From the IMG/VR virus record IMGVR_UViG_2061766007_001346, positions 1-64,000 of that record: a stretch of 64,000 nt of DNA; one strand, written 5' to 3'. Both the position numbers and the translations under genes were made by a program. Under the pieces are notes generated by a model, which saw only the letters and a list, made by a program, of their open reading frames with translations, did not search any database and had not been told where the DNA came from. Within the stretch, counting starts at the first letter, position 1, and every line of letters starts with the position of its first letter. Source of the DNA: a virus (taxonomy: Duplodnaviria > Caudoviricetes). Shown one piece after another: positions 1-64,000 of the stretch.

Positions 1-420
1 GAGATCTCATTAGCAATAGAAATTTCCAATTGCCCCATACATTGCCCTGGGTGCCATAGTCCAGAGCTATGGGGCAATATAGGAAATGAACTTACCAAAA
101 CAACATTAGAAGATTTAGTTACTTCTAATAGAGGTATTACGTGTATAGCTTTTATGGGTGGTGATGCTGAACCCGCTGAAGTAAATAATCTTTCTAAATG
201 GGTTCATGAACATTACAACAATGCTATAAAAACATGTTGGTATTCTGGTAAAGACGAATATCCTCGCTTTATTCCAGATTTTGATTATGTTAAAATTGGA
301 TCTTATCGTGAAGATCGTGGTCCCATAAACGTAAAGACAAGTAATCAGAAAATGGTTAAAATACACCACAATGAGGAAAGATGGTATATGGAAGATATAA
401 CTTATAAATTTTGGAAATAA
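1..420 (+). CDS. nrdG: Anaerobic ribonucleotide reductase activating protein (radical SAM), 5'-truncated by the window
   Basis: Frame 1 is open from base 1: EISLAIEISNCPIHCPGCHSPELW (CxxxCxxC), GITCIAFMGGD, YVKIGSY. Confidence 0.9.
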   Translation, partial: EISLAIEISNCPIHCPGCHSPELWGNIGNELTKTTLEDLVTSNRGITCIAFMGGDAEPAEVNNLSKWVHEHYNNAIKTCWYSGKDEYPRFIPDFDYVKIGSYREDRGPINVKTSNQKMVKIHHNEERWYMEDITYKFWK

Positions 421-797
421 TGGATGTTTTTTGAGGTATGATTATAATATTCATAACTTTACTTATTATATGATTGGGCAGCTATATCGGAATTAAATGA
501 ATTAATAAACCAATTCAAAATTTTCCTAAAGAAGAAACATATAATGATCTTTTAAAAAGACCAGAATGACAAGAAAAAAGGCAAGAGATACTAAAAAGAG
601 ATAATTATAAATGTTGTTATTGCGGAAGTACTGATAAGTTATGTGTCCATCATAAGTATTATCTTCAATATCCTAATCATGAAAAGGTAAAACCGTGAAA
701 TTATCCAGACGATGCATTAATAACTCTTTGTAACAAATGTCATTATAAAGTTCATAAACGTAAATCTATAAAAGTATATTATAAAAAATATGAGTAA
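420..797 (+). CDS. HNH endonuclease with N-terminal hydrophobic (TM-like) segment, 125 aa, 5 in-frame TGA
   Basis: With TGA=W: MDVFWGMIIIFITLLIIWLGSYIGIKW...LKRPEWQEKRQEILKRDNYKCCYCGSTDKLCVHHKYY...KPWNYPDDALITLCNKCH; missed by the ORF track. Confidence 0.85.
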
Positions 798-1146
798 GTA
801 TTTGTGACATTTTGATGTACATTATGTAGAAATGTGAGATAATACGTATCTCGACATACTAACAGAAGAAGAAAAACAGATATTAGAATATTTATGGAAA
901 TGTAAAAAATTCTGGGATTATTTTGATGACTATGATTTTGATGTCCCACCAGAAGAATTATATTTTGAAGAAATCACCGACGAAGAAGCAGATGTAATAT
1001 CAAAATACGTACGTTATTGTAAATCGTATTATGAATACATTTGAAATTGATTAGACGATTTGTATTATAATAAATTCGGAGACTGGCCAGAGGAAGCTTT
1101 TACATTAGAACAAGTAAAACAACTAGTAGATGATACAAATTCTTAG
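790..1146 (+). CDS. Hypothetical acidic protein, 118 aa, 4 in-frame TGA
   Basis: ATG overlaps the upstream gene end; open to TAG with TGA=W; fills the gap exactly. Confidence 0.7.
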
Positions 1147-1351
1147 AAAAGAAGGTTGGGAATTAAACCCAAAGGATTCTGTAGTGAACGCTATCCTCAA
1201 ACTATGTGAAGCCAATGATGGAGAATGCCCTTGCGCAAATCCTGGCGAAACAAGAGAAGATAGATTATGCCCCTGCAGAGAATATCGGGAATATGATAGA
1301 TGCCATTGTACTCTATACGTGAAAAAGAATGTGGTTATTAGCGGTAAATAA
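1130..1351 (+). CDS. Ferredoxin-thioredoxin reductase catalytic-subunit-like protein
   Basis: CPC...CPC...CHC cysteine pattern (GECPC, RLCPC, RCHCTLY). Confidence 0.8.
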   Translation: MIQILRKEGWELNPKDSVVNAILKLCEANDGECPCANPGETREDRLCPCREYREYDRCHCTLYVKKNVVISGK

Positions 1352-1580
1352 ACAGTCTCGCGAGATTAGATACTACTATGGTAGCACTCCGTTCGACGTT
1401 CCTCATGATATTGAAGGTTGGAATATATACGTATTCGACAAACCTCCATTAAAGAGAGAATTTTGTGTGAAAGACGGGAAACCAATTGAACAAATATCAT
1501 TGCTCCCATATAATATTTCTACTACAGAAGATATTGGAAAAATAGAACAGCCATCTGTTCAATATTATATGGACATGTAA
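1329..1580 (+). CDS. Hypothetical protein
   Basis: 83-aa ORF overlapping neighbours in the operon. Confidence 0.6.
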   Translation: MWLLAVNKQSREIRYYYGSTPFDVPHDIEGWNIYVFDKPPLKREFCVKDGKPIEQISLLPYNISTTEDIGKIEQPSVQYYMDM

Positions 1581-1849
1581 TGAAAGAGATCGTAATTAAC
1601 GGACACGAGTACTATATTCTTAGATACTGTGAGGGAGAAACCTGATATCCTGATGAAGATTTGGCCGGTTATTGAACACTGTTACCAGTGTTTACTACAC
1701 AGGACATACTCTATAATCTGGTTATCGATGGTTTTCCGGAACAATTTCGTGATGGAGGTATATATTACTTTATAACTCCAAAACGTCGACTCACATGTTA
1801 CAAAGATGATATACCGCTAATAAACAAATATTTTTATAATCATTATTAA
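1580..1849 (+). CDS. Hypothetical protein, 89 aa, 2 in-frame TGA
   Basis: TAATG coupling at 1578-1582; open to TAA 1849 with TGA=W; ends just before the dUTPase ATG at 1851. Confidence 0.65.
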
Positions 1850-1850
1850 T

Positions 1851-2285
1851 ATGGTAACTATTATAAACTATCAAAAGATGCACCCTGAGGCTGTAGTACC
1901 AATATATGCTACAGAACTTTCTGCTGGTGCAGATTTGCGTAGTGTTGAGGAACAAGTAGTTAAACCAATGACCCCGACATTAATCCATACAGGATTACTT
2001 ATCGAATTAGCTCCCGGTTATGAAGCACAAGTACGGCCAAGAAGTGGGCTCGCCCTTAAGAATGCCATTACCGTACTAAACTCTCCGGGAACAATTGATG
2101 CTGATTATAGGGGTGAAGTTTGTGTAATTTTAATGAACTTCGGAACAGAAGATTTTATTGTTCATCCTGGTGATAGGATTGCACAACTTGTTGTAAAGAA
2201 GTTTGAACAAGTCTTCTATAAAGAAGTAGAAAAACTATCAGAAACAGAACGAGGCGATGGCGGATTTGGACACAGTGGTGTTTAA
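1851..2285 (+). CDS. dut: Trimeric dUTPase
   Basis: [39 protein letters not shown] motifs. Confidence 0.97.
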
Positions 2286-3432
2286 AGAAAATACGGCTAT
2301 TGCTAGAGATAGCCGTAATAAAGTACGAATGGTTCATCTGTGAATTGAACAAATAGACAATCACTATGTTATTCACAGAGAGTCTGGACTTGTATATGGT
2401 AAAAAAGTTATTGCCCCGAGCATTACAATTAATTCTGGTAAGGCGAAACGTTCCACTCTGGAACAGTGCGAACTAACTTATAACTCAATTCTTAAGAAAT
2501 ATCTGGATAAAGGATATAAAGATATAAAGTCCTTAGGAATTGAAGAACTTACTACTGAAAATGCTGAAGAAGCATTAGGTCTAGAAAGGACCGACGCTCA
2601 TAATAATTTGAAACCAATGCTTTGTAAGATTCTTGATAAGACTAACAAGAAACTTACAGATAAAACTTGGCTTAGCAGTTACAAACATGACGGCCTTCGT
2701 GTGTTCTTTTTTTGGAAAAATAATGAAGTACATACTTCATCAAGAGGAGGGCAAGATTATGATGTGGCTGCAACGTACATTCGGAAGGATCCCTACTTAA
2801 ACGATGTTCTACGGAATTCAAATCTTATTTTAGACGGAGAATTGTATAGACACGGCTGGAATTTACAGAAAATCAGTGGTTTAGGACGAAAACAAGAACT
2901 TGTAGAAGAACACAAGGAACTGAAGTTTCACTGTTATGATGTTGTCTTAGACGCTCCGTTTAAGGAAAGACTTAACGTATTAAATATGTTAAAAGAGCAT
3001 TGTCCGGATGATTCCAAACTGGTTATAGTAGACCATGTTCCGGTAACCGGTCTGGATGAAATAATGAAACAACATGATAAAGCTGTATCCGAAGGATATG
3101 AAGGCTTGGTTATCCGTGATCCAGAAAAGACTTATAAGTGCGGCGCACGCGATGACAGAATGCTGAAAATTAAGGAAATGACTGAGGACAGCTTTACAGT
3201 AATAGGATATGAGTTAGGGTTACGTGGTGTCGAGGACATGTGCTTTGTACTTTGTACAAAGGAAGGTAAGCCATTTAAGGCGAAACCTGAAGGAGATAAA
3301 GAATTGAAAGAAGATTATATGAAAAATATAAATGATATTATAGGCAGACTTATGGATGTAAGATTCTTCAATTATACTGATGATGGAATTCCGAACTTAC
3401 CTGTTGCAGTTTGTCCTAGATACGACTTATAA
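2257..3432 (+). CDS. lig: ATP-dependent DNA ligase with N-terminal extension (one TGA at 2341)
   Basis: KHDG adenylation motif, LDGELY, EGLVIR, LKIK; the frame extends upstream of the 2608 call through one TGA to ATG 2257. Confidence 0.88.
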
Positions 3433-3444
3433 ACAGAATACAAT

Positions 3445-4014
3445 ATGGGTTTTAATAAAAACGATCTTGAAAAACTCCGTACCGATCCGTACGCAACATT
3501 TTTCTTTAGAGCATTAGGCATTGATAAAGATAAGTTCTTAGAAGAAGCAGCAAAAGATATTAAAGAAGAAGTTCCTAATGAAATTCCACAAGAGGAATAT
3601 GCTGCTATTGAAAAAGAACTTCAGAACTATATTGATGCCGGTATTATTGAAAAATGTGGTACTACGGCTGATGGAGAAACACTATACAGGTTTGTTGAAA
3701 AACCTGACGTTCCTGAACAAGTAGAAACATTTGAACCAGATAAGCCTAATTTCCTTATGAATGCCAATGGTTTAAAGAATTTTATTCAGGAATATGTAGC
3801 CCTAGAATCCAAAGTTAAGAAACTTAAGTATGTGTACGGCGTTGATCTCGGTGTAGATGGTACCGAAGGCTCAATCCATGCACAGTATAGTAATATTATT
3901 TGGAAACTAATTAGACTGATTTTTGGTGATGAAAACGCGAGTGATATCGCTGATTATTGCTTTGGAAATTCTAATTTCGATAATGTTGAAGCGTTATACG
4001 AAGAATTAACTTAG
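3445..4014 (+). CDS. Hypothetical acidic protein
   Basis: 189-aa ORF in the operon. Confidence 0.7.
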   Translation: MGFNKNDLEKLRTDPYATFFFRALGIDKDKFLEEAAKDIKEEVPNEIPQEEYAAIEKELQNYIDAGIIEKCGTTADGETLYRFVEKPDVPEQVETFEPDKPNFLMNANGLKNFIQEYVALESKVKKLKYVYGVDLGVDGTEGSIHAQYSNIIWKLIRLIFGDENASDIADYCFGNSNFDNVEALYEELT

Positions 4015-4035
4015 CTGTAAAAGCATCTAAAGTCG

Positions 4036-4070
4036 TCTACAATCAATTAAAATTTTAAATTGGGAGTAGA
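4036..4070. repeat. AT-rich imperfect inverted repeat in an intergenic gap
   Basis: TCTAC-AAT-CAATTAAAA/TTTTAAATTG-GGA-GTAGA. Confidence 0.45.
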
Positions 4071-4122
4071 ACTCATCTTTCAAACAAAACTCTCTTAAAA
4101 CGAAAATAAGGAGATATAAACA

Positions 4123-4482
4123 ATGGAAGAAAAAGAACTTGTAAAATTAATTAAGCAACTGTTAACCATGACTCCCTTTGGGTTCTTTGTGACAGAAGAC
4201 AGAAAAAGTGTAACTTATAAGAGTGCCCACGACAGATATTATGAAATCTGCGTCGAGGGTTCTATTGCACCTACTGTATCGATCACAATTTCTACAGAAC
4301 CCGATAGCGGAATTATTTACTGGAGATATATTAATGACCCTCGTAGCACAAACGAAATTAGATATGCTATTACGGATATTGTTGAAGGTCTATCTAAAAA
4401 AGAAATGGAACTCTTTCAACTATATTTAGATGAGGCTCAATATAAAGGTATGGATTCGCTTCTAACGGATAATGGAGAATAA
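4123..4482 (+). CDS. Hypothetical protein
   Basis: 119-aa ORF preceded by AAGGAG. Confidence 0.7.
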   Translation: MEEKELVKLIKQLLTMTPFGFFVTEDRKSVTYKSAHDRYYEICVEGSIAPTVSITISTEPDSGIIYWRYINDPRSTNEIRYAITDIVEGLSKKEMELFQLYLDEAQYKGMDSLLTDNGE

Positions 4483-5044
4483 GTTTTTGGACTACCTGAT
4501 GAGCAGCCCTGATTGTCTGTATATTTACAATCGGGACTGCTCTATTTATGGTTTAGATAAAGGAGAGCAGTATACAGTTGTTGTAAAAGACGACTGAAAA
4601 TGCCCCGAAGAGTTTGGTAAGTACGACATATTTACATATCAGATATTTAGCATCTCCAAATGGTTTGATATGGTGTTATCTGGATCTATCATTCCTTGAG
4701 AATGTGCGTGTCTTAATAAGAAGTACGTTCTTAAAGAACATGTAAAATTAATGATGACAGTTAATCCATTACAATTAAGAAGGGATGTTGATGAATTCAA
4801 AAAGGAAGTCTACCAGTCCATGGGTATTTCTCATGAATGGCCGCTGATTAAACTAATTGTGTTTGCAAATCAGATTATCGAAAACCATAAAATTGTCAAC
4901 TTTAAGGAACCGCTCGCTTACTATGAAAGACGCGATACGGAAACATTAGACGAAGTGATAGAAGGTCCATATTCAAAGCTTAAGTCTTTGACAGACGGTA
5001 TAATAAAACAGGAACTAATTAAAAAGGCAAACAAAAATGTGTAA
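4472..5044 (+). CDS. Hypothetical protein, possibly a degenerate nucleotidyltransferase fold, 190 aa, 2 TGA
   Basis: Extends the 4751 ORF upstream to ATG 4472 with TGA=W; LYIYNRDCSIYG...YTVVV resembles a GS/DxD NTase N-terminus but lacks the canonical acidic residues. Confidence 0.5.
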
Positions 5045-5918
5045 GATATTAGTACTTGCCGGACCTCCGGCATCTGGAAAGAGCACGTATGCTCGTAAAT
5101 ATGTTAAAGAAAACCCTCATTCGATTATTGTTAGTAGGGATTCAATTCGCCAATCTTTTGGTGAATATTGGGTGCCGGAAAGGGAAGATCTAATATCAAA
5201 AGTAGAACGAGATTCTGTTATATCTGGTATTCAAATGGGTTGGGATGTTGTCATAGATGCTACCAATCTAAACCCAAAAACTATAGCTAAATGGGAAGCT
5301 GTTGCAGATGAATATAAATGTGAAATTATATATAAAACGTTTTGGATTCCTTTCAATGAAGCTGTTGTTAGGGATCAAAATCTGGATAGAAACCATCCTG
5401 TAGGCTATAAAGTCCTATTTAATTTTTATAAGAAGTATAATCCTGATTTGCTTAACGATAAAAATTGGGACTTCAGATATATGGCACCAAGACAACTGAA
5501 TAAGCCAAAAGCAATAATTGTTGATGTTGATGGGACAATTGCTCTCAGAAGAGGAAGAAGTCCGTATGATTATGAAAAATGTGACACGGATGAACCAGAA
5601 GATAGGGTTCTCCAAGTAGTATATGATTTATACAGTGCTGGATACGAAGTTCTTTTCGTATCTGGTAGAGAAAAAGTCGGTAACTGTGAACTAAAAACAT
5701 CCCAATGGATTTCGAATCATTATGCGGGTACCTTTAAGCTATTTATGCGTAATGAGGGCGATCATCGAGCGGATAAGTTAGTTAAGGAAGAAATATACCA
5801 TGAGTATATTGAGCCTAATTATGATGTAGTAGCGGTTATTGATGATAGAAACCAGTGCGTTGATCTTTGGAGAAGTCTTGGATTACTAGCATTACAGTCT
5901 TATTATGGAGACTTTTAA
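5037..5918 (+). CDS. pseT: Polynucleotide 5'-kinase/3'-phosphatase (T4 PseT-like)
   Basis: GPPASGKST P-loop, SRD, IDATNL; HAD domain DVDGT, SGR, DDRNQ. Confidence 0.92.
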   Translation: MCKILVLAGPPASGKSTYARKYVKENPHSIIVSRDSIRQSFGEYWVPEREDLISKVERDSVISGIQMGWDVVIDATNLNPKTIAKWEAVADEYKCEIIYKTFWIPFNEAVVRDQNLDRNHPVGYKVLFNFYKKYNPDLLNDKNWDFRYMAPRQLNKPKAIIVDVDGTIALRRGRSPYDYEKCDTDEPEDRVLQVVYDLYSAGYEVLFVSGREKVGNCELKTSQWISNHYAGTFKLFMRNEGDHRADKLVKEEIYHEYIEPNYDVVAVIDDRNQCVDLWRSLGLLALQSYYGDF

Positions 5919-6048
5919 TTTTGAAATTGTTGGAAAACCGTTTAAGATTTCAATTAGTTCGGGAAGCTATTATGAAGCTTGCGAATTACTAGATGATTAT
6001 ATAGAAGAACATGAATTAAACTGATCATATCTAGAATGTAATGTATAA
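5905..6048 (+). CDS. Small hypothetical protein, 47 aa, 1 TGA
   Basis: Overlaps the PNK stop and the next ATG. Confidence 0.45.
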
Positions 6049-6223
6049 ATTTAAGTTTAAAATTTACAAATTATTGTCAAATCACGGATATCAATTTGAT
6101 CACGATATTGTAGTTAGTGCCTCAGACAAGTTTCAAGCTCAACAATTGGCTTCTAATATGTTTGAGGCTCCGGATTATAAATTAGAATCATGAGGAGTTG
6201 TAACAAATGAAGTTTGTAGATAG
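6041..6223 (+). CDS. Small hypothetical protein, 60 aa, 1 TGA
   Basis: Bridges the gap to the thyX start with TGA=W. Confidence 0.45.
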
Positions 6224-7166
6224 TAGTGCTGTAATTATTCCACAGTCGGATGGACTGGATGGCATATATAAACAGATAGAATTGGCCGCAAGAACGGCTT
6301 ATAAGTCTGAAAATAATATTACCGAAGATAGTGCTAAAAGAATGGTTGATTCTTTAATTAAAGCAAACCACGGAGCATGTTTGGAACACGGCACTGTCTA
6401 CTTAACTATACCGAAATCGGATTATGAAGATGTATGGAACGAAGCAAAGTGTCCATATAGCAGTAATCCGTATTCCTGGGTTGAAGAAGATGATGATAAC
6501 TATTATATTACCACAAATCTTCGCGTTCTTGTTGATAATGGTTGGTTATCTGATCTCGAGTGCATATCGGAATGCACGGAACATCATCATCGTCGAGTTA
6601 CGGTAAAGTTTATTTGCAGTATTGGCATTTGTCGTGAAATTTTACGACATCGTAAGTTCTCATTTCTCAACGAATCTACGAGATACTGTAATTATTCGAA
6701 GGATAAATTCGACAATCAGCTTACATGTATAATTCCGCAATGGATTTACGATGTACAACAAGAATGTTCTAAACAGCGCGATTGGCCTCTTACAACAACG
6801 AAATCGTGGCTACTTAACTATAAAAGCGATGAGCTAATTACTATGCTAACTGTTGAGGATAGAACAGTTAGTTCGTGGTACACCACTTTACTTAAAATAG
6901 AGGACGATTATCTTTTTACTACAAAGACAGATGAAAGTTATAGATTAAAAGCTGAAGAAGCCCGTGGTATATTGCCACTGGATCTGAAGAGCGAATTAAT
7001 TGTTACTGGTTTCATTGAAGATTGGAAACATTTCTTCAATCTCAGAAGCCATATAGCAATGACTGGAAAACCTCATCCAGACATTCAAGTACTTGCTGAT
7101 AAACTACTTCAAGACTTTGTAGATAATGAATATATAAATCCCGACGATCTTTATAAAAAGGAATAG
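6207..7166 (+). CDS. thyX: FAD-dependent thymidylate synthase
   Basis: HGACLEH, EILRHRKFSFLNESTRY (RHRx7S), ARGILP, HFFNLR, HPDIQ. Confidence 0.95.
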   Translation: MKFVDSSAVIIPQSDGLDGIYKQIELAARTAYKSENNITEDSAKRMVDSLIKANHGACLEHGTVYLTIPKSDYEDVWNEAKCPYSSNPYSWVEEDDDNYYITTNLRVLVDNGWLSDLECISECTEHHHRRVTVKFICSIGICREILRHRKFSFLNESTRYCNYSKDKFDNQLTCIIPQWIYDVQQECSKQRDWPLTTTKSWLLNYKSDELITMLTVEDRTVSSWYTTLLKIEDDYLFTTKTDESYRLKAEEARGILPLDLKSELIVTGFIEDWKHFFNLRSHIAMTGKPHPDIQVLADKLLQDFVDNEYINPDDLYKKE

Positions 7167-7168
7167 TT

Positions 7169-8266
7169 ATGGGATATACGATTGCACAAGCCGTAAAAAA
7201 GTTGATCATTGATGAGCCTTTTTACGGCTTGTTTTTAATGTCTTTAGAAAAACGATTTGATAAGTACGCCAGTAAGACAGCGTGTGTTATCTCAAATGGA
7301 ATTAATGTCGATCTCTGTATAAATCCAGAATATTGGGAAGACTTGACTGATCCACAACGTGTTGCAATTCTGCAACATGAGGTGATGCATATCTTATTTA
7401 AGCATCTTTGGATGGGAAGAGATTTTCCTGATCATGATAAATTTAATATCGCTGCAGATATAGAAGTTAATTCCTACATAAAGAATCTCCCTCCTTTTCT
7501 ATATACACCATCCACTTGTGGATTTCCACCAGAAAAGGGTACAAAGTGGTATTACGAACGTATTCCTGATGGTTGGGCGAGTCCAGATAATCATATTTGG
7601 GGTGGGTTTGATAGTGATGATTCTGCACAGAGACAACTTATGGAAGATCAAGTAGATTATCTTGCAAGAAATGCAGCCGAACAAGTCCAAAAGACACACG
7701 GTAATATACCCGGATGCTTCAAGGCTTATGTCGAAAATCTATTTGCCAAAAGAAAGCCTGTCTTTAACTGGAGAGGATATCTTAGAAGAGTTTTAGGAAA
7801 TACGATTCAATCGTTTATAAAATCTACTAGATATAGACCTTCCTTTAGATTTCCAGACCAACCAGGAAATGTGGTAAAGTTTAAATCTAAAGTACTAGTA
7901 GCAATAGATACTTCTGGGTCAATATCTGATAAAGAACTTACAGAGTTTTTCTCTGAGCTGTTACATTTGTATAAAACAGGTGTAGCAATAGATGTAGTGG
8001 AATTCGATACTAAAATACAGAATAAATTTGTATTCAAAGGTCCAAGGGATGATATTGTTATTTCTGGTAGAGGTGGTACCGATGCTAGAGATGTATTCGT
8101 ACATTATATAGAACATCCTGAATATTCCACTCTTGTAGTATTTACTGATGGCTGTTTGAGTTTGGCTTTACCACATACACGCAATGTCGTATGGCTGATA
8201 TCATCGAACGGCGAACACAAAGACTATCCAGGTATAACTGTTTATATACCTAAAAATAATACTTAA
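7169..8266 (+). CDS. Metallopeptidase-vWA protein (DUF2201-like)
   Basis: HEVMH, NIAADIEVN; vWA MIDAS DTSGS, GRGGT, FTDG. Confidence 0.88.
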   Translation: MGYTIAQAVKKLIIDEPFYGLFLMSLEKRFDKYASKTACVISNGINVDLCINPEYWEDLTDPQRVAILQHEVMHILFKHLWMGRDFPDHDKFNIAADIEVNSYIKNLPPFLYTPSTCGFPPEKGTKWYYERIPDGWASPDNHIWGGFDSDDSAQRQLMEDQVDYLARNAAEQVQKTHGNIPGCFKAYVENLFAKRKPVFNWRGYLRRVLGNTIQSFIKSTRYRPSFRFPDQPGNVVKFKSKVLVAIDTSGSISDKELTEFFSELLHLYKTGVAIDVVEFDTKIQNKFVFKGPRDDIVISGRGGTDARDVFVHYIEHPEYSTLVVFTDGCLSLALPHTRNVVWLISSNGEHKDYPGITVYIPKNNT

Positions 8267-8267
8267 T

Positions 8268-9491
8268 ATGGATTTAACATTACGGGAAGTAAAACCTTTA
8301 ATAAAATATATAATTAGTAATAACGATGAGATAGAAAAACGTGGTCAACCTCGAGTTAGCATTAATCTTACGTCTGAAGCAGGTTACGGTAAATCTGCAA
8401 TTGTGGAAGAAATTGCAAACGAACTTGGTGCAAACTATGTTAAGTTAAATCTTGCTCAGATTACTGAGACTGGCGATTTAGCTGGATACCCTATTTGTTT
8501 ACATTATGCTTGTAAAGATGATGGCTCCGATTGTAAATGGATTCCGCCAGAATTAATAGACGGCTATATTAAAGCCGGATACCAACTAACCGGTGAGACA
8601 CAAATGTCTTACGCATTACCTAAATGGTACAGGGATATAGATCCTACGAAACCAACCATTCTTAATCTAGATGATTTGTCTAGAGCACTGCCTAATATTA
8701 TTCAGGCTGTTTATGAATTAGTGTACAAGCAAGAGTTCTGGTCATTCAAACTCCCGCCTCAAACCACTATCATATTGACTACTAATCCTAGTAACGGCGA
8801 CTATAATGTGAATGATGAAGATGAAGCTGCAAGATCCCGTAGAGTAAATTTCACGATTAAATGGGATATTGAATCTTGGGCACAATGGGCAGAAGCAAAT
8901 CATCTCGATAATAGAACTATTAATTTCATGCTTGCATATCATCATGAATTGATGGATGACTATGGGACACATACTCACGTAATGAATGCTCGTAGTTATA
9001 CAATGTTCGCGAATATTATTGCTGGAATTCCTAACTGGCAGAATGCAAATAATCTTGCGATGATTCTACAAATTGCGTCGGGATGTTTTAATGATAAAGA
9101 TAATGTTGTAGGAACATTATTTACTAGCTTTATTGCCAATAAATTAGACAAACTGATTTCTCCAGAGGATTTGCTTCTTGGTGATTGGGATAAAGTTTAT
9201 GATAAAGCAAAGAAGTGTGTTTATGATGAGAATGGGCAATATAAACCAAGTGTTGGAGCAATTCTTCAAACAAGATTGCTTAACTACTGTCTTTACTATT
9301 TTTCTCAGAAAGGTGCTAAAACGGAAACAATTGTTAACAGATTGATTAGTTTCATTGATGCTGAGAAAGACGTAACCATTTTCTCTGAAGATATGCTTTA
9401 CAATCTTATTAAGACACTTCGTAGTCTATATCCGACACGTATGAATACTGCGATTCTTAGACCTGAAATTCGTTCAAAAGTTATATTCTAA
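8268..9491 (+). CDS. MoxR-like AAA+ ATPase
   Basis: SEAGYGKS Walker A, GDLAGYP, ILNLDDLSRA Walker B region, TTNP; adjacent to the vWA gene. Confidence 0.85.
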   Translation: MDLTLREVKPLIKYIISNNDEIEKRGQPRVSINLTSEAGYGKSAIVEEIANELGANYVKLNLAQITETGDLAGYPICLHYACKDDGSDCKWIPPELIDGYIKAGYQLTGETQMSYALPKWYRDIDPTKPTILNLDDLSRALPNIIQAVYELVYKQEFWSFKLPPQTTIILTTNPSNGDYNVNDEDEAARSRRVNFTIKWDIESWAQWAEANHLDNRTINFMLAYHHELMDDYGTHTHVMNARSYTMFANIIAGIPNWQNANNLAMILQIASGCFNDKDNVVGTLFTSFIANKLDKLISPEDLLLGDWDKVYDKAKKCVYDENGQYKPSVGAILQTRLLNYCLYYFSQKGAKTETIVNRLISFIDAEKDVTIFSEDMLYNLIKTLRSLYPTRMNTAILRPEIRSKVIF

Positions 9492-10501
9492 TGAAATGGT
9501 ATGATGAAAATGGTGAGTTTCCAATGGCGTATCTTAATACGTGGGAATACGATAAATGGGCGAGAAAAAGAGATGATTTTCATAAAGAACATGCTATATT
9601 AACATATAGTTATCGATATGACTTTTGGATTAGATGTGCTCCTTTAAAGGATAGATTACGTCAAATTGATCAGAATTATGTAACATCTATTCCGAAGGAT
9701 GCCACATTGTTATTTGATAAATCATCTCAATATCCACGATACAAACTTGGATTAACTGAACATAAACGATGTATTAAACCAGAAAAAGCCGATTATATCG
9801 TAGTAGGAGAGGATAATTCGCATCGAATTTTAAACGTATACATATATAAGTGCGGCGATCGAATGTTAATGGTCGAATCTACTACAATATTTGCGAAGAA
9901 ACCCGGAATACTGAGAGATTATATAATGGATATATTGGAAATAGAGCCACAGATTGTTTATGCGGGACAAGTCCTTATTACGGGCAAACATTCGGAGTTT
10001 ATGTACCAGTATATGGTTGGAAACTACACACATAAGTTTATTACAGATAATGATTTAGATAATGTTATAAATAATATACTCGTGGACCCACAATTTGAAG
10101 AACTACTTGCTATCGCAAACCAATTAAACTCGCCAGATGCCGAAACGAGAAAATTGGCTTTAAAAATGTTGGTACCATATAATAGTACCAAGTATAAATT
10201 AAGTCTTAGATTGGTATTGCATTTTTCCAGTCAAGACATGACACAAGATATCGGTGATGTCGCTACACAACAACTTATTAAGACGCTTAATCTTACAAAA
10301 TATTCGTTTACCCCTTGGTTAAACGTGCAAACTAAATTAGCATATTCATATCATGACGGTGAACAGTATACCGTCGAGGATATTGCTATTGCTAAAGAAT
10401 TAGTGAAGGAAATGTTAAAAGCTGAAGTAAATAAGACTGTAACCGAGTTACGCAAAAAATACGGTGAACTTATACCGGATGTCGAAGTTATTTGCAATTA
10501 G
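9491..10501 (+). CDS. Hypothetical protein translationally coupled to the AAA ATPase
   Basis: 336-aa ORF, TAATG overlap. Confidence 0.7.
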   Translation: MKWYDENGEFPMAYLNTWEYDKWARKRDDFHKEHAILTYSYRYDFWIRCAPLKDRLRQIDQNYVTSIPKDATLLFDKSSQYPRYKLGLTEHKRCIKPEKADYIVVGEDNSHRILNVYIYKCGDRMLMVESTTIFAKKPGILRDYIMDILEIEPQIVYAGQVLITGKHSEFMYQYMVGNYTHKFITDNDLDNVINNILVDPQFEELLAIANQLNSPDAETRKLALKMLVPYNSTKYKLSLRLVLHFSSQDMTQDIGDVATQQLIKTLNLTKYSFTPWLNVQTKLAYSYHDGEQYTVEDIAIAKELVKEMLKAEVNKTVTELRKKYGELIPDVEVICN

Positions 10502-11168
10502 TGGAATAAAAAATTCCGGAAAAGATACTGCAGCAACAATGCTGCAGTATCTTTTATCAGTACCTAAAGTACTTCAGAATTATACTTGTTATAAGTTATT
10601 TCATAAAATTATTAGACCGAAATACAAGAAACTAGCATTTGCGGATCCATTGAAGCGAATGTTAGGAATTCTTTTAAACGAACCTTATGAAAATTTTAAC
10701 GATCGTGGTTTTAAGGAACACTACATAGTCAACTTAGAAAATTTAACAACGTGTTATGCATCGGGTTCTTTGTCGGATTCAAAATTCAATCGCATGGTTA
10801 AGGATTTAGATCCAGAACTATCGCGTTCAACATTAACAGTACGGCAATTAATGCAGTATTTTGGTACAGAAATCTGTCAAAGATTTTTTGGCAGACGTGT
10901 TTGAATCAATTCTACATTAAGACACTGTGCAAAACCAAGTATTATTTCTGATTTAAGATTTAAAGAAGAGTATAATGCCATAAAAGAACGTAACGGTATA
11001 GTATTCTATATAAGTCGTCCTTCATGTGAATTTGGGCAACATGCTTCCGAAAAAGAGATGGAAGAATTGTATCATACACATAAATATGATACAATAATCG
11101 ATAATGACGGATCTTTAAAAGATCTATTTAATAAAATTAAACATGCAAAGCAAAGATATCATAATTAA
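10479..11168 (+). CDS. Deoxynucleoside monophosphate kinase, 1 TGA at 10902
   Basis: GIKNSGKDT, AFADPLK, RQLMQYFGTE, then V[TGA=W]IN, ISDLRFKEE, HASE, IDNDGSL downstream of the TGA. Confidence 0.9.
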
Positions 11169-11397
11169 ACTTATCGATGAAGGAAAAGTATCTGGAGAAG
11201 AAGCATACGCTCTAATTAACGATATTGTTGCTGCAGATATACTTGAATCTGTTAAGAATTTAGGTTACGGTATTGGTACTGTAGATCGTTCTTGAACGGA
11301 CAAATTAATTATCAATCCAACAAGTCCAACTATAGTTCCTTCAACCGCACCTTCAATTACACCCTACTATTCGCAAGCTAATGCTGCGACACCATAA
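11143..11397 (+). CDS. Hypothetical protein, 84 aa, 1 TGA
   Basis: Open from ATG 11143 to TAA just before the terminator. Confidence 0.6.
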
Positions 11398-11398
11398 T

Positions 11399-11442
11399 AA
11401 TAAAGCCCCTATGCCATTTCGGTATAGGGGCTTTATTTTTTT
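11399..11442. terminator. Bidirectional intrinsic terminator between the convergent gene blocks
   Basis: AATAAAGCCCCTATGCC-ATTTC-GGTATAGGGGCTTTATT stem with A/T tracts on both sides. Confidence 0.9.
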
Positions 11443-14400
11443 ATTTTATTGTGCTTCTAAAAGCGTTAGATAATTCACGAGTCATTCCTAATGTGTTTGT
11501 AAGTCCATATAGTAAACTTTCATTTCCATTAACAATGCCCATAAATGTACGATAGTAATTCTTAAGCATTCCGAAGACAGGTGGTGTTCCATCTCCAACA
11601 ATGCCACTGATTGTTTGGAATAATGGACCGTCGGTAGACGCACCTTGTAGAACACCGTAAGTTCATCTGGATAAGAAGTCTTGATGATAAATAGGAGTAT
11701 CATCGGTTCCCCAGAATAATCTAAGTAACAGACCAATGATTGCGAATTCTAGTAGGTCAAGCATTGATATATAGAGATTAACTCTATACTGAGGATTATT
11801 TTTTCATAATTCGGCAAACTCTTCTCCACTAAGCGTAAATAGATGGGTTGCAAGAATTCAGCTCGTTTGTGCTTTACCAATGAAATAATTACCACCGAGA
11901 ACCTTTACGTAATGTGTACCATTTAATTTCCACATTTCTTCAGTCACCTTATCTTCTGGCATTCAGACCCAGTCGCCATGTGTTTGATATTCTTCGTCGG
12001 TTTGTGCAGGAACAGCAACCATTCGTTGACCATTGTCATCTAAAACATTCTTATATGTCAACTCGTTAGTTCAAGTTGGGTTGGAGAACCACAATTGGAA
12101 CTGAGCAAGACCATAAGTCTTATATTGGAAGAATAATGAGCCAAGAGTTTGTTTCTGAATTAAGGACTTGGTTTCATCATCGTAGTTACCATACTGAGTA
12201 TCAGCAAAGTTTTTAACACGTGCTGTTTCCATTGGAGATAATGCTTGTGGTAGTAAATCACCGTATTTTAATGAATAACCAGATTGATTCCATGATTCGA
12301 GAGCCTCTAAATAGTGCTGTTTTTCTCGTTGATATTTTATACGTTCTTCAATTGTGGGGAACGTTTCATTATCTTTGTATCTTAATCAGGTTTTATACTG
12401 GTTATCTTTATGCATATCATATACTAGACGATCGTCGTCATCTTTAGAATACGCATCTCATGCACCAATAGTCTTTAAATGTCCTCCAAGAATTGCCATT
12501 CTATGAAGGAAATCTGGCGCAGTAGATGTAACACTAGATTTACTAGGAAGCCCAAGAACAGTTCATTGGTGTCGTTTTGTAGATTCTATCATTTCTCGTC
12601 CAGAGAAAGCAACCATACCAAAAATAGCATTTAATTGAGAATAGAATCCAAAGATACTGGTATTATCAAATATCTTTGCAACAACATCTGTGTAACATTC
12701 TACAAAGTTAGAATAATCCAAGAATTCTGGTTCAGTAAAGAATCGTTTAGTACCTTGTACAAAAGCATTGTGATTTTCGGCATTGGCTAACCATCTGTTA
12801 AAGTGTTTCTTTTGTCCAGTTAACACTTCTCGGAAGAAAGCACGGGTATTTCAACCTAATGCGACATTAGCTGTAATACTTTTTAAGATACCAAGGATAC
12901 CATTAATTGCAGCTTCTTCAGGATTTCTGATATCCTTTAGAAAGAATTTACTTGCAATAAACTTTTCCATAGCTTTACGAACTTCAACAACATCCAAACC
13001 ACTTGTGGACATCATATAGTCTGTTGCAACTAACATTGCTGTAAATAATTCACAAAACAGTGGAGATCGTTCTTCACGAATTCCTGAAAATAATACATTT
13101 AAAAACACAACATCAAGATTTTTTTCAAGATAATTTACACCATTATCTCTAATAAAACTGTTTCGTTCTTCATCAGATTTATTAATTAAACTTGATAAAT
13201 GATCTTGATCAATATTTTCTAATTCTTTACGAGTACGTTCTACGACATTGGTTTCTTTACCGCCCAAAATTACATCAATGCTTTCGTTTTTAAACTTATC
13301 TCATGAATGACGAAACGCCTTTACTGTTTCGCCTTTTGTTAGTTGCTCTATGAATCCAGCGGCCATTAATGGAACTTCATACCAGACAGCTTCATTGCGC
13401 ATATCATCTCTTTCATTTACATCTGGCCAACGATATTTTCCATTTATTTCTAAGAAATGTTCATAAGCTTTTATAGTAGCGGGCTTATGATTCTTTTTAA
13501 ATTCTTCCGGTTTAAGTAATCTGAAAGCTTCGCTTACGGTACCATCTGGATTCTTTTCAAACCATGAATCAAAAAACGTTCAATCGTCGCCACGAGCATC
13601 TGACCATCCTTCTTCTTTATAAGCAGCATCGATTAGTTTTGACCACTCAAATTGTTCTTTAACAAATTCTAAACGCACGCCCGTATTAAATCGCATAATC
13701 AAGTCACCCATTTGCCTTGCTAATGCAGACTTGGATTCGTTAAAACTACGCATATTAATACCGCTTAAGTTGATACCTTTTATGATAGAACCCAAATCGT
13801 TTTCTTGGAATATATTAATTTTTTCTAAAGACAATAAGGCCTTATTAATATACGCATACGCCTTTTTAATGTCAGAATCATAAGATTTGATATCTCTAAG
13901 ATCACCTAATATATCTGGTTCTATACCCTGCAATTTGTGCATTATTTTAATCAAAGATTCTCTTGTAAAGTCTTTATCAGTTCTTCTCATATCTATTAAA
14001 GAACGATACCTTTTGTGTTTTGATTTGTCAGTATCGCGATTTGAATCGATAAATAAAAACTCAAGATATTCATCAGCGATTTCCATCGAAGCTTTTGCAT
14101 CTTGTTCAAATGTAGAGTATCCAAGTTTTCTTGTTCTTTGATTCCCTGGATGATTTCTATCATACAATTCTGCTAACAGGTTTCAGTTTTCAATTAAACG
14201 GGCGTTGCTTTCTTCGAAAACACGGGAGCTTTTGAGGTTAAGTGCTTTAATGTTTGTCACTTTAACGTTTTTAGTTAATTCCGGCTGCATTGCAAGAATT
14301 GCGCATGCCTTCATCAGCATCATGTTTCCATAATTAGCCTGCATGATTGTTCTGTTGTCCGTTAAACTACTATCATTTATATAATTTCCCAAAATACTAG

Positions 14401-15997
14401 TATTTCCATTGAATTTAAAATACTGATTAATTGGTTGTTCATCATCGATTATAATTATTTCCAATCGGTCACCCTTTTCAAACAAATATATTCCATTAGT
14501 ATTATATAACTCATTGGCTTTGAACTTCCATCCTCCAAGAATATATCTTCTGAAATGATGTAGTAATGTCTTGCGATTGTGTGGTGCGATTGCGTCAACA
14601 GTTGCTTCAAAATCGTCCATATTGTGAATAGACATTGCATATTGTAAGTCTTCCGCAAAATGTCTAAACTTATTTGCACGTCATGCATTTAGCTCGTTAA
14701 CATACTGTCTATATGGTGCAATTTGTACAGTTCCGTTTTCTAGTGTCTTATCTACAGTTAACTCAGATTTAGTTTTACCAAAAACCGGTTCGTTTCGCTT
14801 GCTCTTTGTAAGCCTACGGTTTCTTATGAAATAGAATCTAAATCCTTTTTTATAAGCGTCTGAGCCTTCTTTAACAGGATGAATACCGTAATCAACCATA
14901 TATGAATAATCCAGTGCCTTAGATTGTAATCTTGCAGCAATAGGTGTATCTGGGAACGACTCGTTTAATATATTTGCAACGTCTGTTATTACAGATTCCT
15001 GTGCTTCGGGCGCTTTTCAGAAGAATTTAGTTACCTGGTCGGAAGCAATTCCTGAATTTGGAACACGGATTATATTATCTGAATGAAATGTAATGTCGTC
15101 TAGTCGCAAGTGCTTATATTTATCGGCTTCGTTATCCGTTTCATTTGTATAGTGAGTTTCATAGACAATAAGATAGTTTTCTCCAACAGTTATACCATAA
15201 TTTTTCAGTATAGCTGCGTATGTTTGTACCTGTGCAACATATCTCTGGTGTCTACGTAAAAACTCACTTGGATCCTTGCCAACATCGTCAGCAGTTTTAA
15301 AATCAATTATATGAGCAATACCGTCATCGTCGATAATAACAAGGTCGGCAATACCTCTAATTAAAGATATTTCCCGTGCCATTCGTTTTTGTTTTGACAA
15401 GCTGTCTTCAAACTCTTGGTCGTGATCAACCAATCACTTAGTCAGATCATCATTTCATGATTTTACTTGTAATCCAACTTGTGAGAAACACTGATCTTTC
15501 CAATTAGAAATTTTTATACCATAGCTTCTAAATCTTGGTAGAATTTCTTTTTGCCACGACTCAATAAGAGTTTTCTTCATATCATCTGTAACATAACGTC
15601 TCGCTTTGAGTTTCTCACCAAAAATGCTATTCAATATATTATCTGCTTCAGTTCCTACGACTTTTGGATCTATATATTTACCTGGTTGACTTTTTATTAA
15701 GTCATCCATCTCTTTTCATTCTTTCTTCTTTCCAAAATACAGGTCGAATAGGGTTGTTACTCCTGCCGAAACAGTGTCTTTATCTACACCTAATTTGGAA
15801 TCAAATTCTGCTCGTGCTTTATTTAATTTAGAAATAGTTTCATCTTTCGACGTTAAAGAAAATATCTTATTGAAACCATTTTTTAATTCATCCGATATTT
15901 GAGATTGATGCTCTCTAATGAAAGCATCAACCTCAGCATCGGAGTGGAGCGCAGGATATGTTACGCCACCAAGTGTTATTTTAATATCACAACCCAT
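11441..15997 (-). CDS. Giant virion cargo protein (~1518 aa) with N-proximal PD-(D/E)XK (RecB/Cas4-like) nuclease domain
   Basis: Fragments 12563, 12851, 13580, 14183, 14681, 15017, 15455 and 15716 share one frame and each ends at TGA; IRGIADLVII...IIDFKT...AQVQTY. Confidence 0.8.
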
Positions 15998-18900
15998 TAT
16001 AAACAACCGTCTCCATATTCAAGTTTATTATTTTCATCTCGCTTACTAAATAGTGCTTGTTTAATATTTCTTACAACTTCGTCGTTTGGTATATATATTT
16101 GTGCAAATTGAGATGTCGTCATTCCAGGTAAATTATTACCGAAAAGACTAAATATATCTCTGACAGTCGTATTACCTAAAGCAAGAGCCTCAATATCGGC
16201 AGGAACTTCAGATCCAAACAGATTGTTAATTGCAGAAATAGTAAAATCAATTAGGTCACTCTCCTTAAAAGTACCCGTACCTATTTGTTCATTCAACTCT
16301 CCTTCAAATCTTGTAGCAAAACCCTTTGCAAGATAATCAACAAAGACTTCTTCTTTTATGTCAGAGTCCCGTCTACCACGATATTTGTTTTTCATTTTCT
16401 CGTACTCTTCGGGGTTTTGTTGTACAGCTTCTTCTACTAATCTATAATATTGTCTTCTAATATTAATATCGGGATTACCTTTTACTCCCGCAAGAATTAT
16501 GTGTAAGAATTCGTGTATCGGCTTGTCGATAGAAGATTTCTGTAAATTAACGTAAATTGTTCCATTGTAAATGAACGCTGGAGCATTTACTGTTCTTGTA
16601 AAATCTTCTTCGTCAGCAAAACGAACTGGACCTTCTCCTGATTTATACATTTGAAGTAAATCTTCCTCACGTATAACTTGTATCAATTCTCGATTGGTAC
16701 CCATCGTGGCCAATTCGTTGATTCTATTAATAATGGTTCTAACAACGATACTTGATATAGCATTATCTTCGGCACTCTTTAATACACGATCTTGTTGCAG
16801 ACCCAGCTCTTTTCGAGCAACAGTCTTAAATAACTGAGAATTCAGAATTCTGAACGGGAACCATAGTGTGTAATCCGAAGGATCGAGTTTAGGATCGAAG
16901 ATCTTCATCTTTTGAGACTGAATGGAATTACCGTTTCTATCGTAAATTGTTAAATTATACGAACTACCTGTTCCACTAGGTTCGATATTATAATAATATT
17001 TTGCATTAGCAAAATCAGCCAGTCTTATTCTTAAGTCATTTAAGAAATTGTTTGCTGTATTTAGCTTTGGATCAGCATCATATCCTAAGTCTTTTCTAAA
17101 CAAGTCTTTATAATCAATTTCTCCGGAATCCAGTTTGGATAGATACTCATAGAACTGCTTATTAAACGAGAATTTATTAGAAGCAGTATTGGAGTCTTCA
17201 AATAGTCTGGTGAAAGCCTGCGACGTAAATCCATCTTTATGTACATATAGATTATACAAGAACAGTAGGTCACCAATCTTTCATCTACCATATTTTTCTT
17301 CCATTTCTGGAGGAAGATATTGTTTGGATACTTCGTTGAACGCCTTAGAAATATTTTCATATTTTAACTGTAGCGTACTATTCTTAGACGCTTCAGATAC
17401 ATCAAATGACAGTCTATAGAATATCTGCAACCTATCTAATGTATTATTATGGAGATTACCTATTAATAAATCACTCAGGAATGCATTATCTGGAAAATGT
17501 TTCTTCAATTCCGGTATAATGTAATTGTCCATTAAATTCTTAAATGTTGCCAAACCATCAAGTGTTGATAACGACATGCTGTCCGATAAGACCGCTACCG
17601 TTTCACCATTTGCGTTCTGTGTAATTTTATTAATATGGCCAATTCCATCCTCATAGTATTTTGCACCAATAGGAATCTTAATTTTTAAATCAGGTTGCTG
17701 CTCAAACCATTTTAATATAAGAAGATCACTCACATAATTTCTTACAGCACGTCATTCTTTGGGATTAAGTGCTTTAGTATCACCATGATTGAAGGCACGA
17801 ATGAGTTCGTCGCCTAACATAAACTCGGGAACCAAAGGTTGTTTATCCGCTAGAACAAGTTTGCCTACAAGCTCTCTCTCCATTTTCAATGCAACCGATT
17901 CTTCGAGAAGTCTTCTATTCAAGGGAATCATTTGTAACATTGCATAGAAGTGAGGAACAGAGATCAATACATCTAATAAGTTAAATGTGTCTGCAACCTT
18001 ATTATAGTATTCAATTTGTCTATCACGATATGCGATGTTGTTTTTATCTAAGAATCTAACGAAATCAAACGGCTCAAAATGTTCATTAGAATGTTGAGTT
18101 AAGTACTTTATGTATTTATCGTTTACAAATCGTTCAACTTTTCGAATATTCTTATATTCGGAATAGTCATCTGTGTCTAAACCACCGTTAATACCAAGAA
18201 TACTACCCAACATCTGCTGTTCTTTAGTAGCCTTTAAGATTTTTTCTAGACTCATGTACTGCATATATATAGGATTATCTGCAACCGCTTCATATCCAAT
18301 CTGTGCAAGTGCTTTATTCTTAGGAATTAAGAAGTTCTTTGCATATCTATATGCAGTTAGTCAATCTTCTTTCTTTAGTTCTCCGATCTCAAAGAACATA
18401 TCTGTATCATAGAATGCGTCTTGTTCATCATATACGTCTTCTTCATCATAGAACTGCTGTTCGTAAAGTAATTCTGGATCAAGATCGCCCAAATTATCAT
18501 TAGCGCTGCCTGTTTTTTCTACACCAGTCTTAAGAATTCTCAGTAAGACGTCGTTTGCCGTAGGATCAATTCTTAATAATGAGTAAATGGCGTCAACAAT
18601 TCAGTCAGAATTTTCGTCACGTAACGATTCAATTGCACTACGTATTGCAGTCATGTCTTCGATTCGATAGTTCGTTGAAGCAAGTCCAGATTTAGAGTGA
18701 CGTTTGGCGTTAGTATATATATAATATAACTGTTCATCACTAAATCCGGTATCAATAGTAACACCATTTTTTGTATAAGCCCTATTAAATAGGGATACAG
18801 ATGTACCACTATCATTCTGTTCTTCTGCATATGTACTAAGAATCTTTTTAAAGACATAGTTATTTATGTATGGCAGTGTTTTTCGGTCTAATACAAAATC

Positions 18901-21900
18901 AAGTGCATTTTCTGTTGTAAACCGAGATGTATTCGGATCTAAAACAGAACGTTCGGAATATCGAGTAATAATATTGAATGCAGGAGATGCCATAAAGGAA
19001 ATTACATCTTTTGGTCTTGAACCAGTAATGGTCATATAGGTGTGGAGGTCTGCAAATTGAGATGTCGCGTTCATTTTTGCAAGCTTCAGCTCCTTAGCAT
19101 TATCGGTTGCAAGAGACGTATATCCGGAAAGAACCATATTAGCATCTTTTGGATTTGCGTACGTTCCGTTTGCATAAATGTCTAAATCATTAATCAAACG
19201 ACTGAAATTTAATGTAGTTCCTGTTGTATCAACTTTTTCGTTATTATTTTCATCAACAGCTTTATATGCTTTTAATGTTGTTAATCGAGGTGTATCCAGC
19301 GATATGTTACATACAATTTCTGGTAGCTCACTAACCGCAACTTTGGCTAAGTCAGTAAACCGTAGGTTAGCAATAGTTGCAATTCCGGACCTTAAATAAG
19401 GATCTTTTATAAACTTAGCATCGAAACAGATTTTCTGTAATTCCCGCACAATCTGATTACCCAGTTCTATATTATGTGCACCATTTGTAACTAAGTCCGC
19501 TTGATATTGTTTCGCAAGATTAACCACATTTAGAATTATATTATTGCTATAGGTGGTTAATGCAAAGAACGCTTTTAAAGATACTGCAGATATACCAATA
19601 ACATCTCGACCAACCATATTATCACGCTGAATTCTATATTTTGTCGCAGGATTATCCCACGTTCTATATAGTTCATACATATACTCAGGATCCGGAATGT
19701 TATTCTTTAGTTCATTCATGGCTTCATCGACAGGAAGATTCAAGTTACCCTGCGTAATAGGATCGCGAAGCATCTTATTAATTCTATAAACAATTCTGTT
19801 TCGATATCCAGCCGTTTTCTTGGCACTCGGTAATTTAACACTATCCTGATGCAATCTGATACGCTCGATTATTCTGTTCTTAATCGGAATATTCTCCGGT
19901 GAATCAAAAGCATCTTGGAAGACAACTGTTTCTCCACCCAATAAGATTCTTTTTAAGACATTAATTGGAATTTGATTTCTCTGAATATCAGTGACGGCAA
20001 TATATGTATAATCTCCACCTTTAGATTTATCAAAATTAGCCTCAGATATAAATGTAAATTTCTTCTTATTAGGAAGGGGGAGTTCAAATATATCTGTTGC
20101 AGCATAGTATCTGTCTAATTTTGAAGGAGTTACAATTTTACCATCGTCGGAAATTTCATATGTCATGATGAATCCCTTATCGATATCAAAGTCAGAGCCT
20201 TGTAACCAAGCAAGGAATGCAGACATGACTAATGCATTTTCGTCTGTATCAAGTAGCATTACAACATCAGCAGATGTAAAAGATTGCATAGACTGCGAAG
20301 GAATACGGTCAATAATGACTTGCAACTGAAGCTTGAAAGCCTCTCATTTCTTATTAGCCTCATTGTTGATATTACGAGTCTGACGTCTATCCTCTTCTTT
20401 GTTCAAATTTTCAATGGCCATTTCATTAACCATATACAGATCACCGTCTGCCATTTGTTCAACAAATGGACGTCCGTCAACATCTCTACCAATCTGAGAA
20501 ACTAATTGTCCATCTTTAAAGTTATGTCTATACCTATAGCGTACGAGATCCTTATAGTTATCTCTGGTATAATTAAAGACTTCGTTTATATATTGACCAT
20601 TATTACGTAATTCCTCGAATGCGTTCCAATCATCAACAACTACAACATTTCAACTCTTTCCAGATTCGTCGACATATTCTCTAAAATATTTGCCAATCGT
20701 TGTACCAAAATCAACACCGTTCTTCCAATAATTATCACCCCTTACTTTGAATCTCACGCTATCGATAGTATTGTCAATTCTTTCTGAATTCCTATCGAGT
20801 CCGCCAAACATTACTAATGTTGGCGTTCCATCAGCTTCATATAATACAGCATCGTAGAAATTGCGGTCAATTTCTTTTGGCTTCTCAGCAAATCTTCTTA
20901 TCCTACGTCTGAAGAATTCTTGTTTTAAATCAAAGACGTCGTTGATTGTGTCACCTGTTTGTAATCCAAGTTTCTGTGCAGATAGTTTACCTAATCCGAC
21001 CTGAAGTGGATGAAACTCGTCGACACTTATATCGAACTCATCGTTTTCATCTGGAACAACCTGACTTCTAAAGGCATCCTGAACCTTGAATTTTGTCTTT
21101 TCGCCGCTCTTAGCTTTAGATAGTGCTGGAAGTAGTTCGTTGTTAACGTTTCATTTGGCAAGTAAGAAAATCTTCTCCAATAAATCCGTATCTCTAAATA
21201 TCTCGCCGTCGAGTAACCGTAGCGGTTCGCCCTCTTGTTCGGGAGTATATTTTACATAGGGATTTTCTGTCAAATCAATTCCCAATCTCTTTTGAAACGC
21301 CTGATATGTCGTTCCAAACTGATTACCAATCATGCGAAGTAGCGTGATTCCTTTATCAGTTAGATTGATGCGCTCGACAGTGGTTTCAACGCCATCAACT
21401 ATTACAGGTTCTTGTGTAAACGTAAAGTAAGAAGTATCTTTTCCGCCAGTCTTTCTTGCGACTTTGATGTCAGAGGCAACATTCTTTATGTCATCTATAA
21501 TACGAACGAGGTCTGTATCGTAGATACTATATTGTTTACCATTAACTGAGAATAGAATTTCACTACCGGAGAAGTTTTTAGGTTTTACAGTCCAATTATA
21601 GAGTATTCGACCTGGAACATTTCTATATTTAAAGTCATATAGTATGGTAGGGTCATCGAGAGTTACAACCTGTGTTCCGGTTGCATCGCGATAAACAATT
21701 GTATCGTTTAACTTAATGCTCTCAGGAGAAGTGATACGAACAATCGCTCTATTATTAAATGATAGACCGTTTCATGATGTATCTGTGGTCATGGCGATAG
21801 CATTTCTTCTACCACCAACAGCCTTACAGAATTCAACTCAGTTTAGACGCTTTCCGTTGTACATAAAGTACTGTACACCACCGTACGAAGGGGTTTGAAT

Positions 21901-24900
21901 TGCGCCAAGTCCGGCAAAACGTCTTCTGATAGCATCTTTATTAAGGAAGGACGTAATTGTAGATTGGAACGAACCCTTAATAGTGTTGGCACTGAACGGA
22001 ATTCTGGTTTTGTAAGAACCGTTTGCCAAATCTCTGTTAGCAATAGCAACAAATGACTGTGCCAAACCCAATACGTCTTTCTGATTCGTATCAAACGCTT
22101 TTACAAGAGCTTCGCCGATGATTTGATAAATTTTGTTCTCATCGTTTGCATCAACCGCATCAATTATAGTTCTGACTGAATCCAAAGCAACAGAACCAAT
22201 CATCTCGTAGATCTCGTTCACATCTCCCATTAAGTAACCGTTCTGTACAAGAGCGGATATCATCTGGGTCATTTCTCTAACACCACGAGTGTCTTCAATT
22301 TCATGGTCAGGATTCATCTGAATTCCATAGTGTAGGGTAGATACCTCAAACCATTTAGGAGTAGAAGCGTTACCGTACTTTAAAATTTCGGGACTGTTAA
22401 TGTTACGAACACCAGTTTTAATGGCAGAACCATTAACAGCTAATGCAACAAACGAGTCCTTTAAGCCTTCTTCACAAACAATTACATTTGCAATATCGAC
22501 GTTTGCTTCAGATCATACGAACTTATTAAGTTCGTCACTTCAAACTTCACAATATGCACCACCAAATAATTGGTCAATACCATAAGTAGTATTTTCTAAT
22601 AGATATTCTTTATGGGTATTTGCTTCACCAGTAGGGTCACTAAACGGAGTATGATCTTCATTATAGTACTGCCATTCGGCAAAGACACCATTTTCGTCTC
22701 TGCCAACTCTAACAAGTTTTTCATGCATCAACAGATCCAGATTATATCTGAATAAGTCTCCCATAAAGGTTACGTTTTCGTTCTCTTCATTAAAGTGCTT
22801 AGATTTGCCATAATATTTTGTAAAATCGATGTCTCCGATTTTATTATTCTTAATGGCGTTCATTATCTTGAACAGCGTTTCAAACGAGAAATCAGTAACT
22901 TCGCATCCTAATCGACGCATTTCGTTTGTTAATACATACTCGGCAAATTTAAGTTCACCACCAGTACCAGTTTCTCTATCTAACCAGTTAGCGAATGTTT
23001 TCTTCTTCTGATCACCAACTCTACGGTCTAGCAGGGAAAAGTTCTGTTGTCTGGAAAATTTAGGATCACAAAACGCACCACCATCTTGAGCATCTTTGCT
23101 ATCTTTATGTCCAATAAAGTTATAAACCTTTGCCTGGATATCGTCAAACGCCATTAATTTCATGTGTGACGAAATTCCATACTTCGTACCCTGTGCAAAA
23201 TAAATTTTAGATGCATTAGCAGAAACTGTACGTTTTGACATATCCGTTAATCTTGACGATTCGTCTTCGTCAAGATATCTCTTAAAAGCGTCAGATACAT
23301 CTTCTCCTCTTAAGAAACGGAATAAGTCATCAGAACTTGATAGATTGAATTTAGCATGCTTTCCTTTATATCCGTTCACATCGCCAAATAATAAATCATT
23401 AAACTGACCCGATAAGAAGGAATCAGCATAGAAGAATCCTTCTAAGATAGGATTGAGCTCAAATTCTGTATTACTTCAATCAACATTGTTTAGATCTGTT
23501 CAATCAAAAGCGAATTCTTTACCATCTCGTTTTGCAATAAATAACTTCATTGAACCGTCAATCGGGTCAAATCACGTACCGTGTGTTTTTTGTTTTTCCC
23601 TAAATATTGCTCTTCAGCTTGGATTAGTATTAGGATCAAGAGTGAAACCTATTTCCATCAAGTCGCGAATGAACTTAAGTTTTTCACGTTGCATTCTTTG
23701 TCTGAAGGCTTCTGGAGAAGAATTAGTCTTTAATTGATTAGCAAGGGTTATATTGAAAGTAACTTCCTTATTATCAAGTACATTATAGTCAGACACGTAT
23801 AAATCAGCAACATCTCCGAATCTACGTTGAAGCTCAGCCTTTGCGTTTTTACCATATGTATCGGAAAATTCCTTTAATTTTTCACTAGCTCTATAGAAGT
23901 AATCGAGTACCGACTCGCCTTCACCTCGTTTTAATCCTCAACCCAATGTTGCAGAGAACCTTTCAATAACGTTCAATGCTTGTGCTTCATATTTACTAAG
24001 ACGGACTTTACGCATTTCTTCTTCAAAGAACGCAATAGCTTCGTCGCGTTCGGGATTGAAGTCGGAAATTGATTTAAGTAGATAACTCAATCGCTTTCCA
24101 TTAAGTATAATGCGATTTAATTTAAATTCCACAATATAATGAGTCCGTTTATCGGAATACGCAATGGGCTGGATTCAAATAGAAGTATCGGTTATTTCGG
24201 TTTTCTGTGCCTTCTTGTCATTTTTAACCAAAGAGTTACTTCCAAATAAGTTACTATAGAAGTCTACAGCAATTGCTTCCTGCATTACTTCCGCCGGTAG
24301 TAACTGTGTGGAAATCTTTGATGTGTCGTCAATTTTTGTTTCAGCTCTTGTCGCAATTGTTCCAATAGCATTACCGGCCTGTATAAGTACGTTGTTGCCA
24401 AACACACCATCACGTTCAAGTTGCGTCATGTTTTCATACTGTCCAGTATTCATATTGAACATTCGTATGTTAGAACGTTCCGTCATTGTTTGCGGATTTG
24501 TGAGTCTATATATTTCACGTTTGACGTCAAAAACAGACGTTCTTAACTGACTAGTGGGTAAGTTATTTCCTTCCGAGTTCTTAACAACCGTTGCATATTC
24601 TGCACCGAGAACAACACTATAGAAGTTTGCAATATCTCTAAAATCGTAATAATATTTATGTAATTTTAATTCTTCGCCACGATATAGATATTCATATCCA
24701 CTATAGAGATTTTTAGTTGGATCGGTTTCACTTCGGCTACTAGCAGTCAGTACAATAAACGCAATCTGGGAGAAGGCGTCCCACGCAGTATCCTTGATGT
24801 TAGGATTTGTAGAATTCCAAACCTGAACAAAGTCGGCAGGAAGAACTAAACCAGTTACATCTTCAATGAACGATTTTGTAAACGCATCGGAAATTTGTTT

Positions 24901-26412
24901 ACGGCCAATGGTTACATTATCTGTGTTTCTATCGACAACAAACGAATACTTATTTTTTTGAGGATCTAAGTTACTTTTGACCTTATATTCCAAGTCGGCA
25001 AATCCTTTGTCATCCGTTAGTTTTATCGTAGATGTATTGCCACTATTTAATGTAACGGATATAGGACCAATCTTGATACCATATTTGGTTATCAAATCCT
25101 GTAATAATTGAGGATTATTTCTCAACTGATATACACGGTTCTTTATAATACGTTGGATGCTATATAACTGACGATTAATTAGATTAGATTCCAATAAATC
25201 GGACACAAAACGAAATGCATTTGGTCCCTTTTCTATTGAATCCGGATCATATTCTAATCTATAGCCAAGATATGCATATCTTACAGATGTTATGAATTGG
25301 TTTCCAAAAATTCTTTTAATATTCTCATCAAGATTAGGATTCTTGAAAATATTATCGTTAATTGCTCTTGCCGCGATTTTAATTTCAGAAGTAGCTGTAG
25401 ACTTTTGAATAAATGTATCAAGTAATTGTGCAAAATTACTACCAGTTTCTGTTGTAGCAACAGCCTCTTCTAGACCAGTATATAGCAGTTCACGATATGT
25501 ATTTTCTTCGTGATTTTCTGCTCATTCGATAACCTGGCCAGAAACAGCTTGGAAACGGGCAAGTTTGATTGGAATACCATTAGCATCTTTGAAATAGTCC
25601 AATAGTAATTTCACAAAGGAGCTTGTATAGTCTTCGGTTCCTGCAGTTTCACTATAACTCGAGAAACGGTCTTTATAGTTAAATGGACCTTTACTCACAT
25701 ACATGTCCTCTCCGTAAGTGCCGCTTAAAGCATATTCGGGCTTTATCGTAATATAATCAATTTCGTCTGTGAGAAGTTTATCAAAGTGAAGTAAAAGTAC
25801 ATAATCATCCATGTACTGTTTCCATTCTCCAGAATTATCTGATAAAGCCTTTTTATTAACTCTATAAAGAACACGCTTCACAAATCTAGTAAAGCTGCTC
25901 GACTTATCCAATACAGGAAGCTCTTTACCAGGTTCGATATATTGGTATAAATGTTTTAGTAATTCTAGTTTATAATTATGAAGGTTTGTGCTAATAGACT
26001 CTGGGTCTACCAGTTTACCATCTTTCAATAATGTTCTTTCTACAATATTTTGTCTGAAGGTGTTAACCATTCTTTCGTACTGCATTCGTAGTCCACCGTG
26101 TTCGGTATATACAGAATATGCCGTTAAGTCGGAAACATCTTCATCATTTGCATATGTGATTTCCTTATGCTCTTTAACTGGCTCCAGAGTGACTTCTTTT
26201 TCACCAAAGGTACGTATGAATTCAACAAAACTATCTTCGTCTATTAGACCGGTTGGATTTGAATCCGAGCTGATGCCCCTAAGTAGGGCATCAGCTGTCT
26301 CGGGTTCAAATTCAGATTGTATGTATTCTAATACGTCTCCATCCCAATAATGATCAAGCATGTAATCAAAATAGGTGTCTGGATTATACTTATTATTTCC
26401 ACAACCTTTCAT
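15997..26412 (-). CDS. Virion-packaged single-chain DNA-dependent RNA polymerase (~3471 aa) with C-terminal zincin domain
   Basis: Eleven in-frame fragments joined via TGA; DRIPSQSMQS and QGSDFDIDK (20179-20193); DAQDGG..KKKT second barrel; PIHEFLH..KEE (16501-16515). Confidence 0.9.
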
Positions 26413-26426
26413 TTCTTTTTATAAAA

Positions 26427-29400
26427 TTATATTACACATTTTGGTTCTCCTGCTTCATGTCAGGCATTATACCAACTAACTAATTCGCTAAAGCTTTCAC
26501 TATTTGTCGCGTAAGAGCCATTTCTAATCGCCTTCTTAAACTCGACTCATAATTGGGACTCTGCTTGCGATAATGACGCTTTATAGAATTTTTTCTTGGC
26601 GATATCTAAATACGGGTCGACTACGCCATCTAAGTTAATACTTTTTATTCAATTTTCAAAATTTTGTGATTTGTCTGGTTTCTCGGTTGGAGCAAACAGT
26701 GTTGCTTTCCAGTCTCCGTTTTCGATTTTTGCCTCTCCCTGATACATTAAGACATCATCTTGTGTATATACGGAGAAGTTATATGTACTTCCAATAGTAC
26801 TATCGACTACGATTTTATAATCATCATATTTTGAATCAGGTTTGTCTTTAAGAATTTCTTTTAGAATGGTATCTTCCATTGGTGAATTCTGAACAATACT
26901 AATTTGTCCATTATCTTCAACAACGGCTGTAAACCGTCCGCCAAGAACTTCTTTATTACTATCAAGATAAGCATTTATAGCTTCAATGGGATCAGAAGAT
27001 TTACTTAAATCCTGTACAAATTTATTGAACTCGCTAATTTTAGTTCTAAACAAATTTAGTCCAGATGTTAATCATGAAACCAAATTATTTTCAACAAGTA
27101 TCTGAGAGAATCTGTCTTCCAGGAACTTTTTATCTGCTTCTGGATTGAGATTATAATCAGTTTTATCAATTCGGACAGTCTTCTTTTTAAAGTTAATCGA
27201 CGTTATTCTTCCGATTTCATTTAAACCACTATAGTCAGAAATTTGCCTTAAGAACCAAGACGGGGCGGTTAGATTTCCCTTCACAACCCACAGATTATCG
27301 TTCTTATGAATTGTTGTTTCCTTTGAGAAGCGAATCTGAGATGGGTCTCTCTGTAAGAGAACTCTTCCTTCATTTGTGAAAATGTTGAAAGGAAGTTCGG
27401 ATTCATTGCCCTCAATGTTAACTCGAATACCTGTATCGTTTGAGAAAACTAAATTAACCTTATGCAATGGTCTATTTGGAGCGTTTCAGTCTTGCTCAAA
27501 AATTCCAGCGGGCGTACTATAATAATGCATCGGACCATCTTGACCTATAAAAGTCTTAGAACCATCAAACAACGGATCGTTATCCGACCGTACTATAATT
27601 CTATGTATTTGGTCCATATCACCAAATGCTTCAGAAGACAGATATATATAGTATTCTCCAGAATTTGTCTTCATTGAACCATGGTTCTCAAAATTATAAT
27701 ACTTATCGCCGATCTTTAGTTGATACTTATTACTTTTAGCCACTTGAACAAGTTCGATTGTTTTATCCTCATACTTATATGTACGATCGGTTCGAATCGT
27801 TCCAAATTTACCATTCTTGATTTGTTCCGCACCATTGAAATCTTTTAACAATTCATACAATCGTTCTCTTGGATTTTCTGTTTTTATAGTAACTTCTCTA
27901 TTATGATTCCCATTGGATAGGGTAACAATGATTGAATCTCTTGTGGCTCTAATATGATCCATTGTTCTGAATTCTCCAATACTATTACCTAGTGCTTTAC
28001 GAAGTTCATCGTTCAGTTCAACAAGACAACTCATACCGTTTCGTGTAAAATGAATTTCGTATCCATTTAGTTGCAAGTCGACCAGACTAAATTGGTTTAC
28101 ACGTTTTTCTAACAATTTATCATACGTTTGTTCCAACTTAAGTTCATCCTCATTCTCGAATTTAGACGAAAGATTCATACTATATAATGGTGCAAGTACA
28201 CGAACGATATCTCAGCTCAAACTATTTATGTTTACATTTCCGGTAGACCATAGTTGTTGATGTGGAATAATTTGCGATACAGCAACAATGTGCCTGAATA
28301 TACCGTATTTAAATATGTTAGAGGTCTTGATGAGTTCGTCAAGCGAATCGCCATCAACCATCAGTTCACGATCCTGATTAGATAGTAATGTGATCAAATC
28401 GCCTTCAAATGGCGAATAGAATCGGAAACCGCCGTCCGCTTCTGGGATTGCAGTCGCCAACGAGAACATTGCACGATTTGTTTCAATAAGATCGTAAATA
28501 GATTCTGCAGTAAAGTCAGGATTAATAGACCTAATCGTTTGTGCAACAGCGTCATTGTTTAGTAATGTCTGAATAATTGATTCTAGCGTATTACCAAAGT
28601 CGGTTTCATTCTTAAACAAATCGTTCCAACTAATAGTACCAATGAGATCCTTATTTACAGCAGCTCTAGATGTCTGAGTCCAATATACATCAAGCATATT
28701 TGACCCGGACGAAGATGGTATGATATAGAAGTTAAGGAACTCTCTATCCGGCTTTAATGAGAAACGAAAACCTCTATGTCTAAGCTCTTGTGCTCGTACC
28801 GAATAAACACCAGTTCTATATATAAGATTTTGTGTAAAGTAACTTAATTTATCAGAGCCCTGCTTTGAGAAATAAGAGAACAGTGCCGATATAATACGGT
28901 CTACATCATAGTTATGTAGTATATTATATTTCGATCGGATAGTTCTTAGTCTCTCTGCAGTTTCCTGAGAGTAGTCACCTGTTTCCAACGCATATATAGC
29001 ATGAAAATCACTCCTCACTTCTTCCTCAGAATTTCCAAAAAATTCTGCAACTGCCTTAACGGCAGCTTGGTCGTTTTCGCCAGAAACATTACCATATGAT
29101 AAATGATTGATGTAACTGATGATATTTAAGAATTTATCAACTGCAGCATCGTATTGTACACCAGCGATAGCATATAAGTTTGGATCGTCGTTTAAGAAAT
29201 ATTGATAATGCCCATCTTTTTCTGGAGCAGTAAATAGTTCTCGTACTTCATCGTCGGATAATCCGAATTCATGCAGTAACATTGCGTAGGCATGACCTTT
29301 ATTACTTGCAAAATATTCGTTTCTGCGATTTATCTGATACTGATCGGAACCTAAGAATACCGCTGTTACAGGAACACCATTCAGATTTGCAAGATGTATG

Positions 29401-32400
29401 GATTTTGGTAATACAGCACGTAATTTCGCTCTTTTTTCTCCCTTACTCGTAATTGGAATAACCGGCGTTTCCTGTTTGAACATATCATCCGTAATCTTTA
29501 TGAATCCGGGCTCGAGATCAGAATCAAGTGGTGTATAAATAGAAATTGGCAATGCGTATCCATCGAAACAGTAATACAACACCATCTTTCCTTTATACAG
29601 TCTCTTGTAAAGAACACCCGTTCTATCTCTTAGTGATTGTTCAAAAGATATAATAAACTTACCGTTTACACCAAATAACTCATTTCTGTGTAAGTTTTGA
29701 GCTCTCCTGTTAAACACGCTCATCCAATCCTTAGGACTGTGGTTTAATACAATTCCGCTGAAACCAAGAAGGAATTCCTTAAAAGATTTAACAACCTGTG
29801 CGCTAGGAGTACCCGTCTTTATAAACGGATTGTAAGGTGTTAATTCTGCAAAATCTGTTTCGTCAACTCAGTTTGCAAAATCGTCAATATCAACAATCGA
29901 TTTACCACCATCCGCTTTGAGTGCCAGATACTTTTTAAATGCTTTTAATTTCATGCCTTTTAGTCCAATACCTAACGTTTCATCACCATTAAACTCATCA
30001 TTTGCTTTTGTGGCAGGACGGCTAATTTCGTCATCAGTAGCGTTTTCTGCTTCTTTTTCAAGCTCACTACCAAGTTCTTGCGCGACTTCTTCTACTGTTT
30101 TAGTATCATCTGCAAACGAAGAAGCTTCGTGTACATGTTTATATACAGGTTGGACTGGTTTTGTGGGCGGTCCGGGTTCTTTTCCTTCAGGATTTTCTTC
30201 CGTTGTTTCGGAAGCAGCTTCTCCAGGAATTGTATTCAACGCATTCATCTTAGTTTCAACATATTCTTTTGCAGAATCTGAATTAGGATCGAAACTAATA
30301 TCAAGTGTTGCCATCGGAGATTCATTTGCATTGGCGATTCCAAGCATTTGTAAGCCCATGGATTTAAGAATCCTTGTACCCTTACGTGATCTAGTTAATA
30401 AGGTATATGCTTTTTGATACATCGAGAACTTATTATCCTTATTTACCATACCAAATTTTTCATTCAGTATCACATAATCCGCTTCATCACCCGGTGCGTT
30501 TTCTACAGTTGTAAATCTTACATTAGGATTGTCCTTATGTTTTTCACGTACAGCTTCAAATGTGCCATCTGGAGTAACAACCAATAACGTTTCGTTTTCC
30601 GCTAAACCGTCGATCATTCCGTTAATCAGAGTATCGTCGATTTCTGCAACAATTTCAGTACCAGCAAGTTTTTTATCTGGAGTAAATCCATATTGTAACA
30701 TTACTGGAGGAACAGTTACTTCTGATAACGCTAATTCCTCTGATCAACCCGGTTTATCTTTCTTAGCATCAATCATTTTTGCGACATTTCTTCCAAGAGC
30801 GTCATCGTTTGTAGATTGACCAGAATTGGCGTTTCTCATCGAAATCGTCAGTTTGGTAGAGAAAATTCCGATACAGTCGTCAAGTCCAGCAGATATACCG
30901 GTCGAAGATGTTTCGCCAGCCTGCATTAAGTTACCAAGACCAATAATATGAACACCTTGTTCTTTAGCAGCATTTGTTAATGCGGTTCACAGACCTTCCT
31001 TAACGAGAGTGCATTCATCGATTGTTAATACACGAAGTTGGCCGTCGACAGGTTTACCAAAAATTGCGTCAAAATTGATCTTCACTTTTGGATCAGACCA
31101 TACGTGACTATGTGCAGTACCAGTACGTTCTGTATCAGACTTAATATAATCACTCTCGTTAAATTTGTCAACACCTAATAATTTAGCCATTAACTCGTTA
31201 AGAGAATATGTGCGATCTGCATCAAGTCCCATACCTTCGGCGCGCGCTCTAATCTTAGAAACAGCGACTTCGTTAATCCCGTCAAAGAAGGATAGTGCTA
31301 TATTATGAATAACAGTACTCTTACCACATCCTGCAAAACCATCAATGATTACAGTGTTCCAGAGTTTTGTTCTACTGAGTAGGTATCTTTCATTTAATTC
31401 AGTGTCATCTGGTTTATCTGGAATAATAATGCCGCTATCTAATGCAGCTTCCGTAGAATCGTAAATTGCATCGACACCGTTATTTATCATTTCCGGATGC
31501 ATGAGTTCCAAGCATATCAGCCTGATTGCTAATTCCTGACCAAAGAACGGCTTTTTGCCTTCCTGTAAGAAGAACTTCTTCAGTTTGTTTCCGAATCAAT
31601 AGGAATCTACACCAACTATAGTTGCAAGATATGTAGCGATATCAAAGTTTTGTAAAGTATCATCCTCTTCTTTAGAAAGAATGCCGTTCTTCATCTTATA
31701 TATATCGTTAAATGCTTTAAATATATTATAAGAAACGGTTCCCAGATTTAACTGTTTTTCTTCGACATGCTTATAAATTCTGTGCTCTAAATCCTGGAAA
31801 GCGACCATTGATTTAACTTGATTTTCCTTACTATTGTCTTCAAAATCGTATGTAAGTAGGCCAAGTTCATCAATAGCGGCCTTAATATCAAAATCACCTA
31901 AGGCTTCTTGAACTTTCTTAATAATTTCTACAGAATTGTCGTCATCATCTCTTTGATTAAAGAAGTTAATAATGTTTCTATAGAAATTCTTTCTCACAAG
32001 AATATGCTCGCGTTCCTTAAGTCCACGGTTTCTTCCATCAAGTTCTCTTAGGTATAAGAGTTGATTCTCGAGATAATCAAGATCGTTCTTATAAATATAA
32101 GCAATGTCGTTGGGGATTACTGGCAATAATTCAGCGCCCTCTTCTTTGAGCATCTCATTTGCAGACTCATTCATTCCTGAACTTGCAGCAAAGATAACAC
32201 CTCTTACAACAGGAAGAATATTTTCTGCCATTTCGAGTTGAGTTCTACTGAATTGATTACTATAGAAATATTCAGTGACACCTTTTTGGCCTAGCGTAGC
32301 TCTCTCGTTTGCAATTATATCTAATAGCGGATTTTCTGTCCCCATTAAAGAGAACGTTAGTACCTTTGCTAGTTCAATTGTCGGAGTAAGCTTTAGAGTC

Positions 32401-35400
32401 TTAGATATATCAACAGCCTGCTTCATCTTCTCTGCGATAGACTTAAGTAGGTCTATATTAAATATATCCATAACCGCCTGTTTTGCAGCAGGATCTTTAG
32501 CAACATTTACGTTCAAATCCTTTTCGAATTTTTCTATCAGTTGGATAGCTTTTTCTGGATCCTGGTAAAGACTATCAAGAATAGCTTTGTAACGATTAAC
32601 TGTATCACTATAAATAGCAGTATTTGTTCTATCGAAGAACCTATTCTCTGCAATATAGTTGTCTCTCTCGTTCTTAAGTCTTTCTCAAATTTTTTCGCGT
32701 ATCTCGTTTGACCATTCTTCGTCATCGACAGCTTTTTTTAATTCTTCGATGTCGTTCGCAAAACGAGGATCATTTTCAAACAATTTGATAATCACCTCAT
32801 TATTCGATTCGTTTTTCATCAAATCGTATTCATGAATTACAGGGGTCTGTTTGATAAAATCCTCCGTATTAACAGGAACGGCATTAATGCGTCTTGATAA
32901 ATCTTGACTGATGGCCTTAAAAGCATATTTGATAAAATCGTCAGCACCTAAACCAACGATGTTCTGCTCTTTCATGGCCTTATACTGATTTATTGCGAAG
33001 TCGAGTAACTTATGATAACGTTGCCCGATCGTTAACGCGTTGCCAAGCTCGTCTATACCAGAATTAATAATAATATCAATTTGTCCGTGTAGACTTTGGA
33101 ATAGTTCGTCGAGATCCGGATTTTCGGCATCCAGTGCCTTTACGTTGATACGTGTAGCACGATCGAGTAAAGTAGACGGATCTACGTTTTCAGGATGTTC
33201 GAGCGTTTGACCATATACATCAGATGTAAGATTGACACCGGTTATATCGCCAAGTTGCTGTTGTAACACAGGAGTAAACAAGTCCTGTGCATATTGGAAT
33301 AGTTCGTTAGAGCGTTGAAGAGCATCGATTCCTGTGGACTTAATATAGTTCTCGTATTCTTTATCAATGATTTTCTTTTCGTTTTCATCAGCATCACTAT
33401 AGGTGGTACGATGTCTTAAGAATGCAAAGGAATCTTTGCTGAGAACGTTAGGGCCCTGAGCGGAAATCATCGAACTAACGAGACCAGAATGTGAAGCGTA
33501 GTGAGCATATCTTATGTAATAAGATGCCGCTTTACCACTAAATAGTGCTTCTAACTGTTCTTGTTTCTGTTTCTTTTTTTCCTCTAGGTCTTTGATGAAC
33601 GGATCTTTGTTAATGGCTTCGTTTCGTTCTGCAGAACGTGTGTCTGGGAACTGAGCCGTTAAGAATCCTTTGCGGCCTTCAATTTCTTGTTCTAACTCAA
33701 CGATATCGAGTGCGAGATTACCAAAATCGGTAAGAATGATATTTGCAAAACCAGTGCGTTTGGCAAATTCCTCAAAGTTGTTGATTTTATGCTTTTTACG
33801 GTATTCCTGTTCAGTAATTCCTTCTTTTTTGGCACCCTCTTTAACTTCCTTACGGAGTTGGTCCATGATAGGATTGCCACTATTTTCGAATTGTTTAAAC
33901 TGTTCGGGAGAAAGAACCTTACGTAAAACTTCTTCATCTGTAAGAAGTAACTGATTCTTTTTCATTATTTCCGCAAGAGCTTTGATCTTAACCTTAAGGG
34001 CGTTATACACAACGTCGTTCTGGCTAGGTTTGTCTCCCTTCTCATCTCACGTCCAAACTTCCTTGGATGGATCTGTTGCATCTTTTACTCATTTTCCATC
34101 CATGGACAGATTTGTATTAGCAAGACCACGCTTATATAGACGATTTAATTCACCTATAGTACGATCTTCACCATATAATTGAATTGCTCTGATAAGTGCA
34201 CCATCGACACCTGTGCCAGTATATTTAGAAATATTACTATTGAGTACTTTGCTATGCCAATCGTCCAATCCTTGGAATACAGCGCCACCAACAGCGCCAC
34301 CAACAAACGCCGTTGCATATCGTTGCATTGCGTCGTTCCACGTAAGTCCGAATTCAAGCTGATCATGAGTATCGTCAGAAATCTTATATCCAAGATGTTC
34401 AAGTCCGAGAGAAACGAGTTTGATGACATCAAGAGCCTGCTCTTCCATTACTTCCTCAATACCTTCGTTTAATGCATGATGTACATATACACCACCAACA
34501 TTCTTTATCGCGCCAACGCTTCCGGGTATTGCAAGATCTAACGCCTTAATAGGAGCGAAACTCTTTTCCGTTCATGCCTGTTTGGTAGCATTGAATACGC
34601 GTTTAAATAGGTTCTGAGCTTCTTTCTCCGTTGCGGTAGGAGCCAATTTCAGTAAATGCTGTCCTTTCTTACTAGCCTTAACACTCTGCGCAATTCCATC
34701 TGCTACAATATCAGACTGTTTCTTAAGAGCGTCTGTTATTTCAGGTGCTGCGTTGACCCAAGTATTTCTGAATAACCAGCCTTTAAAATAATTGGACTGC
34801 ATTAATCCGAACATTGCAGCAGTATAGGCAAGCATAGAAACACCTGCTGATACATCAGACATGCCGGCTTTCTTAAAGGTTTCTAGTGAGCTTTCTGCAG
34901 ACGTTAATGCCATATAACCAAGGCTCATGGATCCGAACAAGCCTGTATTGAATTTCGTTGAAGGAAGTTTTAAGATTTCAGGAATTCTTGTAAATGTTCT
35001 CTGCTCAAACAGTTGTTTCGCAGAAGTAACAATCATATCACCGATATTTTCAAAGGACCACTGATTTTCAAGCGAATGTCTACTCTTAGACGTGTCAAAT
35101 TGCGAGAAGAACGCAATTCTGTTATTAAGTCTCTTACCATATTCGGTACTATCCGAATCGTGTGTAAGAATACCATTTACAGCTTTAGCAAGTACTGGTA
35201 GTGATCTTGCAAGTCCATATACAGCACCAATGGCACCAAGAGCGGGACCAACATATGGAATCAAGTATGGAGCGACCATAGTAACTGTTCTTGCAATTGT
35301 ACCGGCAACACTCTTATCCAAACTATCGTTGTCAAAGAAATCATATTTGTTTAGCCAGGTGTCTTCAGCAGTAAGGGTGTCTGTGTAATGGAGCATCTCT

Positions 35401-36020
35401 TTGCCAAAAGAACTCTCTCCATCACGAAGCTCCTTATAATACGGATCTCCCGTATCTGGGTCTAGCAACGGAACACCGTTTTCGTCAGTAGCAATATACA
35501 TCGGCTTTCTTGATAATGCCTTGAACAAACCGCCCTTATCGTTTGGTGTATAGTCCAAGACATTATCATCAGCGTCGTGAACACGATTAGCCTGAGCAAC
35601 CTCTCGATAATCATAACTTTCCTTTCCGGTTTCACGTAGATTACCAAGGCCTCTCTGGTGTCGCCACATATCGTTTACTTCGAATACTTTTGTACTAGTA
35701 TCCCAGATGTTTGTATCACCCATTCTGGAGATATCTTCTGGACTTCTTGCAATACTTTTTACAATAGTATCCGCAAAATCGGTATTTGCTCATTCGTTAT
35801 ATGCCCTTCTAGCACTATCATAAAATTGATTAAATGCGTTCTCATCAAAATTTCCTTCGTCATCAGAAAATCGTTCAACTACTTTATCAATTCCTTTGTA
35901 ATAACTCGCATCCTTTAGTCCGGTGTTACTCGGAGTAAGGCCATACGCGTAAAAATCTAATAATGTAAAATCTTCTGGTGCATTTAATTGTGCTGCAAAA
36001 AAGTCATTTAATTTTTCCAT
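26427..36020 (-). CDS. Giant virion cargo protein (~3197 aa) with N-terminal hydrophobic helices and an internal SF1 helicase domain
   Basis: Twelve in-frame fragments joined via TGA; GFAGCGKST, LTIDE, GNLMQ, TTVENAPGDEAD, YTLLTRSRKG; Gly/Ala-rich hydrophobic segments near the N-terminus. Confidence 0.8.
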
Positions 36021-36021
36021 A

Positions 36022-37902
36022 CTAAAAATGTTGTCCTATTCTACTTAATTCATCATAACGAGGGTTGGCCCTTGCCTCTTCTGTTGCTTGTAAAAGATAA
36101 TCATTTGCCATCACACGTTCTGGAACATTTCTGGTCTCTTGTTTGGAAATCGCCTCATCCATGGTAGAATTGAATCCATACCATGCAGAATCTTTTGCAT
36201 AAACAAATACAATTCCTTCCCAAAAATCTCCAGATTCTGATTCTGCGTATTTTCGATTGAGAGAATCTTTCTTCTTATCACCATACGCTTTATCATATCT
36301 AACATAGTTATTATAGGCGTCTTTAATCTTCTTTGCTTCAGACTTATCAACTTTTCTTAAGAATAATTTTTCATCCTTTGTTAACTTAATAGTATCGTCA
36401 CCAGCAAAAGCAGAAAATGCCAAGAATGGCCGTGTATCGCGAAGCGTGAATGATTTTCCATCTTCTGATGGAATAACATCTTGTGCAGATAGCTTTGGAT
36501 ATTTAGCAAGCATTGCGTTTCTTTCTGTCGGAGTAAGATTCCTCATATTACCAGAATCTTTAACATCCTTCATAAACGCATTAAATTCCCGTAATTTCTC
36601 AAAATCGGGACGAATGTGTCCATTATCGTCTTTTCATGGAAGATATACTTTTGAAGTTCCACTACCTCCATTATAGAAAATTGTCGGGCGTTCGGATTCG
36701 GTGACCGGATGGTCTCCAAAAGTTATATCTTGTGTATTAACACTAGACGATAAAGCGTGTCCGTCTTTACCGCTACTGAAGAACATTTTCTGAAGATTCA
36801 TTGGATCAAGTGGCTGCATATCCCAGTTTAACATCGGACCCCAGTCTTCACCCTGAGCAAGATATGTACCTTTTTCATGAATCTTAGATGCCGTAGGCGC
36901 AATTAAGAATTGCTCTCTAGTTCCTTTTCCTAATCCAAAACGATATTGATATGTGTTGTGAGTCTTCAAATCCTCATCGTCTCCACTGCCACCTCCACCA
37001 GCAGCCTTACTAGCAGAAGCTTCATAAGAGTATTTTTCTTCTCTATCAACCTGTGAGAAGATTATTTTACGTAAGTACTCTTGCGGGTCTGTTCCACTCA
37101 TTGCCGCACGAGCTCTTAATAAGTTCTGTGCATCTCTTGATAATTGGCTAAATAATAACGATGAGAAATCATATAAATCTGCCTTAGAGTACTTTGAAGA
37201 AATTTTATAAATATCTCCGTCAATAACGTCCCCGGCAAGTTCTTTTATTTTACTTCCTACTGCAAACTGATCCTTTGAAACATTTCCAAAATTACTAATA
37301 ATAGTATCAATTTCCTGTCGAATGTCTTTCTGACCAACAATATCTGATGTAACTGTATCCAAGATTTCATCACTGAATGCGAACTCAGGATTGCGCTGAC
37401 GCAAGAACATCAATTCTGAATTGGAAATCGGAGCGTATCTTTCATTCGAATAATCGTCAGGACTAACTTTGGTAATTTTTCCGTCCTCTCTGTCTCGTAC
37501 CCACATCTTACCATATGAATCCAATGCTACTTCAGAACCAGCGTCGTGTTTCTTAATTTCGGTTAAAGCGTTATCTCAATGTTCTTTATTAGCTTTTGCA
37601 ACACTAGCTAACTGCATTATTTGAAGCATACCAGGCATAGCAGAACGATAATCGCCATCAATCATGAGTTCCCGAGATTTTCTCTGGAATTGAATCAATT
37701 TATTATAAATCATCTGAATATCACTTGGAAGTAAATTTTGATCCTTCATTAAAGAAATCAATTCTTTATCCAGTGGATCGAGTTTTGCTTCAGAACTAGA
37801 AGCCTCAGATCCGGAACCTCTGGAACCTTGGCCTAATCATTGTTCTGGAATAAAGGGGGTGTATATTAACCCACCCCCTTGTTGATATACTTTTAATTTC
37901 AT
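36022..37902 (-). CDS. Putative internal virion (cargo) protein, ~626 aa
   Basis: Fragments 36022, 36634 and 37576 are in one frame; starts MKLKVYQQGGG; position in the cargo cluster. Confidence 0.7.
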
Positions 37903-40900
37903 TATTTTAACGCTCTTAATAATAGTTTAATTGTATTATCGCTTAGTTTAGCTATAGCATGATGTGTAGCCTTATTATTGTCGATTCAGATTTGTTCCTC
38001 CGGCTCCTTAGTGTATCGGGTCGAACCTCTCAGATATCCACCTTTCTTATACACACCAGATGATGTACCTGTCATTGCACGAGGATAACGATAATTTAAT
38101 CCGTTTTGATAGAGCCAATCCCTAATAGCATTTGCAGATGATTTCTGCCAATTCTCAATGGTCTCTATATTTGCGGACCAAGTTTCGGGATATTTTCTAC
38201 GAATATAATCTTCAAAATCAACATATTTAGCTTTCTCATCAACACCCAACCCATTATATTCAGCTCTGGCACCAGGGAATAAAGTATCAAGTTTTCTATT
38301 GAGTATGTCAGATTGACGTTCAATCTCTTTTTGTTTTTCATAATTAAGTATAACATTTCTATCTTGCTTAATATTGTTCTGAATTTCAAGTCCGAGATTT
38401 TCAATAGATTGTCCCTTACGTTGTAGATACTCGAGTTCTGGATTATATAATGCAGAATTAATAGAAGCGTTTCTAGCACGATTCTGATTTGCTGTAGATA
38501 TCTGATTAGCGATATTCTGATTCATTATATTCAACGCTTCCTTCTTTGCTTCCCAATCGGCCTGAGAACGTTGTGTTGTAATGTTCTGCTCTCTATCGTA
38601 TAACTGAGCCTCTCTTTGATTAGCCATTGCATTATTTGCAATAACATCGGAAGTTACAGGTTTAATTCCAGCCATACGTTCAGATCGCACTTGTTGTAAT
38701 GCTCTATCTAAAGCAGGATTATCATTACGTGGTGTATTTAACTGAACCGGAAGTTCGTTAAATCGAGCTGCTTCGATCGCTTTCTTAGAGGTATCGCGAT
38801 ACTTTCTCTGTAATCCAGAATTGATAAGATATCTTACCAAGCTGATTGCAGGTATCAAGTTCTTCGTACTATCGGAAAGATCTTCTGGTATTCCACCACC
38901 ATCATCAACCTCAGTATCTGTGGCAGTACTTGTCGAACGTGGTAAGATACCACTATGATAAGTAGTTGCTGACGGATTAAATTTATCATCCAATTTCATT
39001 CCCACAGTCTTAGTTGGATCTACGGCCTGAAGTTTTGGTCTTGGCAGACCATCTTCTTCGACAGGAATTTCTTCGACATCTTTAGGACCATATGCACTAA
39101 GATCAGGAGCACTTGATTTAGCATTTAAATTCCAAGCTTCATTAAATATATCTTGAATACCAGAGAGATAGTTCTCTTTTGGTTCGACACCAGGATCATT
39201 ACCATATGGCGTATAGATGCCATTGATGTATGTTCCCCAGTCGATACCCGGACGATAGGCGATATTATTGATTTCGTCAGTACTTAGATTAGAAGGAAGT
39301 GCATAATCAGGAACTCCGTATTTTAGATTTAAACCACGCTGTCCTTTTAGTACGCCACCGACCTGTTTTTTATCTACTAGTTGTCGCAATACATTCACAA
39401 GATCGTCAAAACTTTGATTATTGTTAGTTTTTACTTTTACAACATTTTGTTTTGCGAGCGGAACCGATACTGTAGGAACCGACAGCGGTGTACCATAATC
39501 ACCAACGTTGTATCGTAATGTGGTTGCTTGACCTAAATCCTTATCTGTATCTGGAAGAAAATGAATTGTTTTACCAGAATCCTGAATATACTTTACAGTG
39601 GTCTTTTCAGGACTTTCTTTTTCTGTTTCCTGAGTTTGTTCTACATAGTTGTATGGGGCAGGATTTCTTACCACAGTCATTTTTGGATACTGACGAACGG
39701 TAGCATTTCCTTCCAAACCGGATTTGACCCACGTACCTCTCTTTTCTCTTTCTTCTGAAAGGAACGCTTCTAAAAGTTCATCTGGAGGAAGTTCGTCATA
39801 AGTAACGTCTTCGTACTGTCCATTTCCATAATCCCATCTAACTGTTCCTCCGCGTTGTGATTTTGGAACAAATTTTTGTTTAAAAGAGTCAACCTTAGAT
39901 TTAGAAATTGTACCGCCTTCTTTATAAGAGTCTGAAATATTTTGATGCCATTCAGCACGTGTAATTCCTAAACCTTGCAGAATTTTCTTGGCATAATCCT
40001 TATTAATTTTTCTAGTTTTCCCATCACTTCCAACAGCATATCACGTATCATTGATATCGCGCATAATACGTTGTGTTACATTATTAAATGGAAGGACAAC
40101 TTTATCTATTTCAGATAATCTTAATTTCCTTTGTGTTGATGGGACACTAACTCCACCCCAGTTATCTGATCAACTTGTTGCTCCAGTTCATTTGTCAACA
40201 AAAACATCTTCTGGATTTCATGTTCCTTCAATCATAGATGGCGCCGATTGACCAGAAGCATTAAGATTACTAAAGGCTCCGTTAAAAGCGGCCTCGTTGC
40301 CATTTAGTTGTAAATTACCGTCTTTATCTACAACTAAATAATAAGGACTCCTAAATCCCCATGGATTATTGCTTGCCTCGCCATTATTAAAATATTTGAA
40401 AACTCTATACCCATTTGGATTTTCAAATTGTTGCTCGGAAATACCTGCAGATAGGATACCATTATCTCTAAAAATATTATCCAAATCAACGCCTTTAATT
40501 TTAGTACCAGGAATCCAGTCAGAATAATTTTCGATACCGGGAATATTGAGTCTTTCTGATATCTTAGCATATCTTTCAGACTGCGGCATATTTTGTTTAT
40601 TTATACTCTCTACGTAATCCATAATGGAGTATAAATTTCTGTTTGTTTTAACTTCCTCTGGAGTATATTTGTCTCCATTTACATCTATCAAACCAAAGGT
40701 ATATTTTGGATCTAGACCCATTTTGGTGACCATATCTGGAGTAATAAGCGTAGGATTGTTAGGATTTGCGGACCGTACAGACGGCGCTGTAGGTGTATCG
40801 GCAACAGGAGTCTGTGTAGTAGCAGATGCATCAGTATTACCGTCTGTTGCTCGGCCACCAGTAGTTCCACCGGTAGTTCCACTGGTACTATCAGTACCTC

Positions 40901-41669
40901 CACCTGTGCTGCCAGATGCTGGAGGAGCGATGTTATATTTGATACCAAACATTTCAAGTAAGTCCTCTACATCGGCATCATATTTATAACCAGGTTTGCC
41001 CATTGCAGCCCACAGACTGCTAAAATACTTGTTGCCAGAAGCGTATTTATCAGTATCCTTATACTCTTCTGTTTCGGCAATTTTATCCAACCATGCAGAA
41101 ATTGCATCGGTATTATATGCACTATAATCGTATTCAGACGCATCCCCGGCCTTTAAATGAGTTATGAGGTCGGAAACGCGTTTCTGCGCATTGAAGTTAT
41201 CCTCTTTCGTAGGAGAAAGGACACTATTATTATAATCTAACCGAATAGTACTTTTTTCAACAGCCTTCTTAGGTGAAGACTGTCCCGTAGTCGCAGGACC
41301 CTTACGAAGCACGTTGCGAATTATATGCAATACCTGATTGGTAGCCTGTTGAGATCTGTAAACCTTATTATTTGTCGCAGCGTCTCACTTCGAAGATTTC
41401 CTATTTTTTAGTTTGTCCAAGTCTTTATTACTGACACCAGTATATACATCTAGACTTTGGACGTTTTCTTTTAAGTTGCCAGTATATCGTCCGGATTGGA
41501 TGACACTTGACAGATTGCCGACCTGGGCCCTGAGTGCTGGCTCCATATTATCTACCTGATCGTTTATATCACGTAGTTGATCCTCGGTAATGTAATATTC
41601 CTGGTCGTCAAATAATATTTTGTATTTAGAAGTTTTTCCACCTTCTTGTAGTTTTCTCACTTGGGACAT
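37902..41669 (-). CDS. Putative internal virion (cargo) protein, ~1255 aa
   Basis: Fragments 37986, 40218 and 41385 are in one frame via TGA; several [YL][QK]xGG motifs; Gln/Asn-rich coiled-coil C-terminal part. Confidence 0.72.
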
Positions 41670-41702
41670 AAGGCATTATTAATATTAAATTAACATTATA
41701 TC

Positions 41703-41737
41703 AAAAACAGGGGATTAGTATTTCTCCAACCCCCTGT
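41703..41737 (-). terminator. Intrinsic terminator after the 96-aa gene
   Basis: Minus strand ACAGGGGGTTGG-AGAAATA-CTAATCCCCTGT followed by TTTT. Confidence 0.75.
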
Positions 41738-41758
41738 GTATCTGTCGTTGTGAGAATC

Positions 41759-42049
41759 CTACTTTACTTTCAGACCTCCACAAGCCTTCTTACAACCTTT
41801 CTTTAACTTACCGCCCTTTTGGAATACGGGTTGAGCTTCGGAACCTTGTTCTGACTGCAGGAGTTCCATAATGGCCTGAGCAAGTAACATTGCTGCATCT
41901 GGACCCATCTCTTGAATAATCTGTGCTGCCATTTGAGCGATTTGCTGCATTGCGGCCTCTTGTTCGCCACCCTGCATAGGAGCGGCCTGAGCTTCCGGAG
42001 CTGCTGCCATAGGAGCAGCGCCACCCTCTTGAAAACGTTTTATCTTCAT
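41759..42049 (-). CDS. Small Ala/Gln/Met-rich putative internal virion protein
   Basis: MKIKRFQEGG...FQKGGKLKK; has its own promoter and terminator. Confidence 0.75.
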   Translation of the reverse strand: MKIKRFQEGGAAPMAAAPEAQAAPMQGGEQEAAMQQIAQMAAQIIQEMGPDAAMLLAQAIMELLQSEQGSEAQPVFQKGGKLKKGCKKACGGLKVK

Positions 42050-42101
42050 TTGTATAAATTATTAATAATTAAACATTAATTTTCTTATAAGCATTTCACA
42101 G

Positions 42102-42138
42102 TGCGAATTTACAAAAAAAATAACGATTATCAAAATTT
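42102..42138 (-). promoter_or_regulatory. Bacteroidota primary-sigma-type promoter (-33 TTTG, -7 TAnnTTyG)
   Basis: Minus strand AAATTTTGAT...TAAATTCGCA with a 19-nt spacer after TTTG. Confidence 0.6.
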
Positions 42139-42163
42139 TTTCACAAAATAATTTCTTTGCCAG

Positions 42164-42200
42164 AAATTTTGATTTTTCAAGAACCTTTACTATCTTTGCA
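42164..42200 (+). promoter_or_regulatory. Bacteroidota primary-sigma-type promoter pointing against the late genes
   Basis: TTTG (42168-71), 19 nt, TATCTTTG (42191-98): full consensus match. Confidence 0.7.
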
Positions 42201-42204
42201 TTAG

Positions 42205-42301
42205 CAATTCAGAACAAAGAGTGTGAACGAACTTATAAGTTACTACATTAAAACAATTATCTGAATTCCTCATCCCTGACTGTTACAGTTGGGGAATTTT
42301 T
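42205..42301 (+). ncRNA. Candidate structured small RNA (~100 nt)
   Basis: Downstream of a consensus promoter; AATTCAGA/TCTGAATT closing stem, AACTTATAAGTT palindrome, terminator TCCCTGACTG-TTA-CAGTTGGGGA plus T tract; no ORF. Confidence 0.55.
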
Positions 42302-42725
42302 ATATATACATCTCTGCTAAACTATCCATATCTTCTACTGATACTTCTTCTGCAGTTACATAATCGGATAAATCAATAGTTTTGCCAAAGTCTTGTTGGT
42401 TCACCCATTCCTTAGTAGCGAAAGCGGCTAAGTCTTCTAACTTGATAAATCCAGATGTATCTAAATCAATAAGACTCGATAGTTTAGATAGGATTTCTTC
42501 TTGGATATATTGTTCGAGCTCTCTACGAGTAATATATTCGCTAAGATTTGCTTTCCTGTTGATAGGAACTCATTCACCGTTTACATACTCGTAAAGGATG
42601 CCGTTTGGTTTGTGTCATAAATAGTTTTTAGGAGGTTCGTTATCGTCAAACATGATTTTGACAACGTGCTCGTGTCTATAGAATTTATGACCTTTTGGAT
42701 CTGCGTGTGTTACAATTTTTCCCAT
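42300..42725 (-). CDS. Hypothetical protein, 141 aa, 2 TGA
   Basis: Open from ATG 42725 to TAA 42300 with TGA=W; LSEY/ATKEWV/DLSDY segments resemble fibre-type repeats; missed by the ORF track. Confidence 0.65.
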
Positions 42726-42726
42726 A

Positions 42727-43365
42727 TTATGCTTCTGTATATTCAGGTTCTCTATTATCTTGGGCGGTCATCTCGTTAAAAACATATCTACCCAGTGCCT
42801 TATAATCCTTGTCTTCTTTCGATACATAGGCTTTCTTGGCCTTTCTGATTATAACAACGCTCGATTTTCTACTAAAGATGCGTTCTCCGCCTTGTAATTC
42901 TGCTTGTACATTACCATCAGACCCGTATACATATAAACGATTAACTCCTAATTCCGGATGTTCGTCTATTTCTTCTTCATCCTCCGGTTCTGCATTATTT
43001 ATTTCCGAAAACAAATCTGTCTTATCCCCCGGCTTTACGCCAGAGTTAACATTCAATTCAATCACGCAAGATATAAATTCGGAACTTTCTGTTATTAGTT
43101 CTTCTGAGTTTGGTTGCCCCTGTTTAACAGAAATCACAACGCCGTTTTGATTTACAAAAATGATATCAAGCGGAATTTCTGTATCTTTCATTCAGAAGGA
43201 TAATTCTGACTGAGGATCATCTGAATAATCAAATAACATACCTTCGTCGGGTTCCATTTCGGTAACTCCCATTAAACCAGTAGCTTTATCTTCTTCTGTT
43301 TCCGCAACCATCAAATGGAAAACCCTTTCTCCAATTTGAACATCAATTCATTTTCTATTTTCCAT
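42727..43365 (-). CDS. DUF192-family protein with C-terminal extension, 212 aa
   Basis: VAETEEDKATGLM...EGMLF...SF[TGA=W]MKDTEIPLDIIFV...VIEL: canonical DUF192 signature. Confidence 0.85.
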
Positions 43366-44464
43366 TCTCAACCTCCTCTGTTATCATTCCAACATTATCT
43401 TGTGTATTTTCTATAAGTTCTTCAGCAATTAATTTACCTGCAGCAATCATAGCTTCATCGGAACCGTCTTTACGTAACTCCTCTAATTGTTTGGTTACAT
43501 CTAATCTAAAGATGATTTCCGAATTTTCAATCTCTGCAACTTGTTCTCCGACCGTACCGCCCTCGGCAGCCATTACGGGAATGCCTTTCTTAGTGGCGTC
43601 TTCCAAGTCCGGATTCACATCTGCAAGATTGTTCTTACGTGCGTGTAGAGCACCTTCAGGGAGGATATTAGTGTCAATACCAATTGTTCCACCATTCTGA
43701 AGTTTTTGGGCCTCCTGTTTCTTTGCAAGAATGGCTCTAACTTCTTCGGCAGACATTAGTTTTATACCATTCTTTCCTACAGTAACACCCATATAATTCT
43801 GTCCGGCGTAACGCATAAGATTCTGATGGTTTAAATCCTGGTAATAATCAGATTGCTTACGCATCGTGTTAGTCTCATTAATCTGAGAAAGAATTCTATC
43901 TGTAGAACGAGCTTCGCCAAGATAATTATTGATTTTCTTTCTTCCGAAAAGAACTCGTTTATTTGCAAGATCCTCCCCAGCTCTTAAATCAGCAAGTGCT
44001 GCTCCATAACCAGACTGCATTTCTTCTGCTTCATCGGACAGTTTATAATTATTAGTTCTACTTCCCATCAAACCTCAAATCATTGAATTACCAGGAAGCA
44101 TGTTCATTAAGTTGTTAAATATAGCAGTTCCTCCAACACCAGCCCGTTTTGCAGAATTTTTATCAATATTGCTTAGATTGGTGCCGGTAGCGTTACCAAG
44201 TGCGTCCACAACACCTGTTGCAGCAGCAATGATTTGGCCATAACCAGGGATCATGGCCAAACCTTGCCGTATTGTACTTTGTGCCGCTTTCTGGTCGGCC
44301 GAAAAATCGTCACCGTATTTATTACCAATAGCAGAACCCATTCCGGATATTGCATCTCCAGCCATAGAACCTCAGCCGCCAAGTTTAAGTCCCTGACCGC
44401 CGCTACTATTTCCGCCGCCAGTATTACTTTTTCCCATGTTATTTAAATTAGTCAAAAAACTCAT
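43355..44464 (-). CDS. Putative cargo protein (position of crAss cargo protein C1), 369 aa
   Basis: Fragments 43355 and 44075 joined by TGA; Gly-rich amphipathic N-terminus (IPGYGQIIAAATG); directly follows the muzzle gene. Confidence 0.65.
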
Positions 44465-44466
44465 AT

Positions 44467-47400
44467 CTACACATTAATTAAAGTTTTAATAGCGGCAATA
44501 ATAGCCAAATCTTTACCAGAATATCTAATGCGAATCTTAGCCCATTTGTCTCTAATCCGCACTTCTTTCTTCTGCTGAGCTCCAGCAATATCCATTCGTA
44601 GAGGTTCTATTTGTGCGAATCACATTCCATTCTTATACTGAATATTTCCTATTCTACGACCGTATCTATAGATGTCTTTAAATATCTGAGACTTAACTAA
44701 CATCTTTTGATTTAGTCTTAAATCGTATTTATATGTTCAATCATCAGAACGATATGTATTATTATCGTGTGTGTTGGATGTTGTCTTAATATCGGTAATA
44801 TTATTATATTCAGCCCTTTCCTTATGTACAGCTGTAAGCGGTGTGTTGTCCCGTTTAAATTCATAGTCATCTCCCATTATAGAGATTTCCATTTCATCGG
44901 GCTGTACATTATTTGAAATAATCTGAAGATTATCGAATATCTTTCCAATACCGATGGGATTGGATACTACGAATTCGAACTCAAATCCATTTTCATTATC
45001 GTACCAGCTTGAAACATGTCCACCGTTAAAAGCAACATCATATTTATGGTCTCAAATATAATAGAGATTATCGTTAGAATCGTCCTGCTTTTTATTTAGT
45101 GAATAAAATTCATCGTCGACATTTTCGGAAACAATCGGACATCAGTCATATTTAGTAACCCAAAGATTCTGACGTTCGTTGAAACAGATAGAATAAACCC
45201 GCTGTCCAGAATATCAGGTAAACATCACATCGCCCTTCTTTGCATTATAATGCGTTCTAATATCTGAAGTTCCCATATCCACTGATAATGGCTGAAGATT
45301 GTCTTTTAAATAGGTCTCAACCTTCATATCAGAGATTGTTTCGAATCCATTCCTATCAGAATATCTCCAGACCTTATTAGCATCAACATCGACACCATAA
45401 ATACCAATTGGTGTTCTTAACACAGAGTGTTCATATTTAGAACCATAGTCCTGCGAAATTACTGTAATCTCGTCCGGTAAAACCCCGTATCCATATATAT
45501 GAATCATCTCTCCGGTTGTTGTTTGCATAAGTGCTTTTGGATTCACAGCAACTAATCCTAATCCATGTTCCATGACAATAAAGATATTCTGTCCAAGCGA
45601 TATCAATTTAGTTATTGCACCATATTGTTTATCATAATCTTTGTAAGATAGTCCTTGGAACGTTCTATATCCATTTGTATAAGCATCTGTCACATGTACA
45701 TTCGAGAACATAATTCTGTTTGAGAATTCAGAACGCGAATATGGAACATCCGGCATCAGATTATATCGTTTTCTACCCACGGTTGCAGAAAGACCGTCGT
45801 TTAAAAGTAGGGATTCTTCTATCTTATTACCGGTTGCGGTAGACATACTATTTAATGGATAGAATGATCGAGGTGACCCAAACATAGACATTTCGTCGGT
45901 ATGGAAATTATCCATACACCGTAAACCTAAATTATATGAGGACAAACACTTAAATGTTACCCAATAACCCAAATCTACCGTATTTACGTCAGATAAATTC
46001 ACGTTGGATCATGGATCTATCGGTTCGTTGTTAGAATTTGTAGTCGGATTCTCTATGGCCTGTAGTACTTTATATCATCCTTCTTCGTCTAAAATCTGAT
46101 CGGATACTGGAGCTGTCGAATCTACGAAATTGTTAAGTATACGCATTGTTATTGTATTTGTATAGCAATCGCCGCGATATACATCTGAATTATAAATCTC
46201 GTTTTCTCCATTCCGTATTGGATTTCTTTCGGATACACAATAATATTCGGAAGAGTCCTGTTTCCTGACTAAAAATAAATTGGAAAGATTTGTATTTGAT
46301 TCATCCAAACGAATTGAGTAAATTTTACCTTCTGCAATATCATTTGCAGCAATTCCGACATATGGTGTAAACTTACCACGAACGATATTTAAGTCGTTAT
46401 TTTCGTTTTCAGACTTTATATTATATATTGGAACACCATAATGTAAATCTTTATAGTAAGATTCTGTTGTATACTTAAATCGATTTACTTCTGCCGCATT
46501 TCCCGCTATATTACTAAATTCGTAATTATCGATGACTTTTATGTTAGTATTAGGAGCCACATATACACATTTGCGTGCTTTTTTAGTGGGATCAGATCCA
46601 GTATATATATAATTTTCGTGATCTACCTTTAAATAATTATCGTTATAATATAGATCTGTTTCCGATTCTTGTACTCCGAAAGCACAATTCACATTATATT
46701 CATCGACGATTTCAAATATAGAACCATCTAGCATTCCACTAATAGAAGAGTTTACGCACGGGTCCAAACTTAGCAAACCTCGTCCCTTTAAGTTAGCAGT
46801 ACTTTCATAGATATATCTATCACAATATTTGGCAAAACTTCTAATTAATGCGTTCTCTGTTTCAAATGCCTTTCGCATGTTAGCAGGCATACGATAGAAC
46901 TCACCCAATATATCGGATATTTCGCTTGGTTCTGTAAATAACGGGATGCGTCTGTTTTCTCCATGACGTTCTACAATAAGATCGGTTATATATTCTGGGT
47001 CATTAGATATAAAATATATATGTGTAGCATGTTCTAACGGAGAATTTCCAATCGGTAAGGTCATATTTTCCGGTTCTATTAGAAGATAGTCTCAGAAAAA
47101 CACAGCATCGTCTTGGCCTACCTTATCAACATTATCGACGAGCGCTACTTCTCCAGCTTTGTATTTAGGATCTTTTATATAAGCACTATACCATTCGTTA
47201 TAATTTGTATACATGTGTGTATAATATGTTCCTGCTGGAGCGTTTGAATCGCGTTGTTCACATACACCAAATGATGTCAGTTCAAATTCTTTTAGTGAAT
47301 CTGCAAGATAATAAAGCATCGGTTTTTTAGATTCAGAAATATTTCTCTTCAATGCTTCCAGTTTAAGTTTGGAGCTTACAGTAGTCGTCACACCATATGA

Positions 47401-49317
47401 AACAGCAACGGTAAACATCTCCGGTGTTATGAAAATACCAGCGACTGGTGCCACGAGCAGGCCGAGGGCGACCTTCCATCATGTGTTGTTATAGTCACCT
47501 TCAAGATCTTCTATCCGTTTGATTAGTTCTTGTTGTCTATCTTTATCCGTACGATCTAGAGATAGAAAACTTTCTATCATTCAGTCATTTCCGTTTCAAA
47601 TCATCGGAAGATTACTCTTTTCATCGATCCCGATGGTTAATCCTTGACAAATAGTTCTTGGTATTCGTTTTTGCCGTACTACAAACCATCCCGCTACATT
47701 GTTACTTTCCAATAAAGAAACATCGCTCGGCAATTCAAAATTAAAGTATAATGGGCGAACTTTGTTTGAACTCGTTATAATATCGGCTCTTGGTGTACGG
47801 AATACACCAAGATCGTTAATGTACTGTGTATAAGTACTTTGCGTAGTTATCTCAGAATTAACAGATGTAAATACGCCGCCAGTAACATTAAACACAGGTG
47901 TTGTAGAACCATCTTTTAACACATAAACAATGCCGAAACGATAAATCTCATCTGGCCAGTATCCCAGTTTCGAATAGATGTTGGCTGTACTATAATACTC
48001 AGTTCCAGATTTATAGTCAGATGTAACTTTTGATATACCTTGTTCTTCTCCAAGATCTTGTTTTATCGTTACAGTAAAGCCTTTAGTAAAATCTTTTAAC
48101 TGTTGATACAACTTGAACGTTTCCTCTTGCCCAACGTTTCCTAAGAATAACATATTAGAATGTTGTGCTTCCGCTCTTGCCCAGTCAATAGTATGATAAT
48201 CGACATTAAGTTCCTCAATATCTACTGGAGTTTGTTGTTCAAATCCAGTTAACCATACTGTTTGATAGGGGTCTACATTCTGCCGCTTTTCTTCTGCAGT
48301 TCGCATGTCTTTCAAATCAATTGGCTCCGAAAGCATACCACATTCCGTCATACGATATCCTTGTGTATCAGAATATTCTCTTGTAAAATAAATATAAATT
48401 TTAGAGTAAATGAGATTTAAACCTGTAATTTTAAGATTTATCATCTTATCTGTGCGTTCATCTAAGAGCGTACCAGATATCGTTGATGGAACCGCATCAT
48501 TTCCATTAAATATAGAAACAATTCCTGATTCTCCTACAATATCTGTCTGATTAAAATCTCCGTCTCCAAATTTAATATAGAATGTATAATTACCGCCCTT
48601 CCATTGTCCGCCGGACTGTACACCAAGTAGCCCAATATTGGTTAAGATGCCGCTTGTTCTGATTAATTCGGATTCTTTACCAATCTCGGAATCAGAATAT
48701 ATATTTGTAAGAACATCTTGTGCTCTATTTACGAACTTGTACTGATTGTTTGGCAATACACTAAATCCAGAATTGATTATTCTTGGCTTACAACCGTCGG
48801 CAATCAGAATGAGATTTACAGAACCGTCATACGAATCCTGGATTTCAATAGTAACTGGTGTTTCCGTTGTATATCCCAAATCGACATTAGTTAAAGCAGA
48901 GTGTCCTTCTAATACATGTAGCGCGTCGTATATTACAAATCCATTTTCGTCTTTAAACGAACCTTTGTACTCTTCATCGTATAGTGTATTATCTCACGAA
49001 CTAGGATATCGTGGAGCGGGAAATGTTCCAATTTCTGTTTTATTACCATTGACTGAAACAATATACAAAACACCGTTACGCTCCTTGATACCAATTGGAG
49101 TGTAACCGTTTGTTAAATGAACGTATGATATTGTCTCGTTATCGATATCACTAACAATCTTCTTATTGCCTCGGTCGTTTTGCAGACAAAACTCATTACC
49201 GTTGTATGTGATAAACGTTCCGTTTATGTTATCTGTGAGTATTGTATTTGGAGTTACAATCGGATGTAAATCGAGATTAAGTCCATCCTTGAATTCGTTA
49301 TTTGCGTTTTGTCTCAT
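44467..49317 (-). CDS. Tail muzzle / tail stabilization protein (~1616 aa)
   Basis: Five fragments in one frame; N-term NEFKDGLNLD..LTDNINGT..LQNDRGN; LGYWPDEIYRFGIVY; YGAITKL; C-term RIRDKWAKIRIRYSG. Confidence 0.8.
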
Positions 49318-49879
49318 GTTTATCTTTTCCGCTTATAAATGTATATGCAAACTTTTCATTACGAGTGGCAATTAATTTAAAATCTTTTACATATGCCGAA
49401 GTCAATTTCTTATGGAAACCATATATTGGGTCCTTAACACATACTTCAAAGACATATGCTGGACTATGAATTAAGCATTCGTCAAGAATTTTAAAAAAAT
49501 GAACTTCTTTGAGGAATATAGTCTTTCTACGTTTATTAGATTTACTCCGAATTTGAGGTAAGTATTCGTTTTGATAACTTTCTTCGGATAATCCAAAATA
49601 GTATTTCCCATTATACTGAACCCTATTCTTTATATAGTAAAAACGATATTTTATGGATTTTTTCGCACACCTGTATCGATTTGCAAGGGTTTTGTTAACA
49701 TATATTTTTCCAATAAATGCTGTATAATAAGGGCTTTTAAATAGGACGTCTCCTCTAATATTATAATATCAAAGTTTTCTTAGTCCACTTTTTATGATTT
49801 TATCTACTTGTTTTTCTGTTAATCTCGGATATCTTTTTAATACTTGCTCATAATATTTTTCTGGGTTTACAATGTCCAT
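49298..49879 (-). CDS. Basic hypothetical protein (position of crAss IHF/HU-like genes), 193 aa, 1 TGA
   Basis: Open with TGA=W; K/R/Y-rich; coupled to neighbours. Confidence 0.6.
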
Positions 49880-50343
49880 TAGTAATACTGTTTTCCTGAA
49901 TTAATTTTCGAATAAAACCATTGCTTTAGATTACACGATATATATATTTTCTTTTCGTATATGCTTCGTCCACATATTCGTTGATATACTAGATAATAAG
50001 CTTTAAAATCGGTTTTAATGAAATCTGTTCCTATAAAAGCGCCGTTAGCCACGGCACGTTTTAATTCTTCTCCCTGAATGCATTTAACAAACATGTACGC
50101 TCTCTGTTTGGAAAATAATGGGAGTTCAAAGGTAACATTATTTTCGATTATATCCAAAATTACTAGATATATAAAGTAAGTAAATATTTGTCCGCACAAT
50201 TCGACAATAGTATCCGCACCGTAATATGTTGGTAATACTTTACGGATTCCTATTGCCTGTGCGTCCTTTAACTCAAATAGTTCTTTTGGAGTAAAACTAA
50301 AGTCGTTGTAAAAGTCTCAATTTCGTTCACCTCTAGGCTGCAT
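49879..50343 (-). CDS. Basic hypothetical protein, tentatively IHF/HU-like, 154 aa, 1 TGA
   Basis: Extends the 49879..50199 call to ATG 50343; LDIIENNVTFELP helix-strand pattern; synteny. Confidence 0.55.
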
Positions 50344-51035
50344 TACTTTGTAGGTTTAAAAGAATGCCCATAAAATTTTCTATTCCACGAAGCTCTCGCA
50401 TCCAAAACAGCATCCATATCATTTTGAGACACATGTTCTGGTATTCTTGCAGCATTGCAAGCACGCAGCCAATCCTCTTTGACGGTCTGCGCAAATTTCA
50501 TAAGATTTGCATCTTGTTTTTTAATTGAATCTTTATAAATTGATGTATACGCAATAAATGCTGCAACAGCTCTAAGTTCCTTGTCATTTACGAGAGGCAT
50601 TCCCGTTTCTTCATCTGCAAAAATTCCATGATAGACGACCATTACAGCGGGATAATCATGAGTGAAATAAAGTGTTCCATTGCCCTCATCATATCTTATA
50701 AGCTTACCTTTTTGTAATAGTGGGTCGGTATTAAAGTGTCATCTATCGATATATTGTTCTACTCAAATTGATTCTGATCAATAATTATGTGAATCCGGAC
50801 CTATAAATTTAGCATCCGGAATAGGAATGTGTACCGATTCGATTACATCCGCATTGCACGGAAGTTCTAGTTTCTTATCCTCGACACGCCCAATATACTT
50901 ATATAATCGCGTGTGTTTGGTTCCTATTCTACCCCAAGCGTCTAATGCCAAATCTTCGAAAGAAGATTCATCTGGAGAAATGCCGTATAAGGTTTCACAA
51001 AGACCATAAGCAGCATTTAAATTAGTTAGTTCCAT
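50343..51035 (-). CDS. Tail ring / tubular protein, 230 aa
   Basis: Fragments 50343 and 50778 are in one frame via TGA; KLELPCN..IESV, YHGIFADEETGMPLV. Confidence 0.7.
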
Positions 51036-51037
51036 AA

Positions 51038-51709
51038 TTATCGTGCGGTTTGGTCATTTCTATGTGGAGGTTGTAATGCACTTCTGTAGTAATATAATTT
51101 CTCTTTGGTGAGCCTAGTCTTTATTTCGGAACTAATACTTCCGAGATCTCCACCGCCACCATCACAATCACCATTACAGCCAATCTTTTCTAATTGTCTA
51201 GGATCTCTGAAAACACCAATCACCGAGATGTTCTTTACATAGGGCAGATTATAAATCCAACCATCATACATTCCGTTTTCATTTGGAGTGGTTTCTATAT
51301 ATACATATGGTTGATTGACGTTTCTTTTTTTGTATTTATGATATTTCACTTGCGTTGGCGAGAAATACACTTTATATTGTTGTTTTCTGTCGGCAGACCC
51401 AACTCAGGCTATAGCATCGCCGCCAATTCCCGATACTAATTGCGGAATTTCAAAATGCATTTCCGATTTTCCCACTTTCGTGCAACATTTGGTAGAATCT
51501 TTACAGTCCACCTCAATGCAGTTAATAGCGGTGAGCAAATCATTTTTGTGAAGCAACCCACGTCTCCACTTTTCGATAATAATGCTTTCTCTTAATGCTA
51601 CGACTTCGTCTTGTAATTGTTCTTCCGAAATAGTTACATTTTCGTGTAAACCAACAAGCCCAGATACAACATCATTAAGAATTGCATATGTTAATTGTTC
51701 TATAGTCAT
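51038..51709 (-). CDS. Tail ring protein, 223 aa
   Basis: Fragments 51038 and 51404 joined by TGA; INCIEVDC, ISVIGVFRDPR. Confidence 0.7.
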
Positions 51710-51722
51710 ACGCAAATATATT

Positions 51723-51764
51723 AAAGAAAATAGGGCGAGCGAGACAATTCTCACCCGCCCTATT
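51723..51764 (-). terminator. Intrinsic terminator
   Basis: Minus strand AATAGGGCGGGTGAGA-ATTG-TCTCGCTCGCCCTATT followed by TTCTTT. Confidence 0.8.
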
Positions 51765-51769
51765 AAAAA

Positions 51770-52018
51770 CTATCTTACTATGTAATCTACAATAGAGGGC
51801 TTAATCTGAATATTAGGATCGTCTACAACTGCTGTAGTTTTCACAGTAAAAATATCACCCGGTTTAGCATTAGAACTAATCGATAGAACACCTTTACTAT
51901 CAACACTTGCTATAGATGAACCTTTTAAGATACTCCAAGTAAAGTGATAGTTTCCTTTAGGAAGTGGATATATATCACCTACCAATTGAGTTCTCTGCCC
52001 AGGTTTGATACATTTCAT
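51770..52018 (-). CDS. Stand-alone Ig-like (Big-type) domain protein
   Basis: FTWSILKGSSIASVDSKGVLSI pattern typical of bacterial Ig-like domains. Confidence 0.65.
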   Translation of the reverse strand: MKCIKPGQRTQLVGDIYPLPKGNYHFTWSILKGSSIASVDSKGVLSISSNAKPGDIFTVKTTAVVDDPNIQIKPSIVDYIVR

Positions 52019-52020
52019 GA

Positions 52021-53031
52021 TTATTCTCCGCTGTTGCTAGAAGAAGCGGCCTCAACAACGTTGGTATCAGGGTTGGTCACCTGAATGTCGTTAGTAGTAA
52101 CCACGGTAGCACCGAGATTCTCAAATGCGGTCTGGAACTTGTCAGCTTCAGTCGTCGGCACATAGTAGACGTGACGAGTGATAGCCATCATAGCTTGACC
52201 AACACCGGAGAGACCACCAAGACCCGGACGAGGTGACTGATATGCGAAGGAGAACTGGGTGTAAACCACACCAGGGGTCGGATAGTCACCGTAACCAGGA
52301 GCGTGATAACGAGTGTTCGGATAGGTAGGGAAGCGGAGATTCTCCTGCAGCCACTCACCAGTAGCGAACGGAACAACACCAGCGACAGCGATAGAAGCAG
52401 CGTTTACAGAAGCGTCATCGTTCTTAAGAATGTCAACTGGAGCAAGATACTCACCAATGCAGGAGTCGCAAGTGGTTTCATCGTAGAAGGATAGACCAAC
52501 GCAGTCGAAGCGAAGAGCCGGATGTAGAGCAAGTAAGCTCACAACGGTATCGTTCTCAGCAAATGGCTGGAGGGCACCCTCGACAACCTGTCCGCCCACC
52601 TTGAATTCTTCGTCGCGAAGAGCGAGTAATAGAGACTCGTGAAGCTTAGCAGCAATAGTAGCGGCAGTATCAGTGCTGACTACATCATAGCCGATAAGAA
52701 TCTGGCGACCGAAGGTGTTGTAGTTAGGATAACCAAACTCATAAATAGCGTGAGGATCAAGCAGTTTAACAAACATGTTGAGCTGATAGGTACCAGGATC
52801 GGTAGGAAGCTTGGAAGCATTGATGGAAAGAATTTCGTTCTTTCCGACCACACCGTCAGTACGATAAACAACATGTTCGTTAGCACCCTGAGACTGGATG
52901 AATGCTTTGAAATACTCACCACCACGTTGGATTACAAGTGGTTTGCCAGCGCCAACCTCAAAGATAATACGATCGGAGCCGTCCGGCATTGTAAGGGAAT
53001 TAAAAACTAATTCGTGTGTGTACTGAAACAT
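52021..53031 (-). CDS. Abundant structural protein, probable auxiliary capsid protein
   Basis: Codon bias similar to the MCP; GEWLQENLRFPT; position in the crAss capsid block. Confidence 0.65.
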   Translation of the reverse strand: MFQYTHELVFNSLTMPDGSDRIIFEVGAGKPLVIQRGGEYFKAFIQSQGANEHVVYRTDGVVGKNEILSINASKLPTDPGTYQLNMFVKLLDPHAIYEFGYPNYNTFGRQILIGYDVVSTDTAATIAAKLHESLLLALRDEEFKVGGQVVEGALQPFAENDTVVSLLALHPALRFDCVGLSFYDETTCDSCIGEYLAPVDILKNDDASVNAASIAVAGVVPFATGEWLQENLRFPTYPNTRYHAPGYGDYPTPGVVYTQFSFAYQSPRPGLGGLSGVGQAMMAITRHVYYVPTTEADKFQTAFENLGATVVTTNDIQVTNPDTNVVEAASSSNSGE

Positions 53032-53057
53032 AATTCTAAAATTTAAAAAGTTAATAA

Positions 53058-53990
53058 TTAAGACCTATCCCTAGACGATTGACTTTGAGGAACGGCGGTA
53101 GGATCTGCTACCGACTGATTGACAGTGAAATTGGTTTGAAGTCTAGGGTCGCTAGAATTCTCCATCAATAACTTGACAAATTCGTTCACAATCTCATAAC
53201 AAACGTAATCAGGAAACTCTAAAACTCTTGTATTATCAACAGTATCGATTGTTTCTTGATAAGTCAATCTTATAAACATAGGGGCTTTAATATAATCGAT
53301 ATATATCGTTTGTGGAGTGAATACTGTATCGTCATCTCCAAAACGAATCTCCAACCTAACGTTTGACGCATTAGATAATCTAATATCTGCTGGTTTTACT
53401 GAATCTACATGATCACTAAAGGATTGATCGGTATGAACAATGGGGGAAACGTCTGCATCAGCAGTTGTTCTTCCTTCAATTTCATTTTCTTTCAGTGCAG
53501 TTCTTGACTCCTCTGCTTTAGGATCACTGATATCGTTCACATTATTTATGTAGAAATAAGGACGTTTATAATCAGGCTTCATGTAAACATTATGTAATAT
53601 TCCAGAAGTCATATCTGCAGTTAGTCTGCGAGCAGAGAAATCGATATAATCTCCAGCACTATAGCACTTAAAGGATTTATTTACTTTGTATTCAACAACG
53701 CAGTTGAGAATGTGCATATAATCTGAAGGAAGATATGTCACATAAACAAACTTTTGTCCCCTTCCAACTCGACCAATAACCTCTTTAGTTAAATCTAATT
53801 GAGCAGTCGCTTTTAGAACTCTTAAGTCATCTGAAGATTGCTGATTTATATCGTATCGATTATATACTTTGTTTATATATTGTTGGACAGCCTTATTCAT
53901 AAAATAATTAAAGTCTTCTAGCAGTAAGCTAGGTGCTTCGACTTTATTCATCTCGATTAAAGCGTAATCGTATAATTCACGAATTGTCAT
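53058..53990 (-). CDS. Tail ring / head-tail adaptor protein
   Basis: IEMNK..FNYFMNKAVQQY..DDLRVL; LPSDYMHILNC; YIDYIKAP; EFPDYVCYEIV. Confidence 0.72.
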   Translation of the reverse strand: MTIRELYDYALIEMNKVEAPSLLLEDFNYFMNKAVQQYINKVYNRYDINQQSSDDLRVLKATAQLDLTKEVIGRVGRGQKFVYVTYLPSDYMHILNCVVEYKVNKSFKCYSAGDYIDFSARRLTADMTSGILHNVYMKPDYKRPYFYINNVNDISDPKAEESRTALKENEIEGRTTADADVSPIVHTDQSFSDHVDSVKPADIRLSNASNVRLEIRFGDDDTVFTPQTIYIDYIKAPMFIRLTYQETIDTVDNTRVLEFPDYVCYEIVNEFVKLLMENSSDPRLQTNFTVNQSVADPTAVPQSQSSRDRS

Positions 53991-54053
53991 AGTACTCAAT
54001 TATTTTAGTTAAACATTATAGACTGTCTTATTTGGTGTCTATTTAAATTTAGA

Positions 54054-54929
54054 TTAAGACTTTTTCGTAGTTTTCTTTGGCGGATTTACCGACGGTTTTT
54101 CAACGGTGTCTTCTGGTTCAGTGTTATTGATGGCTGCTAAATGTGCTGCAAATTCTGGATACACATGCGCTTTAAAAGCGTCCAGAATCGGTTTGTTCAT
54201 AGGAGTTTTAAGGAATACGAGGACTGCTTCTTCGTTAGCTCCCATGTTTGTATCACCATACATAAACCATCCGTTGATCTTCTTAAGGACACCCTTCTCT
54301 TTTGCGTCAAGAATGAGCAACTGAAGTCCTGTATCCTGACCAGTATAAAGGTCTATGATTCTTCCCGGAGACTTATCGGCAATTTCAAATAAGAATGCCT
54401 GTGCGTCTGCAAATGGTGCGTTCCGCATGTTTCTTCCGAGCAAACGGCACTTTGTGAGAATACCGTTCATAGAGTCACCGTTGATATACTGGTATGCTTC
54501 CATAATCTGTTTCTTACGACTGATTATGCGTTCAGATTCCTCACCTGCAACATCCACATATAACTCGGCAATACCATACTTGGTCTTATCTCCATCAATT
54601 AAGAGATTTCCTTTTTCATCTTTTGCATTGCGGGTCGGTGCAATTAAATCACTATCTTTAATTGCGATCCACTTATTATACTGAAGGGGATCAGATAAAT
54701 CAAAAGTTGTTCCTTCTGTTATTACAATGTCCATATCTTCGGGAATAAAATATTTCGAATTCGGGTCATTGCGTTCTGCTTCAGAAAGTATCATGTAAGA
54801 AGTACCATCAGCATCATATCTCACAGGTTTAACAAAATCATAATTCAAGCCGTTAGGCTGCTTCATAGGAGTAAGATGATACTCCTTTACTTTGTAAACC
54901 GATCGTAAAGTAATTACTTTATTTTCCAT
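54054..54929 (-). CDS. Conserved capsid-block protein downstream of the MCP (possible portal-vertex protein)
   Basis: 291-aa ORF; position immediately after the MCP as in crAss-like phages. Confidence 0.6.
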   Translation of the reverse strand: MENKVITLRSVYKVKEYHLTPMKQPNGLNYDFVKPVRYDADGTSYMILSEAERNDPNSKYFIPEDMDIVITEGTTFDLSDPLQYNKWIAIKDSDLIAPTRNAKDEKGNLLIDGDKTKYGIAELYVDVAGEESERIISRKKQIMEAYQYINGDSMNGILTKCRLLGRNMRNAPFADAQAFLFEIADKSPGRIIDLYTGQDTGLQLLILDAKEKGVLKKINGWFMYGDTNMGANEEAVLVFLKTPMNKPILDAFKAHVYPEFAAHLAAINNTEPEDTVEKPSVNPPKKTTKKS

Positions 54930-54965
54930 ATTAATCCATTAAATTCTATTAAAAAGTCTAAATCT

Positions 54966-54996
54966 AAAAAACTCCCTCCCTTACGAGAGGGAGTTT
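54966..54996 (-). terminator. Intrinsic terminator after the major capsid gene
   Basis: AAACTCCCTC...GAGGGAGTTT stem with a T tract on the minus strand. Confidence 0.85.
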
Positions 54997-55018
54997 ACTT
55001 ATCTATTCAAAAAAGCTA

Positions 55019-56449
55019 TTAGAACCAAGGGTTCTGTCTCTTGGCGCTCATGAGCACCACAGACTTGTAAGGATTGAAGACTGCGATGGAACCAGTACCC
55101 CAAGCGATGAGTTTGGAACCAGCGACCGGGCTGGAAACCTCACCAGAGGATGTACCATTTAGACCACCAACACCAAGAATATGGTTCTCGATATAATCGG
55201 TACCCTTGAAGGTGTATTTGGCGATAGCCGGTTTGCCAGTCTTAGTATCCGGAGTAAGATCAACAAGTAAACCGTACTTGCGATCAGGGAATTCGACGTC
55301 GAGAGATCTGTCGAGTTTGAAACCAATCGTATTTCCACCGTAAGTATAGGTGTCATAAGTTGCACCAGCGGCGATATAACCATTGGAACCACGGCTCCAT
55401 AGGAAGTTACCATCAGTATGGCGATCCTTCAGGAAGAGATCGATAACGCTCTGTACATCGTCCCACATTAGAGTGTTGCAAAGGAATAGGAACTTATTGC
55501 CCGTACCCTTGTCACATTTTGCTACGAGAGCAGCGAGAGCTTTCTTCAGCCAAGCAACAGTTAGTCTGGAGAAGACAAACTTGGTAGCAAATCTTTCGAT
55601 CTGGCTAATAGCACCATCAGAGGTGATAAGTGGTCTGCCAGTTTCGGGCTCGTAAATCTTAGGATTACCAGCGGAATCAACATCACTCTTACCCCAAGCG
55701 AATTTATTCTCACGAACGAGCATGAAGTTGTCAAGAAGGACTTTCTTCACACCAGGTAGACGATACACAGGATCGTCGTCTTTGCCCTTACCAATCTGGA
55801 TGAATACATCCTCCATGGTAGCGTACTGTGCGGAATAATCGATATCGCAACGGTGAGTGGAAATGAAGCCTCTGAATTTCTCAGTGTTGGACTGATACTT
55901 GGTATAACCTTCCTCGTGCAGTTCGGGCATGTAGTTGGTCACGAATCTGGTGAGACGGCCAGCTGCATTAGCCACAAAAGCGTCAGGAATCTGAGACGAA
56001 TAGTCATCGTCAACAAGCTTACCAACTACGATGAAGCAGTTATCAGCAATTCTCTGAGGTCTGTTAAGAACAATCACATACTGACGAAGATCTTCGATGA
56101 TAAACGTATCATATTTCTGATAATAATTCTCAGGGAATCTGAAGATGATGTCGCTAGCATTGCAACCATTTCCTTCCATGGAAAGAATAGGAAGTCTCTT
56201 AATGCGGTTGACTTCGAGTTCCCACTCGTACATATAGTTGTTGATACGCTGCCAGGAGTTCTTGGAAACCTTTTCATTAGTAAAGGTGTTCATCAGGGCC
56301 TCGGTAAGATTCGTAAAGGTATACTGATCGTAAAGAGTCGCTACAAGGCCAATTCTTTCTGGACGAACGCCTAAGAATTTAGAGAAGTCTTCAAATGTTC
56401 TTGTAGTGTGCATCTCTGGACGCACAGTAGTAAAATTAGTAATTCTCAT
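55019..56449 (-). CDS. Major capsid protein
   Basis: 476 aa, strong codon bias, follows a scaffold-like gene and is followed by a terminator; YEWEL, STHRCDIDYS, DGAISQIE features of crAss-type MCPs. Confidence 0.85.
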   Translation of the reverse strand: MRITNFTTVRPEMHTTRTFEDFSKFLGVRPERIGLVATLYDQYTFTNLTEALMNTFTNEKVSKNSWQRINNYMYEWELEVNRIKRLPILSMEGNGCNASDIIFRFPENYYQKYDTFIIEDLRQYVIVLNRPQRIADNCFIVVGKLVDDDYSSQIPDAFVANAAGRLTRFVTNYMPELHEEGYTKYQSNTEKFRGFISTHRCDIDYSAQYATMEDVFIQIGKGKDDDPVYRLPGVKKVLLDNFMLVRENKFAWGKSDVDSAGNPKIYEPETGRPLITSDGAISQIERFATKFVFSRLTVAWLKKALAALVAKCDKGTGNKFLFLCNTLMWDDVQSVIDLFLKDRHTDGNFLWSRGSNGYIAAGATYDTYTYGGNTIGFKLDRSLDVEFPDRKYGLLVDLTPDTKTGKPAIAKYTFKGTDYIENHILGVGGLNGTSSGEVSSPVAGSKLIAWGTGSIAVFNPYKSVVLMSAKRQNPWF

Positions 56450-56486
56450 ATATAAATAAAATTAATTAGTAGATGTTACCAAATCA

Positions 56487-57623
56487 TTATTTCCACAAAT
56501 CAAATATATTAGGATTAGGATTTAAATCTGATTTGGGTTTATTAACAACAACGGTGTCGTTCTTTTTTGCGTACTTCTCCAACGCTTTTTTTGTCGTAGC
56601 CAATTCTTTACGAGTTTCTGCAAGTGCTTTCTTTCAGTATTGTGAAATACCCGTGATAACACTACGTCCGTTCGTACGAAGCCAAGCTAACTCAATTAAA
56701 GCTGCAGGATCTGACAAATCTTTATCAAATTGACTCCTACCGTCCTTATCTGGAGCAAGAAGGTAATTCATAATTGCCGCCTTATCTCCCTCCTCAATTT
56801 CAAGAGCGTCGCTCTCTGGATCGTCTGTATCTAAAACAACCTCAGAAAACCTATTTACTGCATCTAAAAGTGAATTCTGAAGCGCTTCATACTGCATTCG
56901 TTCTGCCTGTTGGGCAGCTTCTGCCTGACGATCTTCTTCGCCTTTATAGTATACTCGGAGAGCATCTACCTCTTTCTTGAAAAGTTCCTCATTAGTTTTT
57001 GCCGATTCAAGTTTACTGCGAACTTCGTCCTCAGTAAAATCTGGGAATTTTGCGAATAAATCGGCCATATATAATTCGTCATCAGAATAATCGTCAATTT
57101 TATATGACTTCTGATGTACAGCTTCTGGATTTTCAGCAAGATATGCTTCAATTGCCTTTTGCTGATAGGCAGCAATTAGATTTTCGAGCGTAGTATTATT
57201 CTTACGAAGAATATCGATAACCTGCTTCTCATAATCAGTGTACTGATTATTAGTTAGTTCCTGAATAACACTTAGCTGTTCCTCTTTCGACAAAGCGTTA
57301 AAATCTTGCTCTTCTATCTCTCCAGCCTCATTCTCGAACTGGAGCTTTGTGGGATCTTTGATTCCAAGAGACATTAATAAACTTTCCATGACAGAAGGTT
57401 CCGGATTTGTAGGTTCCGCATTAACTGGTTCTGTCGGCTCACTTGGAGTCTCTTCGACTTTTTCAGTTGGTTCTTCCTGTTCAGGCTCTTTATCACTAGG
57501 CTGATCTGGAAGAAGCGGCTCAATTGGTGCCGCGTTAAAGTCTACTGTTTCTTGTCCAGTGTTATCCACCGGATCATCGAGTAGGGAATCATAACTCCCT
57601 GTAAATTCGTTAGAAATATTCAT
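56487..57623 (-). CDS. Acidic scaffold-like protein, 378 aa, single TGA at 56634
   Basis: E/P-rich N-terminus, coiled coil; extends through TGA to ...NIFDLWK*; directly upstream of the MCP. Confidence 0.7.
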
Positions 57624-57663
57624 ACAACATTAGTCCTTTTAGTAGAGTTAAACTTAAAATCGC

Positions 57664-57700
57664 TGCAAATATACAAATAAAAAATTGGAAATCAAAATTT
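57664..57700 (-). promoter_or_regulatory. Bacteroidota-type promoter for the scaffold/capsid operon
   Basis: Minus strand AAATTTTGAT...TATATTTGCA with a 19-nt spacer after TTTG. Confidence 0.72.
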
Positions 57701-58321
57701 TTACTTAATTATTTTGATAAATTTCTGTTCTTTTTGAACACAATATGGATTTTCTTGAATAACGTCCGCCTCTACAACAATTTGTTTCTTTTGAAATAGC
57801 CTGGCTAATCAGCATTTTTTGGGAGGGTCGACGGTGACCTTCTCATCGTGGAACGCCACAATTGTCGAATTCTTAAACGCATAATCTACATTTAGAATGT
57901 TTGGATATTCTGCGTGAATCGCAACCGTACTCCAATCATCCCCAACCAATGTGTCTAACAGAACACCTTTTTTAAATATTGTATCGTGAACAAAGATACT
58001 ATCTTTCTTCTGCGTTAAGGACGCTATATACTGCAATTCGGTTATTTCCTTATCTTTTATTTTCAGCTTTTTTCGAACATCGTTTAAATGTGAAACCAAA
58101 GAATCGTTAGAATGATTCAATTGCTCTACAGCGAACTGAAATTGAATTGTTTTGTCTTTTAACGAGTCTCGTTCGGATTCATAGGCCTTGTTGTTATTTG
58201 TAGCAACTAAAAGCTCGGTGTTCAATTCATGAATTTTATCGGATTGGGTTTTGACTGCCACACCCAATCCAATGAATGTGGCAATCAAAATACCAATTAT
58301 CCAAAGTTTTAATTTACTCAT
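57701..58321 (-). CDS. Membrane-anchored coiled-coil protein, spanin-like, 206 aa, single TGA
   Basis: N-terminal TM helix, coiled coil, KDSIFVHDTI; continues KKC[W]LARLFQKK...ENPY to TAA 57701. Confidence 0.6.
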
Positions 58322-61300
58322 TAGAATGTACGATAGTTATGACGCGAAGTTGCCGTCGATACAGTACGAGGCGACTCGTGCGTTACAGTATTAGGATTGT
58401 ATCCATCAAATACATAGTATTCATTATTGTTGGTAGATTTACCGAAGACATTGTTGAACGCCACATATTGTCTTGATACATTGTCTCTTGTTTCATTCGG
58501 TGTCGACTTCATGTTAGACTGTGCAAATGCACCGTAAGCATTGGCGACATTATTACGTGAGAACACATTAGTTACGAGAGTCTTATCATTAGCAGAACCT
58601 TCTGCGAATCAAGCATGATAGAAGATCTGTCTTACATTCAGCGAACCGGTAAGTTTGCTAAATACTTCATATAACTGCGGATTCTTCAGGAAGGAAACAC
58701 CTTCGAATGCGTATGACAGGTTGGTAACCCTTGGCGCATATGAGAAGAATGATGGAGGAATCAAATATGCCTGTCCATTAATATTATATGAATATAGATG
58801 CGTACATCAAGCGAACATTTCCTGTATGGAAGTTGTATTTGGAACCGGTTTAAGCATATATGGACAAATTCTACCCTTCAGACCATAAGGACCGGATAAG
58901 TGTGACGAGTAACTCAACGTACCGTTTGTATCATGACCAGCGCCCGTGAACATATATGCGACCGATGCGTTACTAGTGCACCATCTAAGTAGATCTGGAG
59001 GAGCGCAGAAGTTAAGCACAGGTGTTGCGTTACTGTCAAACAGAGGATGCCAACTTGCAAATACATCATCTTCTTCGGTAAACTCATCGAGCGATAGGTA
59101 TGAATTTCCAGTTTCATCGATGTAATTACAACCATCGAATTCCCACATATAGGTCTTATCGTTCTCATCCTTATTAGCTCTGGTTCATACACCGCCACTG
59201 ACAAGGTATTCATATGGACAATAGGTTGGATTGTTTTCCACAGTAGGTTCGAGACATACATATGGATCACAGTTAACTCCGGCGAAGCATCCTGTTAAGT
59301 CGGTAATCGTGTTCTTAGGCAGACTAATGTCGTAGCTTACAGATGTGACGGTTCATGTGTCGTCAACATATTCTGTTGTACTGGAAACTGTTACCCAATC
59401 ATTATTCTGCCAATACTGCACCTCTCTTGTTATTTCGGACAACGGCGTGTATGTAAGTACATCGTCTTCCAAAGAACAGTAAGTGTAGGAATCGCGGTAT
59501 TGAACATTTACCGTCTCTCCATCAACAACTTCCGTACCAGCAGCAGAAGTAAGCACGAGATAGTTTCCTATAACGCTCTGACTATCAAACGTAACCGTCT
59601 TTGTTCTTGAGGTCTCGGTTGTACCACGTAATGTGCGAGTAGATGTAGTAAAACCAAGATTGAACAGACGTCTGGGAATCTCGCCGATAAGTTGGCTGTT
59701 ATCCGAAGCAAAACAGTATCTCGCCTGTTTCAGCTTCGTTCCAACAAAACCGTCGGAAGTCAACTGATAAGGATTGTTGAAATTGTAGAAACAGTGCTCT
59801 ACATTTTCAAGACTCGAACAGCCCGTGAACAATGTTCCTGGTAACTCAACCGTTCCAACTGGATTTTCGAACGAAGCGTTCTTAAAGAATCCCGTAAACA
59901 TCACAAGTTTTCTTGCAGCACCACTATTACGAATAATATCGTACGGGAACGCATTACCCTGGATGACTTTTACGATACCACTTCCGCTAAATGCCGTATT
60001 CGTAGCAGAACCGACATTGGAACCAGAAGCAATATATCCAACTCTTGTTAGATTGCTGAATCCGAAGAATGTTTGATCGTCAATCGGCATGGTTACTGTC
60101 GAATTGCTTGAACTCGATACTCTAAAGCTATGATATATATTTATAACCTTAGACTTATTCTCGAACAAGTTTTGAACATTAAGGGTTCCCTTTCCATTAG
60201 TACTGATAAAGCAACCTCTCACGGTAGTAACAGTCGCGGGAATCTTACTGAACGTATCGTAATCAATTATCGCAGTATTATAAAACAAAGAATCCATCGT
60301 TCCAGTTAGACCAGGAATATACCTGAAGAAATTTGATATATTACCCGAACCAAATAAATAATCCGAAGGTGTAGTAAGTCTTGCATAAGTGCTTGCTGTA
60401 TCCAAAGTGTTGACATTTGCTACAATCAATACCGGAGAGAAATATGCAATTGTGGTTGCTGGAAGATTACTACCATTCAGTCCTTCAAACGCACGTCTAT
60501 CACTAATATATCTTGAACTATAGAATATTGTACCATAATTCTTACAGCTTGCCAGCGGACTAAATAGTCCTTGGTGTGACGAGCACATGGTAAATATTCT
60601 GAAGTTATTGCTTCCAGTAGAATAGAACATGGAATTAACCGTAGTAACTCTTCCGCACTTGTTAAACATCGTTCAATGTGGCGAATTATCTACCGTTTCG
60701 GTACAAGTAAACTCAACGTTCTTACAATGTCTGAACATATCAGCCAAACCAGTAGCATTACCAATGTTCCAGAGAATGTAGTAAACGTCGAAGTTCGTGC
60801 AACTTGTAGACTCAAAGGAACTTGTGGCAGTTGTATTCTGGAACGTCATGTTCGTTACTTCGTCACCGGGCACGTAAGCTTCGAAATGAATTGCTTCGTT
60901 GGAACTAACATCGTCCGTAAAGTGCTTAATATAGTCTCCATCCATTGCAGACTCTCCATTAAATGTAGCTTCGCTCAATGGACTGCCCAATATCGAGAAC
61001 TGCGAACATCCGCTAAATGCAGAAGAGCAATTGATTCGAACATTACCATAAACACGTTTTAATGATGTACATCCACTGAAGGAAGAATTTATAATAATAG
61101 GTTCGTCCTCAATATTATCAAACTGCACATATTCGACACTAACGTTGGAACCTAAACTCAAACTTTCAAGAGCTGTGCAACCCTTTAAATTAAGAGTGTC
61201 TGTGATTATACTTCCAGAAGGAGTGATCCATGTGATAGATTTTATTCTGGAGGCACTTAAATTAAGCACTCTCAGTGTGTCTCTACACTCAATAGGAAGA

Positions 61301-63999
61301 TATACCGTACCGAAGTAGCAATCACTTAAATCAAGTTCTTCCAGTTGTGTAGCACCAGCCAGCGAAATCTGTGCGCTCGTACCATAACAACCGTTAATCT
61401 TCACGGATGTCAGATTCGGAGTATCGGAAACGTTCAGAATTAAATTATTCTTAGATTTATTACAGTCGATTTCAATTTCCGTTAACGCAGGACATTCACT
61501 GACGGTGACATTTTGCAGTGATGCCATATTCATTAATGACAGTTTACGATATACAGAGCACTGATTAAGCACCAACGTGTTCAAAGCACTACATCCTGTA
61601 AAGTCAACATTATCAATAATAGACTGTCCTCTAAGTTCTACGTTACGGACCGCAGATCCTGCAACATTCAGTGTAAACAGAGAAACTCCGTCCGGAAGAC
61701 TGACGCTCGTAACACAAGAGTTAGTAATATCGATATCCGTTAGGTTTTCGAACGGGTTCGCATAAATCATATCCGAAACGGCGGTTAAACTCAACGGGAA
61801 TGATGTTACATTAGGTGACTTAGTGTTACTCAGATTAATTGATTTCAGCGAATATGGCTTAGTGGCGTCTCCTTCGTTCCAAGTCTTAAACAGTTTGATA
61901 AAGTCAATACCGTCGTTATTGAATGAAGTGTTGCCACTCATATCAAAGTTCGTAAAGCTACTTAACGCACCATATTGCGAAGTATCAATATTACCATCAC
62001 CAGCACCAATCTGGCTAGGAGCTATTGCTCTAATCTGAAGGTCTTTCAGATTGTCGATATCAAGTATGCAGTCGGCATTATTGATTGTAGTCTGAATATT
62101 CTTGTTATTACCGCTATTGGCAACTCGTACATTAACAGGTGTGTTGGTCGGCAGATAGTAGTAATTTATGGTATCCTGCCCAATACTACTGGAAACGATA
62201 ATCGGGCAGTTCGACACAAACGGAATTCTTTCTGCACCAGAATTGTGAGTGAAAATTACCTTCTTATTATAAGAAGCGTCCTTAATCGTAGTAATATTCG
62301 TCAGATACGCATTATTACCGTTTCTCTGCTTGTATCCAAATATAGAATCGAGGAACTTAATGCGTTTATTTAACCAGTCTCTTACGAACGCCTTTCTATC
62401 ACCATGCATAAAGTTTTTCTGCGTGGTATTTACATACTTGACCGTAAAGTCCTGATTATAAATAAGTTCACCAATTCCCTCAGTCTGCATGCCAAAGAAA
62501 TCATCCATAAACGAGTCGACGCTCGGAATTAATTTCTCACGAATTTCGTTCCACATTTGGGCATATAAGGAATTATAGGAGGAGTCACCAGATAAGTCAT
62601 CATACTGACGTTTGAATTCTGTAGAATCGAGGATACCTCATAATTTAGCATCCTTAACAGTATATATATTATCAGACGTTTCATCTCCGGCTACAAATCC
62701 GTTCACAAGAACATCGTCGATGTTATACAATGTTTCGTCAAATACATCGGGTTTGACAGTCTCATAACCGGCGTTATCGATACCGAACGCTGTATCCATA
62801 TCGTAGAAGGAAGTAAATCATTTAGATACGTAACTTCCTAATCCTCTACGCCATGTTCGCATATTAAGGTTCTTACCGAGGTTATCAACAAGTCCTGCGA
62901 GCAAGCAAACAATATAATAGAATCTTGCGTTCTTGATATTGAACTTAATAGATTGCGCACCACCGTCGCCAACACGGCCCATCTGTTTAGGCTCGGCACC
63001 ATCTGGAATGAAGAAGCCGCGAGCGGCACTCCAGTCATATTCCTTGAACGAGGTACCGATGTTGAGGTTTAGATTGCCCTTAGCGTACGGGTGTAACACA
63101 AGTTCTCGGAATAGTTCCTGGAAACCAGCAATTGGTGCACCACCAGGATATTTATTATTCCAGAAGTGTCGGATATGTCCTTCAAGACTAGATCAGAAAT
63201 ATCCAGTTGGTCTAACCGGCATTTCTTGTTCCATTTCGGAAGTAGGTTCGTAATCAATAGGCTTGGTGTCGCAGTTCAAAGAGTCGGCACCTTCCCAAGA
63301 CTCCGCGTTCATATCAATGACATCCGTGGATTCTACAGGAGCACCTAATAGCATTGGAGCAGAACTACTGTCACCAAGAACGTCGCCACTTATGTTTCTA
63401 AACTTATTAAGAATCTTAAAACCTAAGTTGAAGTATGCCGAACGTCCAAGGTTGAATGAATAGATACCAAGGGAACGCACATCGGTTGTTACGGCAGAAT
63501 AGAATCTGCAGATTAACAATACCGGGAATCCTTCCAATGTATGCTTAATAGACGCATTACAAGTGCTTGGAATTATAAAGTTATTTGAAGACTTATTAGC
63601 GTCATAGTATTCCATTGCGGGCGTAGGATCGACTATACCGACTTCTGCGCACTTATTAATAAATCTACCAATACAAGCGTTATTAGCGTGTGCAGAGTCA
63701 ACAACATCAGCCTTTAAGGTATATACCCTCTCTGGGAACCAATCACTCTTAGCCCAGAACAGTCTGTTTTCTCCAAAGTCAATATCAATGTTCTTAATGG
63801 TGTATCCTGTAGTAGTCGTACCCTGAATTTCAACAGTACATGTCGTACCAGCAGGAAGGACGTTTACGCCATCAACGAAATAGTAGATTGCTACATTTTC
63901 AGCAGGAGGGATCTTGCCACTTGCGGACATAACCTGCGTGAAGTTATCTCATGTCCAGTTTGTAGATGTACTGAAGTCAAGAACCACGACAGGTATCTT
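58321..63999 (-). CDS. Giant fibre/surface protein (>1890 aa, 5' end outside the window) with CotH-kinase-like domain, leucine-rich repeats and BspA-like repeats
   Basis: Six fragments in one frame via TGA; YTLKAD..DSAHANN, EGFP, LGIYSFNLG, VDNLGKN, [W]FTSFYDMDTAFGIDN; LxxLxLxxC repeats; xxMFxxC repeats. Confidence 0.75.
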
Positions 64000-64000
64000 T

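Follow-up and report, generated by a model that had tools for sequence, protein, structure and literature searches.

Cysteines at the facing termini of consecutive giant cargo proteins in crAss-like phages suggest an end-to-end link

Three consecutive giant proteins of a crAss-like phage, here named A, B and C, carry a cysteine at each of the four termini that face a neighbouring protein, and none at the two outer ones. The same rule is found in every crAss-like phage compared: among 24 of them, including crAss001, p-crAssphage, FpV4 and phi14:2, a Cys lies at most 10 residues from the end at 81 of 82 junction-facing termini, compared with 0 of 45 outer termini. A head-to-tail disulfide tether between the facing termini is the most likely reading of this pattern, and we regard it as rather probable. 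No published description of such a terminal-cysteine rule or tether was found, nor was any mention of cargo-terminal cysteines found in the publications consulted on crAss001 and phi14:2.

The DNA analysed comprises positions 1 to 64,000 of the IMG/VR virus record IMGVR_UViG_2061766007_001346, and this whole stretch of 64,000 nucleotides is referred to as the window. Its reading frames were taken under genetic code table 4 (TGA=W), which yields A, B and C as three neighbouring ORFs, all located on the minus strand (Table 1). A and B are separated by a gap of 14 nt, and the start ATG of C overlaps the stop codon of B (TAATG). An earlier note on this DNA had stated that the C-terminus of A is visible only with TGA read-through, which is correct, as the last in-frame TGA of A is W3187 in the table 4 translation. 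Its observation that all four inner termini bear a Cys and both outer termini lack one, in proteins that are Cys-poor, was confirmed on these translations as well. A, B and C contain 0.22-0.33% Cys and the two putative cargo proteins upstream of them 0%, while most other genes of the window reach 1-2.8%. At a Cys frequency near 0.25% the chance of finding a Cys at one such terminus is about 1-2%, and therefore four out of four is far beyond chance. The rejection of chance for the window is confirmed by conservation in relatives: the same four termini bear a Cys in 8 of 8 distinct relatives, for which the identity of B ranges over 27-66%, and the alignment of B has no invariant Cys columns other than C4 and C3470.

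Table 1. Features of the giant-protein block in the window (table 4 translations).
Feature	Position (nt)	Strand	Remarks
Giant A	26427..36020	(-)	3197 aa, 7 Cys; N-terminus MEKLNDFF without Cys, C-terminus PKCVI
SF1 helicase / P-loop region of A	30780..31355	(-)	residues ~1556-1747; Walker A GFAGCGKST
A Cys3195 codon TGT	26436..26438	(-)	position -3; faces B; present in all relatives
Giant B	15997..26412	(-)	3471 aa, 9 Cys; N-terminus MKGC, C-terminus DGCL; predicted virion-type RNA polymerase with C-terminal zincin-like domain
B Cys4 codon TGT	26401..26403	(-)	faces A; column C4 invariant
GSDFDID catalytic-type motif of B	20179..20199	(-)	D2074, D2076, D2078 invariant in alignment
HEFLH (HExxH) zincin motif of B	16501..16515	(-)	H3300, E3301, H3304 invariant; ~170 residues N-terminal to the C-terminal Cys of B
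B Cys3470 codon TGT	16003..16005	(-)	position -2; faces C; column C3470 invariant
Giant C	11441..15997	(-)	1518 aa, 5 Cys; N-terminus MGC, C-terminus FRSTIK without Cys
C Cys3 codon TGT	15989..15991	(-)	faces B; invariant in 30-sequence alignment at ~20% identity
PD-(D/E)XK nuclease domain of C	14945..15679	(-)	Pfam PDDEXK_1 E=5e-6; D218, D232, K234 invariant
Two putative cargo proteins (626 aa and 1255 aa)	36022..41669	(-)	upstream; zero Cys

The labels helicase for A, RNA polymerase (RNAP) for B and nuclease for C, originally assigned from the letters alone, are supported by Pfam matches, the GSDFDID motif and a profile comparison with crAss001 gp50. Against Pfam, A matches Viral_helicase1 (E=7e-6) and AAA_30 (E=2e-4), and the B profile aligns with gp50 over 158 columns (hhalign; 88% probability, E=3e-6). 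The B profile gave no sequence match in the PDB, and PHROGs gave none for A, B or most structural genes. A tblastn search reached the crAss-like gut phages MT835492 and MT835470; a close relative of the window was found neither by megablast nor by two pattern scans of viral contigs. Gene order was compared using the window ORF map, the gene tables of the relatives and those of p-crAssphage, crAss002 and FpV4. The A/B/C block lies at the end of the late/structural genes and adjoins early genes of divergent orientation, among them those for ThyX and dNMP kinase. The best explanation is that the phage is a divergent, TGA-recoded member of the crAss-like group and that A, B and C are its RNA-polymerase-associated cargo. 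Based on homology, synteny and Cys depletion, they are probably packed in the virion and ejected. Virion packaging of such cargo has been shown by mass spectrometry only for crAss001 (PMC10172136) and phi14:2 (bioRxiv 10.1101/2020.03.07.982082).

Like A-B-C, g067-g066-g065 of phi14:2 and gp47-gp50-gp49 of crAss001 form a giant RNAP-associated block with a DFDxD-type motif, g066 being the crystallised virion RNA polymerase, and both blocks show the same layout beside divergently oriented early genes. These blocks are virion-packed, as is probable for that of the window. However, the window proteins are much larger, TGA-recoded and too divergent for BLAST or PHROGs. A tblastn search aimed at phi14:2 led to Flavobacterium phages only. 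Furthermore, the zincin domain is located at the C-terminus of B in the window, whereas the phi14:2 authors assign it to gp65. The terminal-Cys rule, in contrast, is exactly identical. In phi14:2, g067 has one Cys (the last residue), the RNAP g066 two (positions 3 and -2) and g065 one (position 3), which are the only 4 Cys in 5,398 residues, all of them at facing termini. In crAss001, gp47 and gp49 have one Cys each (positions -3 and 5, respectively) and gp50 has three (positions 5, 1334 and -9).

For the 24 phages, with an overall Cys content of 0.22%, about 1.8 matches would be expected at the inner termini, which corresponds to a binomial P of ~1e-133 if shared ancestry is ignored. The single exception is cr273_1 with a Cys at -50; here, as in crAss001 gp50 (-9), the Cys lies farther from the end, which counts against the tether. 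Both terminal Cys are present in 120 of 120 gp50-like clusters. Among 85 distant C-like representatives (pairwise <50% identical), 81 have a Cys within the first 10 residues and 3 within the last 10.

The number of terminal Cys also follows the number of genes into which the cargo is divided: extra gene splits come with extra Cys pairs, and fusions come without the pair. In MT835492, the chain comprises five genes with eight terminal Cys. The split between A1 and A2 of this phage lies at about residue 1300 of the unsplit A of MT835470, whose sole Cys is the C-terminal one. The middle proteins of 777 aa and 804 aa have exactly two Cys each, one per end. MT835470 has three junctions and six Cys; a gene break in its B is caused by a group I intron and comes without Cys. 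Conversely, the fused FpV4 gp32 (4287 aa) has one Cys only, at -2, and fused proteins of Intestiviridae and Suoliviridae bear Cys solely at the junction still left. Since HMMs of the terminal regions did not locate the junction inside fused proteins, the termini being too divergent, the loss on fusion rests on Cys counts such as that of FpV4 gp32. The pattern that the earlier note had predicted for orthologues, with Cys at inner termini, none at outer termini and loss on fusion, is thus found across Crassvirales and beyond. These data support a role of each junction-facing Cys pair as a predicted link between consecutive proteins.

In the proposed tether, the virion would contain intermolecular disulfides between the C-terminal Cys of A and the N-terminal Cys of B, and likewise between the C-terminal Cys of B and the N-terminal one of C. 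Separately translated proteins would then be tied end to end, with a polarity as in a single polypeptide. Partners, stoichiometry and perhaps order would be kept through unfolding for passage of the portal and the tail channel, and the links would be cut in the cytoplasm by the host thiol-reducing system. We infer the pairing of the facing Cys, their disulfide nature, the ordered threading of a string of ~8,200 residues and its release by reduction. Inter-subunit disulfides are present in the tail of crAss001 virions, in which gp47, gp49 and gp50 were detected by mass spectrometry (PMC10172136), and a passage in the phi14:2 preprint fits flexible ends (bioRxiv 10.1101/2020.03.07.982082). That crassviruses deliver their polymerase machinery of ~0.6-1 MDa as one covalent thread, a pseudo-polyprotein drawn through the tail with fixed order and polarity and then cut by host thiol reductases, is a tentative extension which we consider possible, yet would not presume. 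In a more radical version, the thiols may be used in ligation-type chemistry giving a real peptide bond. Most such phages originate from the anaerobic gut or rumen, where spontaneous oxidation is uncertain, a point against the tether. The tail disulfides of crAss001 were observed in particles perhaps handled in air, and a thioredoxin or glutaredoxin was not detectable in this phage genome.

Instead of a disulfide, each facing Cys pair could bridge a metal ion, in a zinc-clasp-like or similar thiolate site. The pairwise conservation expected for such a site is identical to that of a disulfide, it would form under anaerobic, reducing conditions, and the junction comes directly after an HExxH zincin domain in B of the window, in Intestiviridae gp45 and in FpV4 gp32. 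However, the rule also holds at junctions far from zincin domains, each terminus offers one Cys with no adjacent CxxC, His or second conserved ligand, and a normal Zn site requires more than two thiolates, so that we consider this unlikely. Zinc clasps and zinc hooks use two ligands (CxxC or similar) per partner in a four-ligand site; the single Cys per terminus, without a conserved His or Cys neighbour, does not correspond to this. One Zn(Cys)4 site shared by all four termini is unlikely as well, because a relative, MT835470, has three junctions and no second ligand is found near any terminus. The linked chain proposed in the earlier note is supported in part. The zincin domain could also point to regulatory or catalytic thiols, for example as a cysteine switch that keeps the neighbouring zincin protease blocked until ejection or as a redox sensor that switches on the polymerase complex in the cytoplasm. 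An invariant HExxH domain lies shortly before the junction Cys in several lineages, and the phi14:2 authors propose a possible role of the zincin protein in RNAP activation (bioRxiv 10.1101/2020.03.07.982082). But a switch needs one Cys and not a facing pair at each protein break, and the rule is also seen without a nearby zincin domain (A|B of the window, A1|A2 and C1|C2 of MT835492, g067|g066 of phi14:2), which makes this reading very improbable.

The pairing partner itself is not visible in the sequence, and the terminal Cys might pair with another virion component, with a copy of the same protein, or, for B, with the other end of the same molecule. Candidates are the portal, the capsid interior and small cargo proteins that bear an RCGG motif at the C-terminus; a lone near-terminal Cys without an obvious partner is also present in some of the small cargo proteins encoded upstream. 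The Cys parity of crAss001 would also fit a gp47-gp49 pair together with an intramolecular gp50 link. Such partners would leave unexplained why none of the outermost termini has a Cys, why the numbers of N- and C-terminal Cys are constantly equal, and why splits have one Cys per side and fusions neither, and we judge this reading to be quite unlikely. A signal at the nucleotide or translational level (codon-to-codon bypass, stop read-through or a coupling motif) might be suspected from the tightly packed window genes, in which TGT flanks each stop-start on both sides. In our judgement it is refuted by the A-type gene of crAss001 and DAC17, which lies on the strand opposite to B and C and retains its C-terminal Cys, and by synonymous codon usage, the share of TGC being 9/76 at junctions and 28/243 elsewhere. 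Moreover, an ATG is present 1-5 codons upstream of every N-terminal Cys, and the junction spacing varies from overlapping genes to ~170 nt. The 24-phage count excludes chance. This signal and chance together can practically be dismissed. In the bypass of T4 gene 60, take-off and landing codons are located on one mRNA and a new start codon is unnecessary; opposite strands, the ATG before the N-terminal Cys and background TGC/TGT usage do not fit this model. In a split intein, the first protein terminates in an N-intein of ~100 aa, and the Cys of the second is preceded by a C-intein with HN as its last residues; since 0-9 residues follow the C-terminal Cys here and the N-terminal Cys of the next protein is at position 2-10, there is no room for either.

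The disulfide tether can be compared with three known systems. N4-like phages likewise eject a giant virion RNAP with partners (Schitoviridae vRNAP gp50/gp71, gp51/gp72 and gp52/gp73), and the strong Cys suppression in their ejection proteins has been ascribed to passage through the periplasm (PMC11445570). A, B and C show the same suppression, with a Cys frequency far below that of the window proteome, but not total Cys absence: the N4-like proteins are essentially Cys-free even at their termini, whereas crAss-like phages keep exactly the junction-facing Cys. In crassvirus particles, intermolecular disulfides connect the tail hub to the ring proteins R1/R2 of crAss001 (PMC10172136). These are structural tail links, whereas the cargo tether would join ejected proteins. 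In AB toxins, an interchain disulfide holds the chains together during unfolded translocation until it is cleaved by reduction in the target cytosol. As in the cargo, two Cys flank the break between the chains, one per side. However, in AB toxins the break arises when a single gene product is nicked by proteolysis, with the Cys in a loop, whereas the cargo consists of separate gene products, of which up to five would be joined in series, with the Cys at true termini, and there is no sequence relationship between the two.

crAss-like phages are the most abundant human gut viruses, and a megadalton protein cargo including their RNA polymerase has to pass through a narrow tail. For crAss001, the ejection order is likely determined by packing and by interactions of the cargo proteins (PMC10172136). 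A conserved end-to-end tether would supply a mechanism for order, stoichiometry and co-delivery, and would account for the free tolerance of fission and fusion in these giants, in contrast to N4-like phages, whose ejected proteins have zero cysteine. If the covalent thread were real, the redox state would be a checkpoint of infection. The rule also aids annotation, as it marks true termini, corrects start codons and tells intron breaks from real splits. Three of the four C-like representatives that seemed to lack an N-terminal Cys are gene-start or frame errors masking MSNC, MSKNC and MSKSC, and of the proteins seen upstream of the exceptions, two end in KLVC and QECYE.

With the standard bacterial code the giant-gene region of the window splits into many ORFs, and with TGA translated as Trp it consists of three adjacent minus-strand genes, A, B, and C. 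A and B are spaced by 14 nt, the stop of B and the start of C overlap (TAATG), and the Cys share of the three proteins is 0.22-0.33%. The earlier note had placed a Cys near each of the four junction-facing termini and none near the two outer ones, which proved exact when the codon coordinates were checked. Pfam Viral_helicase1 and AAA_30 match A around residues 1556-1747, and C matches PD-(D/E)XK (Pfam). In the alignment of B with its relatives GSDFDID is invariant, as is an HExxH motif ~170 residues from the C-terminus, and the profile of B aligns with crAss001 gp50, annotated as putative RNA polymerase, with 88% probability (hhalign). The virus record is a complete genome of 177 kb without a close relative among GenBank phages or in IMG/VR. 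Its layout follows the crAss-like plan of structural block, Cys-free cargo proteins, three giants, and divergently oriented early genes, which in the window include ThyX and dNMP kinase.

Features of the giant cargo proteins and of related loci (negative Cys positions count from the C-terminus)
Feature	Source	Position	Strand	Length	Observation
A	window	26427-36020	-	3197 aa	7 Cys; ends PKCVI; N-terminus without Cys
B	window	15997-26412	-	3471 aa	9 Cys; starts MKGC, ends DGCL
C	window	11441-15997	-	1518 aa	5 Cys; starts MGC; C-terminus without Cys
HExxH of B	window	16501-16515	-
gp47	crAss001			2341 aa	1 Cys, at -3
gp50	crAss001			2412 aa	3 Cys, at 5, 1334 and -9
gp49	crAss001			1349 aa	1 Cys, at 5
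g067	phi14:2			1797 aa	1 Cys, the last residue
g066 (RNAP)	phi14:2			2180 aa	2 Cys, at 3 and -2
g065	phi14:2			1421 aa	1 Cys, at 3
Insert in B gene	MT835470.1	20210-21247		~1 kb	exactly at the catalytic motif, between GSDY and DFD
Acidic low-complexity extension of fused A+B	cr273_1	about 19975-20125		48 residues	junction Cys at -50
Annotated start region of gp33	crAss002 (NC_055828)	13088-13186			conserved MSC start at annotated residue 33
C-like gene calls	contigs L025, L027, L026	579 (L025), 4001 (L027), 180 (L026)			true start missed (MSNC, MSKSC) or frameshift crossed (MSKNC)
R/A-C-G-G small protein	window	41759-42049	-
R/A-C-G-G small proteins	p-crAssphage; crAss002; phages L019, L024	gp48; gp30; gp62, g49
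K-[FYL]-Q/x-x-G-G N-termini	window	37902, 41669, 42049	-
K-[FYL]-Q/x-x-G-G N-termini	p-crAssphage; MT835492	gp45; 2054-3970

A full-length search with B yielded eight homologs of 66% to 27% identity, each with a Cys near the start (position 3 or 4) and another near the end (-1 or -2); C4 and C3470 are the only invariant Cys columns of the B alignment. The order A, B, C is repeated on their contigs, with Cys at -3 to -7 in A, C starting with MAC, MGC, MEC, or MANC, and outer termini without Cys. Furthermore, a profile of the N-terminal 400 residues of C, searched against 1.84 billion representatives, returned 85 full-length C-like proteins, 81 of them with an early Cys (residues 1-10, mostly 3 or 4) and 3 with one among the final 10, which is chance level. 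C3 is invariant in the C alignment (n = 30, ~20% identity), as are the nuclease D, D, and K columns, and both terminal Cys are present in 120/120 gp50-like clusters. The contigs of the four C-like proteins without early Cys were retrieved for inspection: two have an in-frame upstream start leading to MSNC and MSKSC, behind upstream proteins ending KLVC and QECYE; in the third a frameshift follows MSKNC, and the fourth is masked in sequence. The terminal-Cys rule hence exposes gene-call errors, namely missed starts and crossed frameshifts. For crAss002 gp33 the annotated start probably lies 32 codons ahead of the true one.

The earlier note had also expected Cys at inner but not outer termini throughout Crassvirales, with loss upon gene fusion, and the tabulation bore this out. 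Among 24 phages with an overall Cys content of 0.22%, a Cys lies ≤10 residues from the end at 81 of 82 inner and 0 of 45 outer termini (binomial P ~1e-133, which ignores shared ancestry). In phi14:2 the four terminal Cys are the only ones in the 5,398 residues of g067, g066, and g065. In crAss001 gp47 lies on the strand opposite to gp50 and gp49, and DAC17 shares both the Cys pattern and this arrangement. Phages with fused genes have the Cys pair at the remaining junction only, as checked for p-crAssphage (gp45 ending SFSCM, gp44 starting MSC), cr11_1, Rudgehvirus, cr8_1, and crAss002 of the Intestiviridae and for cr118_1, cr52_1, and cr60_1 of the Suoliviridae. The fused protein of FpV4 (4287 aa) has a single Cys, at -2, and is followed by gp33, starting MAC. 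In cr273_1, the sole apparent exception, the family HK-x-C motif is kept and is followed by an acidic tail.

The fission and fusion cases are support independent of this tally. MT835492 (TAG as Gln) and MT835470 (standard code), two distant gut phages found by tblastn, are natural experiments on the terminal Cys. MT835492 has five chained genes with Cys on both sides at all four junctions; its first chained protein (1540 residues) has one Cys, at -5, and its fourth (777 residues) exactly two, one per end. In MT835470 A is unsplit (2967 aa) with its sole Cys at -5, and the A1/A2 split of MT835492 maps near its residue 1300, where it is Cys-free, so that the split form has a Cys pair and the unsplit relative none. 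The insert that interrupts the B gene of MT835470 contains a LAGLIDADG-like ORF and matches the group I intron model at two places, both sub-threshold (Rfam RF00028, E = 0.003 and 0.012). This break affects the RNA rather than the protein, and neither flank carries a Cys. The rule works in pairs: every protein break has a single C-terminal Cys on one side and a single N-terminal Cys on the other, outer ends have none, each fission is accompanied by such a pair, and each fusion lacks it.

A nucleotide signal for bypass, read-through, or coupling is ruled out, because TGC encodes 9/76 junction Cys vs 28/243 other Cys of the same genes, junctions range from overlapping genes to spacings of ~170 nt, the A-type gene of Steigviridae lies on the other strand, and ATG precedes the N-terminal Cys in every case. 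Read most simply, the pattern points to a specific link that joins each protein to the next and so makes the chain continuous again, and some such link appears quite probable. The facing Cys pair could form a disulfide joining successive cargo proteins head to tail; such a tether seems moderately probable. A disulfide requires two thiols and nothing else. Lys or Arg often adjoins the terminal Cys (KC, CK, KRC, KKC), which would favor a reactive thiolate. A metal bridge at the junction would likewise use the facing Cys, but it is less likely because each terminus offers a single ligand, and a four-Cys site shared between the junctions does not fit phages with three of them. The placement of the Cys so close to the true protein ends suits a link that would have to traverse a narrow channel while keeping the polarity of a single polypeptide. 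The full account, in which the joined chain would be threaded in order and then released by reduction, is tentative and may well not hold. No thioredoxin or glutaredoxin is detectable in the phage genome. The Cys-free N-terminus of A keeps an N-D-[FW] motif across clades of <30% identity (MEKLNDFF, MLNNDWIV, MNDIKKPNDWF, MAQNDWIA; window, MT835492, MT835470.1, and the phage L005), and may form the front of the proposed chain.

The ejected proteins of N4-like phages are almost totally without Cys, which was attributed to their passage through the periplasm (PMC11445570). Similarly, A, B, C, and two upstream cargo proteins contain 0-0.33% Cys vs 1-2.8% in most other window genes, and therefore the terminal Cys are kept against a general purge. 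For crAss001, the cargo identified by mass spectrometry comprises gp45, gp46, gp47, gp49, and gp50, the tail holds intermolecular disulfides, and the ejection order is likely set by packing and mutual interactions (PMC10172136). The word cysteine is absent from that paper, cysteines also go unmentioned in the phi14:2 preprint (bioRxiv 10.1101/2020.03.07.982082), and literature searches on Cys or disulfides in the cargo of crassviruses or in ejected phage proteins turned up no description of the rule.

The letters A, B, and C stand for position and not for strict orthology. In three distant lineages, namely the window, Intestiviridae (p-crAssphage gp45), and FpV4 (gp32), an HExxH zincin-like domain comes directly before a Cys junction, whereas the phi14:2 authors place a zincin domain in gp65, the last protein of the series (bioRxiv 10.1101/2020.03.07.982082). 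Small upstream cargo-block proteins carry a lone Cys at the end in a basic R/A-C-G-G motif (KKACGGLKVK, RCGGHRR, FRCGGKKKIA, RCGGSVKRKMKR), without an evident partner Cys at a facing N-terminus. Moreover, several cargo proteins open with a basic K-[FYL]-Q/x-x-G-G motif, which may serve as a tag for targeting or processing. The motif also starts the A-type protein of p-crAssphage (MDVLKFLQGG) and, in MT835492, a protein of 638 aa (MNLKIQKFAEGG).
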